From positions 62,001-126,000 of the forward strand of contig JAIVFI010000007.1 in NCBI GenBank assembly GCA_025558095.1: 64,000 bases of DNA, given 5' to 3'. Below, piece after piece: positions 1-64,000 of this stretch. A program made the position numbers and the translations under genes. The notes under the pieces were generated by a model that did no database searches, was not told the origin of the DNA, and worked only from the letters and a program-made list of their open reading frames with translations. The DNA is from Hyaloraphidium curvatum SAG 235-1 (lineage: Eukaryota > Fungi > Monoblepharomycota). How positions within the stretch are numbered: position 1 is the stretch's first letter; each line of letters starts with the position of its first letter.

Positions 1-524
1 AGTGTGCCGTCGTTCTGCACGCCCCAGTTGAAGTCGATCCCAGCGGAGACGCTGCGCATGTTAACGGCATTGGAAGGAACAACGAGAGCTCTGTTGTCGG
101 AGCAGCAGCCCCACGTCTGGGTGGTGCCTGGCACGGGATCAAAGTCAGCCTCAGCTTCTCAGGCCATGGCAGACCCACCGTCCGACAGGCGGGCGATTCC
201 GTGAGCGGTCCCGAGGGACACCTGCGTCACGCTCGTTCTGAAGCCCGGCAGGCTCGTCTGCCCGCGGTCGCTCGCACCCCACGCGGCGACGCTGCCGTCC
301 GAGAGCACCGCCGCGGCAAAGTTCTGCCCGCACGCGATGTTGGTCGCCGGCAGCGCCGCCGCGGTGCCAACAAAGGCAGCGGCGCCGATCAAGAAAGGGA
401 TCAGCCCCGCGGAGGCGACGCCGCGTCCGCATCGTGCCGGACTTTGTCCGGCGCGAGGGACGGCCGCGCGGCACTCATTCCCTCCGCGCGGCGCCCGCCC
501 GCCCGGCTTCGCGCGCCCGTCCAT
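1..524 (-). CDS. Secreted RCC1/BLIP-II beta-propeller repeat protein (5' part; runs off window start)
   Basis: Hydrophobic leader GLIPFLIGAAAFVGTAAA, then repeats IACGQNFAAAVLSDGSVAAWG / VSLGTAHGIARLSDGTTQTWG / VSAGIDFNWGVQNDGTL. A GT..GCTGAC..CAG intron at 128-178 removes the stop. Start codon uncertain. Confidence 0.75.
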
Positions 525-908
525 GGCGGCAGGTAGAAGCTTGATGGATCTCTTCGAGCCCCCTCGGAGGGACGGGCGAGGGAACGGCCGGTGCGGGGGT
601 CCGGCGCTCCCCTGAATCGGGGCTTCGACTCGCGCAAAGTGGCTGGGGAGAAGTGTCATAGTTCGCGGTCCCATGCGCGCGGAACTGCCGTCCCCGCAGC
701 AAAAGACCAATCGACGGGTGCGATCAGCCGGCGGCCCGTTTCTGCGGGCGGCCTGGCGTCTGCTGCCCGGCCAGCCGGCGCAGCGCTGCGATGAAGCACG
801 TGCCAACAGGCCGACTCCGCATCCCAGCTCCTCCGGACCACACGGCCATCCCGAAGCAACCTCCCGCCTCCGTCCCGCGCAGATGTCGCGCCCTTTCCCT
901 CCCCCATC

Positions 909-2147
909 TCATCCCTCCTTCATCCCCATGCTGCTCCCAACTCCCGGCCCCGGCTTGGGCGGCCACGCCTCCCCGTACAACCGCCTGAACCTGATCGCCA
1001 GCGCCGCCTCCCTCCCGTACAGCAGCACGCTCCTCGCATTGATCCACGCCAGCCCGTCGCACTTCCCGAACGGGTGCGGCCGCCGCGCGCCGTAGCCCCC
1101 GTATGCCGGCGCCTGCGCGAGCATCGAGGCGTTGCCGCAGCGGGTGCCCCACCGCCTTTCCGGATCGCGGGGGTCCGCGGTCCACCCCGGCGCAATGCTG
1201 GGGCATGCCCGTCCGAGGTTGGCCCACGCCATGGAGTTCTCGTAGACCCCGGCGAAGATGTAGTCCGGCCCCGTGCGGGCGTCCAGGCAGTCCGCGGGCC
1301 TGAAGTCCGGCAGGGAAGAGACCCACGCTTCGGCCCAGTACCTGCCGAGGCCGACGTAGCTCTCCAGGCATTTGTCGACGCCGTGCTCCCGCGCCGCGGC
1401 CCCGTAGGCCGCCAGCCTCGCGGGGTCGCGCATCATGCGGGGGTCCACGAGGCGCGCAACGTGGTCGCACCGCGCCCAGAAGAAGTTGCCCGTAAAGTGC
1501 GGGTACGGCACCGCCGAGAACCTCAGGCTGCACACGTCGTATTCCTCCATCAGGGTCGCGCAGCGCGGCGTGAGCACCGCGCAGTCCAGCGCCTTCCGGA
1601 AGCGCCCGTTGATCGGGCTGGGGTTCGCCGAGCCCTTGTTGTGCCAGTACAGGACGGCGGCCTCGGGGTCGGCGCGGCAGAAATCCCAGAGGTCGCCGAG
1701 GGTCTCGAGCTCGTCCCCCGCGGGGAGGTGCTTCATCCGCCGGGCCTTGGGCGCCCCCGGGAGCACGATCTCGGCCCCGTCCGGACCAAAGGTGTTGTAA
1801 AACACGCGCTCCAGCATGCTCCACGTGCCCGACGCGTTGAGCACGGCCAGCTGGTCCGCGATGATCTCGGCGTACGGCGCGCGGGTCCGGTCGGCAAATA
1901 TGTTGTAGAAGCCGTACAGCTTCCGCGTCCGCGGGGGCTCCGTCGGCGCCGCGGAAGGGCCCGGAGAGGGGCCGCCCGTCTCGCCCAACGAGGATGGGCG
2001 CGGGGGGAGCGAGGCGCGCGGGACAGCGGTGCGGGCCGGCGGGGGATCCCGCGCCGCCCGCAGCGGGAAGAACAGCGCCGCGGTACACACGGCCGTGGCA
2101 GCGAGCGCGAGAAACCGCCCCCTGTTCAGGGTCTGCGCGCCGCCCAT
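909..2147 (-). CDS. Type II membrane protein, putative glycosyltransferase-like
   Basis: N-terminal TM anchor FLALAATAVCTAALFFPL, Pro-rich stem, globular domain with VLYWHNKG, HFTGNFFWARC and GRYWAEAWV motifs. Intronless. Confidence 0.6.
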   Translation of the reverse strand: MGGAQTLNRGRFLALAATAVCTAALFFPLRAARDPPPARTAVPRASLPPRPSSLGETGGPSPGPSAAPTEPPRTRKLYGFYNIFADRTRAPYAEIIADQLAVLNASGTWSMLERVFYNTFGPDGAEIVLPGAPKARRMKHLPAGDELETLGDLWDFCRADPEAAVLYWHNKGSANPSPINGRFRKALDCAVLTPRCATLMEEYDVCSLRFSAVPYPHFTGNFFWARCDHVARLVDPRMMRDPARLAAYGAAAREHGVDKCLESYVGLGRYWAEAWVSSLPDFRPADCLDARTGPDYIFAGVYENSMAWANLGRACPSIAPGWTADPRDPERRWGTRCGNASMLAQAPAYGGYGARRPHPFGKCDGLAWINARSVLLYGREAALAIRFRRLYGEAWPPKPGPGVGSSMGMKEG

Positions 2148-2499
2148 GCTCGGGCCCGCGGGGACACCGATGGGGACACCGTGACTCGCCTCACCAGCCA
2201 CGTCCAAGGGATGGTCGGGGCAGGTTCCGACGAAGGGATGCCGAAAAAGCTCAATCCCCCATCGATCCGATCCGACCTCGTACCACCGATTCGAAGCGTG
2301 TGCCCGCTACCGCGGAGGCTACACACGCCCCGCACATCTCCGCATCCCAAAGGGGGGCCAATCACTTTCCCCGCCCTCCGCATCCCGTTCAGCAAAACAC
2401 CACGGCGGCGCCTCACCGCATACTCTGATCCGCGGCACGGTAGAGTGCTATCCACGTCGTCAGCTCCCTTTGTCACGGATAACCGCCCGCCCACCGCGA

Positions 2500-2810
2500 T
2501 CACGCGGACTGGAATGGACAAACAATGTCCATGGTGACGAAGGTGCCCCCCGCGCGCAGCACCGAGTACAATCCGACCAGCAGGGTCAGGAACGTGAGCA
2601 GGGTCCCCCTGATTGTCGACCCGGTGATCGGGAACCTGAAGAAGGTCGCGCGGTGCTCGTCGGCCTCGAGCCTTTTCGTGGGCTTCGAGCGCCGACAAAA
2701 CCGCAGCGCGGGCCGCAGGATCGAAAGAGGCGACGCCGATCCGTCGCGAAGCAGTTCGGATGCGGGCACGGGCGCGGTGCACGCTCGCCGAGAGCTCAGT
2801 GACCTCGCGG
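2500..2810 (-). pseudogene. 3' fragment of GRL/7TM family gene (copy of about 18284-18606) with frameshift
   Basis: Near-identical to the 3' end of the 17140-18606 gene (REVTELS..RARARIRTASRRIGVASFDP..ATFF..CPFQSA*). It lacks the 14 nt agctctccaccatg, which shifts the frame. No homology upstream of about 2810. Confidence 0.85.
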
Positions 2811-4022
2811 GATGAGTAATGCCGCTGTAGGTCACGCCCGTCTGGGCATTGCCGTCGTGTCGATCGCCCACACGGGCCCAGGCCCCCGCGATCCGTTCCC
2901 GGGACAAGAATTAAACGCCAGCATCGTCCACGGACTTGCCCGCCATATCCACGGTGCACGGCTGGGCGATCCGGCCCATCCGTAGAGAACTGCACGAAGG
3001 ATGCCGAGGCAGCACCGAGGGAGTCGAAGGCGAGAACAAGCAAAGGAGAAAAGCTCGCGTTGAAGATGAAGTTGGCGTTGTGCTTCCTAGTGCGAGCACC
3101 TGCTGGCCCAGGGGCGGTGAAGATGTAGTTCGCGTGGCTCTGGACCAGGGCCCACTGCTCTCTGGATAACAATCCGCAAAGCTCGCCCCGAGGCCCGGAT
3201 AACGGAACCGTCGTGCTTGGCTGGTCCTTTCGGTAGTATCCAGATGAGGCATGCTCCCTGGTGGTGACATGGAGGACCGTTTGCAGCCCTTGCGGCACCG
3301 CAAGGAGGAGAGGGGAATTGGGAGGCGCGCAGGAGTGGACGGCAAAGCTTCCAGCGCGCGAGAAGGAGGAAGGCGGGATTCAGAATGTGGTGGGCCACCA
3401 ACGAGGGCAGCGTCGTCAGGAAGGCCGCGATGGCGCCGTCCCGACCCTTCACAAGCCGTTTCCGGAGGTACCGAGGACGACATGCTGGGACAGCGATAGG
3501 CCTGGAGAACGTAGGGTAGCCGTGCCGGCGCCGTCTTCCGGGACCTTCTACTATTCGACCCGATCAGTAGAAGAGGGGACGCGTTGGTGAGTGCGAGGAT
3601 GGGAGGAAGTGCACTGGGGGAAGAATTCGGCGGTTTGCCGCGAAAGGCGTACGGTGCGGGCGCACGATCCTGCTGAAGTGCACGATGGCAAGTGAGGGGT
3701 GATGGCTTCGGGGCCGGTGGGAGCGCCAGGGGAAGGCGGAGGCCAAGGACGGGTCGGTCGAGTCATCCGTTGGCGGCGAGTCAGCTCAACTTGATGGTCG
3801 TACCGGCCGCGGGGCAAAACGCTCCGAGTGCGCCGGCAAGGCACTTTCTTGGTCGCACCGAGCGTTTCCGAGCACTCCCGTGCGGGATTCGTGTGTCCGC
3901 TGTGGCTTTCGTGCCTGGGTGATTCCGGGGGCTGAGCTCGGTCGGGACGGGGTCGGGGTGAGGTCGGGACGCTGCGCGACGTCACCGCCTCCCAACGACT
4001 CACAATCGCCAGACACTCAAAC

Positions 4023-5285
4023 ATGAAACACACACCATCCGGGACCATCCTCGCACTCGCGGCGCTGCCGCTGGTGGCGGCGCTGCTGCCGCGGGCCGCC
4101 GCGGACGCCTGCGGCGACGAGTGCCGCGCGTGGGCGAAAGACTGCCGCGCGGCGTGGGCGGCGTGGGACGGCGCCGGCTGCGGCACCGAGATCGAGGCGT
4201 GCTTGTGCGCGCCGTCCGTGCGGGGCTGCGCCTACGCTCTCGACAATGACCCGCGGGCCGTGGCCGCGCTCAAGAAGAACGGCATGGACTACCCCACCGT
4301 AGCCGCGGCGTTCGACGACTCCTGCAACTCGGCTCGCAAGGACAAGGCGGACATGGATTCGCCCGACGCCGCCCTCTGGTGCCCGCTTGTCGCGCTCGCC
4401 TTCGCCGAAGGCGTCAACTCCATCTTTGCCGCGCTCAAGTGCACCGTCCGGCTGACCGTGGGCCCCGCGGCGACGGCGACAGCCACAGCCACGGCCACGG
4501 CCACGCCGGCCCGGACCACCTCTCTCGCGACCCCCTCGACCACCGCAATCGGCCCCTCAGACACAACCGCCGTCACCACCACCGCTTCGACCCCCGACGC
4601 CTCCGCGACGCCTTCCCCCGATGCAGCCTCTCCGCCCACCCTCAGCCCCGGTGCCATCACCGGCATAGCTGTGGGCACTGCAGCCGGCGTTGCTGCCCTT
4701 GGCCTCGGCGTCGCCGTCGCAGTCAACCCCACGCACACGCTCACCTGGCACACCATCACGGCCGGCCCCGGGTCCGACATCGAGCCCGGGGTCAAGCCGG
4801 CACCGCCGCAAGGGCCCGCTAACCCCCAGCTTCCTCCCCCTGAGCAAGCTCCCCCGCCCCCTGACTACCCCGGCTCGGGTTCGACGCCGCAGCTTGGCGG
4901 CGACACTGTGCAGCCGGTGCCTCCCTCCCTGGGCAACGCAGCACCGGCTCCGTCACAGCAGCCCGGCGGCGATACGATGCAGCAGGCGCCCGCCCCCCTG
5001 GGGAACCCAGCCCCGGCTCCGTCGCAGCAGACCGCCCCCGCCCCGTCGCAGCAGGCCGGCGGCGAAGCGAGGCTGCCGCCCCCACCACCCCCGGCGCACA
5101 CGGCAGTGACCCCGTCGCAGCAGACCGCCCCTGCCCCGAACCAGCGGGCGGGGAGCGATGCGAAACCGCCGCCGAGGCGCCAGTCCCTGCAGCCTTCCGT
5201 CACGGTGGCCGAGATCATGGACATGATGGGCGCCGACCAGCCGAGCTTCCTGCGCTTCGAGCCCGGCCGGCCCCCGATGCCCTGA
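4023..5285 (+). CDS. Type I membrane protein: signal peptide, Cys-rich ectodomain, Ser/Thr stalk, TM, Pro/Gln-rich tail
   Basis: Leader MKHTPSGTILALAALPLVAALL, about 10 Cys, T/S-rich stalk, TM AITGIAVGTAAGVAALGLGVAVAV, tail with PPDY and APAPSQQ repeats. Confidence 0.7.
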   Translation: MKHTPSGTILALAALPLVAALLPRAAADACGDECRAWAKDCRAAWAAWDGAGCGTEIEACLCAPSVRGCAYALDNDPRAVAALKKNGMDYPTVAAAFDDSCNSARKDKADMDSPDAALWCPLVALAFAEGVNSIFAALKCTVRLTVGPAATATATATATATPARTTSLATPSTTAIGPSDTTAVTTTASTPDASATPSPDAASPPTLSPGAITGIAVGTAAGVAALGLGVAVAVNPTHTLTWHTITAGPGSDIEPGVKPAPPQGPANPQLPPPEQAPPPPDYPGSGSTPQLGGDTVQPVPPSLGNAAPAPSQQPGGDTMQQAPAPLGNPAPAPSQQTAPAPSQQAGGEARLPPPPPPAHTAVTPSQQTAPAPNQRAGSDAKPPPRRQSLQPSVTVAEIMDMMGADQPSFLRFEPGRPPMP

Positions 5286-5453
5286 AGGCGTGGAGCGCCG
5301 GCGAGGGTGCCGACCTCCGGATGTCGGCTGCCCGCTGCCCCGCACCGATCGGATCGGATGCGGCGGCATGTACATAGTTCAAGGGACCCTGCTTTGTACA
5401 AAGCCAATCCATTGTAGTGTGACATGCATGCACGTGAGCCCAATACAACCCTT

Positions 5454-7031
5454 TCAGGATCCGCCCGGGCACACGCTCTCGACAGTGACCCCGATCCCGG
5501 CCCCCCGGAGCACCGACCACAGGCCGACGCCGACGGTGAACGCCGTGACCGCGATCGTGCGCACTGCGCCGAAGGTGATGAGCACCCCGAAGAACCTCGT
5601 CTGGAACTTCTCGATCCCCGCGAGCCCGCCCAGCATCTCGGCGTGAAGGCGCACGGACTCCGCGGCGGCGGGGTCGCCGATAGCCCTGAACGCGAGGGCA
5701 CGGAGGTCGAGAGCGGCATTGGTGTACATCGTCGCGATGCGGGTGGCTTCGAGGTTGGAGGCGGCGACGGTGAAGAGCTCGAGAAATAGCATGCAGCACA
5801 TGATGCCGAAGGTGGCGAGGCGGCCGGCGTTGATGCATCCGGCTCCGAACTGTGTGGATTTCGGACGAGGGGGTTACCACGGGTCATTCACCAGAGGTGC
5901 GATCCAACCCACCATTCCGACGCAGATGGCCGAGGTTTCGGCAGCGACACCCATGACCGAGACCAACCGCGCGCCGACCCCGGCGTAGAACCGCCGCCGC
6001 CACGAAGCGGCGAGCACCGCATGGAGGACGACGTAGGGCTCCTGTTCGATGGTCACCGGGCCGGGCTTGTCCGCATGCTCCCGAGCCGCCGCAAGGTGTT
6101 CCATCCGCGTGATCAGGTCGTCCAGGCAGATGGCGACGGCCCGAACACGGAGGCGCAGCTCCAGCTGGAGCAGCGCGGGGTTGGAAACGGTCGCCCCGTA
6201 GTTCAGGGCGTTGAAGAAGAGGAAGAAGGTGAAGTAGGCGATGGAAACGGCCGTGAGGGTGGCCGACCACGTCGTGCCCCAGGTTTGCTCCCGGAAGGTG
6301 ACGATGCCGGTCCAATAGGTCAGGATGCCGGCGGTGAAGTTAAATGCGAGGAAGACGGTTAGGAACGTCAGGAGGGGTTGGACCGGCAACGACGCTCTGA
6401 TGCTGCCAGCGCAGGTGTCCCTGGGGCATGGGCACGTGTCCACGTCCTCGTCGTCATGGGCGAGCAGCCCAAAGGACGAAGCCGAGGACTTTCCAGGTTC
6501 CTGAGCGTGGTGCGCGGCGGTTCTGACCAGCTGCAGGTACCGGGCAACACCAGCAAATTGGGAGCTGTCCAGGAGCCGCTCGGCGTCCGCAATGAACTTG
6601 GGTGCCTCGCCCCCGACCCTGCCGCGGACAACAGGCACCGCCCAGAACGCATCCGAAACGACGACCTGCACCGTCGCCACAATTAGCTGCCGCGTGCCAA
6701 AACGCCCCCCGTTGAAGATCCACTGCAGCGCCAGTAGGAACCCCAGCGACGCGAAGCCGCCCAAAAGCCTTGCGCCCGCGGTTGCGGAGGAAAAGCGCCG
6801 CAGTCGGAGCTCGAGGCCGACGAAGGCGGCGAGGGCGGGGGACCACGAGAGCGCGGCGATCAGGGATCCCCGGGTGAGCGGGTGCGCGTCACGTGCGGCC
6901 GCCCCGCGGTCCTCGCTGGCGAGGAGGCGCAGCACCTGCGGCGCTTCCTTGGGCAGAGATGGTGGCGGGGCTGCGGGGAAGAGAGCGGCCCATTCGGCTG
7001 CCGTGAATGGCAGCGAAGACGTGAAGGCCAT
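5454..7031 (-). CDS. 7-TM GRL/7TMIC-like membrane protein, paralog A (2 exons; intron 5850-5912)
   Basis: The 385-aa and 115-aa ORFs are joined by a GTGGGT..CAG intron, giving AICVGM|FGAGCINAG. Family motifs FTAAEWAALFP, HDDEDVDTCPCPRDTCAG, TRFFGVLITFGAVRT, terminal CP. Confidence 0.8.
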
Positions 7032-7271
7032 TGGGAGCTCTTGTTTCTTCGACGTTGACCACGGCTTCGGTCGCCAGTCTAGGAGCTACGATGCCAACAA
7101 AATGTGGCCCGATAACTGACACGCCGCACTTGGCGGATTTTGCGGCAGCGCTGCAGGGTGGCCGGAAACAGGACTCCCGCCGCAAATCCCTTGTTGACGC
7201 ATTCGTCAACTCCGTCTTCCGTTTCCCACGCGTCTCTCGCTTGAACCGACAATTTAGCCCACCGCATCCCG

Positions 7272-7943
7272 ATGGGTCTCGCCGTGGAGGTCGGCCTGCT
7301 CGCGCACTTTGCCGGCGGAAGCGATCCGGAAGCCTTGGAACACTACCGCGGGCAGTTCGCCCGCCTCCGCGCCGCGGTCGAAGCTGCCGGCGTTTCCGGG
7401 TACTGCGAGCCCGAGTCGATTCCGCCGAAACCCTCGGGGAACAACCTTGGGCCTTCGGACCGGCTGTCCTCCTCGTTCCCGTACTCCTTCCTGCAATACC
7501 TCCGCCGCGCCTACGCGCTCCTTGTTTCGGAGCTCCCCGTGGTCCCGGCGACCGATCCCGCGGTGCTCAAGCACGATGCCGGTGTCGTCGACGACGCCGC
7601 CTCGATGCTCTCGTCGCACTTGCTCTGCCATTCGGACTGCGAAGGGTACTACGTCCCCGTGGACCTCCCCGACCCGCTCTTCCTGGTTCCGGACTCTGGC
7701 GTCGCGGGGGCCGGGATCGTCGGTTCTTCTCCCCGCTTGCTGCAGGAGCTGCGCGCGCTCGCGCCGTCGCTGGGGATCCGGCTCGGGGAGGGCGGGCAGC
7801 TACCCCCCGCCGAGGAGGACCGGGTTGCCATGCTGGCCGAGGACGACGCGGACCCGTGGCACAGGGAGCTGACGGCTTGGACGGCGCTGTTCCGCGCCGC
7901 GGGGGAGAGCGTGCGGACGGGCGCAGCCATCGTGTTCTGCTGA
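7272..7943 (+). CDS. Bacterial-like hypothetical protein (223 aa, intronless)
   Basis: Globular ORF with FPYSFLQYLRRAYA, SHLLCHSDCEGYYVPVD, VGSSPRLLQEL and C-terminal AIVFC, which I recall from a bacterial hypothetical family. Confidence 0.7.
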   Translation: MGLAVEVGLLAHFAGGSDPEALEHYRGQFARLRAAVEAAGVSGYCEPESIPPKPSGNNLGPSDRLSSSFPYSFLQYLRRAYALLVSELPVVPATDPAVLKHDAGVVDDAASMLSSHLLCHSDCEGYYVPVDLPDPLFLVPDSGVAGAGIVGSSPRLLQELRALAPSLGIRLGEGGQLPPAEEDRVAMLAEDDADPWHRELTAWTALFRAAGESVRTGAAIVFC

Positions 7944-7979
7944 ACCCGAATCCACGTAACGCGCATGGGAAAAAGCCGC

Positions 7980-9663
7980 TCATGCCGCGGCGGGTGCCGC
8001 CGGACTCGCATCCGCCGCCTGCCCCGTAGCCCCGTCCCCCTCCGACTCCCCATCCGTCCCCGCCTCTTCTTTTGCCTTGAGCGCCAGCATCTCGACCAAC
8101 CTGTCGCACATCCACGGCGCCGCGTCCGGATCGTGCGGCTTGGGCGGGTTCTGCTCCGGCGCGTCCACCCGGCCCCAGTACCGCTCGAACAGGAACGCCG
8201 CGGGGTCGAAGCCCCGCGGGGGCACGGGGGTGGTGCCGTCCGGGTTGGTCCCGAGGATGCGGGACCGAGCGGCGGCGGCGCCGGCGAAGCCGACGGCAAA
8301 GTCGCCGGACTGTCGGCCGCGCACCCGTCAGCCCCGCGACCCGGCCCGCACGACGAAAGAGGACCCACCTTCCACGCGTCCCCGTACTCGTACCCGTCGC
8401 CCCAATCCTCGGGCCGCTCCCCGTCCTCGGGCTCCTGCTTGGCCTGCCACTCGACGCACCCGATCTCCTCCGGGCTCGAGCGCAGGCGGACCTGCGGCAC
8501 CACCTGCGCCCGCCCCCACGCCGCGGGGTCCGACTCCAGGAGCGATTCGAGGGCGTCGCGTTCGTCGTGCGCGCCGGTGAGGCGGTAGGCGAGGAGCCGG
8601 GAGAGGAGGGAGAGGGAGGTGGGCGAGCGCCGGACGAGGAGGGCCGAGGGGGACAGGCCGTCGCAGTCCCTCGCAACAATGAAGTCCAGCTCCGGCTTCG
8701 CACCCTTGGTGTCGTTGAAGCGCGCGCCGTGGAGTTCCAGGGCGAGGTCGACGATCACGTCCAGGGGCGCCGAGGTGGTTGTGATGAGCGCGTCGGGGTC
8801 GAGCCAGAGCGCCCATGCCTCCCTTTCCGCATCGGGAGCGGCGTAACCCCGATCGTCCCCGACCTCCACCCCCTGGGCGGGCAGGTACGGCGGCCCCCAA
8901 GACACGTTCTCGGCCCCCGTCTCGCCCCACAGCGCCACCTCGAGCGCCGGGAAGCGGGACCACCCCGGCTCCCCCTTCAGCAGCGGGTCCAGGTGGATGT
9001 GCAGGGGGTACCCGTGCCGCCGGGCGTAGCGCTGCCGGTTGGCGAGCGAGAGGAGGTGCCAGGGTTTGGGGTCATTGACATCGGCGGCGGCGACGAGCGT
9101 GAATGCGCGGCGGGAACGGGGTTGCGCGGCGTCGGGGTCCCGGAGGACGGCGACGCCGACGGCCGGCATGCCCTGCACGCCGGGGACGGAGGCGGGCTCC
9201 CCGTGCGGCTCGGGGAGGTCCAGCACCGCGGGCCCGGCATGCCCCTCGGCGACCACCTCGAGCTTTCTGCGCCCCGAATCACAGAAGTCAGGCACAAGGG
9301 CGCGTTGAAGTCCGTTCAGGCGACCCACATCTTGCCGCCCTCCCCCTCGGCGATCCCCAGCGTGTACGCGTCCCCGCCCACCGCGTCCACCTCGGCCCTC
9401 CCGACGGCCTCCCCCGAATCCCGCCTCCGCACCTCCAGCTCCACCCTGCCCGCCGCAACGGGCGCGTACGCCGACACGGAGAAGAAGGCGAGGTCCGGGA
9501 GCACCGTTTGGCCGTCGGCGGAGATTGAGATGGGCGGGAGGGAGGGCGCGGCGTGCACGGCGCGGAGGCCGGCGAACCGCGGGGGTGAGGCGGCACACGT
9601 GGAGAAGAGGGAGAGGAGGACGAGGCACGAGGCGGCTAGGGCCGCGGCCTTTGGGCGGGGCAT
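7980..9663 (-). CDS. GT34 (GMA12/MNN10-like) glycosyltransferase; introns 9267-9328 and 8310-8368
   Basis: Signal/anchor MPRPKAAALAASCLVLLSLF; NRQRYARRHGY, WSRFPAL, WALWLDPDALI (DxD), FIVARDCDGL, WK|SGDFAVGFAG. Confidence 0.75.
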
Positions 9664-10048
9664 GTTTGGGCGGGAGGTCTGTTTGGGTCCGCGAGGTTGG
9701 CGGCGTGAGGGCAAGCGGACGACGTTGGACCTCCGCCCAAGCGGAAAAGGCAAGAGTAGCGATCAACGAACGACTTGGATGGATTCTCAATCAACAAGGA
9801 CGGCGTACCTTCATTGGGCGTGGTGGAGCCTTGCCCTCGCAGGACACCGGCACTCCATCCACCCAGGCGGCGTCCGAGGCCCCGGGTCTACAACGATCTA
9901 CTCGCCCGGATCAGATTTACTGTCATTGCTGGCTTCTTGCCGGCCTTCATTCTGATGCCAGCCGTCTAGGCCGAGCACTGACGCGCCGCATCGCCGCAGC
10001 ACTAGCCCGCGCCCCCGCTCCCCAGCGCCCGCAACCGCAGCGGACGCG

Positions 10049-10672
10049 ATGGGCGCGTTCGAGGACTTTTTCCGCATGCTCACGAGCTGCTTTTCGCCGC
10101 CGAAGCAGGCGGCGGCGGAGCAGAACGGCCACGCGGCGCCGGCGCGGCAGCCAGCGGGGGGCGGATCGCCCGCGGCACCGCCGGCCGCGACGGAGCCATC
10201 GCGGGCGGCCGCGCCCGTTGCCGCTGCCGCCGACGTCGGGACCGCCGGTGCCGAGGGGTCGTCGCCGCCCGCGCCCGCCGAGGCGCCCGAAACGTCCTCC
10301 GATCCCCCACCCGACGACGCCGCCCGCCCGGCCACCCCCCCACCCCTCGTCCCGCCGCCCGTCGCGCTCGCCCCCGTGCCGGCGGTAACCTCCTCCCTCG
10401 GCGTGGTGTGGCCGGCGCCCCCGCGCCCGCCGGAGGAGCCCGAACTGCTGGACCCCGAGCTGCGGGACATTCTCCATCTGGCCGGGCAGACGGACTTTGC
10501 GGCGCTCGAGGTGGGGCCAGATCCGGGGGCGGATGGCAGGGAAAAAGGGATGGATGTCGCCGGGGTGAAGAGCAGGATATTCTTGGGGAGAGAGGCGCAG
10601 GAGATGGCAAAGGTGGTGGATTGGACGGCGCTGGCGGCCGTGCCAACGTCGAGGCCGGCGAACCGGGCCTGA
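10049..10672 (+). CDS. Hypothetical Pro/Ala-rich protein, possible N-terminal acylation
   Basis: MGAFEDFFRMLTSCF start (Gly2 plus Cys), low-complexity middle, short ordered C-terminal part. Confidence 0.4.
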   Translation: MGAFEDFFRMLTSCFSPPKQAAAEQNGHAAPARQPAGGGSPAAPPAATEPSRAAAPVAAAADVGTAGAEGSSPPAPAEAPETSSDPPPDDAARPATPPPLVPPPVALAPVPAVTSSLGVVWPAPPRPPEEPELLDPELRDILHLAGQTDFAALEVGPDPGADGREKGMDVAGVKSRIFLGREAQEMAKVVDWTALAAVPTSRPANRA

Positions 10673-11114
10673 ATGAGGGAACGCTGCGGAGGGGCTGTTT
10701 CCAGGTGTGGGCAGCATCGATGAGTCGGACTTGCTTGGGCTGACTTCAAGGAGGGGGCGCGGGGGCGGGGCGAGGACCAAGGCGGGCGACTAGCAGCGGA
10801 AACGGGGCTGGGCGGCAGGGAATGACATGGCGTACGTATGGACCTCAGATGATATACCTGACTCAAATTCGGATCCCTGCATGGACGCCGCCTATCCGCT
10901 CTCCCGCAAGATATCCATCGCCTGCCGGCCGCGCCCTGGGCGAGGGACATCCCGACGATGTCCGCCATCGACCTCGTTCCTCAAGTACGACCTGTGCGAC
11001 ATCGAGTCGACCCAAAAATGCGTCGATGCCGCCCTCGAAGAGCTCGGCGGTCTCGACGTCGGGTTTGCACAGCGGTGGATGAGCCAGGCAGACCGCGACC
11101 TCTTACCCCGCAGA

Positions 11115-12725
11115 ATGCACGCGACCGCCGCGGCTCAAGGCGCCGATTCACCCGCTATCGATGCTGCCTTAGTTGCTCTGGCGGTGCCGATGCCCGGCTC
11201 TTGGCCCGACGGGTTCCCCGGCGCCACCGACGGCCGCGCGCTGCTCTGCCTCCTCCCGGCGCCCGTGCCGCTCGAGCCGCCGATCGTGGACGACGAAAAG
11301 ACGCCGATCGTCGCGCCGCACGAGTCCGACATGGCCGCGGACGCGCGCGCAGCCGAGCCGCTGGTCCCGCGCGCGTTCGACGCCGCCCTCGCCGCGTTCC
11401 CCGTGCACCGCGCGCTGGCCAAGCTGCAGCGGCTCCCCAAAATCAACAGGATGCCGGTGACGCGTACGATCATGGTCGTCCCGGTGTTCGCTGCCATCGG
11501 AGGCACCGTCCGCCCGGCCCTCGCCTCGGGCCTCTTCGACGTGCGCGGCGTCGCTGTCGGAATCGCGGGGCAGCTGCTGCTCCAGATCGCATACCACGTA
11601 GCCGCCCTGTCGCAATCGATTCCCGCATGGCACAGGCCGGCGACCGAAGACGCGTCGCCGTTCGCGGGGCTGGCGCGGTGGAAGCTGCTCTGCGACCACG
11701 AGGCTGGCGGAGGACAGGGCGTCAAAGCCACCGAGCAGATGGGCCTCGTACGGTCCTCGCTGGGATCCGTTCTGGTGCTCCACGATCCAAATGACACGGC
11801 GTGCCCTTGCCCCGCACAGACCTGCGCCGGCGCGCTTCCGGCCCGCAGCGCCACATACCAGCTCCTCAACTTGTTTGTCTTCATTGTGGCGCGTGTCCTT
11901 GCCTACGGATTCTTTTTCCTCTTTACCGCGATGATCGCCCTCGCGGACACGACCTGGACGACGCCCTGGATGGCTCTGTTCTGCGTACTGCAGTTCGTCA
12001 CCGTCATCTTGACGGCTTTTTCGATCGGCCTGGAGGGTATCTATCCGGATCCGTCGCTTTTGGAGCTCGACGCGAGGCTCGAGGCGCGCGCGACGAAGCT
12101 GGTCCTTGCGGACGCGGTCAAGGCGGCGTTCTCCGACTCGACGGCGGACTACGGCGCCTCGCGCAGCGCTGGATCTCACCCAGCCGCGGACCGCGAACCG
12201 GTACCGGCCTACATCTCCCTGTTCCGCATGCTGGCTCCCAAATGGCGCGCCCGCGCCCTCGGCCGCGACGTCATTTTCCGCACCGTCGTTCTCGCCGTCT
12301 TCGGCGCCGACGGCGTCCTCCTCCTCATCTCCCTCCTGGGCGCCGGCTGCGCGACCGCCTACCTCCTCTGCTCGCTGCTCACGAACTTTCTGAACCTCGT
12401 GCTCGTCGTGGGAAGCTATGCGGCCGCCAACGTCGGGATCGACCGCATCGTGCACCTGTACCGCCAAGCGGGTACCGACCTCCGCCTCGGGTTCGCCGCC
12501 GTGCGGGTGCCGGTTCCGCCCAAGGCCGCGACGGACCTCCGCGCCATCTCGCGGCTGGAGCTCGCGGCGGGGGACAACTTGACGAAAATGTTCGGCATCA
12601 CGGTGACATTTGGGGTGGTCCGGGGGACTGTTGCAACGCTGGTTACGGTCGGCGTGGGCCTGTTTGGGATCCTGAGGGGCGCGGGGGCCAGGGCGACGGT
12701 GCAGAGCCTGTGCCCGATTGGATGA
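11115..12725 (+). CDS. 7-TM GRL/7TMIC-like membrane protein, paralog B
   Basis: Seven hydrophobic segments; LARWKLL, HDPNDTACPCPAQTCAG, WTTPW, LGAGC, AAAN, TKMFGITVTFGVVRG, terminal CPIG. Start uncertain (ORF open from 10827). Confidence 0.8.
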   Translation: MHATAAAQGADSPAIDAALVALAVPMPGSWPDGFPGATDGRALLCLLPAPVPLEPPIVDDEKTPIVAPHESDMAADARAAEPLVPRAFDAALAAFPVHRALAKLQRLPKINRMPVTRTIMVVPVFAAIGGTVRPALASGLFDVRGVAVGIAGQLLLQIAYHVAALSQSIPAWHRPATEDASPFAGLARWKLLCDHEAGGGQGVKATEQMGLVRSSLGSVLVLHDPNDTACPCPAQTCAGALPARSATYQLLNLFVFIVARVLAYGFFFLFTAMIALADTTWTTPWMALFCVLQFVTVILTAFSIGLEGIYPDPSLLELDARLEARATKLVLADAVKAAFSDSTADYGASRSAGSHPAADREPVPAYISLFRMLAPKWRARALGRDVIFRTVVLAVFGADGVLLLISLLGAGCATAYLLCSLLTNFLNLVLVVGSYAAANVGIDRIVHLYRQAGTDLRLGFAAVRVPVPPKAATDLRAISRLELAAGDNLTKMFGITVTFGVVRGTVATLVTVGVGLFGILRGAGARATVQSLCPIG

Positions 12726-13141
12726 CCGGCGGTAATAAGCATTCACGGCGTGAGGTGCTATGTGTGGGCTGGCATTTCGGTGGCGTCGGAATCGATGTCG
12801 GTGGCTTCGCTTTCCGCAGCGAGGCAGCGATCAGCGCGGGACTCCAGCATCACTCTCTGTTCACCCGCCGCGCCTTTCGCCTTTGCGCCGCTTGGCAATC
12901 AATGCGTGGACTGACGGCTATTCCCACGCGTCTCTCTCTCGAACGGACACTTGAGGGCCCCGCGCACCGATGTATGGGTCTCGCCGTGTAGGTCGGCGCG
13001 CCGCGCTGGAAGCCATTGGGGTCACAGGTTACATCAGCCCGAGGATCTGCCACCAAAGCCCTTCCGGAACAACGTCAGACCGTCGCACGGTCAGTCCGCG
13101 GTCCTGAAGGCTGACGAGAATCCATCGCTCGCCGGCCGCGC

Positions 13142-15259
13142 CTAGGCGATGGAGATCCTCACGATGTCCGCCATCGCCGGCCTGTCCTGCGCACCCATCC
13201 GCCTCAGCGCCCGGACGGCATCGTCGATCCGCCCTTCGTTGAACTGGAGCCGGGATCAGCCATCGTTCTTCGGCGCAATCCATCTGGCGCGGCCCACCTG
13301 CAGCGCGAGCTCCACGTCCTCCGGCCGCGCGACCACACTCTCCGCGACCGCGCGGAACTGCGACTCCGAAGGAGCGCGGAAAACCCCTCCGACCGGGGCG
13401 TGGAACCGCGGGTACCCCCCGCGCGCGTTGACCAAAGGCAGCCGCCACCACAGCCGCGTCAGCACGCGATGCCGCTCCCCCACGCCCATCTCGCGGTCCA
13501 TGTCGCCGCCCAACCCTGCCTGCTCGATCCACAGCGCCGGCGGGAACCCCGCGCTCCGGGGATCCCACGCCCACGCGAGCCACGGCGCGGGGCCGTCCCC
13601 CACGTGCCCGCCCCTCCCCGCCACGGACCCCACCAGCAGATCGCGCAGCTCCCCCGCGGTCCGGATCCTCTTCCTCGCGCGGGGCTCGCACGCCAGGACA
13701 CGCCGCACGTCCCCTTCCAGCCCGAACCGCCGCCCGAGCATCCCGAGGAACGCGCCGACGCAGAACACCCCGAACGCGGGATCGCTCCGCGCGTCGAACG
13801 CGGCGTCAAAGATCCCCGCCGCCGCATCCCACAGCCCCTTGGTGCGCTCCCCCCGCTGCATCCCCGCGAGACCGGGGAGGAGCAGCTCCCCCGCGCACCG
13901 CGCGGCCTTGCTCAGGTCGGCGTCCCCCGGCCGCGCGGCGGAGCGGGCAAGGAGGTAGCCGATCAGCAGGCCGACGTCCACGGGGGAGGAGTACGAGGCG
14001 CGGGGGAACCAGGCCATGCTGGTGGTGTCCCTCGAAAGCACGATGTTGGCGAGGGACCGCACGGGGAGGTCCGCGGCACGGAGGATGGCTGCGATCCTCG
14101 CGGGCACGCCCCCCGGATCGGTCTTGCCGAACGCGGCGGCGAAGACATGTTCGTCCAAGGGCGTATCCTCGAAGAACTCGGCGAGCCGGTGCATTATGCA
14201 CGGTCGCGGGTCCGAGGCGATCCTGCGCAGGATCGCAGCGTCAACGTGGTCCCCGGGCGCGGCCAAAAAGTCCGAGGACCGGAAATGCAGGTTGGGCGCG
14301 AAGAGCGGGTCGACGAGCATCGCCGCGACGAGGGAAGCGGAGCCGTTCCAGTCCAGCAGCATCCCGGCGACGAACGCGTGGCGGGCGAGGGACGAGACCG
14401 GGAGGCCCGCCTCGACGCAGAAGCGCTGCAGGAAGGCGAGGATGTTCCGGTTGATGTCATCGCGCGTCCCGTACTTGTGGCGGGCGTACCAGGTTACCAT
14501 CGAACCGCGTGTTTCCCAGCTCCACGGGCACAGCTTGACCGCGGCCGCCATGCAGTCGGTCCGCAGGTCGCTCAGCACGTTGGCGGCCGTGCCGGCGGGA
14601 CGGTCCAGGCAGGCGAGCGCCTCGAACATGCCTGCCATGCCTGCCCTTCCCTTCTCGCCCGGGATCTCGAGGGAGCCGGGGGCGAACCCGTCGAGCCAAT
14701 CTTCGAGCTCCGCGACAACGGTCCACTTCCAGTTGAGCGGATAGGTTTCCAGCTTCAGGACCACGGCCTTGAGCCGGTCCTCGGGCAGTCCCGTCGCCCG
14801 GAGCATGTCGGCAACGTCCGAATAGCGCCCCCATTCCTCCTCGGACGTCGTCTCCAAGAACCCGCGCAAAACTGCGGCATTGGCACCCAGACCCGACAGA
14901 AAACGGCCCGCACGTTCGTCGTCCCGCCGCAGGTAGTTTTCGAACACGTGGAACGCGCAGAGGTTGTCCCCCGGGACACCGGACCGCGCGAGCAGCGCGC
15001 CGAACCCGCGCGGAGAAAACCGCTGCCGTCCCGGGAACCCCGCCGCCCTTCGCATCGACGTGTCGGAAAGGTCGTCGGCGAGTTCGCACACCGCGGGGAA
15101 GTCGCGCTCGTCGAGGGCGAGCTTGCGGACGCGTTGGACGAGGGCGGCCGATGCGGGCGGGAAAGCCGGCCGCCAGACGAGGCGGAAGAAGAAGAGGTCC
15201 GCCGCGCCGAGGAAGTCCAGCACGCGCTCCAAAAGCTCGGGAGGGAGCCGGTCGAGCAT
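13142..15259 (-). CDS. F-box protein (intron 13244-13297)
   Basis: N-terminal MLDRLPPELLERVLDFLGAADLFFFRLVWR. Final exon FNEGRIDDAVRALRRM..IA* follows a GTGGGC..GCTGAT..CAG intron. Confidence 0.75.
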
Positions 15260-15375
15260 CGCGGTGTTTGGGTGACTTGTCTGGGGACGAGCGACACCCG
15301 ATTGCTGCATATCGATCCGGATGCCTGTCAGGATTGAGATGCTATGCCACGTACAAGGTATAGAGCTGCCTTCCG

Positions 15376-16928
15376 TCAAGATCCAGGGCACACGCTCTCG
15401 ATGGTGACCCCGATCCCCGCCCCCCGGAGCACCGACCACAGGCCGACGCCGACGGTGAACGCCGTGACCGCGATCGTGCGCACTGCGCCGAACGTGATGA
15501 GCACCCCGAAGAACCTCGTCTGGAACTTCTCGATCCCCGCGAGCCCGCCCAGCATCTCGGCGTGGAGGCGCACGGGCTCTGCGGCGGCGGGGTCGCCGAT
15601 CGCCCTGAACGCGAGGGCTCGGAGGTCGAGAGCGGCATTGGTGTACATCGTCGCGATGCGGGTGGCTTCGAGGTTGGAGGCGGCGACGGTGAAGAGCTCG
15701 AGAAATAGCATGCAGCACATGATGCCGAAGGTCGCGAGGTGGCCGGCGTTGATGCATCCGGCTCCGAACTAAGCGGCATACAGGCAGCACATCATCGCCA
15801 GTCGTTTGCTAGAGAAGCGACCCAACCCACCATTCCGACGCAGATGGCGGCTGTCTCCGCAGCGACCCCCATGACCGTGACAAAGCGCGCCCCGGCCCCG
15901 GCATAGAACCGCTGCCGCCAGGAAGCGGCGAGCGCCGCGTGGAATGCGACGTAGGGCTCTTGCTCTATGGCCACCGGGCCGGCCTTGTTCGCGTCGCGAA
16001 CCGCCACGAGATCCTTCATGCGCCTGACCAGGTCGTCCAGGCAGATGGAGACGGCCCGCACGCGGAGGCGCAGCTCCAGCTGGAGCAACGCTGGGTTGGG
16101 CACGGTCGCGCCGTAGCCCAGCGCGTTGAAGAAGATGAAGAAGCTCAGGTAGGCGATGGAAACGGCCGTGAGCGCGGCCGACCAGGGCGTCCCCCATGTT
16201 TGGTTCCCGAAAGTGACGATGCCGGTCCAATAGTTCAGGATGTAGTTGGTGAAGTTGAACACGAGAACAAAGGCCAGAAACGTCACGAGGGGTTGGACCG
16301 GCAAGGATGCTCGGATGCTGCCCGCACAAGTTTCCCTCGGGCACGGGCATAGATCGCCTGCTTCATCATCATGATCAAGCAATCTCGGCGAAGAATCTCC
16401 ATGTTCTAAAGCGGGCTGTGCGGCGGATTCTGCGAGCTGCAGGTATCGGGCGAGGCCGGCAAGTTGGAAGCCGTCCAGAAGACGTTCCGCGCTGGAGAGG
16501 AACTTGGGCGCCTCGACCCCGAGCCGGCCTCGGAAAATCGGGACCGCCCACAGAATGAAGGCAGCCATGGCCTGCACAGTTGCCACGACCAGCTGCCGCG
16601 TGCCGAAACGCCTTTCGTTGAAGATCCACGGCAGGGCCGTGAGGAAGGCCAGGGGGAAGAACGCGCCGACGAAGCGCGCGCCCGAGGTCGAAGAGGAAAA
16701 TCGCCGCAGCCGCAATTCGAGGCCGACATAGGCGGCGAGGGCCGGCGACCACGAAAGCGAGTCGATCAAACTCCCCTGGGTGAGCGGGTGCGCGTTGCGC
16801 GCGGCCGCCCCGTGGTCCTCCTCCGCAAGAAGGCGCAGCACTTGAGGAGCATCCTTTGGCAAAGATGGCGGTGGCGACATAGGGAAGAGAGCGGCCCATT
16901 CGGCTGCCGTGAACGGCAGCGAAGTCAT
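15376..16928 (-). CDS. 7-TM GRL/7TMIC-like membrane protein, paralog C (close duplicate of A; intron 15769-15830)
   Basis: Colinear with 5454-7031, same intron position; motif HDDEAGDLCPCPRETCAG. Confidence 0.8.
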
Positions 16929-17139
16929 TGACGCGACTTGTTTCCAACGCCGACCACCCCTTCAATTTCAGTCCCACGGCGCCGAATCACCTCCAGCACG
17001 TGGCCAAGTACTTGATAGAGTCAGGCTTCAGCGAGTTTTCGTTTATCGTGCCAGGCACAACCAGGAGCCCTTTAGTGGGTGGGGGCGGCGGCGAGGGAAC
17101 GGCGGGTTTCGCAGTCCCTTGGCCACCTTCTATCGAAAC

Positions 17140-18606
17140 ATGCAGGACGCGGGCGCGAAGGATCTGCTCGGGTTCACGCCCGCCGAGTACGCTGCGCTCT
17201 TTCCGCACAGCGGGCCGGCGCTGGGGGCCGCGGCGGACCCCGACCCGCCGACGTACGCGACCTTCGATGCGGGCCCGCTGCCGCCGCTGCTCCGTGCCGG
17301 AGCGCGTCGGGTGCTATGGTTCAAGACGCATGTGCCTCGCGGCTATATTCTGGGGACCTACGCGGCGTGGTGTGCATCAATGGCCGCCTTGTTGGCCCCT
17401 GCGTGGGCGTTCGGGCGCGAGAGGTTCGGGCTGCGACAGCTTGCGGTGACGACGGTCTTCCGTGGCGGTACTCTCCTTTTGTTCCCGGTGCAGTACCGAC
17501 TAATGATTCCCGGGAGCTGGGGCTGGCAACCGGCTGCACACCCCAGTGACCCCGTCGACCTTGGCGGGATGTCGCTCATCGTGCGGTATCGCCAGCTCGC
17601 GACCTCGGAGGACGGCGGCGGGTCCGTGCTCCTGCGACACATTCCGGGCGACGCAAACTGTCCGTGCTTCCTGCCTGGCTGCGCCGCCCCGCTCGCTGGG
17701 AACCGTGCAGACGCAGCCGCTGCCATCCGTTTCGCGCTCCATTTAGTCAACATTGCCGTGGAGTGGTGCTTCGGCATGTCGTTCACCGCCTTCTACAATT
17801 TGCCCGCAAATTGGACGCAGTGGTGGAGCATCCTGCTCTCCGCGACTTTCCTGGCAACATCTTTTGCATTAAGTTTCAACAACATCTTCCAGGATGCCCT
17901 CTTTGGGACGTCCGTCGCGACGCTGACGCTGCAGCGCCGCCTGCACGTACGTGCGCTGGACATACTGCTGGACCGCACTGTGGAAGGCTGCGAGCGGAGC
18001 GCGGATCAGGTCTGCCGCGCTGCGGCCGGATCCGATCCCGCATCCCAGGTTCCCATAGGCGACGACTACGCCGAGCTCTTTTCCCGCTACGCCATGGGCT
18101 GGAAATATGACACGGCAGCCGCTGACGCCTCCATGCGCTGGCTCTCCTTCACCGCGGTCTCAGAGGCCGTCGTCGGTCTTGCCAACCTAGCCGCCGGCTC
18201 GTGCGTCACCTTCAACACCCTTGCGACCCTCTTCCTCCTTGTTGACGTCTTCTCGCACCTCGTCATGGTCGCCATCGCCAACCGTGAGGTCACTGAGCTC
18301 TCTTGGGGCGTCCGCCGCGCCCGCGCCCGCATCCGAACCGCCTCTCGACGGATCGGCGTCGCCTCTTTCGATCCTGCGGCCCGTGCTGCGGTTTTGTCGG
18401 CGCTCGAAGGCCACGAAAAGGAGCTCTCCACCATGCTCGAGGCCGACGAGCACCGCGCGACCTTCTTCGGCTTCCCGATCACGGGGGCCACCGTCAGGGG
18501 GACCCTGCTCACGTTCCTGACCCTGCTGGTCGGGCTGTACTCGGTGCTGCGCGCGGGAGGGACCTTCGTCACCATGGACATCGTCTGCCCCTTCCAGTCC
18601 GCTTAA
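17140..18606 (+). CDS. 7-TM GRL/7TMIC-like membrane protein, paralog D (488 aa)
   Basis: FTPAEYAALFP, RFGLRQL (cf. RFGTRQL in A/C), HIPGDANCPCFLPGCAA, NWTQWW, AAGSC, AIAN, ATFFGFPITGATVRG, terminal CPF. Divergent from paralog C. Confidence 0.8.
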   Translation: MQDAGAKDLLGFTPAEYAALFPHSGPALGAAADPDPPTYATFDAGPLPPLLRAGARRVLWFKTHVPRGYILGTYAAWCASMAALLAPAWAFGRERFGLRQLAVTTVFRGGTLLLFPVQYRLMIPGSWGWQPAAHPSDPVDLGGMSLIVRYRQLATSEDGGGSVLLRHIPGDANCPCFLPGCAAPLAGNRADAAAAIRFALHLVNIAVEWCFGMSFTAFYNLPANWTQWWSILLSATFLATSFALSFNNIFQDALFGTSVATLTLQRRLHVRALDILLDRTVEGCERSADQVCRAAAGSDPASQVPIGDDYAELFSRYAMGWKYDTAAADASMRWLSFTAVSEAVVGLANLAAGSCVTFNTLATLFLLVDVFSHLVMVAIANREVTELSWGVRRARARIRTASRRIGVASFDPAARAAVLSALEGHEKELSTMLEADEHRATFFGFPITGATVRGTLLTFLTLLVGLYSVLRAGGTFVTMDIVCPFQSA

Positions 18607-18947
18607 TCGGCCTGGGGTGGGAGGGTCGCCTGGGCAAGGCGGTGTTGGTGTGGTGGATGTCCCTCGAGTACATTCTGGTGTAGTCAACGCCGAGAAGACA
18701 GACAGCTATCTAGCTATGCATGGTATCTACCGTGTCGGAATCCGACCCCTTTGGATGCTCGAGGGCCACGCGTATGTTTCGCGGTCGTGGCGGCTTTTGC
18801 GTAGCCTGTACAATCGCGATTTATTGCCTGCGGCGAGGCCTTTTTCCTTCGCTAGCTAAAGATCTAGATCTACCTTCCCCCTCCGCCTATAAACAGCCCT
18901 CCGGTCGTCGTGCGTATGATACAGTGCGGGCTCTCCATTCCCCGGGC

Positions 18948-21710
18948 TCAGATGGCCCCGGGAATGCGCTCCCACTCGTCCTCCTGGGATTCCCACCCCT
19001 CGGGGATCCGCCCCTCGGCCAGCTCCCCCAGCTTCTCCAGCGGCACCTCGCCCATCTCAATCTCGGGTTCCTCCACCTCTTCCTCGTCATCGTCTGCCTC
19101 ACCGAACCCGCCGTAAAACACCTCGACGTCGCCGGCCTCCTTACCCAGCGCCAGCCGGCGCAGCACGTGCGGGTCCTCCTCCATCTCGTGCGGGGCGTCC
19201 GAGAAGAGGTTGCGCACGAAGCGTCCGATGTTGCGGAGCGCGGCGGCGCCGCCGCGCGAGCCGGGGTAGGCGTGGGGAACGTGCGTGAGGTCGTGGAAGA
19301 TCTCGCAGCGGACCTTGGAGGCGCCCGGGTTCTGGAGGGCGTACTTGTGCGCCGTGGCCACGATCTCGTCGACCTGGATGGCAAATATGTCAGCTGTGTG
19401 GCATGGGAACCAGCCAGCGTCGACCCACCAGCAGCTCGCACTCGCCCGCCTGGAACAGCGCCGGCGGCATCCCCTCGAACGATCCGTGGTACGGCGACAC
19501 GCACGGGTGCCTGATGGCGTTGTACACCAGGTCCTCGACCGTCGGCTCCGCCGGCAACGCCATCGAAGGCCTGCGGCGGGGTGACTCGGACCCCGAGTCC
19601 TCGGCCTCGGAGACGATCGACGCGCGGCGCGTGCGCGGTTCCGAGAAGGAGCCCGAGCGCCCCACGCGGCCGCCGTTCTCGCCGCCGTTCACGCCGGCGG
19701 GGAACGACTGGCTGCGCGGGACTCCGATCAGGCTGGCGCGGCGCGACTTGAGCGGCTGGTCCTCGGGGAGCGGCTGCTGCGCCGAGACGGCGGTGCTGGC
19801 CGACGAGACCGACGACGAGGACTCCTTGCGCGAGTGGCCGTTGGCCCCTCCCTGGCTCGAGGGGACGAGCTCCGGCGGCGGCTTGATGTCCTTGGGCTGC
19901 GCGTCCCTGGGCACACGGAGCGACACCCTGCGCGCGGGGTCGGGCGTGCCGCCCCAGACGAGCCCCGAGACGGGGTTGTAGTTGCCGCCGACGGCGTCGG
20001 TCGAGTTGAGGAAGATGTCGACCGAGCCCCACTCCTTCCAGATGGCGGGGCTGGGGAGGTAGTCGAACGGGGCGTTGCGGACGTACGAGTCGTGCCGCAT
20101 GGTTTGGTCGCACGAGGGCGAGAGCAGGCAGATGCCGCGGGGGAGGCCGTACTTGGGCGCGCCGTCCGGTCCGACGAGGAAGTGCTTGAGGTACATGCAC
20201 AGGCTGTGGCCGGAGACACGTCGTTCGTCAGCGCAGGCAAGCGATGACGGTCCATTCCGCCCACCTCAGGGTCAGGTTGCCGCCCGCTGAATCGCCCATG
20301 ACCACGACCTCCTCGGGCCTGTAGCTCCCCGGCGCCGGCCCCTTGCCGCCGCTCTGCATGTGCACGGCCGGGTGGTTGGGCTGGGTGAGGTACAGCCACG
20401 CGGCCAGGGCGTCGTGGATGGCCGCGGGGAAGGGGTTCTCGGGCGCGAGGCGGTAGTCGATGGCGAGCACGGGCAGGCCGGTGAGCTTGGAGATCTTGGA
20501 GGTGATGAAGCGGTGCGTGCGAGGGGAGCCGAGGGCGTAGGCTCCGCCTGTCGGTGAAGTTCCGTCCGTCGTGGTCAGACGAAGCTTGCTGACCGGCAGG
20601 CGCTCGCAACCCACCGTGCAGGTACAGCACCACGCCCCGCTTTCCGCCTCTGTCCTCGACCCTGGTCCCCATGGCCTCGTACCACACCGTCCTCCTCGCC
20701 TCCTCGATCGCCCACTCGACGAGCGACCCCCTCCTCCTCACCGGCCCCTTCTGCGTCGCGAACGGCGGCTCCTCGCCGTACCATGACACCCACTCTCCGG
20801 GCAACTCGTGCACCCTGGGCCTCCTCCGCGGCACGGGCGCCGGCGCGGTGCCCTTCTGCGGCGCCGGCACCGGCCCGTTCTCGTACCGGATCCCCGGCGC
20901 CCCCTCGAGCCACGACCCCTTGCCGTCCGCCAGTGACTCGGGCCGCACGTCGCGGTCCTCGGCGTCGGAGCCCCAGGCCATCTCGGGGGGGATGACGTAG
21001 CCTGGCCTTCCCACGCCAGCGGGGATGTGCGCCCGGGAGGCCTCCTCCGAGGCGACGATGGCCGAGACGTCGACGAAGAAGCGGGCGGGCTCGATGGAGG
21101 TGCGGAGGGGGGCCGGGAGGAGGTAGCTGATGAGGCGCTCACGGGAGCGGCTGATGGCCGGGCCCGAGAAGCGGATGTGCGTGCGGACCACCCTGGGAGC
21201 GGGAAGGAGGTAGTGAGATGCGTGTCCACGGAGCACAGGGAATGAAAGGGAGGAGCGGTAAAATTCATCCGGCCGGTACTCACCTGCAGCCAGGGGTCGA
21301 CCGGGGATTTCGTGGTTGCGTGGACGGTAGTGGCGTCACATGCGTGGCATCGCGGGAAGGGCGCAAAACCGGGTCAGTAGCTGCGTTCAGCGGTGCAAGG
21401 AGGTGCGAAAAATGCCGTTCTGCAGCTCTCTCGCACGGGGTACGCACTTGTTCATCAGGTGGTAGTCGAGCGTCCAGCCGCGGCGGCCGCCCTCGCCCAG
21501 CAGCCACTCGACCAGGCCGGCGAGCACGGTGCTGAGGCCGCCGAGGTTCGCCTTCTCGAGCGACCGCACGACCGCCGCGCCATCGACGCCCAATTTCGTG
21601 GGCACGAGAGACGCCAGCTCGGCGGTCAGCGCGGTCGACAGCTGCGGGTTGCGCGGCGCCGCGGCGTGCGCGTGCGCGGCCGCCGGGTCGACAGGCTGAA
21701 CGGTCTCCAT
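18948..21710 (-). CDS. Alpha/beta hydrolase, HSL/GDXG lipase-esterase family (multi-exon)
   Basis: VLYLHGG|AYALGS, IDYRLAPENPFPAAIHD, VMGDSAGGNL nucleophile elbow, AGECELLV and PHAY, spread over several exons with GT-AG introns. Confidence 0.85.
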
Positions 21711-22275
21711 TGAGGTCGCAGAGGGCGGGAGGGCCAGCGGGCGACGAGGGGGACCGTTTGCTCGCTAACCTGTCAGTCTTGGGGCGGCACGTGAAATTGA
21801 TGCTTTCTCCGTGGTCCCCCCTTCTCCCCCAAATCCCTGTCCACAGGACGATCGGGCGACTATCCGAGGAATCGAGAGCTCAAGACACGATTGTGATGGG
21901 TCAGTCAAGAGCCTGCTGGCTCTTTCCCGGTGTCCCAGATCTCCCTCAGGCGGGCACTCAACTGTGGCAACTCAGGGTCCCTGGACGGCATCCTCGAAAA
22001 TGCAGCAAAAACATAAATGCCATTCCATCGGGGACCTTCTTTACATAAACGACGTCGCGGAAGCTGTCGAGCTGGCGCGGCGAATGTTGGGGGAGAGCGG
22101 CGAACAATGTCTCCAGCGCCCGAAGTCCCTCATAACGCCAACTCGAGCTGACAAGCGATGCGTCCCTACGCGCCAGCTACCGTCATGAACTGGACCTCCT
22201 AAAAGCCTGCGATCGATTTTCGGGCCGCCGCTGCCGACTTCGGGGGCCACACCGCCCTGACTGTCCCGTCCAACG

Positions 22276-23625
22276 ATGGGCCTCCGCGGGTTCCTCTCCG
22301 GCCTCCCGACGAAGCGCGAGGCGATCCGGCGCTTCACTCCGTCTTGGTTCACGGTCGTCATGGGCACCGGCTCGCTGGCGCTGAACATCGCCGGCTTCCC
22401 GTGGTCCTTTGGCGCCGCGCAGCGCGGCATCGCCCTTGCCTTCTGGTGCCTTGGTTGCCTCCTCTTCCTCACCTTCGTGACCATGGGCATCGCCCGCGCC
22501 ATAATGTTCACGGACGTGCTCGGGCTCATGATCCGACATCCGGCGCAGTCCTTGTTCCTCGGCTGCATCCCCATGGCATTTTCCACGCTCTGCAACGGGA
22601 TCCTGGCCATCCTCATGCCGTACCTCGCGGACCCTGAGCCGGCGGCGCGCACCGCGCTGGCCCTGTACTGGACCAACCTTCCCGTCGTGGTGTTTGCCAT
22701 CCTGCTCGTGCCCTGGTTCATGTTCACCGAACACGCGCACGCCATCGAAAAGGCCACCGCCATCTGGCTGCTCCCCGTGGTCCCCGCCTGCGTCGCCGCG
22801 GGTTCCGCCGGCGCGCTGCTGTCCAACCGCACCGCGTTCCCGTACCTCTCCCCCGCCGAGATCGAGGGCCTCCTGCTCTCGGGCTACACCCTCGGTGGGG
22901 CTGGCCTGCTGCTGGCCTACTCCATCATCACGATGTACACGCAGCGGCTGCTGGTGCACAAGCTACCCCCCGCCGACCAGGTCGTCTCGGCTTTCATCCC
23001 AACGGGACCGCTGACGATGATCGCGTGGGCGCTCCTCCGCCTCGGCGAGGGCGCGCAGATGGCCCTTCGCTCGGGGGAGCTGCAGGCTGCCACGGGGGAC
23101 ACCGAGATCGCCGCTGCCTGGGCCTCCTTCCTCGCCGCCGCCCACGGCACCGGCCCCGTGCTGGGGCTGCTCCTGTGGGGCTTTGGGACGTGGTGGTGGA
23201 TCGTCGCGCTCGCGACCGTGGGTAGTACCCTGCGCACGCTGCCGTTTTCCATCGGGTGGTGGGGATCTATCTTCCCCACGGGGGTGCTTGCGACCGCCAC
23301 CGCGAGCTACGGCGCCCACTTCGGTTCCGTTGCGTTCAAGGGCATGGCGGCGGCATTCATCGTCGCCCAGGCGCTGCTCTGGGGAACCACGGCCTTCTGG
23401 ACGTTGAGGGGGGCGTGGGTGGGGACCATGTTCGTCGCGCCCTGCCTGACGGAGCCGACGGCCGCCGGGGCCGCGGCAGGGGTGCCGACGGCGGGCGATA
23501 TCGACAAGCCCGGGGAAAGAAAGGGGGCACCGGAGAGTGCGGATTCGTTCAGTTCGACGGATTCGCAGAACGGCGAATCGGGAGCCTTGACGCCGCCGGC
23601 TGATTTAGTCGGCAATGGAGTGTAA
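22276..23625 (+). CDS. TDT/SLAC1 family transporter (malate/sulfite efflux, Mae1/Ssu1-like)
   Basis: FTPSWFTVVMGTG, HPAQSLFLGCIPM, WLLPVVP, LLVHKLP, FSIGWWGSIFPTG; about 10 TM segments. Confidence 0.9.
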   Translation: MGLRGFLSGLPTKREAIRRFTPSWFTVVMGTGSLALNIAGFPWSFGAAQRGIALAFWCLGCLLFLTFVTMGIARAIMFTDVLGLMIRHPAQSLFLGCIPMAFSTLCNGILAILMPYLADPEPAARTALALYWTNLPVVVFAILLVPWFMFTEHAHAIEKATAIWLLPVVPACVAAGSAGALLSNRTAFPYLSPAEIEGLLLSGYTLGGAGLLLAYSIITMYTQRLLVHKLPPADQVVSAFIPTGPLTMIAWALLRLGEGAQMALRSGELQAATGDTEIAAAWASFLAAAHGTGPVLGLLLWGFGTWWWIVALATVGSTLRTLPFSIGWWGSIFPTGVLATATASYGAHFGSVAFKGMAAAFIVAQALLWGTTAFWTLRGAWVGTMFVAPCLTEPTAAGAAAGVPTAGDIDKPGERKGAPESADSFSSTDSQNGESGALTPPADLVGNGV

Positions 23626-23747
23626 AGAGCGCGTAGATGCGGAGAGCGATCGCGCAAGTCAGACGGCGAGGCGGTCTCGGTCCAACCGCCGCGTGACGTG
23701 ACCGACGTGACCGTTCCATCAGCCCGCGCGCCCACCCGGGACCCACC

Positions 23748-25241
23748 ATGGCTTCCGAGATTCAGGACCGCACATCCGGCGAGACCTCGAAACCGAGCTC
23801 GATTATCCGCTTCGCGGACGCCGAGTGGCTCGCGCTGCTCCCCGTCGCGCCTCCCCCGCCGCCGTTGGACGCGGAAGCCGGCAACGTCGCGGACCCGGCG
23901 GCGGCCCCGCGGGCAGCGGCCCCGCTCGACATCGCGGACACGTACGCCGCGTGCCGCGCGGCCAATCGCCCCTTGCTCGCGCTAATGCTGCGCACGTACT
24001 CCGCCACGTCGTGGCCGGGGAGCATGCGGGTCACTACAGGCCTCGCGGCGCTCCTCGCTGTTCCCGGGAGCGCTGCCGCGATCGTGCTCGCCGGGCCCGC
24101 GGCCTCCTTTCCTGCTCGCAATCTTGCCCTCGGAACCGTCGCCGCTTTAGCCGTGCTGTTCCACAGGCCCCTTGCTCTGTATGTTGCCTGGCCGGCTCTT
24201 CTTCCGACCAGACCACCAACACGCGCCGATGTCGTTTCTTCGATGGCAATCAACGTCTGGATCCGTTGGGATGGGCTGCGCGCCGTACCCGGCTCGCCCC
24301 TTACTGCCCACAGGAAGGAGGACGCAATGGTATCGCTATGCCCCTGTCAGAGCTGCGCCGGCGACGTTGAGCGTGCCGATGTCCTCGAGCGATACCTGCA
24401 ATTCGTGTCGTTCACAGTGCTTGTCTTTCTTGTTCAGCTGTTTCTCATGTGGACCCCAGCCGTGACTTTTGCCACGCCTTTTTGGACCTCTGGATGGGCA
24501 GCCACCTACGCCGTTGGCCTCGTTTCGCCCTGTCTTTTCGCTCTTCAGTTGCTCGACCGCATCTCCACCCTCTACACCTTGCCGCAGGTCCGCCACCAGG
24601 CCAAATTAGCACGGCGGGCGACCGTCCTTTCTCTTTCGAACCTGCTGGATCGTTACCGCCTCGCTGTTGACACCGGCTGCGTACCGGATACCGTCCGCTC
24701 GTCGGAAGAAACCTACATCCGCCTCGGCCGCGCTCTCTGCGGGACCTGGTCGGCTTCAGGCCGGTTCTTCCCTTCCCTTCTCAAAGCCATCTTTGCGGCA
24801 CAAGGTGCCACCATGGTGCTTGTGTTCCTGCTCAACGGTATCGCGGGCTGCATGACGGCATGGCAACTCGCGTCCCTCGCGCACTACGTGTCGTACGTCG
24901 GGTTGTCCCTGCTGCCTCTGGCCGCGCACAACGAGAGCATCGGCATGGTCACGGACCTCTACGTGCACGCGCAGGGCAAGCTGCGGTCCCTCGCGCTGGA
25001 CGCCTCGTCGCGGGCGCCCGCCCTGTCCGCGGAACTAGCCCTGCACGACAGGGTGCTGGGGAACCTTCTGGACGAGAGCAGGCTTTTCCGGGCCAAGTTC
25101 CTGGGTTTCGGGGTGGATTTCGGGATGATGAGGACGCTCGCGGCCACGTGCGTCACGCTCGGCGTAGCGCTTTGGGGGATTCTCAGGGGCGTCGGCTTGA
25201 GGGCGACTTTGGAGACCTTTTGCCCCGTCGTCGCAGATTGA
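23748..25241 (+). CDS. 7-TM GRL/7TMIC-like membrane protein, paralog E (497 aa)
   Basis: FADAEWLALLP, HRKEDAMVSLCPCQSCAG, FWTSGW, IAGC, AAHN, AKFLGFGVDFGMMRT, terminal FCP. Confidence 0.8.
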   Translation: MASEIQDRTSGETSKPSSIIRFADAEWLALLPVAPPPPPLDAEAGNVADPAAAPRAAAPLDIADTYAACRAANRPLLALMLRTYSATSWPGSMRVTTGLAALLAVPGSAAAIVLAGPAASFPARNLALGTVAALAVLFHRPLALYVAWPALLPTRPPTRADVVSSMAINVWIRWDGLRAVPGSPLTAHRKEDAMVSLCPCQSCAGDVERADVLERYLQFVSFTVLVFLVQLFLMWTPAVTFATPFWTSGWAATYAVGLVSPCLFALQLLDRISTLYTLPQVRHQAKLARRATVLSLSNLLDRYRLAVDTGCVPDTVRSSEETYIRLGRALCGTWSASGRFFPSLLKAIFAAQGATMVLVFLLNGIAGCMTAWQLASLAHYVSYVGLSLLPLAAHNESIGMVTDLYVHAQGKLRSLALDASSRAPALSAELALHDRVLGNLLDESRLFRAKFLGFGVDFGMMRTLAATCVTLGVALWGILRGVGLRATLETFCPVVAD

Positions 25242-25565
25242 GCAGTTCGCACCTGTCAACGTTCTCCAACGCCCACGTCGTGCTGGTCTGCTTCCGTGCT
25301 CAGAGAAAGGCCGAGAAGGACGCCAAAGCTCGTCTCTTCACCTCGTGACGGACTTTGCCAGGATCAGGCGCTTGATGTGAGCACGCCATCCTGGACGGTG
25401 CCCGCGAAGCAGCAGGCGGCCCGAGTTGCTGTATTTGGCTCCGAGTCAAGTTCAGAGAGTGACGAGGACTCGGAGTCGGAGGCATACTAGAGCTGCGGAC
25501 CCGCTCGAATGTTGCGAATCTAATCCAAATTGAGGAGACGCAACACTGCAATGCGATGACGCTCC

Positions 25566-27295
25566 CTACGCCTTCACCCGAGCCTCGTCCGCGACCTTCT
25601 CCATTATCCCCGTGAACAGCTCCACCCACCGCGTGATGTCCCCCCCCGTGGCCTCGTCGATCGACCCGATCCCCTCCCTCCAGTTCAGCGCCCCCGTGAG
25701 CACCCCGTTAACGGTCGTCACGTCCAGGTCCAGCACGGCCCCCGTGATCTCGTTGTCCTGCGAGAACCCCCCAGCGTCCGCGGCCCACCTCCCCCCCGCC
25801 TCGAAAGTGGGCACGCTCCACGTCCGCGCGTTGCTCACCATCACGCTCTCCATCCGCCCGCCGGGGTACCCCTTGCGGTTCCCTTGCTGCATGGCGTACC
25901 AGTCCGACGAATCGCCGATGAACGACATGACGCCGTGGATGTGCACGGCGGTCGAGACGCCGCGGACGAGCTGGTCGGCGTTGGCAGCGACGTCGTCCCA
26001 GAACCCGTCCGGTAGCCCCGCGGTTTCCGGGGGAGGGTACCGGAGCACGTGGTCCGTGTTGGCGATGCCGATGAAGACGCCGATCGGCATCCGCTTGCCG
26101 GTCTCGTCGGGGAGGGAGCAGGCGACGGCGCGGAGGTCCACGGGCGAGTTCACGCGGAGCTTGATGGTCTGCTGCTTCCCCTGGGAGCGGGGGAGGTGCC
26201 GGGCCGCGACGCCGGTCTGTGTCTTGGAGGGGGAGGCCGAGCGTGCCGCTACGCGGGCGAGGATCGAGGCGGTGGCGTGCAGGGAGGCGGTCAGGAGGAC
26301 GGCGTGCAGGCGGCTGCCGCGGGCCTTGCAGGCGGCGAGAATGAGCTTCATGAGCGGGGCGGGGAAGGTGATGAGCCGGACCCGGGCCGGTGTTCGCTTC
26401 ATCTGTCGAGATCCGGTCAGCAGGAGAACCTGCGAGAACAGCGATCAAGCTGTAATCCCACCTCGTCCACGGTCTTCACGTCCGCCCCTTTCTCGCTCCC
26501 ATTGTCGTTGAACCCGACCCAGTAGTCCTCAAGGAAGAACTTCCTCTTGAGCCACGAGGGGATCACGAGCTCCTTGAACGCTTCGGCCACGATCGTCGAC
26601 ACGGGCGGCATCGTCCCCTTGGCCACCGCATCGATCGGTGGCAGGGCATCCGGGTACTTCCCAAAACCCTCCGCGAAGCTCGCCGGGTCGTACTCCGCGT
26701 AGGGAACAAAGTCCGGGTCCACGAGCATCTTGAGGATAGCCGGCCCCGACTTGCCGTCGGCAATGTCGTGCGCATACGCCATGGCCACGTCCGCGCGCGG
26801 GAGGCCGTCTTCCCCCGCGGGGTGGACGAGGAGGATCATGCGCCAGCGGAGCCAGTGGCTCCACTCGGGCTGCCTATCGCGCTCCGGGTGCTTCGGGGCC
26901 GGGCCGATTATGTCCGCCGATGGCCCCAAAACCGGGAATCCCCTCAGCAAAAGCTCCTCCATCGCCTTTTCCAGCTCCGCGTCCCGCGAGCTCTCGTCCC
27001 TCGCAGCCGTCTCCCGCACCTCCAGCGGGAGCGCCGTTTCCGGCAGGCTCTCGAGCACGTAGAACTCCTGCGGCGCCTTGCGCGACCTCTCCTTCAGCAG
27101 CAGCCGCAGATTGGGCAGCTCCTCGGCCAGCGCCGCGACCCGTCGCGCCATGTGTGCGCGCAGGGCCGCGGGGTCCGAGCCGGGGTCGCCGGAGAGGCGG
27201 AGGAACGCGAGGACGTTCGTGTAGAACCCGTTGTCGGCGCGGGTCGCGAGCCACCGCTCCATGCGGCCCAGCGGGCGGTAGAACCGCGGCTTCAT
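25566..27295 (-). CDS. Alcohol acetyltransferase / CoA-dependent acyltransferase-like (intron about 26403-26462)
   Basis: RPLGRMERW N-terminus, HDIADG (HxxxDG) catalytic motif, PVDLR, VSN. Two ORFs joined by a GTGGGA..CTGAC..CAG intron. Confidence 0.8.
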
Positions 27296-27650
27296 GGCGG
27301 ATACGGCAGCGAAAGAGGGTGGGGGATCGCGAAGGGTGGCCGCTATTTGGCGCGGGGTCCCGCGAAAATGCGAATGACCCGACGCTCCTCCGTTCCGCGT
27401 GCTGAACCGCCGGAAAATCCAGCTGTGCGCCGCACCGCTCTACCATTTCGATGTATCGAACAACCAGGACCGACTTCGATGGTTTTTCTGGGGTATCACC
27501 TCTTGCAGGCCCCACCGATTGCGCCAATCTGCATGTAGACGAAGCTCACTCTCTTTCGGGATCCCAGACACAGCTACAGCTCCCCGTCCAACATCACGGT
27601 CACGAGATCTAACAGCATCCCAAAACGAGTCCACTCCAACGGCCCCCCGA

Positions 27651-30187
27651 TCACCCCCTCCTCGTCGTCTTGCGCCTCCGCGTGCTCGTCTTCCTGCGCC
27701 TGCTTGTCGTCCGCTTCCTGCTCGTGCTCCGCCTCTTGCTCGTGGTGCGCTTGCCGGCCTTGGTCGTCCTGCTCGTGACCTTCTTGGTGGTCGGGGCGGC
27801 AGCGGGGCCGGTGGTCGCCTTGGTAGCGCGGACGGTTGTCGGCACGGGTGGCAGCACGGGCTGCGTGGTCTTTGGAGGCGCCGGCGCTGTGGTCATGGGC
27901 GGCGCGGGGGTCGTGGTGGGAGTCTGCGTGTTGGTCGTCGAGCTCGTCGTCTGCCATCGAGATCGGGTCAGCCTCCGCGGTCACCCGATCGCGCCTCGAG
28001 ATGCTCACCGCCGTCCTCGTCCTCGTCTTGAGCGTCCTCGACGTCGTCGACGTCTCCTTCCCCGGCGGCACGTCCGCCTGTGCATCCGCCGACGCACCCC
28101 CGAACCCCGCCGCGTTGCCCGCCCGCACCCTGCACTTGACCGACCTCCCCGCGCTGCCCGGCAAGCGGACCACGGCCTCCCCCGCCGTCCCGAGAACCAA
28201 AGCCGAGAAATCGGCCGAGTCGAGCGTGCAGCTAGCGCGGAAGGCGTCGGGTTCCGCGCCCGGCGCGGCGTCGAAAGCGAGGCGCACGCGCTCGCCTGCC
28301 AGGCCCGTGGCCGAGCGGAGCAAAGGGGGAAGAGGCTCCGCCTGCCCCGCCGCGACGCCCTTGAGCGGCCCCCCCGGGCTTCCCGCGTCCCCGCCCTCCT
28401 TGAACTCGAGCTTGATCGTGGGCGTGGAGAAGGTCGTGCCGACGTAGAGGTAGATCCCGACCACCCGCATCCCCGTCGCCTCCGCGGGGTCGGCAACGAT
28501 CCTGGCCGACATGCTCAGGAAGCTGAGCTCCCCCGTCCCGCTCCCCGGCAGCCACTCGGGCGCCCCCGCGGCGTCGGACCGCAGGAGCCTCGCCTCGGCG
28601 GGTATGCGCTCCCACGCTTCGCGGGCCGAGGCGAACCCCGAGGCGAGCCAGAACCGCTCGGGGGCGTAGATGAGCATGGTGCCGCGGCAGGGGTCTGAGC
28701 CGGTGGGGGGGAGGTGCGGGTTGCCGAGGGTGAAGAGGAGGGAGGGGACGGGGAAGGCGCCTTTGGGAATGGAGTGAGGGGGTTGACATGTGAGGCGTTG
28801 GAGATGCAGCGGCCACCTGTGGGTGACGACCCACCGTACACGAGGACCGTCGGCCTGTACTGCGCGTTGGTGGACACTTCCATCCCCTCGTAGATGTTGC
28901 GCTCGTCGTCGCTCCACAGGGCCATGTTCTGGGTGTTGCCCGACAAGACGCGGAACTGGATCTCGGCCCTGGTCGTGTTGTCCCCGCACTGCCCCACGAA
29001 GCAGTTCCTGACGGCGTCGTAGTTGAGCCAGTTGGCCACCGTGGGCTGCCCCGAGAACGCGATCCGCGAGGTGCCGTTGCAGGGGTCGCCGGAGATGTCG
29101 GTGACGAGGAACCGCGACAGCGCGGAGGTGTACCGCGGGGCGAGGGAGCCCGTGCGCAGGACCAGCTGGAAGGTGAGGCCCTCGACCGAGGCGGGGAGGG
29201 ATTGGCCGTCGTTGCTCCAGCGGACGGCCCAGTTGACGCTGTTGTCGTCCAGCAGGGCGGCCCAGGCGAAGATGCTGCCGCCCTCGGTGGCGGAGAAGGC
29301 GGTGAACTCGTAGCAGTACTGCTGGTCCGCCGACGTGCATTCCGGCCACGCAACGCCGTTGCCCGGCCGGCCGGTCAAGTCGGGCGGGCACACGGGCACG
29401 GGCGTCGGGGTGCGGTGCGCGGCGGCGGTGACCGTGGACGTCGACGTAGTGGGCACCGGCGCATCGCGGCAGCACAGCACCCCTCCCGCCGTGCCCGACT
29501 CGATGGAGCCGCAGCCCTGGCCGTTGTCCCAGGTCGAGAAGCCGATGCGCGTGGCGCCGGGCCAGAGCATGTCGCGGCACGCAACGCCCGAGTCGAAGCA
29601 GCCGGTGCCGCAGCAGACGGGTTCGCTGCCGTAGCCGCCGGCGTGGCAGAAGGGGCCGGGAGGGGCGCGGGTGTACTGGCACAGGCCGGCGATCGCGTCC
29701 TCCTCGGGCTGCGTTCGAAGGGCAGCGGGTCAGACGCTGTTTTCAACTAGCAACGCAACAGCAACAAGACACTTACCACGATGTCGGCATGCGAAAACGC
29801 TGCGAGGAAGGTCCCAGCTCCCGCGCCGTTGCACGCGGCAACTTGGGAGGCGTCGTCTGCCCCGGCGACGGCGAGGTTGCTCCTCAGCTGCGCGTACGAG
29901 CACACCGAGAACCCCGGCGCGCACGCCGCAGCGGACGGCGAGTACTCCGAGGCGCGCGGCTCGGCGAGCGAGCGGAAGCCGGACCACGCGGAGCCGCCGC
30001 CCGAGCCGAAGGGCGAGACGGCGCAGCCGCACATGTCGGGGAACTGCGCGGCGTCGGCGAACGCCTCGCGGGTGCCGTCGGCGCAGCACTGTGCGGCGGC
30101 GCTGCCGGCGAGGGCGAGGAGGGCGGGGAGGGAGAGGAACAGGCGGGTGGCGAAGCGTGTGGGGGACCGCCGCGGCTGCGGCGCCAT
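27651..30187 (-). CDS. Secreted multidomain protein: Cys-rich domain, unknown domain, FN3-like domain, Thr/Arg/Lys-rich tail (multi-exon)
   Basis: Signal peptide ..LLALAGSAAA; CCADGTREAF..GGVLCCRD; FN3-like VKCRVRAGNAAGFG; basic tail RKRTTSRRRKTSTRRRKTTRR. Introns near 29709-29776, about 28770-28835 and about 27950-28005. Confidence 0.7.
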
Positions 30188-31218
30188 CGTGCGCTCGGCC
30201 GGGGTTCTGGGTGTTCGTCGGGCGGTCGGGTGCTTGTGGTGCTTGTCCGCACGGTGTCGGTGCGTCCGTTATTGGGAAATGTCCCCGGGGCGGTCGCTGA
30301 GTTGGGGACGCGATGACGCTGTGCCCGTCGAGGGCCCGGTCGGCGGACGGCACCACAGCCAGCCGCCCGTCATCAGTCAGAACCGGCTCCCATGGACACC
30401 GACAAGTCCGAATCGCATGATCCCGGGCGATTCATCTCCATCGAGTCCCGCATCCGCGACCTGGGCGGGTTTCAATGCGCGAACAGAGCCGGGATGGGCA
30501 CCGCCCTGCTGAGGCCGCCCGGCCGATCCCCCGGGGCGCTGTGCCCGCGTCCTGAATGCAGAGGCACAGCGATTGCTCATTCCGCCCTTTGCCACAGTAC
30601 GAGCGGAAGGGAACCGGCTCGATCGAGGTGCCAACAGAGCAGAGCACGCGGGGCCTGTGCCGTGAGCAGGCCGCTCCGCAAACAGCGGCGGAGAGCCCAG
30701 ACGGGGGAAGCGCCGATCGCGGTGGAACCCGTACGCAGGTGGTTCGCGGGGTACCGGAGGTCCGTCGACGCGTTCCCGGAGGTCGGGCCGGATCGCCCAC
30801 CGCCGATCGCGCGGGGAATCGCCCCGTCCCGCCCGCGGCGTCCGGCTCGTCGCTCCGTCCGAATCGTACAGTGCGCGTCGCAGGCTTCGCAGGCGCCTGC
30901 GGCTCGGCCGCGACCTCGGTTTGTGGGTCTTCAGGGCGGCGACACTCGCGCGCCGGTCGACTCACCGTCCGGCCGTGGCAGGATTGGAAGCTCGAAAATT
31001 GACCAGCCGCGCCGCGCAACGTAATCGCTTGCCCAAAAGTCTGCTGTCTGCTGCTAATCCGTCCGTCGTACACGCGTGCGCTCCAGCGAATTCTACATAG
31101 CCATAGCCGGAATCCTCCTGCTCTGCGCCCTGCGTTCTGTGTGGCATCGCCACTCGATATCCTCTCGTGCTCCGTGCTCCATCCACCGTGCTCCGTCTCC
31201 TCCTCCGCCCGAGCAGCA

Positions 31219-32205
31219 TCACTCGTCCGGCTTGCCGATCCTCTGCGCGGCGCCCTTGTACTCCTTCTCCATCTCCTCCATCCGCCTCGCAAACTCGCTC
31301 TCCAGCCTCGCGGTGGTCTGCGCGATCGCCTCGGCCAGCGCCGGGTCCGCCCCCGCGCCCCCGGGCGGCGGCGACGGCGACCCCCCGGCGGCCTTCCACC
31401 CCTCGGCCTCGCTCGCCTGCCTCGCGCGCGGCGCCATCCCCGGCGGCTGGCCCCCGAGCTGCCTGACCATCCCCTCGAGCTGCCCGACGTAGGCCTCGAG
31501 GTCCGCGATCCGGTTCTCGAGCTTCTCGGTGTAGAGCCTCTTCCTCTCCCTGCTCCGCTGCGCCGCGAGCGCGTTGCGCTCCCTCCTCCGCACGATCCGC
31601 GAGCTCTCGGCGTCCAGGCTGACCCGGACCACGTCCTCCTCCCCGTCGTCGCTGCCGTCCGCCGATCCCCCCGGGGCCGACGCCATGCTCACCGCGCGGC
31701 GCTTGGTGCCCGCCGACGCCGAGCCGCGGGGGCGGTACACGTGCGGGCGGATGCCTTCGGGGTCGGCGGGGGGGGCCGAGGGCGGGGACGGGGGGTCGTC
31801 CGAGGGCTCGCGCCCGCGGGTGCCACGGGATGCGGCGCGGGAGCCGCCGCGCGAGGCCAGGACGGCGGCCATCCCGCGGGGGCGGCGGCGGCCGTCGTTG
31901 GCGCGGTCGACCTCGGCCTTGGCGAAGAGGGGGTTGTCGAGGAGCTCCGTCTCGGGGAGGGGGACCGAGGAGACGGACTTGCCGCGGAAGCCGGTCTTGA
32001 TGTCGGGCTTGCGCGGCTCCGGCGGGGCGGGAGCGGGTTCGGGGGGAGGAGGGGGGCTGGCCATGCTGGCGGCGTTCTTGGTGCCGATCTGCAGGAGCGA
32101 CGAGGCGGCGACGTCGAGGGCGACCTGGCCGGCGGGCGCGTCGCCGGGGCCGGCAAAGACGGTCGGGTCCTGGACCTGCTCTTCCTCCATCTGGAAGACC
32201 TTCAT
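31219..32205 (-). CDS. bZIP transcription factor
   Basis: Basic region RRRERNALAAQRSRERKR followed by a leucine heptad LENRIADLEAYVGQLEGMVRQL. Confidence 0.9.
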   Translation of the reverse strand: MKVFQMEEEQVQDPTVFAGPGDAPAGQVALDVAASSLLQIGTKNAASMASPPPPPEPAPAPPEPRKPDIKTGFRGKSVSSVPLPETELLDNPLFAKAEVDRANDGRRRPRGMAAVLASRGGSRAASRGTRGREPSDDPPSPPSAPPADPEGIRPHVYRPRGSASAGTKRRAVSMASAPGGSADGSDDGEEDVVRVSLDAESSRIVRRRERNALAAQRSRERKRLYTEKLENRIADLEAYVGQLEGMVRQLGGQPPGMAPRARQASEAEGWKAAGGSPSPPPGGAGADPALAEAIAQTTARLESEFARRMEEMEKEYKGAAQRIGKPDE

Positions 32206-33360
32206 CTTGTGTTGGGGAAGGGGGGTGACTTGACGGGGTGGGGCTGCTTGCGTTTGCTGGTTTGCCGCGTGGCAGTTGACTGGCTACCGCGTCAGCACTC
32301 GCTGTCGAGAAGTCGTGCGAACGGTGCAGCGGTCCGCCTTCAGCAGATCCGTGGCACTAGATGTGCACGCCGGAGGGTGCCGAGCGCGGTTCCTTGGCCA
32401 GAGGGCTGGCGACCGGGTGGCGCGACTCTGTCCCCCTCGGAGCGGTGCGAAGTTCGCACGCCTGGGAACCCGCGAATTGGAGCCGGAAACGGGCTCAGCG
32501 GGGGTCCAATGGGGCGGCAAGGCGGGTGGCGGGGTGCGAACGCGGCTACGAGCGGCGCGGAGTGTTCAGCGCGCGGGCGGTGCCGGGAGCGTCCGCGGTG
32601 CGCGGGAGCCCCCCTGGCGGGCGCCGGCCGGGCAGACGGGTGCCGCGGCTGCTCAGCGCGCGCGGCGGGCGGCGACGTCTCAGCGGCGCGGCGGCTGCGC
32701 GGTGCGGCGCGGGGGGCGGCGACCGCGGGTGCGGCGGCGCGCGCGAGTCCGGCTGCGGGGCGGCGCGGCTGCTGCGCCGGGCGCTGTCCGACTTCCGCTG
32801 AGAGCGCGCGCGGCGGCGGTGCGGTGCGGGGCGGCGGGCGCGGATGGGGGGCGCGGTCGGGGAAAGACCAGTCAGAACATGGGGCAATGCGTCAACGGGC
32901 GGGCATCGATTCATCGTCGGGTGCCCGTGCCGGTCCCCGCTGCCCCGGCCCGCAGGCACATCCCGCCGCACTCCAAACACTGTCATATGAATTATAATAA
33001 TGGGATTTTGTTCGGACGGGGTCCGGAGGTCGGATTGGCCGGGGAGCCCGGGTCGCCCTCCGAAGCCCCCGCCACAGTCGACTCGACATTCACTCGGAAG
33101 CGGAAAACGCTGCCACACCGACGGCAGAAGGACGGCAGGGCACGCGGATGATGGCAGATGGCCTCGATTCAGAACAAGGATGCCCGCCCGCGCCGTCCTC
33201 TCCCCGTCCCCACATGTCCAGAGACTCAGATCCCACGTCCGCGCACCGCCCGCAACAAACCCAGACAGAGAAAAGCAGATCCACCAGTCCAAAAGAAAGA
33301 GACCGCAGAAGAGGAGAAGATGATGCCGTCCGGCCAGCGGCGGCGGCACCCCCCAACCCA

Positions 33361-34065
33361 TCACCCCCGCTCCACACCACCGCCGCCCGGCAGCGGATCC
33401 GCGTCCATCCCCCCCTTCAACCCCTCCGCAAGCACCCCATGCGCATCCTCCCCCTCCAACGCGGCATCCCACCCCACGAAAAGCGCGAAATCCTCGGCCT
33501 CCCCCTTTGCCCAGATCCGCGACGCCACCGCCAGCAGCCCCGTCCCCTCCGGCGCATCGGCGCCCCCGCATGCGTCCTCGGGGGGCGGGAGGTCCTCTGC
33601 GCGGATGCGCAGGCCGAACTCGAGCACCGAGGCCAGCTTGCGCATCTCCCCCCCATCCTCCTCTGCCCGCGGCTCCGGCGGCGCCCCGGAGAAGTGCAGC
33701 GTGGCGTCCGAGTCCCGTGCGGCGCCCGTCGGCAGCCTCGGCGCGGGCACGGGGTCCGACGGGGGGTCGGCCGGGTGCCCGGCAACGAATAAGAGGTCCG
33801 AGAGGTCGATGCCCGCACCGGGGGACAGCAGCGGCGCGAATCCCGGCTGCCACGCGTCCTCCGCATCGTTCTTCTCCGCCTCGGCGTGCCCCGCACCGCT
33901 CCCGCCGGGCTCCCCGCCCGCCGATCCCCCCCCGCCCGGTTCGCCGCCGCCCCTCGGGCCCTCCCCCTTCCCGCCCGCCTCGCGCCTCCGCAGCGCCATC
34001 CGCCCGAGCATCCTCCCCAGCGCGCCCATCTTCCCGCGCGCCGGGCGCGGGGGAGGGTTGGGCAT
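33361..34065 (-). CDS. Hypothetical protein
   Basis: Open frame with protein-like C-terminal part (MRKLASVLEFGLRIRAEDL..FALFVGWDAAL). No family recognised. Confidence 0.4.
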   Translation of the reverse strand: MPNPPPRPARGKMGALGRMLGRMALRRREAGGKGEGPRGGGEPGGGGSAGGEPGGSGAGHAEAEKNDAEDAWQPGFAPLLSPGAGIDLSDLLFVAGHPADPPSDPVPAPRLPTGAARDSDATLHFSGAPPEPRAEEDGGEMRKLASVLEFGLRIRAEDLPPPEDACGGADAPEGTGLLAVASRIWAKGEAEDFALFVGWDAALEGEDAHGVLAEGLKGGMDADPLPGGGGVERG

Positions 34066-34356
34066 CGCTGGCTCGGGTAATCGGCGCCGGGACGCGGGGC
34101 ACGGCCGGGTGATCGGAGGCGGGGCGGGGGTCCGATGGCGGCGGGCGGGAGCGCGGTGTCCGATCGCAATGGCCGCGAGGAAGGGGAAATGATGCCGCGG
34201 TGGTGATGCTCTGGGCGGGGGGTAGTACCGGATGGGCGGGGCGGGGCCGCGGTGCGCCGGGGCTCGGGATGCGGCTGGCGGGCGCCCGTCGGCTGGAGGG
34301 ATGGCGACGGCCGACCCCCCTTCCCGGCACCAAAACCACGCCAGATCCGCAGGCAA

Positions 34357-35028
34357 TCAGCGATAGGTCTCGTAGATCACCTGTCCCGCGAACCAGGCCG
34401 GTTCCGCGGCGCCGTCGATCGCCGCGCGCGCCTCGGCCTCCTCCCTCCGCCCGGGCGGAAGGCATGGAAGCGATAACGCGTCGAGGCGCAGCCCCCCCGC
34501 CGCCGTTCCGATCCTCGTCTTTTCTTCCTCGGTCACGGTAAGGTAGCCGTCCGGAAGCCTGGCTACGTCCGTGTCCTCGTCCTCCAGGTCGTGCACCTTG
34601 GCGAGGTGCTCCCTGTGGCGCTCGAGGGCCAGGAACCACACCGGATCGGAATCGACGCCGAAATGGTGCGAGGTCACGTGGACGACGGAGACGCCGAAGA
34701 GGCGCCGCAGTTCTCCCCGGAGACGCACGGCGATCTGCTGCAACGTCTCGTCGGGCCACGTCACCTCCACCTTCCCCCCCAGGAACGCGAACACGGGGCC
34801 TTCCGGGTCCTGGCGCGGATCAATCGCGTCCCACAGAGCATCTTCGATGAGCCGGAGCACCTCGCCGGGCAGCTCCGCGAACGGGTTATTGGGAGCGCGG
34901 CCGCGCGCGGTGAGGCGGAGCTCCTCGACGGCGGGGCGCCACGCGGAAAAGACCTCGAGGTGGCGGCGGAGCTGCAGGCTCCGCACCGGCTGGCCGTAGA
35001 AGAGGCTGGCGGCGGTGGTGGTGGGCAT
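34357..35028 (-). CDS. Small protein with internal F-box-like motif (paralog of 39717-40478)
   Basis: YGQPV..QL..WRPAVEELRL..NPFAELPGEVLRLIEDALW; WFLALERH..VHD..LPDGYL. Confidence 0.7.
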   Translation of the reverse strand: MPTTTAASLFYGQPVRSLQLRRHLEVFSAWRPAVEELRLTARGRAPNNPFAELPGEVLRLIEDALWDAIDPRQDPEGPVFAFLGGKVEVTWPDETLQQIAVRLRGELRRLFGVSVVHVTSHHFGVDSDPVWFLALERHREHLAKVHDLEDEDTDVARLPDGYLTVTEEEKTRIGTAAGGLRLDALSLPCLPPGRREEAEARAAIDGAAEPAWFAGQVIYETYR

Positions 35029-35223
35029 CGCGGGAGGGCGGTTCGGGGTTTCTCTTCGCCGGGAACCCTGCTCTCCCGGGCCTACACATCCCTCCGCCGC
35101 TGGTCACCCCACACCATCTACGTCCATGAGCCGGGTCAGCTCCTCCGATCACACTTGATCTTCGTGCAGCAAGTGCGATTATCTCGTATGTTCTATACAG
35201 GACTCTCCCAAACTGTCTTCCGT

Positions 35224-38200
35224 CTACCACTGCAGACGAAGCACTCCGTCAGATCGCGTCCCGCGGTCGGAGCGCCGCCTCAAACATACCGTATCGATGT
35301 GCGCCCTCTTCTTCCCCTCCCTCCTCCCCCTCGGCGGCTGCGCTTTGAGCCCGCGCACGATCCACGCCCTCGTCTCGGCGGGATCGATCACGTTGTCGAT
35401 CTCGAGCGTGGTGGCCATGTTGAGCGCCTTGCCGCGCGCGTAGGCCGAGGCGACCTGGTGGAAGGCCCAGTGCGTCAACTCAATGTAGACAACTAGATCG
35501 TACTCCCAGTGCATACCATGGACTCGTACTTGGCCTGGCGCTCGTCGGGGTCCGCGATGGCGTTGAGCTCGTTGCGGTAGGCGAGGCGGACCGAGCCCTC
35601 GAGGCCCATCCCTGCGAGCGGAGCGGTCAACACGCGCGCGCCGCGGACGGGCAGCCGACTTGCCTCCAAACTCCCCGTTGGGCCACGAGACCGTGAACGT
35701 CGGCATGTGGAAGCTGCCGCCGGCCATGGCCTGCGCACCCAGCCCGTAGCCTACACGAAGGATCGTCAGCCGCGGCGTCCCACGTCCCCGGCAAACCCCG
35801 TCACCTTTCCGCACGACGACGCAGAAGAAGGGCACGTCGATGTTCCCCCCCACGACAAACATCCTGCACACCCTCCTCACCAGGCTCGTCTTCTCCGCCT
35901 CGGGCCCCACCATGAACCCGGGCGTGTCGCACAGGCTGAGCACGGGCAGGTCGTGCGCGTCGCAGAGCTGCAGGAACCTGGCCGCTTTGTCCGCATCGTC
36001 CCCGTCGATGGCCCCGCCGAGGTGGCGGCTGTCGTTGGCGATCAGGCCCATGGGGCGGCCCTCGACCCGGATCAGGGAGGTGATCATGCCGAGGCCGTAC
36101 TTGGGGCGGAGCTCGAGGACAGAGTCGGTGTCGGCGAGGTGCTTGATCACCTCGCGGATGTCGTAGACGCGGAGGCGGTTCTCGGGGATCAAGTGCCGCA
36201 GGATGCGCTGGTCGTAGCAGGTCCAATCCTTGACCGGCCCTTGGAAGTAACTGAGGTACTTCTTGGCCACCTGGACGGCCTCCTGTTCGTTCTCCACCAG
36301 CACGTCAATCTTTTGGAAGGGCGGAGGTCAGATTACCGTTGAGGGTCGGTGACGACGCCATGAAGAACTCACAACTCCGTTCGGCTCCTGCACAGAAACC
36401 GGGCCGACGTCTTCGGGAGTGAAGACGCCGAGGCCGCCTCCCTCGATCATCGCAGGTCCTCCCTGGAGGCAAGTTGATCAGCAACGAACAGCATCGCGCG
36501 CGAGACGACGACCAACCATTCCGATGTTTGCGTTCCTGGTCGAGATGATCACGTCGCAGCAGCCCAGCAGCGCGGCGTTGCCGGCAAAGCACCGGCCGCT
36601 GACGATGCCGACGAGCGGGACGAGGCCGGACAGCTGGGCAAACTGCAGAGACGTTCAGCGCTGCCCGAGTCACCAAGCAAGAGGACGCTTACCTTGAGGA
36701 ACGTCGTGTTGTCCAGGCCGGCCACGCTCCAAGAGTCGTCCCCGGGCCGTCCGCCTCCTCCCTCTGCGCAAACCGTCAGCACAGAGCCTCACCAACCAAT
36801 TAACGGGTATCGTACCGGCAAACATGACAATGGGAAGCCGGTGCTTGTGGGCAATGTCAAAGACGCGATCGCTCTTCTTGTCTGGAAGTAGGGAAGGAGG
36901 GCAGGCAAAGTCAACGACACGTCAAGAACTCCGAGGAGGCGAAAGCTCACGGTTCATCTTGCCCTGTGTTCCAGCGAGGACGGTGTAGTCGTACGAAAAC
37001 TGTAAACAATCGTCAGCCAAAGAGACAGACGAGCAGTTGAGGCATGGCCAACTCACGATCAGGCACCTCGTGATCTCCTCCGGGAAGCCCAGGTTGCCGT
37101 TGACGCTCGCGATGCCCGTCACCACGCCGTCGCCCGGCGAGTTCTTGAGCAGCCAGTCGAACGTCCGCCTCGATTTCTGGTTCGCCAGCGCCAGCCCGCC
37201 CCACTCGTAGAACGAGCCCGGGTCCACGAGCTCCTCGATATTCTCGCGCACGGTGCGCTGCTTGGTCTTGCGCCGCTTGGCGACCGCCTCGGGCCGGTGG
37301 GCGTCCAGGAGCAGATTCTGCCTGTCGATCATTTCCTGCAGGTCCGGCCGGATCCTCTCGAGGTCCATCACGCTCCCCGACTGCGAGTCCGCCATCCCCA
37401 TCTCCTCGGCGGACCGCGGCTCGACGAACAGCAGCGGCGCCGAGTCAGGCACCGTCATACCCTTCTTGCCCACCACCCGCCGCACGATCCCCGGCGCCGG
37501 CGCGCTGACCACGTGCTCCATCTTCATCGCCTCGACCACGGCGACCTGCTGCCCGCCCAGCACCCGGTCCCCCTCGGCCACGTCCATCGACACCACCGTC
37601 GACTGCATCGGCACCCGCACCGGCTCCGTGCCCGCGGGCCTCTGCGCCTCCAGCCCCTTGAGCACCGCCGCCAGATCGCCGAGCTGCGTGCCCAGCGACC
37701 TGATCCCGGCCTCGTTCGGCCCGTCCTTGCCGCCATCGAGCTTGACCGCGCCCATCTGCGCCGCGAGCTCCGCCGAGGTCCAGTACCGCGGCCTACCGGC
37801 GGCGGCGGCGAGGTCCAGCACCTCCTTCCACCCCCCGGCATCGAGCCACCCCGTCCAGGCCCCATTGGCGCGGACAAGCGGGTGCCGCACAAGGCCCGAG
37901 AGGAAGGCAAGAGTAGTGTCGACGCCCTCGATGCGGAACTCGGCGGCGGCGAGGAACGCGCGGTCCAAGGCGTCCTGGAGGGTGCGGCCGCGGACGACGA
38001 GCTTGGCCAAGAGGGAGTCGAATGAGGGGTTGGTGGGGAGGCCGGAGTAGCCGCAGTGGTCCACGCGGATGTGCGGCGCCGAGGGGGTTTCGAAGGCGAC
38101 GAGGGGCGGGGTGGCGGTGGGGATCCAGAGCGGGGCGTCGGTGGGGTTCTGGGGCGGCATGATCCGTTCCATCTGGGGCCAGGAGTCAGCTGATCCGAAC

Positions 38201-39524
38201 AAGACTTCTCAAGCCTGCCAAACCCACGTTGACCCGCAGCTGGACGGCGAAGCCGCGGCACTCGGGCACCTTGCCGCCGTACTCCTCCAGCAGCTCCGAC
38301 ACCGAATGTCCCATCACGCAGGCGCGAATCTGCATAGCGACGAGGTCCATCCCCGTGACCTCTTCCGTGACAGTGTGCTCGACCTGGAGGCGGGGATTGC
38401 ACTCCATGAAGAAGAAGGCTGGCGTGCCCGACGCGGAAAAGGGGACAAGGTACTCCACGGTCGCCAGGCCGGCGTAGTTGAGCGGCGCCAGGAGGCGCAG
38501 GGAGGCGTCGAGGAGCGCGGCACGGGTGGCCGGGGCCAGACCGGGTGCCGGCGCGATCTCGAGGATCTTCTGGTTCCTGGAGGGCAGCAGATCAGTTGCT
38601 GCCAACTCGCTTCTCGTGACTGGATCACCTCCGCTGGATGGAGCACTCGCGCTCCCAAACATGAACGAGCCCGCCCCTTCCGTCCCCCAATACCTGGACT
38701 TCCACGTGCCTCGCCTTGCCAATCAGCAGCTCCGCGTAGACCTCGCCCCTTCCGAACGCTTTCTCCGCCTCGGAACGGCACCGATCGTAGGCCTGGCGGA
38801 CGTCCGCGGGGCCGGATATTGCGAACGACAAAGCCCGCATGCCGCGACCGCCGCCGCCGAAAAGGGCCTTGATCATGACGCCCGTAAAGGGCGAGCTCGG
38901 TCCGCCGTGCTCCTTCTTTGCCGCCTCGAAAAAGGCAACGACCTCGTCCGCCGAAGCTCCTCCCGTCCCTGCCCCGACACCTCCTACGACGGGCACATCA
39001 CGCGAGGCGGCCCATCCTCGCGCCCGCAGTTTGTCGCCGAACAGCTCCAGGCACTCGGGGGCCGGGCCGATCCACTTCAGGCCCGCGTCAACGACGGCCC
39101 GGGCAAAGTCCGGCACTTCCGAAAGAAACCCGTATCCGGGGTGCACGGCCGTGGCGTTGGCTTCTTTCGCGGCACCAACGATTTGCTGGATGTCCAGGTA
39201 CGCGGCAGCGCCGGAGCCTGCGGACCGGAGTCAGTGGGAGACGACGCGGAGTCTCCGGCGCGCACCTTTCAGCGGCACGGCGTGGTCCGCCCTCCTCGCG
39301 TGCAGCGCGGCCGCATCGTCCTCCGAAAACACCGCGACGCTCTCGCCGCCGAGTTCGCGCACGGCACGCGCGACGCGTATGGCGATTTCGCCCCGGTTCG
39401 CGATGAGGACGCGCAGGCCGGCCGTCCCCGAGGCCAGAAGGTTCGGCGACGAGGCGGGGCCGCTCCCGGGCAAAGCCGGCGCGAGATGGCCCGCGATTAC
39501 GCCCAGCCGTCGCCTTTCTGCCAT
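35224..39524 (-). CDS. Single-chain biotin-dependent acyl-CoA carboxylase (BC-BCCP-CT; LCC-like), multi-exon
   Basis: BC: [52 protein letters not shown]: EAMKME. CT: [20 protein letters not shown]. Last intron 35230-35289 gives the C-terminus IDT|W*. Confidence 0.93.
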
Positions 39525-39716
39525 TCCGTGGGGGGGTTTGAGGGGGTCTTGCCCGGCGGACCTTCGGCCCGAATTGCGTTCCGTGCAGTGCGCCAACCGG
39601 CTCGCCACATGATTCAGCTCTCGCCCTATCACAATCGCACCATCACTGAGGCGATCACCTGCATGAATGTCGTTTCATCGGTCGTGCTCCTTTTATACAA
39701 CGTCTGGCCTGATTTT

Positions 39717-40478
39717 CTAGTAGCTCGCTTCATAGATCGACTGGGCGAGGATCCAGCAAGGCTCCGCATTGTGAAGGATGGAAACGCCTTCGATGATCGA
39801 CCTGAAGCTGCTGTGCGACCCCGGAACCGAGTCCATATCAGTGCTCGACTCGCCGTCGTCCGCTTGGGCCCTCGGAGAAGGCGTGTCGTAGACAGTGAGA
39901 CCCAGCCGCCGCACAACCGCCTCGATCCGCGCGGTCTCTTTGGGTTCGATGATCAAGTAGTCCATCGGGAGCTTGCGGGCGTCCCAATTGCGTGCGATTC
40001 CGCTCCCGACCCCGTCATGCACGTGAGTGATGAACCGCAGGTGGCGTTCCAGCGTGATCCACCACGAATCGCCCATTTCCCTGTCCAGCAACAGAGCGGA
40101 GAGCCCGAACTCGAGCAAAGTCTCGTTCGCTCGCTGCCTATGCCAGTATGCGTTTTCAAACCAGCTCTGCCAGGCTTTCTTCTCGAGGTACGCCTGAAAG
40201 TGCTCGAGCTCCTCCCGCTCCTCTTCGTTCCCCGGCTCCTCCGGCTCCACGCGCCTTTTCGGAGCCGCAATGGAGCGCCACAGCGCCTCCTCGATCATGC
40301 GGAGGATCTCTTGGGGTAGGCGCGTGAACGGGTTCTCGTCGCTGCGCCTCGCGGCCAGCCGGATTTCTTCGACCTTCGGACGCCACTTCTTGAATATCGG
40401 GAGGCGCTCGACGAGCTGCCTGCCGCTAACCCGCAGGCCGTAGACGAGGAACGCGTCCGAGCCCCATTCTGAGTTCAT
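39717..40478 (-). CDS. Small protein with internal F-box-like motif (paralog of 34357-35028)
   Basis: YGLRV..QL..WRPKVEEIRL..NPFTRLPQEILRMIEEALW; WWITLERH..VHD..LPMDYL. Confidence 0.7.
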   Translation of the reverse strand: MNSEWGSDAFLVYGLRVSGRQLVERLPIFKKWRPKVEEIRLAARRSDENPFTRLPQEILRMIEEALWRSIAAPKRRVEPEEPGNEEEREELEHFQAYLEKKAWQSWFENAYWHRQRANETLLEFGLSALLLDREMGDSWWITLERHLRFITHVHDGVGSGIARNWDARKLPMDYLIIEPKETARIEAVVRRLGLTVYDTPSPRAQADDGESSTDMDSVPGSHSSFRSIIEGVSILHNAEPCWILAQSIYEASY

Positions 40479-40659
40479 TGTGCCGAAGTTCGAAGGCGTC
40501 AAAAGAACGCCGTCGATGAAGAGAAGAATGCGATGATCGACATTCTCGACGCAACGCAAGATTCAGTCATCATGTATGGTATTGCAGCACTCAAAAATCC
40601 CAAAGATCCAAGCTCTACATACTCTAGATCTTCCCGCCAAATACATGCGCGCCGTGCGC

Positions 40660-42581
40660 TCAGTGCAGGGTCTGGTGGAGCGGGTTCTTGCTCGGGTCGA
40701 CCATGCCGGAGTCGATCGTGTCCGCCGCGGCGAAGGTGACGCCCTCGTCGGCCGAGGTCTTCTCCGCCATGACCTTTGCGGCGTGGTGGGTCGGGTCGGG
40801 GTCGAAGTAGCCATGTTCCCTGTGGAGGCGGAAGTCGATCAGGGGTGCCAATTTGAGGCCGAGCAGGGCTACTCACATGTCGCCCATCTGGGCGTGGTCC
40901 GAGCCGGTAACCTCGGCGTCGGCCGCAAGGCGGACCTTCAGGCCGGGGATCTTGTCGATCACGAAAAGCAGGGCGTACGAGACGATGAAGGACCAGGGGC
41001 CGATGGTCACCACGCCGACGAGTTGCTTGAACGGCTGCACCCTACCGACCACATGGGGTTAGTACGCTGGTCGAGCAGAAGTCGGCGCACAAACTCACCA
41101 GTTGCCGTCGAGCCAGCCGCCCTTGATCGTGTAGCCGCCGAGCTGGGTCACGCCGCTCTGGGCAAAAATGCCCGTGAGGAAGGCGCCGGCGATGCCGCCG
41201 ATGCCGTGCAGGCCGAAGGTGTCAAGGGCATCGTCGATGAAAATGTGCGGGCGGGCAAAGTGGGTCCAGCAGTAGCATGCGACGGCGGTGAGGGCGCCGA
41301 TCGCGAGGGAGGGGGCGGGCCAGACAAAGCCGCAGGCGGGGGTGATGCCGACGAGGCCGGCGATGACGCCGTTGACGATGGCCTCGGCGGTGATCTTCTT
41401 GTGGTGGATGTAACCGATGAGGCAGTAGGTGAGGGCACCGGCGCAGGCGGCAAAGTGGGTGACGACGGCGGCGTTGAGGGCCTGGAAGTTGAGGGCGAGG
41501 GTGGAGCCGGCGTTGAAGAAGTACCAGCCGAACCAGATGAGGCCGGTGCCGAAGAGCACGTCCTTCATCGAAGCGGGGTAGACGTTCTTGTTCTGGCGCG
41601 GGCCGAGGAAGAGGGCGAGGGCGAGACCAGCAGCGCCCGAAGCAACGTGCACGGCGGTGCCGCTGCGGGGAAGCCGCCACAGTTAAGGACCTGAAACACG
41701 AACGACGAGCCAAGCAAAGCTCACCCGGCGAAGTCGAGCTCGCCCATGGTCTTGAGCCAGCCGACGGGGCCCCACATCCACGCGATGAAGAAATCGTAGC
41801 ACAGAGTGCTCCACAGGACAAGGAAGAGCGTCATGGGCCAGATGCGGATGCGCTCAGCACCGCCGCCGATGATGATCACTGGGGTGATGGCAGCGAACCT
41901 GCGGCAGGTGCGATTGAGCAACAGCAGGGCTAGAAGCGAGGCAAGCGGCCACGTACATGCACTGGAAGAGCATGAAAATGCTGGCCGGGATGGCAGGAGC
42001 GACGAGCATGGGCTCGATGCCGACGTTGATCAAGAGGGCGTTGTCTGGTCGGAGATCAGCTGTGGTCTGTGAGGCAATCGGGAACTGCCGCCTCACCGAA
42101 GTTTCCGATGAAGAACGACGCGGTGTTGGAGTACGAAAGCGAGAAGCCGAATAGGAAGTACTGGAGCGAGATAACGACTGCGCTGGGAGTGGGTACCATC
42201 AGCGGCCTGTCCCGTGCCGTACGGCAAAGACGGGGGCGCATACCCGGTGTAGCAGATGGCCATCATCGTCAGGACGCTGCGCTTGCCGCCCCAGCCTCCG
42301 TAGAGCATGCCCAAGCCGCTGGTGAAGTCGGCCGGCGACGTTGGCAATTCGGCGGGGGAGCCCGAGGCGAACGGCGGGGCGACAGTGAGCGCCCGCGCGA
42401 GAAATCCGCGCGCCCGGGTCGCCGCTCACCCCGGGATAAGCAGCATGCACACCGCGGTGCCGACGAAGATGAACATGGAGTCGACCATGGGCATGCAGAG
42501 CGGGTTGTCCTCGGGCGCCGCGCCCGCGGGCGTGTAGCTGAGCGTGCCGATAGGGCACGAGAAGGGTTCCGGCTCGGCCAT
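40660..42581 (-). CDS. amt: Ammonium transporter (Amt/Mep), copy 1, multi-exon
   Basis: GLGMLYGG, FQC|MFAAITP, DFAG|GTAVHVASG, WFGWYFFNAGS, AGLVGITPACG, DDALDTFGLHGIGG. Confidence 0.95.
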
Positions 42582-42699
42582 GGCGAACGGTGCGTGTGAC
42601 TGTGGGGGGTAGGTGCGGAGTGGTGCGCGGGGATGCGGACTATATGGGCTGTGCGAGCGATACCGGTTCCCGATCCCCGACCGATCTTGGGGTCTTGGG

Positions 42700-43173
42700 C
42701 TTATCGTTCAGGCACATATCTGCGGAAGCCCCTCCTTCATCCATCCACGCTTTAATGCCTCTATGCTCGTGTCGACATCCAGCGGATCAAGGGACGCTAG
42801 ATCAACGGAGGACAGCGCCCGTTGGCGTAGCGCAACCCACTCCCTCCGCTCCCAGGACCCGGCGCAAAGCCGCATCCCACGAGCCAGGCGCGAACGCCGC
42901 TATAGCGCAAACTCGTCAGGACCTTTGCAGGCATTTGATCCGCCCATTTATCTTTCTGACGCAGCTTGGTCGCCACCTCGGGGCATCTTCAAAACCAACC
43001 AGGGCCCGGAGGGCCATCCGGGAACGCCGACGCAACACCACCGCCGTCATCCCGTGCCTTGTGTCTGTTCCGATGCCCGCACTGACGTAGTGGTCGCTGC
43101 GGGAGCCTCGATCCCGCTGCGGAGTTTTGCTTCGCCACACGATTGCAAGGTTTGCCACCGTCCGACCGTTATC
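42700..43173 (-). promoter_or_regulatory. Three GATAA elements upstream of AMT copy 1 (putative GATA-factor nitrogen control)
   Basis: TTATC on the + strand at 42701, 42948 and 43169. Confidence 0.35.
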
Positions 43174-43574
43174 TGAAGGAGCACTGCAGCACACATCGGC
43201 CAATGTCCTCCCCTCCGAGCCGTTAGGACGGTCCCTAGTATGCCTGGGTGCCATATTCCAGGTGGCGGTAGGTTCGCCAGGCGCAGCGCCCATCTCGCAT
43301 CCCGGGCCGAGGGTCCCCGACAGTGAAATGAAATCGGATCGCCGTCGTCCCTCGTAACAATCGGTTTGCGGGCGAGGGCAACTGGATTGACCCGCAGCAG
43401 TTCGTAGAGAATGGACTGGAGCGCAATCAAGGAAGAGTTCAGATCCAATCATATCAACAGTCTCGCGCCAATACAAAAGCGCTGTGAAATGTACACATTG
43501 CTTGAGATCACCACTCCCCCGAGTCCATCTAACTCTAAAGGATCTCCAATCCTCGAGCGGCCGGCCAGCGGCGA

Positions 43575-45472
43575 TCAGTGCAAGGTCTGGTGGAGCGGGT
43601 TCTTGCTCGGGTCGACCATGCCGGAGTCCATCGTTTCCGCAGGCGCGAAGTCGACGCCCTCCTTGCTCGCCAGCTGCTTGGCGGTGTGCGACGGGTCGGG
43701 GTCGAAGTAGCCGTGCTCCCTGGAAGGCAGAGACAATCAGCAATGTTGAGCCGAGCAGTCGAGTGCGCGGCTCACATGTCGCCCATCTGGGCGTGGTCGG
43801 AGCCGGTGACTTCGGCGTCGGCGGGCAGGCGGACCTTGAGGCCGGGGATTTTGTCGATCGCAAAGAGGAGCGCGTACGAAACGATGAAGGACCAGGGGCC
43901 GATGGTCACCACGCCGACAAGCTGCTTGAAGGGCTGCACCCTGCAGACGAATTACGGGTTGGATGGTGATTGAGAACAGACGCCGGCGCGCGAACTTACC
44001 AGTTGCCGTCCAGCCAGCCGCCGTCAATGGTGTAGCCGCCAATCTCCGTCACGGCCTTCTGGGCAAATATGCCCGTCAGGAAAGCGCCGGCGACGCCGCC
44101 GATGCCGTGCAGGCCGAAGGTGTCGAGGGCGTCGTCGATGAAGATGCGAGGGCGGGCAAAGTGGGTCCAGCAGTAGCAGGCGACGGCGGTCAAAGCGCCG
44201 ATGGCCATCGCAGGAGCGGGCCAGACGAAGCCGCACGCGGGGGTGATGCCGACGAGGCCGGCGATGACGCCGTTGACGATGGCCTCGGCGGTGATCTTCT
44301 TGTGGTGGATGTAGCCGATGACGCAGTAGGTGAGGCAGCCGGCGCAGGCGGCGAAGTGGGTGACCACAGCGGCGTTGAGGGCCTGGAAGTTGAGGGCGAG
44401 GGTGGAACCGGCGTTGAAGAAGAACCAGCCGAACCAGATGAGGCCGGTGCCGAAGAGTACGTCCTTCATCGAGGCGGGGTAGACGTTCTTGTTCTGACGC
44501 GGGCCGAGGAAGAGGGCGAGGGCGAGACCAGCGGCGCCCGAGGCGACGTGCACGGCGGTGCCGCTGCAGAGGGGGTAATATCAACATCAGCTTGGATGGA
44601 GCGAACTGCAGGATAACCCACCCAGCGAAGTCGAGTTCGCCGAACTTCTTGAGCCACCCGTTGTATCCCCACATCCAAGCGATGAAGAAGTCGTAGCAGA
44701 AAGTGCTCCAGAGGACGAGGAAGAGGGTCATGGGCCAGATGCGGATGCGCTCAGCACCGCCGCCGATGATAATGATCGGAGTGATGGCGGCGAACCTGAG
44801 GGGAGCGGAGATCAGCAACAACGTCCGCCATGATGAGGCGACGGCGACCCACATGCACTGGAAAAGCATGAAGATGCTGGCGGGGACGGCCGGGGCCACG
44901 TTCATGGGCTGGATGCCGACGTTAATCAGCAGCGCATTTTCTGATCACCGGGCGCAGGGGATCAGCGCGGTCGGGCCAAGGGGGGCAGGCGCGCGCCGCT
45001 CACCAAAGTTGCCGATGAAGAAGGAGCCCGTGTTGGAGTACGAGAGCGAGAAGCCGAAGAGGAAGTACTGAATCGAGATCACGACGGCGCTGTGAGGCGG
45101 AACCGTGATCAGCATGGCCGGCCACGTGAAAAGCGCTCGGACAAGGCGGCATACCCAGTGTAGCAGATCGCCATCATGGTGAGAACGCTGCGCTTGCCGC
45201 CCCAGCCACCGTAGAGCATGCCGAGACCTCTGATAAGGGGACAATACGGATCGCGGGAGACGTCGCGACGGGGGGAGGATCAACGCCGTTGCCCGAGGCC
45301 TCCGAGCGCAAACAACGTACCCGGGAATCAGGAGGAGGCAGACGGCCGTGCCCACGAAGATGAAGAGCGAATCTACCATCGGCATGCAGAGCGGGTTGTC
45401 CTCGGGAAGCGCGCCCGGAGCAGTGTAGCTGAGGGTGCCAATGGGGCAGGAGAAGGGTTCCGGCTCGGCCAT
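43575..45472 (-). CDS. amt: Ammonium transporter (Amt/Mep), copy 2, multi-exon tandem duplicate
   Basis: Same motifs and intron positions as copy 1; MAEPEPFSCPIGTLSY start, NPLHQTLH* end. Confidence 0.95.
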
Positions 45473-45805
45473 GGCGACGGCGTGGCGGGCTTGCGAGACG
45501 CGAGGCGGGGTTGTAGTCGAGGGAGATGGAGATGGGCGCGGGCGATGCGGCGCGGGACGGCGGGTTTTGACCCGCCGCGCGCTCCAGCCGGTTGCGATTG
45601 CGCCCTTGCGCACCCAGCGCAACGCCAACAAGTCGGCCCGAGGGATCGGTGAAACACGGCCTCACTGCCGTTGCTCTGCATCCCCAAAGACCCGGCGCAA
45701 TGGCCCCGCCGGCGCCGTCCCAAATGTCAATGGTGACTGGCCGATCCCTGCGCCATAATGCTGCGCAACAGCACAGCCTCAAAGCCGCCGAAACCGGCCA
45801 ACGAG

Positions 45806-45823
45806 CGGCCGATCGATCGGCCG
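45806..45823. repeat. Perfect 18-bp palindrome CGGCCGATCGATCGGCCG
   Basis: Self-reverse-complementary; about 335 bp upstream of the AMT copy 2 start and next to a GATAA at about 45829. Confidence 0.6.
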
Positions 45824-45970
45824 GCCAAGATAACGACGACGAAGGGAGCAGAATAGAGAGAGAGGAGAATCAGTCGGCGGCATTCAACCCGCCAGTCGTC
45901 CGCTTCTTGACCTACTACGCTGATGAGGGATGGTGCTCGTCGGACGAAGACAACCAATACAATAGATCGA

Positions 45971-47758
45971 TCACGACACAACGGCCACCGGATCGGTGTT
46001 CCTGCCGACGACAACCTCCAGCTCCCACCCGGCGACGGCGACGTGGTCCCGCACCCGCGCAAACGCCTGCCTCGTCCCGTCCGCCGGCTGCAGCTCGCTT
46101 CTGAGCACCGCCCGCCTTCCTTCCCGCCCGATCGCCGAGGCGAGGCACTCGAAGTGCCACAGCCGGAACCCGCCGACGCACCACAGCTCGAGCCGGTCGA
46201 GGTCCATGGCCCCCGCGTGCACCAGCGCGGTCCGATCGATGTCCAGGTTGGTCATGACCAGCGTCCGCAGCTGCCGCACGATCGCGGGGTGCGCCGCAAG
46301 CCGCGCGATGGAGCGGCTGTCCAGGCCGACGCTGGATCCCGGGCCGCCGCCCGAAAGGAGCAGCGCCCTGAGCTCCGGGAACGGCAGCGGCGGAAGCGTG
46401 TCCGGCGTCCCCTTCCCGCATGCCGATTCCTGTTCCGCGGGAGACATCCCGGTCAATATGTCCACGACGCCACCGTCCAGTCCAGGCAGCTCGATCTCGA
46501 GAACCTCCAACCTCCCCGCAGCAGCGCGGAGCAACTCGCCCCCCACGTCAACTACCTTGCCCATCCCGCGGCGCTGCCACCACGCCGGCGTCGGGTATGT
46601 GTCCTCGGACCAGCCGCCCCAGGCGCCCTCGGGAACGGGCACATGGCCGAGCATCGAGCGACGCGGAGTCCGGTGCTTCACCCGCAACACTGCGAGGGAG
46701 GGGCAGAGAGCGATGAGAGCCGGGAGATCAATGTGCAGGGGCGCAGATGGATGCGTGCTGTCCGGAATGACGAGAGAGAGGGATGCCAATTGAGGGAAGA
46801 GGACGGTGAGAGACTTGAAAGAAAGCGGGTGGGAAGGCCCGGCCGGGATATCGGGGAGCACGAGCTGGGTGAGCGTTGGGGCAACAAAACACAGCAGTTC
46901 AGGGAGCGCCGAATGAGGGTACCGCCATCCGCCGGAAATGAGCAGGTGAGTTAGCGGAGGAGGGGTCGGCTTGAGGGAGGGATCTGGAAACGCCCTCGAA
47001 GGCAATGGCGTGTCGGAAACGTCATCCTCCACCCCATCCTGCGCGTCCAGATCCATTTCATCGCCCGAATCGCCAGCTTCAAGCAACCACCGGTCGAAAT
47101 CCTCCTCCGTCATCCGTCCGGGCCGCCCCGCGGCCTCGCCGTGTTCGGGTTGCGTGCCCGGCTGCCCGCCGAACACAAGGAGCTCCACAAAAGCCGACGT
47201 GAGCACGGGTACCGCGGAAGGGTCCGGCGACGGGCACATCAGCTTCACCCGGTTCAACCCGGCGCCGTTGGTGGCGGCCGCGGCACCGAGCCGCCCGAAC
47301 AACCCCGCCAGCGCCTCCTCCAGGCACGAAGCGCAGCACCAGTTGTCGTGGACGACGACGGCGATGTTCTTGACGTGGCAAGCATAGTAGCACGCGTCCT
47401 CGGGGCCATTATGGCGCAGGTCCGGGCGGAAGGCCGTCTTTGCGTGCCGTCCGGCCTCGGTCTCGGCTCCCGGGCGCGATTCGAGGACGAAATCCCGGTA
47501 GACGAGGGGCACCGCGAGTCGCATCATGCCCTTGGAAGTTCGCATGACGGCAAACAGGTCGCGCAGGCCCGTCGGACGGCCCGAAAGGGCGCGTGGCGCC
47601 GACGGGACGAGCGCGTCCGCCGAGAATGAATACAGGGGCGGGGGCGGCTCCGCCCCCGGCGCGGAGGAGTTGGCAAAGTGAAGTTCATCTTCCGGGGGTC
47701 GTTGGGGCAGGAGGTGGGATAGAATGGCCGTAATCAGCTCCGAAGGCAGGTCGTCCAT
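45971..47758 (-). CDS. F-box / LRR-like (RNI-like) protein
   Basis: MDDLPSELITAILSHLL; LxxLxL repeats (LTHLLI, LTQLVL, LASLSL, LAVLRV, LEVLEI, LRALLL, LRTLVM). Confidence 0.75.
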   Translation of the reverse strand: MDDLPSELITAILSHLLPQRPPEDELHFANSSAPGAEPPPPLYSFSADALVPSAPRALSGRPTGLRDLFAVMRTSKGMMRLAVPLVYRDFVLESRPGAETEAGRHAKTAFRPDLRHNGPEDACYYACHVKNIAVVVHDNWCCASCLEEALAGLFGRLGAAAATNGAGLNRVKLMCPSPDPSAVPVLTSAFVELLVFGGQPGTQPEHGEAAGRPGRMTEEDFDRWLLEAGDSGDEMDLDAQDGVEDDVSDTPLPSRAFPDPSLKPTPPPLTHLLISGGWRYPHSALPELLCFVAPTLTQLVLPDIPAGPSHPLSFKSLTVLFPQLASLSLVIPDSTHPSAPLHIDLPALIALCPSLAVLRVKHRTPRRSMLGHVPVPEGAWGGWSEDTYPTPAWWQRRGMGKVVDVGGELLRAAAGRLEVLEIELPGLDGGVVDILTGMSPAEQESACGKGTPDTLPPLPFPELRALLLSGGGPGSSVGLDSRSIARLAAHPAIVRQLRTLVMTNLDIDRTALVHAGAMDLDRLELWCVGGFRLWHFECLASAIGREGRRAVLRSELQPADGTRQAFARVRDHVAVAGWELEVVVGRNTDPVAVVS

Positions 47759-47938
47759 GTCTTGTTGAGTTGCTTGACGTTCCCGTTGCCCTCTCGCTTC
47801 ATGCATCTGTAGTCGCTTCAGAAGCCGATTGAGTGCTCACAGGATGCTATGTATGTCGTCTACGACGCAGAGGTTACAGACAAAGCAGGCAGAACTAGAA
47901 AACACCCGGCAAATGCCTCTCTCACACGGGGAAACTGG

Positions 47939-48817
47939 TCAGACAGACAGCAAGCTCCCGTGAGACGCCCCCGCATCCTCGGCCCAGTGCGCGATCATCC
48001 GCGCGAAATCCTCCGATTCATCCCCGCGCCACACCATCAGGGAAGGGGCGTGGGAAGGCACGGCCATGACCGACGAGGCGGGCGGCGGCAGGAGTCCCTG
48101 TGCAGGTAGCGCAGCCGGTGATGGGGCCGGGGATTCACCGGGCCGCGATCCGGATTCCGGATCGACATCGGCAGTGTGCTGCGAGGATGCGGTCGAATGT
48201 CCCCGGGAATCCCCGGCGGGATTCGCGGCCTCCGGATCGCGAGAATCGACGGTGGCGCCCAGCAGCATCGCCGCGTCGTCTTCCGACGCCACAATCGTGT
48301 CCGCCGTCGATTCCCGGATGGCATCCCGATTTATCTTTTCCACCGAAGCTAGGATCGGCAGCAGGCCGAGCGGTCCGGGCTCCGGATCGGGCTCGTCGTC
48401 GAGGAGCAGGTGGTCCAGGCCCAGCCCCCGCGGCTCGTCCACGGCGGGCACGACGACCGCCGCCTCGATGACGAATTCCTTCATCTGGGCCGCCGAGCGC
48501 CGCCTCGTGCCGAATTCGGCGTCGGCCGGGAGCGGCGGCAGTGGGGGAAGAGGTTTGTCCATCGGCGAAACCGGCATCGAGTATGGGCGCTGCAGAACGT
48601 CCGACATCCCGGGTGGGCGTCTGGCCGTGGGTGAATCGACCGTAAACGACCGCGATGTCGCCAACAGGGACAGATCGGAGCGGTGCGAGGGCCCCAGGAC
48701 GCCGTCGTCGGCGACGGCCATCGAGTTGCGCACGAGCGTGTCCCTGCCCGAAGCCTCTCGCCGCCGCCCAGAAAAGAGCGACATCATTCGCGTGAGTCCG
48801 CCGCCGCCGAGGGGCAT
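47939..48817 (-). CDS. Hypothetical, largely disordered Ser/Pro-rich protein
   Basis: 292-aa ORF with an ATG start; DKPLPPLP SH3-ligand-like motif. Confidence 0.5.
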   Translation of the reverse strand: MPLGGGGLTRMMSLFSGRRREASGRDTLVRNSMAVADDGVLGPSHRSDLSLLATSRSFTVDSPTARRPPGMSDVLQRPYSMPVSPMDKPLPPLPPLPADAEFGTRRRSAAQMKEFVIEAAVVVPAVDEPRGLGLDHLLLDDEPDPEPGPLGLLPILASVEKINRDAIRESTADTIVASEDDAAMLLGATVDSRDPEAANPAGDSRGHSTASSQHTADVDPESGSRPGESPAPSPAALPAQGLLPPPASSVMAVPSHAPSLMVWRGDESEDFARMIAHWAEDAGASHGSLLSV

Positions 48818-49261
48818 TGTGCCGGCTGGCGCCCGCGATGGCCGGAGTGCGGGCGGTTCGGTATTTCGCCGATGACGGACGGGCGCGGCGAAGCTGGGGA
48901 GCAGGGGACGCCTCGATCACGATCACGAAATCTTGTCGGCTCGGACGCGATGGAGACTCTTGGGGACCGTTAGAGATCATGGGGCGCTGCCATTCAAGCC
49001 TCCTTCTAGCTGGGAGGGCGAGGGGGAGACATCGGGCCGGTGGAAGATGCTGACGGACACAACAGCAAACTTTATGTGCGGCCACCGCGAACGAAGCAGA
49101 CTCGTCTTCCGCAGCTAAAAAGGAGAACTGATGATCGTGGCATCTTGTCCCCGAGCCTCTGGCCGCGGAAAGGTCTTGCCCGCGCGCTTGCCGATCGCCC
49201 TGGCCGCCGCCAAACACGACGACGCGTCGATCCCAGGCGCGCGAATCCACCGCAACCGGAC

Positions 49262-50720
49262 ATGGCGGCCACTCGGATCCTCATCGTCGGCGCCGGGCTG
49301 TCCGGCCTCAGCGCCGCATCGACGCTCGCGGCGCTGGCGCGGTCCGCGGCGGGGAAGCACCGCCCGTTCGCGGTCACACTCGCGGACAAGGGCCGCTCCG
49401 TCGGCGGCCGTTGTGCCACACGCCGAGTCGGGGAGGCCGTCAGGTTCGACACGGGCGCGCAGCTGTTCCGCATCCGCGACGAGGAGTTCCAGAACGTCGT
49501 CCAGGGATGGGTCGAGGAGGGCACGGTGGACGAGTGGGGCAAGGGCCCGCCGATCGTCGAGGATCTGGCGGGGCTCATGGCGGACTGGGAGGCCGGCAGG
49601 GCACCGCCGGAACCGGGCAGCCAGCCCAAGGAGAGGCTGCCCGACGGGAGCTGCAGGGTCAGCGGGATCGTGGACTCGAACGTCAAGTACTTCGTCAAGG
49701 GGCACGCCGGAATGAACGGCCTCGCCAAGACCTTTGGCGGCTACGCTAGCGAGGGCGGGGCAACGATTTTGACCGGCGTCGAGGTCGGTCCTCCTTTCCC
49801 GGAACGCGCTGGACCAGGATCAGCTGACCGGGCCTCCTGGATCGCTTCTTTGCGTCACCAGATCGACCGATTGGAGGCCTCCGTCGTCGAAACGGGGGCG
49901 AGCGGAAAAACTAAGAAGCCGGCATTCGCGGTCCAGTGGAGCGCGCACGTCAAGTCGAAGCCCGAAGGCGGCGACGTGCCGGACGTGCTTCAGGCGGACG
50001 TGCTCATCGTGACCGCGCCGATGCCGCAGACGATCAGGCTGCTAGACCGCGGCGGCATCACCGAGCACATGGATCAGGTGGCTCGCAGCGCTCCATTCCG
50101 TCGTTTGCTGGGTCTGACTCGGGTTGTCGCAGCGGCTCTTGGAATCCATCAAAGCCGTCACCTACAGCCCGACCCTGGCCTTCCTCCTCCCCTATTCCCC
50201 ATCCTTCCTCTCGTCGCTGGGCCGCACCCCCTTGCCCGCACCGCACTGCTTCGCCGTCCGCGATCCCCGCTCGCCGATCTACTGGGTCGCTTTGCAATCC
50301 CCCCGCCGATCCGGCCATCCGGCCGAGGCCGGCCACCCGGACGGCGCCGTGATCCTGATGAACGCCGACTTTTCGCGGGAGCACTACGAGAAGGACGCCG
50401 GGGAGATCGTGCGCCTCGGGACCGAAGCCCTCGTCGCCGCCGGCATCCCCATCGACTCGGCCGTGGACCTGAAAAAGTGGCGGTACGGTAACATCGCCTC
50501 GGCCGTCGCGGGGAGGAGGTACTCGGTCTCGACGGTCGGGGTGCTGCTGCCCAACGGAACCAAGGCGGGCTTGCCGCTGGTCCTCGCGTCGGACGCCTTC
50601 TCGAGCGATATCAAGGGGTTCGCAGAGCTGGACCCGCAGCTGGGCGTGCAGAGGGCGGTGATGAGCGGGATCGAGGTCGGCAGGTTCATGGCGGGTATGC
50701 TGGGGATCCAGGCACGGTGA
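49262..50720 (+). CDS. Renalase-like FAD/NAD(P)-dependent oxidoreductase (introns 49784-49861, 50078-50132)
   Basis: ILIVGAGLSGLSAA, DKGRSVGGRCATRR, FDTGAQ, GMNGLAK, TAPMPQ, KKWRY, VQRAVMSG. Confidence 0.85.
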
Positions 50721-50767
50721 TGTGACCAACCAAGAAATCTGATTCCTTCGATCCATTCGGGACAGGA

Positions 50768-52864
50768 CTAGAAGTCGTCCTCCGCCCGCCTGCCCACGAT
50801 CGGCCGCCTCACCCTTGCTTCCTCACCGCAATCGGCCGCCCCCGGCCCGCGGCTCCTGTCCACCCTCTTGACCTCGATCCTCTTCCGCACCCCGACCAGG
50901 GTCCCCGCCGCGCTCCGCACCTCGTTCCCGCCCACGTATCCCCTCGCCAGGATCCTCGTGAACCACGAACCCTGGTCCATCGACACGTGCGCGTGGATCA
51001 GGCCCAGCCGGAGGTACAGCACCGCCAGCCCCGCGCGCTCGTCCTCCGACCCGGGCGCCACCACGGGGCACAGCGAATCCAGCGAGCCCTCCTCCCACAG
51101 CAGGTCGCGGCAGTCGAGCAGGTACAGCTTCTCGAGCCCCGGAACCTGGGCGAGCGGGTCGAGGGAGGGCTGCGCGGAGCCTTGGATGACCAGCGTCGAG
51201 GCGCGGGGGAGGGCGGCGAGCGACCAGAGCTTGTCGCCCGGGACGGCCTGCAAGTGGAGGTAGTCCAAGGGGGACAGGCCGGAAAAGAAGGCGGCGAGGT
51301 CGGCGACGGAAATGGTTGCGGAGCAGGTGGCAAGGTCCACGGCGAGGCGCCGCAGGGCGGGGAGGGATTCGGCAGCGAGGAACGGCAGTATCGGGCGGAT
51401 GGGGAAGGAGGCGCTGAGCTGCAAAGATGGGAGGTATGTAGGGGATAAGGCCATGCCGTTGTGGAGGAAGGAAAAGGTGTTGAGGGTCGTAGAGTGAACA
51501 CGGAAGATCGAGGCGAGAAGCTCGGCTGCTTCGTTGGCGCCGGCCAGGGCGCGCTGTGCTGCCGACAGGTTTGCGGGCGGTGCGGGGGCAGCGCTCGCAG
51601 AAATCGCAGTTGAATCTCCATGCGGTGCCGGTTCTGCGGCGAGCTCAGTACCCGCTCCTTCATCCATGGCACTTGCAGACTCGGGGACATAGGGCCCCGG
51701 CGCGTAGGCCTCGTAGAAGAAGGACTCCTCTCCGCTCTGCTCAGCGTCACCGGCCTCCGGGGCAGCCAACGGGTTGAGCTTCCATCTCTTGTCCGCTATG
51801 GCAGGGCCCTCGGCATTCGACCTCCGTCGCTTGGTCAGGCTCGAGCTCCATTTCGGCAACCGGTCCGTCGGCCCCGGCGGGCCGGCAACGTGAGGCGGAG
51901 CACGATCAACGTCAATTGTGCATTCTTCGACGACCAGCTTCTCGAGCCAGGGGGTCTCAGGTTGCCCGGGAGGAGGAGTGAGGAGGTCGACCAGATCTCG
52001 CAGAGCGAACCGCGACGAGATGAGGGTCAGAGCAGCCAACTGCGTCGCTGGCTCGTCAGTCCTTCCCCGGTTTCTCCAGCACCATGCTTTAAGCAGAGCC
52101 AAGCTCGTCCTGTTGGCCGCCTCGAACGAAAAGCCGACTAGCGAAAGCTCCCTCAGCGACGCGCATCCCGCCTGCGCCAGTCCGCCAAGCACGGCGGGCA
52201 GCACGGCCGAAGAATCCGCGTCTCTTCCTCCTTCCGCGTGTCTCTCGCGCGCCCGGCTTCGGGTCTTGCTGTGCCTCACCGCAAGCTTGTTCAGCTGCGG
52301 GAGCGACGAAAGGAGCCGCTTCCACACCGGCCCATAAACCCAATCTTCGCCTGCCCAGCCAATGTCCAGCTCCCTCACAAGCCGGTACGCATCTTGGCGG
52401 TAGCGTGGGACAAGCGGGGATGTCAACTGAAAAGTCAAGTTCGGCAACGAGTCCTGGCTCGAGGAGATAAACGTAGGCACGGACGAGTATAGCAGATCGG
52501 AAGCGTGGACGTGCACGCCCGATGACACAAGAAGAAGGGGGTAGAGCAGAGAAGGTGTCGCTTTGCGGAGCTGCGAGGGATCAAGAGAGTCGACTGTGGG
52601 CGACGGGACCGAAGGCAGATCCCGCGGCGTGTTGGAATAGAGAAGGAAGTCCAGGACGTGCCTGATAACCTCGTTCGGCAGGGAGAGGAAGTCGAAGAAC
52701 GTCTTGCCCGTGTCCCAGGTCTGGGCGCCCTTCTGGCTAGGTCGTCCGTTGGCCCCGACCGCGGGGCCGGGATGGGGCACCGCCGGAGCCGGTGTCCGCG
52801 AGGCAAACGCCTCCTCCAGAAGATCATCGTCCTCCTCGCCCGCAACATAGTTCGGATCGTCCAT
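50768..52864 (-). CDS. F-box / LRR-like protein
   Basis: FLSLPNEVIRHVLDFL; repeats VRELDI, LNKLAV, LRELSL, LEKLVV, LRRLAV, LDYLHL, LEKLYL. Confidence 0.75.
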   Translation of the reverse strand: MDDPNYVAGEEDDDLLEEAFASRTPAPAVPHPGPAVGANGRPSQKGAQTWDTGKTFFDFLSLPNEVIRHVLDFLLYSNTPRDLPSVPSPTVDSLDPSQLRKATPSLLYPLLLVSSGVHVHASDLLYSSVPTFISSSQDSLPNLTFQLTSPLVPRYRQDAYRLVRELDIGWAGEDWVYGPVWKRLLSSLPQLNKLAVRHSKTRSRARERHAEGGRDADSSAVLPAVLGGLAQAGCASLRELSLVGFSFEAANRTSLALLKAWCWRNRGRTDEPATQLAALTLISSRFALRDLVDLLTPPPGQPETPWLEKLVVEECTIDVDRAPPHVAGPPGPTDRLPKWSSSLTKRRRSNAEGPAIADKRWKLNPLAAPEAGDAEQSGEESFFYEAYAPGPYVPESASAMDEGAGTELAAEPAPHGDSTAISASAAPAPPANLSAAQRALAGANEAAELLASIFRVHSTTLNTFSFLHNGMALSPTYLPSLQLSASFPIRPILPFLAAESLPALRRLAVDLATCSATISVADLAAFFSGLSPLDYLHLQAVPGDKLWSLAALPRASTLVIQGSAQPSLDPLAQVPGLEKLYLLDCRDLLWEEGSLDSLCPVVAPGSEDERAGLAVLYLRLGLIHAHVSMDQGSWFTRILARGYVGGNEVRSAAGTLVGVRKRIEVKRVDRSRGPGAADCGEEARVRRPIVGRRAEDDF

Positions 52865-53302
52865 CGCAGGCCGGCCGGGCCCGCAGGCGGGCTCCGGAGC
52901 AGACGGATCGATCACCGGCCTGCACCGTGCGGAACCGGCCGCGTCGCTCTATTTACGCGCAATGGGATGGGACCCCCGGGCGGGAGGGAGATCATCGAGC
53001 TGCGCCATTTCCTCGTTTCCGCTCGGCCGCGAAGGAACGTGGTGGCGGCCTTGTCCGGCGGGGTGCCGTGGCGCGGACATCGGGCAGCCGCAACGTCGAC
53101 GCGTTGGAGCAGCCGACCCCGGCTCCATTCCTTCGTCGCGTCGATCTGGAAAGATGCTGTCGCGCATTGTCATTGGCCAGGAACGATACCGACAGCATGG
53201 ACGCGTTCGAGGAACAGATCGGACGACCGGACGCGGAGGTTGTCGTCGTCGACGGCCTCGACGGCCAACGCCAACCTTCCCTTTGCCGGCACGGCACCTA
53301 CC

Positions 53303-54943
53303 ATGCCACTTTCGACCAACACCCGCTTCGTGCCTGTCGAAACGCCGTGGTACGAACCGTGCCGGGTCGCAGCCAAACGACCGGCCAAGCCCCGGCCCTC
53401 GAAGACCGAAGAGAGCCCCTCCGCACCGGCTTCGCAAGAGCTCGAAGGAACTTCTGTCATCATGGAGGATATCTTGTGGCACCTCGACAGCCCAATCAGG
53501 CGGATGCGGGTCCAGGCCATTCGGCGCATCGCCGCCGTCGTCCCATCCGTCGATGAGGCCCTGGTGGATTGGGCTCTCACGGCACCGGGGGACTGGCAGG
53601 TCAGGAATTCGGAGGACAACGAGCGGCTCGAGTTCCTAGGAGATGCGGTCCTGGAGGTGGTCGTCACGGAAACTGTCCACCGCGCCTTCCCTCGCAAGAA
53701 AACCGGATCTCTGCAGCGGGTGGTGGGCCACGTGGTGTCGAACCGGTCTTTGAAAGTGATTTCCCGGGCACTTGAGCTCCATGGGGGTTTGATCTCTGGC
53801 AAGAAGAGGGCCGGAGACGCCGTCGAAGCGCTGGTGGCGGCTGCATACGCCGGTGGGGGTTTCCCGGCAGCGCGGGAGGTCGTCGCTAGGCTCTTTGATC
53901 CGCTCATCGTGGAAGGCGCCGAGATGAAGCTGGTTGGCCTTGACTGGAACGGGATGCTCTTCCGAATTGCGCGTGAACTTGGCGTCGGCGGCATTTCGAT
54001 CGCTGTTCACGATGGCGCCGGCTCCAAGGTCCAGTGCACCATCACCGCCGCCAACGAGAGCCTCCCTTTAGGCGAAGCTATGGCAAAAACGCGTTGGACC
54101 GCCGAGCGGCAGGCGTCCGCGCTCGCCTACCTTGCGCTGTCGAGGAGGAAACCCTGGTGGCCTTGGGAGGCAGCACGTGGTGGTTCCCTTGCCGACCCCC
54201 CGACTCAACCGGCACCAAAGCCGTGGCGCAATGGGAACTCCGCCTTCAGCATCATTTCTCTACTCCAGCGGCTACGCACTGCTCTGGCGCCGATCAACCG
54301 GCAACGTCCGCCTCCGTTCCATCGACGAGATGGATCTAGATGGCCGCAGGCCCGGGGATTGGACTTTGGAAGCATCATGGGCGGCAGTGTGATGCGGTTC
54401 GTTGTCGCCGATACCCTGTTCAGGGCTTTTCCTACGAAAGGACCGGGTTTCATGACCGATGTTCGCCATGATGCCCTTTCAGACTCGTCTATTGAGCGCG
54501 CAGTGCCGCATTTTGCCCGTCTGAAGAGCCGGGGCTTGGAGGTTCTCAATCACAGGGGACTGAAAGTGGCTGTTGCTCAAACCTACGTGTCGGAGGGCAT
54601 TGAAAAGGCGGCCGTTCTTGTCGGACAGGCGTTTGATCCCATGGTTGCCGAAGGGGTGGAAACGAGACTGGTCGTGGACTGGAAAGAGCGTCTTTCGAAG
54701 CTCGAGGCCAGGGACGGTGTGCTGGACCTGGCGATCACCAACGAAGTCTGCAGCGTGTTTGGCGAGACCAGCTTCTTGTGCAGGGTGACGGTGCCGAGCC
54801 GGAACGTTTCGGTGGAAGCCGTGCAGGCCACGCTGGCGGATGCGGAGCGGAGAGCGGCTGCTTTGGCGTACCTGGCCCTGGCGAGGACGGCGAATTGGAA
54901 GTCGGTCTCGATGATTGCTGATCGTGTTGCTAACATCCGCTAA
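53303..54943 (+). CDS. Ribonuclease III with tandem (RNase III-dsRBD)x2 architecture
   Basis: NERLEFLGDAVL signature (53618-53647) and GDAVEAL, then dsRBD; second degenerate unit LDFGSIMGGSVM..HRGLKVA plus dsRBD. Start uncertain (53303 or 53462). Confidence 0.85.
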   Translation: MPLSTNTRFVPVETPWYEPCRVAAKRPAKPRPSKTEESPSAPASQELEGTSVIMEDILWHLDSPIRRMRVQAIRRIAAVVPSVDEALVDWALTAPGDWQVRNSEDNERLEFLGDAVLEVVVTETVHRAFPRKKTGSLQRVVGHVVSNRSLKVISRALELHGGLISGKKRAGDAVEALVAAAYAGGGFPAAREVVARLFDPLIVEGAEMKLVGLDWNGMLFRIARELGVGGISIAVHDGAGSKVQCTITAANESLPLGEAMAKTRWTAERQASALAYLALSRRKPWWPWEAARGGSLADPPTQPAPKPWRNGNSAFSIISLLQRLRTALAPINRQRPPPFHRRDGSRWPQARGLDFGSIMGGSVMRFVVADTLFRAFPTKGPGFMTDVRHDALSDSSIERAVPHFARLKSRGLEVLNHRGLKVAVAQTYVSEGIEKAAVLVGQAFDPMVAEGVETRLVVDWKERLSKLEARDGVLDLAITNEVCSVFGETSFLCRVTVPSRNVSVEAVQATLADAERRAAALAYLALARTANWKSVSMIADRVANIR

Positions 54944-55001
54944 TGGTATTGCGGTTCTCGGCTAGTCCTCGCCGCTGCCCGTCCGGTGATGGGTATTTCT
55001 G

Positions 55002-56910
55002 CTACTCCTCGCCGCTGCTTTCCTCGCTTTCCGATCCGCTCGCCCCCATCCCGGCCCCGGCGCCCGCCAAGAAGTCCAAGAACTGCGGTCCGTGCATTTC
55101 CAGCAGGTTCTGCAGCGCCAGCTGGAAACCGAGCGAGCCCGGGCCGAATTCCCCGTACTCCTCGTCTTCGTCGGATTCCTCGTCAGACTCGTAATCCTCA
55201 TCCGAGTAGTAGCTGTAGCCGCTGTCATCCCCGTACGAGTAATTCTCCGAATCGAGCTCGTCCTCGCATTCGACCACCTCCCACTTGCCGATTCCCGTGC
55301 AGGTGACCGACTCGTCCATCAGAAAGATCCTGACAACCTCCAGGGGCCCGCCGCGGTCCCCGTTCCGCGCCGTCCAGAAGCGCTCCACTGCCGCCCTGAC
55401 CTCGTCGCCGAACTCTTCGTAGTCAATGTCGTACGCCCAGAGGTCGAGGTGCTTGAGTGCGGGCGCCAGCGTCGGGTCGGACATCACCTCGAGCAGCCGG
55501 AACGCCGCCTCGCGGAGCTCCGTTTCGTCGAGCCCGTCAGGGTCTTCCACCCCGGGAACGTGCAGCCTGAGCCTCTCCAGGTTGGTGAACCGGTCGAGCG
55601 CGGCCATGCGGATGCCGTGCGCCAAACGGTGGGCCCAGCGCCAGTCTCCGGCCACACTGAGCTCGACGAGATTGGGGAAGGCGTCGTGGATGCGGCGGAC
55701 GTCGAGGTCCCACACGCGGCCCGTGTAGTACGTGGTCCCGCCGAGGTGCAGGTGCCGCAGCGACGGCAAAGTTACGACCGACGGAGAGCCGATGTCAAAG
55801 AGGTCGCCCATGTTCCACGGGCAGTCCCTCATTCGCAGCGAGAGAGACTGCAAGCGGGGGCAGAGGGTGCCCAGCTTTCGGACCAAGCGGTTGATGTTCT
55901 GCTTCGGAGGTCCGTCCTCGCCGTGCCGCACCATCGAAAATTCAAAGACCAGCTCCTCGAGGTGGGGCATGGGAACAGTCAGGAGGCTGTTGAGCTCGCC
56001 GGCGCGGAGGTCCGAAAGCAGGCTGCCTTCATCCGAAATGATCAGCATCTCAAGGTTGCGCGCGTGCTTGACCGCGGCCCGCAGCAGCTCGGCGCTTCCG
56101 GCAAAGTGGCCGTGCGGGAACACAAGCTTGCAGCTCCTGATGCTCTTGACGCCGAGCGCCTTGGCTTCCTCGTCGACGGCCTTCATCACTGCGATTTGCG
56201 CGCGAAGCGTGCTGGAGCAGCAGAGCGCGAAATGGATGCTGACCCAGAGGGAGGGATTGACCGCCAGCCGGGAAAAGGCGCGCGACACGGAGCGAAGTCG
56301 GGCCAGCTTGCTGCACGGGAGGTGGCCAAGGATCTTGAGCACAAGCTCCGTGGGCAGGTCGCCGAACACGCCGAGGGTCCCGAAAGTAGGCCCCGAGCTC
56401 GTCTTCGGGGCTGCCTTGCCACGTCGTTCCGGCTTGCGTCCCGCGGAAGGACCGGGTTTCGAGCCAGCGGCAGGCCGAGGTTTGCCGAGCGCAGGCACTG
56501 GGGCGGGCACGGCCGGGGCAGGCGGTGCGCCCGAACCCCCGGCAACGGCGTCGACTTCCGCCCGCCCGAGGAGTCCCGGGTTGCTGGAAGATATCCAAGT
56601 CAGCCAAAACTTCGGCCGGGCACGGATCTTCCGCTCGACCTTTCCAGGTGCTCGGTCACGATCCTCGCCATTTCCGCCTCGGATCTCCACCAGCCCCGCA
56701 GCCTGAACCGTTTCAGCAGCGAGCGGAGCTCATTCCGGTTGAGCTTCGGTGTCGTCGTTCGGGAAAAGGCGGCGAAACGTGTCAGGACGCGCGACGGAGT
56801 TCCCCGGTGACGGCGGGCCCCACCTCGGACAGCGGCCTTCCGCCCGCGGAAATGGCTCCCGACTGGACGTCCTGCGCCAATGCAAGGCTGTTTGACGCCT
56901 TTGGCGGCAT
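55002..56910 (-). CDS. F-box/LRR protein with N-terminal SAP/HeH-like helix pair and acidic tail (proposed introns 56744-56823, 56584-56639)
   Basis: FGDLPTELVLKILGHLPCSKLARLRSVSRAF..LW; LRRs. Spliced N-terminus MPPKAS..LSE|LNRNELRSLLKRFRLRGWWRSEAEMARIVTEHL. Confidence 0.75.
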
Positions 56911-56959
56911 CTTCGGCTCAGAACGTTCGCGAATCGTCTGTCCCCTTCTGAGACGGACG

Positions 56960-57205
56960 CGAAATCGCATCCAGTATCCCGGGATCGTCGGCCGCGATGG
57001 GCAGCCCGTGGACCTCGATGGCCTTTACTCTCGTTTTGTGCGGCGCTTCCGCGAACGGATCGCGGTGGCCTGGGCTCTTGGCGTCGCGGCCCAACTCCAA
57101 CACTGGCTTCAGCTGTGCACCGAAGCCGCCGCTGTCAACGCTCCGGCCCCCGCGCCGGTCGCTTTTGGTTTGAATGTAGATGAGGAGCTGATTCTTGGGG
57201 CGTAG
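56960..57205 (+). mobile_element. Possible 3' remnant of an RLE-type non-LTR retrotransposon ORF
   Basis: SRFVRRFRERIAVAWALGVAAQL resembles the F..QRISVAL..GNA motif that ends restriction-like endonuclease ORFs. No RT and no tail seen. Confidence 0.25.
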
Positions 57206-57302
57206 GGGGATTTCTAAGTGTACGGTGGGATTGCTAGCTCCTCATTACGCACTACGCAAATCGTCATTACTACTAAAATCGTCGTCGATTGCATTTCTGG
57301 GA

Positions 57303-58020
57303 ATGTCGAAGAAGGAGGCAGAAGATGCCAGGCGCCGTATGGAGCTCCTTGGCCTTGGGAACCCGGCCGTGGGCCTGCCTGGCGCGTTCCCCGAGGACGA
57401 CGAGGACCCGAGCTTCTCGCGCGTCACGTCGAAGATTCCGAAGGGCTACAAAACATGGTCCATCCCCTCCCGGACTTGGAGGCAAGCTCCATTTTCCTGC
57501 ACCACAGCGTGTACGTCCGTGAAGACGATGGCCACAAGGGTACCAACCTGTACCTTTTCACGCCCAAACCGGCGGCCTCTATCCCCGCGGACGACCAGCT
57601 CACAAAGGCCGCGATCAGGTGCGCGGTCGACGAGGCCAGGAGGCTCAACAAGAAAAGGCGCGTGTGGAGATGTGCCGCGTGCGGCAAGGCCGAGCCACCA
57701 ATGAGCGTCAAGAACACGAAGCAGCAGTACACCAGGCCCGGCGGTGGCTATCCCGACCAATAATTGAACTTGAATGGCCCGTGTGCGACGAATACAAGTG
57801 CTCGCGCGCCGTGGCCAAGATGCAAGAGAGGCAAATTAAGGAGGAAGTTGCGGAGCGAGAGGCCATGGGCGCCAAACCGGTCACGCCCGGTATCCTCTAC
57901 CGGTGCTTGGGCCCGGGGTGCACCAAGATGTTTGCCAGCCGCTCGGAACTGCAGCGCTGCAGCGGCTGCAAGAACGCAGACTACTGTTCGGTCGATTGCC
58001 AACGCGGAGCGTGGCCAGCG
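57303..58020 (+). pseudogene. MYND zinc-finger gene with two frameshifts and truncated MYND end
   Basis: CLGPGC..RCSGCKNADYCSVDCQRGAW. The frame is restored by adding 1 nt in homopolymer runs at about 57450 (A4) and about 57752 (C3). Final H-x3-C not found. Confidence 0.6.
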
Positions 58021-58974
58021 GAGTCTGGTCTCACTGATTCCAGGTCGCGCAGCGAATGGTCTCTGATTCCAGGTTGGTTGCTGGAAAGGGACCCGCGGTT
58101 GCCTCTAGGAGCCGACGTTCCCCCGCCGCTGTCCCCCGGGAAGCTTGCCGCGGAGCGGCCCGCGAGCGCTAGCGAGCCCCGCGGCAGCGGGCACGTAGCA
58201 GGCCGCCGCAGGCACGCACGTTCCCCGCCGCTACTTGCCATGTAGCGCGGAGCGGCTTGGCGAGCGCCAGCGAGCGCGGTGGGTCGGGAGGGGCGGAGCC
58301 CCGACCGAGAGGGGAGCAGGCACCAATAACTTTTCGCGGGCAGTTCTTTCCCCCGTGGACGGCCGCCGGCGGCGCGCTGGAAACGGACGTTGAGATGCAC
58401 AAGCATGCTTTTCCTGCAATAGAACCCGTTGGGTAATGCATGGGTAGTGAGATCCCCTTGCGGGGGGCTCGTGGTCCGGTGGTGGGCGGACCCGGGGTGG
58501 AGCGCGCGCCCAACACCCTGCCCAAAACCGGGGCTTCTGACCTCCTCGGCGGCTCCCGGAGGCGGCGGGCACCACCGCGGTGACGGCGCGCGCGTTCCGG
58601 TGGCGGCGGCGGCGCGGCGCGGCACCGGGAGAGGGCGTGGTGGGGGCCGCCCGGCGCGCTCCCCCGTCGGACCTCCCTCACGCCTTGCCCCCTCTGGCGC
58701 CCCTCCCGCTAAGGCACGGTCGACTGCGGTGGACTTGAACATGGCGGACGTGAAGGCGGAGGGCGGCGGGAGGGCTCCGGAGTGGTGGGAGCACGGCGGG
58801 CATGCCGGGACCGCGGTACCTTCTCACGCCCGACGCTCCCCGCGACAGGTTCGACATGCAGGAGGCATTTGGCGACAAGGAGCGCGAGGAGGACGTGTAC
58901 GACGATCTGCCTTATCTCGAGTACATCTCGGAGGAGGATAAGCAGGAGGGGGAGGCGGACGATGCGGGCGGCGA

Positions 58975-59161
58975 GGGCCGGGGGCATGACACGGGCGCCA
59001 CTCCCAAGGCCAAGGCCAGCGTTCGCCCCGTGCCCATCAAGGTCGCCATCCTGGCCGCTCTCCTCGGTCGTGTCGGCATCCAGGGCTGCATCTCGGACCC
59101 GCGGGCCGGGGCATGACACGGACGCCACTCCCAAGGCCGGCGTTCGCCCCGTACCCATCAA
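58975..59161 (+). repeat. Imperfect direct repeat of about 60 bp (58975-59040 and 59103-59161)
   Basis: gggccgggg(g)catgacacgg.cgccactcccaaggcc..gcgttcgccccgt.cccatcaa occurs twice. Confidence 0.85.
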
Positions 59162-59358
59162 CGACACCGCCGAAATAATGGGCTTGATCGACTGGACATG
59201 ACAGACAATGGGCAGCAAAGACTGTTGAGAATCAGCCACTATGTAATGCTATGCCAAATGACCATGCGTTCACTCAGACCCTCTCGTGCCACGGATCCAC
59301 GCGCAGCCCCATCCCCGCCCTGGTCGACAGCCACTCGCTAATCCCCGCCCGCCGCCGA

Positions 59359-60837
59359 TCAGACCGAGATCGCCGGCAGCTCCACGAACGACTCCCAGTG
59401 CCACAGCAGCACCTCCCTCGCCAGCTCCGGCGGCAGGTTCCCCAGGCTGTTGTTCTCCATCCACCTCGCCCACGCCTTGGCGCTGCGCACGTCCTCCGCG
59501 AACCCCTGGTACGCCAGCGGGCCCCGCGGCGCGCCCTCGGCAGGCGGCGGCCCGCGCACGGCGTCCATGACCGCGGGCACGTGGGGGTCCGCGCCGTAAA
59601 AGAGCGCCAGACGGACCAGGCCGCGCGCGCCGAGCAGAGGGCCCTGCTTCTTGACGGCTTCGACGATGAAGGCGAGGTCCGAGGAGGAGGCGCCCGAGTG
59701 GCCGCAGGCAAACGCCAGGCAGCGGAAGAGCTGCTTGCGCAGGAGCGGGCGCGGGTAGGTGGCCTTCCAGCTGATGTGGGGGCCGATGGAGATGACGTAC
59801 GAGACGAGGTTGGCGTCCTTGCTCAGAAAATCGTTGGCGACGAGGTAGCGGAAGAAGGCCACGTCCTTAAAGTAGAGCTTGGCGCGCGGGAGGTACTTGA
59901 CGACCACGGCGTTACGCTCGGCGGCCGGCACGACGTGATGGAGAAAGCGGAGAAAGGCCATCGAGAACCGGAACTGCAACAGGTTTAGGGGTAGGAAGTC
60001 AGGAAACACATGCGGAAACAAAAGTCCACCACCCACGTTGTTGTCACGGAACGAATTGCGCTCGAAATGCGGAAACAGCGCGTCGAAGAGCGTGCTGGGG
60101 TTGGCAATCTGGGTGCTCTCCAGGATGGTCTCGAAGCAGCCCGGGCTGCCGTACAGCGCGGCGTGCCGCAGCGGCGTCTTGGAGAACACCGGCTGCTTCT
60201 CCGGCACCTGGCGGAACGGGCCCGAACTGCGGCGCATAGCGTCGCGGCAGTAGTCCCTGACCATCCGAATGGCGGCCTCGGCCCTGGCGGCGCGCTCCTC
60301 GCGGCCGGCGGCCACGTACACCTTTGGCGCGTGCTCGATGGCGTCCAGGATGTAGCAGATGCCGCGGGCCACGAGCTTCTTGTGGCGCAGGCATTCTGCC
60401 AGCGTCATTGCCGGCAGCGCGGCCTCGGGCACGCCCTCCATGTCCTGCGCCCGCATGCCGGTGAAGATCGAGTCCGAGTGGTTCTCGAGCAGCCACGACA
60501 GCGTGCGGAGCGACGGGCCCATGCACGCGTGCGTCCACACCGACGCGGAGATCGAGCCGTCCAGCGCCAGCGACTTGTGGACCCAGAACTGCACGAACTC
60601 GAGGTTGTCCAGCAGCGCTGCGACGCCGTCGGGCGGGTGCGCGTCGAGCCGCAGCGTCTTGAGCACCGCCCAGCGGTTCGCGTCGGGCTGCAGCGCCATC
60701 AGCAGCTCGAGCTGCTCGGGCGTGTTGGTCAGCGCCGCCAGCAGCGCGGGGTGCGCCGGCGTCGGCGTCGAGCGCAGCGCGTTCTGGAACACCGCCGCGA
60801 GCTCGCGCACGCGGTGCGGCGCAGGCGGCGGCCCCAT
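59359..60837 (-). CDS. Ankyrin-like repeat protein with C-terminal F-box-like motif
   Basis: KTPLRHAALYGSPGCFETILES, LVRLALFYGADP; C-terminal LGNLPPELAREVLLWHW. Intronless. Confidence 0.65.
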   Translation of the reverse strand: MGPPPAPHRVRELAAVFQNALRSTPTPAHPALLAALTNTPEQLELLMALQPDANRWAVLKTLRLDAHPPDGVAALLDNLEFVQFWVHKSLALDGSISASVWTHACMGPSLRTLSWLLENHSDSIFTGMRAQDMEGVPEAALPAMTLAECLRHKKLVARGICYILDAIEHAPKVYVAAGREERAARAEAAIRMVRDYCRDAMRRSSGPFRQVPEKQPVFSKTPLRHAALYGSPGCFETILESTQIANPSTLFDALFPHFERNSFRDNNVGGGLLFPHVFPDFLPLNLLQFRFSMAFLRFLHHVVPAAERNAVVVKYLPRAKLYFKDVAFFRYLVANDFLSKDANLVSYVISIGPHISWKATYPRPLLRKQLFRCLAFACGHSGASSSDLAFIVEAVKKQGPLLGARGLVRLALFYGADPHVPAVMDAVRGPPPAEGAPRGPLAYQGFAEDVRSAKAWARWMENNSLGNLPPELAREVLLWHWESFVELPAISV

Positions 60838-61455
60838 GGCCGCGCGCGGATCCGTCCGAGGGACAAAATCGGCGAGATTTCGTGGCCGGGAGCTGCGGAG
60901 GCGGCGCGGGGAGCGGTGCTCGAAGAAAGGGGGATTGAGGTGATGGGACGCCCTCTCAACTTCTAGATCCTGGGATCGTCAAACCCACCAGGCGGACTGA
61001 CAAAGGAAAGGATGAGACCATCATCCGCACTTCATATGGTATTCTAGAAGCTGGATCCGTTGTCGCCGGGATTTCCTATCTTTTGGTCCCCCCCTCCCTT
61101 TTGGGTTTGAAAATGGTCAGTTCGCACGGCCTGCTCAGCGTGCCATCCTCGGAGCAAGGAGCATAGTCTATGAAACGCGGCACGCAGATTGCAATGTTCG
61201 GTTGGCCACTACAAAGCTCTAATTGATGCCCGATGAGGTCAAGCGGCGAAGGTGATAACGTGAGCGGGCTGCCCTCGCAGTCCCCCTTTAAATGGGGAAA
61301 TAGTGGCCGATTCTGGGGAGAAAGCAACATATAACCATGAGAGTCATGGCTAGCCTTGGGCCGCAGTGTTGCTATTGAGGAGCGACACCGTCCGCTGCTT
61401 CCGCAGTCGTTCGGGGACGCCCGCCCCCAACAACCAGCGGATCCCATCAACCGCC

Positions 61456-62957
61456 ATGGCCGCAGCAGAGGGTGTCCCGGGGTACGACCTCACCCGCATC
61501 TTTGCGAGCCTCCCGAAAACCTGCCTGGCGCGCGCCGGACGATGGTTCACGGAGCCGGAGGGCCGCGCGACGCTCGTCCGCCTGTCAAACCGCTACGGGG
61601 GAGCCGAGCTCGTTCACTCCCATCCCAATTGGACCCGCCCGCTTCCGTCGGAGCTCATTGAGACCATATTTTCCGGAAATCTGTTCAACGTCGGGCTTCA
61701 CCGCGTTCCGAAGGCCCTGCGGCGGGCAGTGCTCGCCAAGGTCGCCGACTTCCGCGCGGGCTACGCGGTGTTTCAGTGGCGCCGGAACGGGCTCGTCGTC
61801 GACCAGACCTGCAACCGATGCGGAAAGCGCCGCGAGGCCGCCGCATTCGCCATCGGCCGGGTTGTTTGCAACGAATGCTGGGAGTCAGGAGCTCAAGGAC
61901 CCTCCGGGTGGCACCTCCCGTTCCTCCCTCCGGAAATCTTCGAGGCCATCCTCAAATACGTCGATTTGGACGATTGGGTCACTGTACACACCTCGTTCGG
62001 CTTCGCTTCTCGGTTGTGGCGCAAGCGTGTCGAAGGGGTCGTCGAAGCGGCTCTGTCTGCGGCAAAGTAAGGTCGTCGGTGCTGCTTATGGGACTTACGA
62101 CAAGTTGCTCATTTCACCATTGCAGGTTTAGCCCGGACAGGCTCGCAATGGACCTGATGGTGCTCGAGGGCATGACGGGCAAAGCCGTTTCCGCGCAGCG
62201 CTTTCTCGACCTCGTCGGCATCACGAAGGAGTCGGACTTCCTGGCCTTTCTTACCGTCTACTTCTTCAAGTGCCAGCCCACCTTCAGCTGCCGACGCCTG
62301 GCCGAGTTCATCGCCGCCAACCGCGGCCGCACCTCCGTGGACAACATGCTGCAGCGAACCATCGACAGGGGCAGGAAGTTCGGGTTCATACTGGAAGGCC
62401 TCGCCGCCGTCCGCTTCTACGGGACCCTCATCTTCGAAGGAGCGTTCGAGGGCGACAGGTTCCACGACCCCGTGCGCCGTCTGGCCTACCGCCATCTCCT
62501 CGGTGCCGAAGCCTTCGCCGACAGGTGGTTCCAGCCCGATGGACCCGGCCTCCAGGCAATCATCGAAACCGTAAAGACCTCCTGGAACACCACCTTTGGG
62601 ATCGGCATCGACCTCGCCTACCGGGAAGCATGCTTCGTCAAGCACTGCCTCGTCAACGGGATGCACGCGCTGGCTATCCTGGAACCCGCTTGCGACGTCG
62701 AACGCGCTTTCACCGTGTGGGAGAAGCTCAAGAAGATCGTCAAGACCGCGCTCGAACAGTTTGGGGAGGGGGTGGACGTGGATCTGGTGGCAGTAGCATG
62801 CATGGACGTCCTGGAGGACTTCCTCTCGGGAGATTGGGCCGACTCGGAGTACCCCTACAAGTCGTCGGATTTCAATCAGCGCCCAGCAATGCAGGCCGCC
62901 GTGGCTGCCGGTGTTGGTTCGAAAAAGGCCGTCCCCAGGCCTCTGTGGGCCCGCTGA
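61456..62957 (+). CDS. F-box protein with upstream CxxC..CxxC zinc ribbon (intron 62067-62125)
   Basis: CNRC..CNEC, then LPFLPPEIFEAILKYV..ASRLWRKRVE. A GTAAGG..TTGCAG intron joins the two ORFs. Confidence 0.75.
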
Positions 62958-63198
62958 ACATCAACAGACGATCGAAAGCGCTTCCTGACCCGAAGCGGTG
63001 ATGGCCACCTCCGCTGCCTTGCCGTTCAAGATCTTTGGCAGCTGCTACACGGACTTGTCGACGAAACGGGGCCAGCCTATGTTCGGATTCAGCCCTGACT
63101 CGATTATGTATCACCGTTCTTGAGCTTGTTGAAGATATTCCTATTCTTTTGCGTAATGGTATGTACAAGAACGCAGCTGCGGCAAATCGATGGTCCGA

Positions 63199-64000
63199 TC
63201 ACTGCTCCTGAGGCTTTATGACCGCGCGACCGACGATCTTGCCGGCCTAGAAGGCAAGCGGAGCGCGAAGTTAACCACCGAAATGCGGCAACTACACAAC
63301 ACGACACGCACCCCGAGCTCCTTGAGGATCTCGTTCGCCTCCTCGAGCTTCCGCTTGCTGATCGGGATCGGGTCCAGCTTCCCGTCGCTGGCCAGCTTCG
63401 CCAGCTCCTGCAGCTCCCCCAGCGTCCCCGTCCCGTGCCCCTGCAGCGTCCATCCCATTACGAGCATGGTGACAGGGATCGTGGCGAGCCCGCCAAAGAG
63501 GCCGACGACGGTGAGGGTGGCCCCGCCGAGGCGGAGCATGGGTGCGGCGGCCTGGACCGAGGCGCCGGCGCCGACAAAGTCGATGATGCGGGCGAAACCG
63601 CCGCCGGGAGCTGCGTGTGCCGCGGCGATCGTTAGCCGGAAACGATGGTGAGGTGTGCATCACTACTCGCTGAAGGATTCGGCGGCGCGCCTTTGGAGCT
63701 CCTCGGGGTTCGATGCGTCGATTACCTCCCCCGCCCCAGCGTCCAGAGCCGCCTGTCTCTTCTTGGGGTCGATGTCCGCGACCGTGGGCTTGTAGTCGGG
63801 GAAGAGCGCCTTGACGATCCTGATGGCCTGCAAGCCCAGACCGCCGGCGCCGAATATGCACAGCCTGTTGTTCTCGTCGAACTTCTCCCCCGGCAGCCCC
63901 ACCAGCGACTTCTTGATGGCCCCGTAGGCAGTGAGCCCCGAGCACGCCAGCGTGCAGGCGAACTCCTCCGTGATCCCCGAGTAGGGCACGAGGTACTTGG
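63199..64000 (-). CDS. Zinc-dependent MDR alcohol dehydrogenase (3' part; runs off window end)
   Basis: LACSGLTAYGAIKK, IFGAGGLG, IIDFVG, VVGLFGG; last exon AGKIVGRAVIKPQEQ*. Confidence 0.9.

What the first reader, a model, noticed from the sequence alone, without database searches (positions are those of the whole stretch)
2500..25241. Cluster of insect gustatory-receptor-like (7TMIC/GRL) channel paralogs in a fungal-type genome
Seen: five intact genes (5454-7031, 11115-12725, 15376-16928, 17140-18606, 23748-25241; about 490-540 aa) plus one pseudogene fragment. They have no signal peptide, about seven hydrophobic segments, a long loop between TM4 and TM5, AxxN after TM6, and a terminal segment x-F/M-F/L-G-F/V/I-x-I/V-T/D-x-G/A-x-x-R-T/G followed by a hydrophobic helix (e.g. 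AKFLGFGVDFGMMRTLAATCVTLGVALWGIL). Established: this is the layout of the TM7a/TM7b end of insect GR/OR ligand-gated channels and of plant DUF3537, and GRL homologs are known from some chytrids and protists. Inference: a lineage-expanded family of tetrameric chemosensory ion channels evolving by birth and death, possibly a fungal chemoreceptor repertoire.
Basis: partly seen in the sequence, partly recalled or inferred. Interest (0 to 1): 0.9.

Follow-up and report, generated by a model that had tools for sequence, protein, structure and literature searches.

The report
Huge insect-chemoreceptor-like channel family in fungus
The window holds five members, plus one broken fragment, of a family of about 400-470 genes in the aquatic fungus Hyaloraphidium curvatum; their seven-pass membrane proteins are predicted to fold and assemble like insect smell and taste receptor channels, a fold so far reported in fungi only as single genes.

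Summary
Five intact paralogs (A-E) and one 3' pseudogene fragment lie at the stated coordinates; only the introns of A and C needed correcting.

- **Topology:** N-terminus inside and C-terminus outside, with long inside loops and short outside loops.
- **Architecture:** long TM4-6 helices and a split TM7a/TM7b.
- **Conservation:** TM7b is the most conserved helix.
- **Assembly:** a four-copy model scores 0.68 against 0.00 for controls, with contacts through TM7a and the TM6 extension.

All this fits the published structural criteria for the 7TMIC superfamily. No sequence-profile method links the family to 7tm_7, 7tm_6 or DUF3537.

A family-specific DNA motif occurs 267 times in the genome against once in the control, and 20 of 20 sampled hits were true members, which gives about 400-470 copies. 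dN/dS is about 0.25. Relatives occur in one other fungus-like genome and in metagenome contigs.

Channel and chemosensory function, and expression, are untested. Another agent of this scan reached the same reading on other DNA of this genome (s1-704288).

The parts
5913..7031 (-). Paralog A, exon 1 (N-terminus to end of TM5)
   Evidence: Family profile positions 7-361, E 1e-78. The open frame ends at the donor GTGGGT.
5850..5912 (-). Paralog A intron (63 nt, GT..AG, phase 0)
   Evidence: Read directly from the sequence. Six of 8 two-piece genes sampled elsewhere in the genome have an intron at the same position.
5454..5849 (-). Paralog A, exon 2 (invariant EL3 Cys, TM6, TM7a, TM7b, stop)
   Evidence: Profile positions 362-491, E 1.5e-40. 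96-97% identical to exon 2 of C.
11115..12725 (+). Paralog B, single exon, 536 aa (alternative ATG at 11079)
   Evidence: Profile positions 11-491, E 6.6e-132; translation.
15831..16928 (-). Paralog C, exon 1
   Evidence: Profile positions 11-362, E 2.9e-76. dN/dS against A is 0.25.
15769..15830 (-). Paralog C intron (62 nt, GT..AG, phase 0)
   Evidence: Read directly from the sequence. It is not skipped in the contigs of run X1.
15376..15768 (-). Paralog C, exon 2
   Evidence: Profile positions 362-491, E 1.2e-40.
16929..17139 (.). 211-bp shared 5' intergenic region of the head-to-head pair C/D
   Evidence: Coordinates of the two ATGs. No contig of run X1 lies on 17010-17237.
17140..18606 (+). 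Paralog D, single exon, 488 aa
   Evidence: Profile positions 11-491, E 1.9e-114. AF2 model pLDDT 89.5. OR/GR are the only full-length structural matches. Its sister copy L004 on contig 10 is 76% identical at the protein level, dN/dS 0.26.
23748..25241 (+). Paralog E, single exon, 497 aa (the copy modelled first)
   Evidence: Profile positions 5-491, E 1.3e-125. AF2 pLDDT 89.8, pTM 0.89. Structural matches.
24309..24356 (+). Family signature H-x(5-10)-C-P-C-x(2-4)-C in the TM2-TM3 loop of E (H188, C198, C200, C203)
   Evidence: Invariant in 56 paralogs and in 4 proteins of other organisms. Translation checked. The DNA motif occurs 267 times against 1 in the control.
25017..25085 (+). TM7a of E (residues 424-446), predicted inter-subunit anchor helix
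   Evidence: Helix 424-446 in the model. It makes the confident contacts in the four-copy model.
25119..25190 (+). TM7b of E (residues 458-481), the most conserved helix and putative pore lining
   Evidence: Column entropy is 1.55 bits against 2.7-2.9 for TM1-6. R462 and T470 are invariant.
2490..2810 (-). Pseudogene fragment: an inverted copy of the 3' end of D with a 14-nt deletion and no upstream part
   Evidence: Profile positions 438-491 only. DNA alignment 88% identical overall. Inverted repeat arms 87-91% complementary.

Best explanation
The five genes are members of a very large family of seven-pass membrane proteins in Hyaloraphidium curvatum, about 400-470 copies. The family is specific to this fungus and its near relatives and forms a highly diverged branch of the 7TMIC superfamily, the fold of insect odorant and gustatory receptors, animal GRLs and plant DUF3537.

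Shown in silico:
- The N-terminus and three long loops face the cytosol.
- TM4-TM6 extend far below the membrane.
- TM7 is split into a cytosolic TM7a and a membrane TM7b.
- Four copies are predicted to associate through TM7a packed against the TM6 and TM5 extensions of the neighbour, as in the OR/Orco anchor domain.

Inferred:
- TM7b, the most conserved helix, lines a central cation pore.
- The highly variable TM1-TM6 bundle forms a ligand pocket in each subunit, so the repertoire senses many different small molecules by ligand-gated ion flux.
- Family-specific additions are a putatively cytosolic His-Cys3 motif in the TM2-TM3 loop (a possible zinc site) and an invariant outside cysteine pair (the TM5-TM6 loop and the C-terminal tail) that probably staples the tail to the outer mouth.

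The repertoire turns over by duplication, gene conversion and pseudogenisation.
For: **Fold.**
- AF2 without templates gives pLDDT 89.8 and pTM 0.89 for E, and 89.5 and 0.90 for D.
- Foldseek against the PDB: the top 11 hits are all insect OR/GR, best E 0.009, TM-scores 0.40/0.47.
- The exhaustive search of 48,161 chains gives the same result for E and for D.
- ESM Atlas models of unnamed cnidarian and echinoderm clusters match at TM 0.54-0.56 (by query) and 0.62-0.68 (by target).
- From my own knowledge, AF2's training structures predate April 2018, and the first OR-type structure, Orco 6C70, was released on 2018-08-22. The fold is therefore not recalled from training.

**Topology.** There are 33 Lys/Arg in the N-terminus plus the three inside loops (301 aa), against 1.3 in the outside loops plus tail (37 aa).

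**Architecture.** The helices are 322-366, 371-419, 424-446 and 458-481.

**Conservation.** TM7b has the lowest entropy.

**Tetramer.** ipSAE is 0.68 (runs 0.68, 0.72, 0.68) against a best control of 0.00. The runs agree in at least 83% of contacts and the partner pLDDT is at least 64. The mark was reached by 21 of 30 solved homo-pairs and 0 of 23 single chains. The interface is 424-446 against 403-421 and 315-324.

**Family size.** At least 84 loci were scored out of 748 candidates. A profile search found 475 cluster representatives at 50% identity. The DNA motif occurs 267 times against 1 in the control, 20 of 20 sampled hits were verified, and the motif's sensitivity is 57-66%.

**Selection.** dN/dS is 0.25-0.26.

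**Sequence-only lead.** DUF3537 and 7tm_7 clusters are among the nearest language-model neighbours.
Against: - No sequence-profile link to any known 7TMIC family. Pfam on 56 members finds nothing, a PDB profile search finds nothing, and PF08395 and PF12056 find nothing in the genome.
- The GR motif in TM7 (TYhhhhhQF) is absent.
- The Foldseek TM-scores against solved chains, 0.40-0.47, are below 0.5.
- The tetramer score comes from a model that may have seen OR tetramers, and four copies lie outside the tool's calibration.
- Expression is not shown. The only run found is of uncertain kind, and its contig runs through the intron of C.
- No functional data exist. H. curvatum has no flagellate stage (my own knowledge), so chemotaxis is not an obvious use.
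Confidence: 0.55

Rival explanations
1. The proteins have the 7TMIC fold and oligomerise, but they are not an environmental chemoreceptor repertoire. They could be constitutive or internally regulated channels, organelle-membrane proteins, or a self/non-self or pathogen-recognition system whose diversity is driven by conflict rather than by odour space.
For: All the fold evidence applies equally. The invariant, putatively cytosolic His-Cys3 motif points to internal regulation by metal or redox. The tree is star-like with long terminal branches (median 0.67), and copy number is very high, as in immune-type families. Published work stresses that the roles of non-insect 7TMICs are unknown (PMC9998090, concluding remarks).
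Against: The pattern of a variable TM1-6 bundle with a conserved TM7b is the one seen in insect ORs. dN/dS of 0.25 shows ordinary purifying selection in the pairs tested. No signalling or death domain is attached.
Confidence: 0.25
2. This is a convergent helical membrane bundle. It is an orphan fungal family that only resembles OR/GR channels in its arrangement of helices, with no common ancestry and possibly a different mechanism.
Against: Every full-length match (290-351 residues) among 48,161 chains is an OR/GR, for two paralogs that are 21% identical. Topology, loop asymmetry, the split TM7, the long TM4-6 helices and the interface position all agree. A sequence-only language model independently places DUF3537 and 7tm_7 clusters among the nearest neighbours. 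Benton et al. 2020 report only one of the four TM7 motif positions conserved in the accepted fungal GRLs (PMC7746228).
Confidence: 0.12
3. It is a G-protein-coupled or other classical 7-TM receptor family, such as fungal PTH11-like or cAMP-receptor-like proteins, or a transporter.
For: Seven hydrophobic segments, and large family size as for PTH11-like genes in other fungi (my own knowledge).
Against: No GPCR or transporter is among the top 50 of either exhaustive structure search. Foldseek rows for LAT and CLC transporters have TM-scores of 0.06-0.15. The topology is N-in/C-out, opposite to GPCRs. There is no Pfam GPCR or transporter hit.
Confidence: 0.03
4. It is a selfish multicopy element or an annotation artefact of a GC-rich genome, that is, long ORFs arising by chance.
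For: The genome is 62-73% GC and full of long spurious ORFs. Copies lie on nearly every contig.
Against: dN/dS is 0.25 with dS of 0.6. Ten residues are invariant across proteins that are 21-30% identical. A conserved intron position has canonical splice sites. Repeats end at the gene borders and show no transposon features. The fold predictions are confident.
Confidence: 0.02

Closest known systems
Insect odorant and gustatory receptors and Orco (7TMIC class A; PDB 8V00, 8V3C, 7LIC, 8VC2, 8JM9, 6C70)
   Different: Sequence identity is 6-14% and there is no HMM match to 7tm_6 or 7tm_7. The TYhhhhhQF motif is absent. The N-terminus has about 60 extra residues with a conserved F-x3-E-W-x-A-L-x-P motif. 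The TM2-TM3 loop is 63-71 aa and carries an invariant His-Cys3 motif. An invariant cysteine pair links the TM5-TM6 loop and the C-terminal tail. The conserved intron lies in the TM5-TM6 loop, not before TM7. The host is a fungus without neurons.
Fungal GRLs SpunGRL1 and SpalGRL1 of Spizellomyces (Benton et al. 2020, PMC7746228), and the 7TMICs of Chytridiomycota and Blastocladiomycota in Himmel et al. 2023 (bioRxiv 10.1101/2023.08.30.555482)
   Same: Chytrid-lineage fungi, the same predicted superfamily fold and topology, and weak or no conservation of the TM7 motif.
   Different: Those are reported as single genes per genome, whereas this family has about 400-470 copies. Neither paper mentions Hyaloraphidium. 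I could not compare the sequences directly, because no tool gave me those proteins.
Plant DUF3537 (PF12056) and PHTF-like class-B 7TMICs
   Same: Non-animal 7TMICs. DUF3537 clusters are among the nearest language-model neighbours. Class-B proteins are characterised by an enlarged TM2-TM3 loop, and this family's loop is also enlarged.
   Different: There is no HMM match to PF12056. The loop here is only about 65 aa, and its His-Cys3 motif does not come up in the papers I read. Plant families have 4-12 members (PMC7746228). Assignment to class A or class B was not tested.

Membership tests
7TMIC superfamily (structural criteria of Benton & Himmel 2023, PMC9998090) | Seven predicted transmembrane helices | tested here: met
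   Alignment-averaged hydropathy gives 7 segments. The AF2 helices match them.
7TMIC superfamily | Intracellular N-terminus (opposite to GPCRs) | tested here: met
   Positive-inside rule: 33 K/R on the N-terminal/IL side against 1.3 on the EL/C-tail side, averaged over 56 sequences. The anchor-domain helices lie on the same side. No DeepTMHMM run and no experiment.
7TMIC superfamily | Intracellular loops longer than extracellular loops | tested here: met
   IL1-3 average 71, 77 and 64 aa, against 6, 13 and 4 aa for EL1-3.
7TMIC superfamily | Long TM4-6 projecting into an anchor domain, and TM7 split into TM7a and TM7b | tested here: met
   In E the helices are 250-274 plus 278-309, 322-366, 371-419, 424-446 (TM7a) and 458-481 (TM7b). 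D has the same pattern.
7TMIC superfamily | Shared sequence profile with established members (the PSI-BLAST/HMM linkage of Himmel et al. 2023) | tested here: not met
   No Pfam, PDB-profile or genome HMM link. Only language-model leads to DUF3537 and 7tm_7, at scores of 0.85-0.92. Iterated PSI-BLAST and HHpred were not available.
7TMIC superfamily | Tetramer held by the anchor domain, with TM7b at the axis | tested here: inconclusive
   Four copies of residues 252-497 score 0.68 against 0.00 for controls, and the interface is TM7a against the TM6 and TM5 extensions. No confident TM7b contacts were listed. It is an in silico result and may draw on the model's memory of solved OR tetramers.
7TMIC superfamily | Ligand-gated cation conductance | not testable with these tools
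   Needs electrophysiology.
Insect/animal GR-GRL family proper (Pfam 7tm_7, PF08395) | HMM match, and the TM7 motif TYhhhhhQF | tested here: not met
   No hit at E <= 10 in 56 members or in the genome. The TM7b consensus R-x4-T-x2-T-x3-G-L-x3-L-R-G lacks the motif.
Animal GRL genes | Characteristic last intron just before the TM7-coding exon | tested here: not met
   B, D and E have no intron. A, C and 6 of 8 sampled genes have a phase-0 intron in the TM5-TM6 loop, at profile position 361/362.
GPCRs | N-terminus outside and the GPCR helix packing | tested here: not met
   Opposite topology. No GPCR among the structural matches.

The most novel reading that the evidence does not exclude
A fungus independently expanded the ancient OR/GR-type channel fold into a repertoire of about 450 ligand-gated sensory channels, as large as in insects. 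These channels carry a new cytosolic His-Cys3 metal or redox module. That would make Hyaloraphidium the first non-animal organism with a large ionotropic 'olfactory' system, and a tractable unicellular model for how such repertoires arise.
Probability: 0.35. Interest if true: 0.9.

Novelty: new variant of a known kind. Interest (0 to 1): 0.8.

Why it matters
The 7TMIC fold underlies insect smell and taste. Outside animals its function is unknown, and the numbers reported in the papers I read are small: single genes in two Spizellomyces fungi, six in two protists, and 4-12 in plants.

A fungal genome that devotes roughly one gene per 70-80 kb to this fold would show that massive diversification of these channels is not special to animals or to nervous systems. 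It would provide hundreds of natural sequence variants with a conserved pore helix for structure-function work. It would also give a unicellular system in which the ancestral role of the superfamily can be tested directly.

The invariant His-Cys3 loop and the extracellular cysteine pair are concrete features that can be mutated and that I did not find described for other 7TMICs. The family is also a candidate explanation for how a non-motile planktonic fungus senses its surroundings.

Tried and rejected
- **Word-indexed protein searches.** Three searches (paralog E, the 56-row alignment, P0089) returned almost nothing but the query. The Ala/Gly-rich composition probably swamps the index, so these blanks say nothing about distribution.
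- **Metagenome scans.** With a nine-sequence subfamily alignment, 99 pattern hits were found but none was confirmed.
- **Locating P0001.** The look-up of encoding contigs found no record of it, as expected for the window's own genome.
- **Pfam on neighbouring ORFs.** It gave only SLAC1, Glyco_transf_34 and a weak F-box, with no functional link to the family.
- **Pfam families 7tm_7 and DUF3537 against the genome.** The first look found no candidates. The tool's 14 control genomes also gave no hits, so the test is weak.
- **RNA evidence.** One run of uncertain kind was found. Its contigs match C, D and A exactly, leave the C/D intergenic region uncovered and differ in depth (22, 37, 79, 144), which looks like RNA. 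But the contig runs through the intron of C and no splice joint was seen. Expression and splicing are therefore not shown.
- **Rejected readings.** GPCR, transporter, transposon and chance-ORF readings were considered and rejected (see rival explanations).
- The spliced products of A and C were never joined. Each exon was searched, aligned and used for dN/dS and the tree by reference on its own.


Full report
**What is in the window.** The window is contig 7, bases 62001-126000, of a 31.9-Mb genome in 55 contigs with 62-73% GC. I built a profile from 56 intact paralogs of the same genome and ran it against the six-frame translation of the whole window. It finds exactly five genes and one fragment, and nothing in 26000-64000.
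- B (11115-12725, +), D (17140-18606, +) and E (23748-25241, +) are single exons. They are only 25-33% identical to each other.
- A and C each have two exons. The sequence shows a phase-0 GTGGGT...AG intron of 63 nt (5850-5912) in A and of 62 nt (15769-15830) in C.
- With these introns, exon 1 covers profile positions 7-361 and exon 2 covers 362-491 without a gap. The spacing from the conserved Trp to the invariant Cys is then 34 residues, the same as in E.
Each exon was handled by reference.
- The fragment at 2490-2810 (-) is an inverted copy of the 3' end of D. It is 87-91% identical, carries a 14-nt deletion and has nothing upstream.

**Organism and family size.** A profile search of 1.84 billion cluster representatives found 475 proteins at E <= 0.001 and 301 at E <= 1e-30. 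Of 20 hits that I looked up, 16 are 'hypothetical protein [Hyaloraphidium curvatum]' from GenBank. The genome is therefore this monoblepharid, chytrid-lineage fungus.
- A six-frame search of the genome scored 84 of its 748 first-look candidates, and these gave 87 matches at E <= 0.01, most of them full-length and on nearly every contig.
- To count without that cap, I used the family signature D-x2-C-P-C-x(2-4)-C-x-G as a DNA pattern. It has 267 matches, against 1 for the reversed control.
- Twenty matches not seen before were fetched, and all twenty are family genes covering the whole profile.
- The motif is present in 37 of 56 and in 72 of 126 independent full-length members. That puts the family at roughly 400-470 genes and pseudogenes, in line with the 475 cluster representatives.
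- Another agent of this scan reported about 450 copies from other DNA of this genome (s1-704288). My count is independent of that note.
- That note's word 'intronless' does not hold in general. A, C and 6 of 8 two-piece genes in my sample share a 51-65-nt phase-0 GT-AG intron at profile position 361/362, and other members are in three or four pieces.

**Fold.** Sequence methods find nothing. Pfam is blank on the five window proteins and on 56 members. A profile search of PDB sequences is blank. PF08395 and PF12056 find nothing in the genome.
- AlphaFold2, run with the 56-paralog alignment and no templates, gives a confident model of E (pLDDT 89.8, pTM 0.89). With a 60-row alignment it gives a confident model of D (89.5, 0.90).
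- Foldseek against the PDB puts insect receptors in the first 11 places: AgamOR28, Gr43a, BmGr9, Gr64a and AaegOR10. E-values are weak (0.009-0.16) and TM-scores are at most 0.40/0.47.
- An exhaustive alignment to 48,161 representative chains, which does not depend on Foldseek, puts the eight OR/GR representatives in ranks 1-8 for E.
- No GPCR or transporter appears in either list.
- Among ESM Atlas models, the best matches are unnamed cnidarian and echinoderm clusters, at TM 0.54-0.56 by query and 0.62-0.68 by target. These phyla have GRLs, but I did not verify that these clusters are GRLs.
- A sequence-only language-model search places DUF3537, 7tm_7 and Trehalose_recp clusters among the nearest neighbours of E and B. 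The scores are 0.83-0.92, so these are leads only.
- From my own knowledge, AlphaFold2 was trained on structures released before 30 April 2018. Orco 6C70 was released on 2018-08-22 (date shown). The fold was therefore not copied from a solved relative.

**Published 7TMIC criteria.** Benton & Himmel 2023 (PMC9998090, read) require the following:
- Seven TMs.
- An intracellular N-terminus.
- Intracellular loops longer than extracellular loops.
- Long TM4-6 forming an anchor domain.
- TM7 split into TM7a and TM7b.

All are met here.
- There are seven hydrophobic segments.
- There are 33 Lys/Arg per protein in the N-terminus and loops IL1-3 (301 aa), against 1.3 in EL1-3 plus the tail (37 aa).
- The helices are 322-366, 371-419, 424-446 and 458-481.
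- TM7b is by far the most conserved helix, at 1.55 bits of column entropy against 2.7-2.9 for TM1-6. This is the pattern described for ORs and for 7TMICs in general (bioRxiv 10.1101/2023.08.30.555482, section read).

The sequence-profile criterion used by Himmel et al. is not met with the tools I had, and the GR motif in TM7 is absent.

**Assembly.** Four copies of residues 252-497 of E were modelled together.
- The score is 0.68 (three runs: 0.68, 0.72, 0.68), against a best control of 0.00.
- The runs agree in at least 83% of contacts, and the partner pLDDT is at least 64.
- The mark was reached by 21 of 30 proteins solved as homo-pairs and by 0 of 23 solved as single chains.
- The tool warns that four copies are outside its calibration, and that a pass may reflect the model's memory of solved complexes.
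- The confident contacts are residues 424-446 (TM7a) of one copy against 403-421 (the cytosolic extension of TM6) and 315-324 of the neighbour. One copy touches two others. This is where the OR/Orco anchor domain holds the tetramer together.
- No confident TM7b contacts were listed, so a pore is inferred, not modelled.

**Family-specific features.** Ten residues other than the start Met are invariant in the 56 paralogs: H188, C198, C200, C203, R290, C368, N395, R462, T470 and C492, in E numbering.
- All but R462 stay invariant when four proteins from other organisms are added. R462 drops to 'nearly invariant'.
- By the topology above, H188 and the three cysteines (H-x5-10-C-P-C-x2-4-C) sit in the cytosolic TM2-TM3 loop. 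I read them as a possible zinc or redox site. This is inference and was not tested.
- C368 (the 4-residue TM5-TM6 loop) and C492 (the C-terminal tail) are both outside. The model pairs short strands at 368-370 and 485-487, so a disulfide is likely. This too is inference.
- A conserved N-terminal motif, F-x3-E-W-x-A-L-x-P, is modelled with high confidence. Its role is unknown.

**Evolution.** dN/dS is 0.25 for A against C in exon 1 (dS 0.64) and 0.26 for D against its sister on contig 10. The genes are therefore under purifying selection.
- Exon 2 of A and C has a dS of only 0.12 and is 96% identical at the nucleotide level, which points to gene conversion of the pore-encoding exon.
- In a maximum-likelihood tree of 62 rows (A and C as exon 1 only), the five window genes fall into four deep clades: A+C, D+L004, B and E. 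The cluster is therefore not a recent tandem array.
- The metagenome protein P0100 is sister to A+C, with SH-aLRT support of 99.
- P0056, P0063 and P0089 come from Logan contigs of run SRR26194948. That genome has 54% GC, a fungal TRPY1/YVC1 neighbour gene, and a PALP enzyme 74% identical to its H. curvatum counterpart. P0100 and P0151 come from JGI metagenomes.
- The family therefore predates H. curvatum, but it was not seen beyond such relatives. The tail of the hit list could not be inspected.
- Elsewhere in the genome there are tandem runs and inverted twins.

**Expression.** One public run, whose kind the tool only guesses to be RNA, holds contigs identical to C exon 1 and to D, plus the A version of the last exon. 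It leaves the C/D intergenic region uncovered, and the contigs differ in depth. But the contig crosses the intron of C unspliced and no joint was reported. Expression and splicing remain open.

**Literature.** Benton et al. 2020 list single GRLs in two Spizellomyces species, six each in Thecamonas and Vitrella, and 4-12 DUF3537 genes in plants. Himmel et al. 2023 mention fungi only as Chytridiomycota and Blastocladiomycota. No paper in the library combines Hyaloraphidium with these terms.

**Verdict.** The finding is a new, very large and sequence-diverged variant of a known superfamily. Function as ligand-gated chemosensory channels is the most likely mechanism but is inferred only.

Noticed in passing
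window 22276-23625 (+): An intact SLAC1/TehA-type anion channel gene (PF03595, E 8.5e-73) ends 122 nt upstream of paralog E. This is another ion channel next to the family member, probably by coincidence.
   Followed up: partly
window 7652-9790 (-) and 13259-15790 (-): Between the paralogs lie a long ORF with a GMA12/MNN10-type galactosyltransferase domain (PF05637, E 6e-11) and an 844-aa ORF with a weak F-box (E 9e-4). The ORF at 7272-7943, which another note calls bacterial-type, has no Pfam hit at E <= 0.001.
   Followed up: partly
window 4872-5126: Tandem repeats of about 69 nt, rich in Pro and Gln codons, lie inside the 420-aa ORF 4023-5285 next to paralog A.
   Followed up: no
G000 C1:703982-732069; C5:783987-816968; C12:691318-732417; C10:808992/813168; C14:39168/40905: Elsewhere in the genome the family forms tandem runs of 4-5 genes, an inverted pair with an identical motif sequence 4 kb apart, and a head-to-head pair like C/D.
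   Followed up: partly
L066-L068, L074, L081, L084 (G000 contigs 1, 2, 4, 5): A conserved phase-0 GT-AG intron of 51-65 nt at profile position 361/362 is shared with A and C. Other members are split at about positions 120 and 255. The family therefore has intron-bearing and intronless branches.
   Followed up: partly
L085 and L086 (Logan contigs of run SRR26194948): A second, unnamed eukaryote (GC 54%, with fungal-type TRPY1/YVC1, hamartin and PP2C neighbour genes) carries at least three members of the family that are 37-41% identical to the nearest H. curvatum copies. Its identity is unknown.
   Followed up: partly
window 17010-17276: In run X1 no contig covers the C/D intergenic region. The contig for D begins at 17276 with sequencing-adapter letters, 136 nt downstream of the ATG that the conserved N-terminal motif requires. 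The 5' end of D's transcript is unclear.
   Followed up: no
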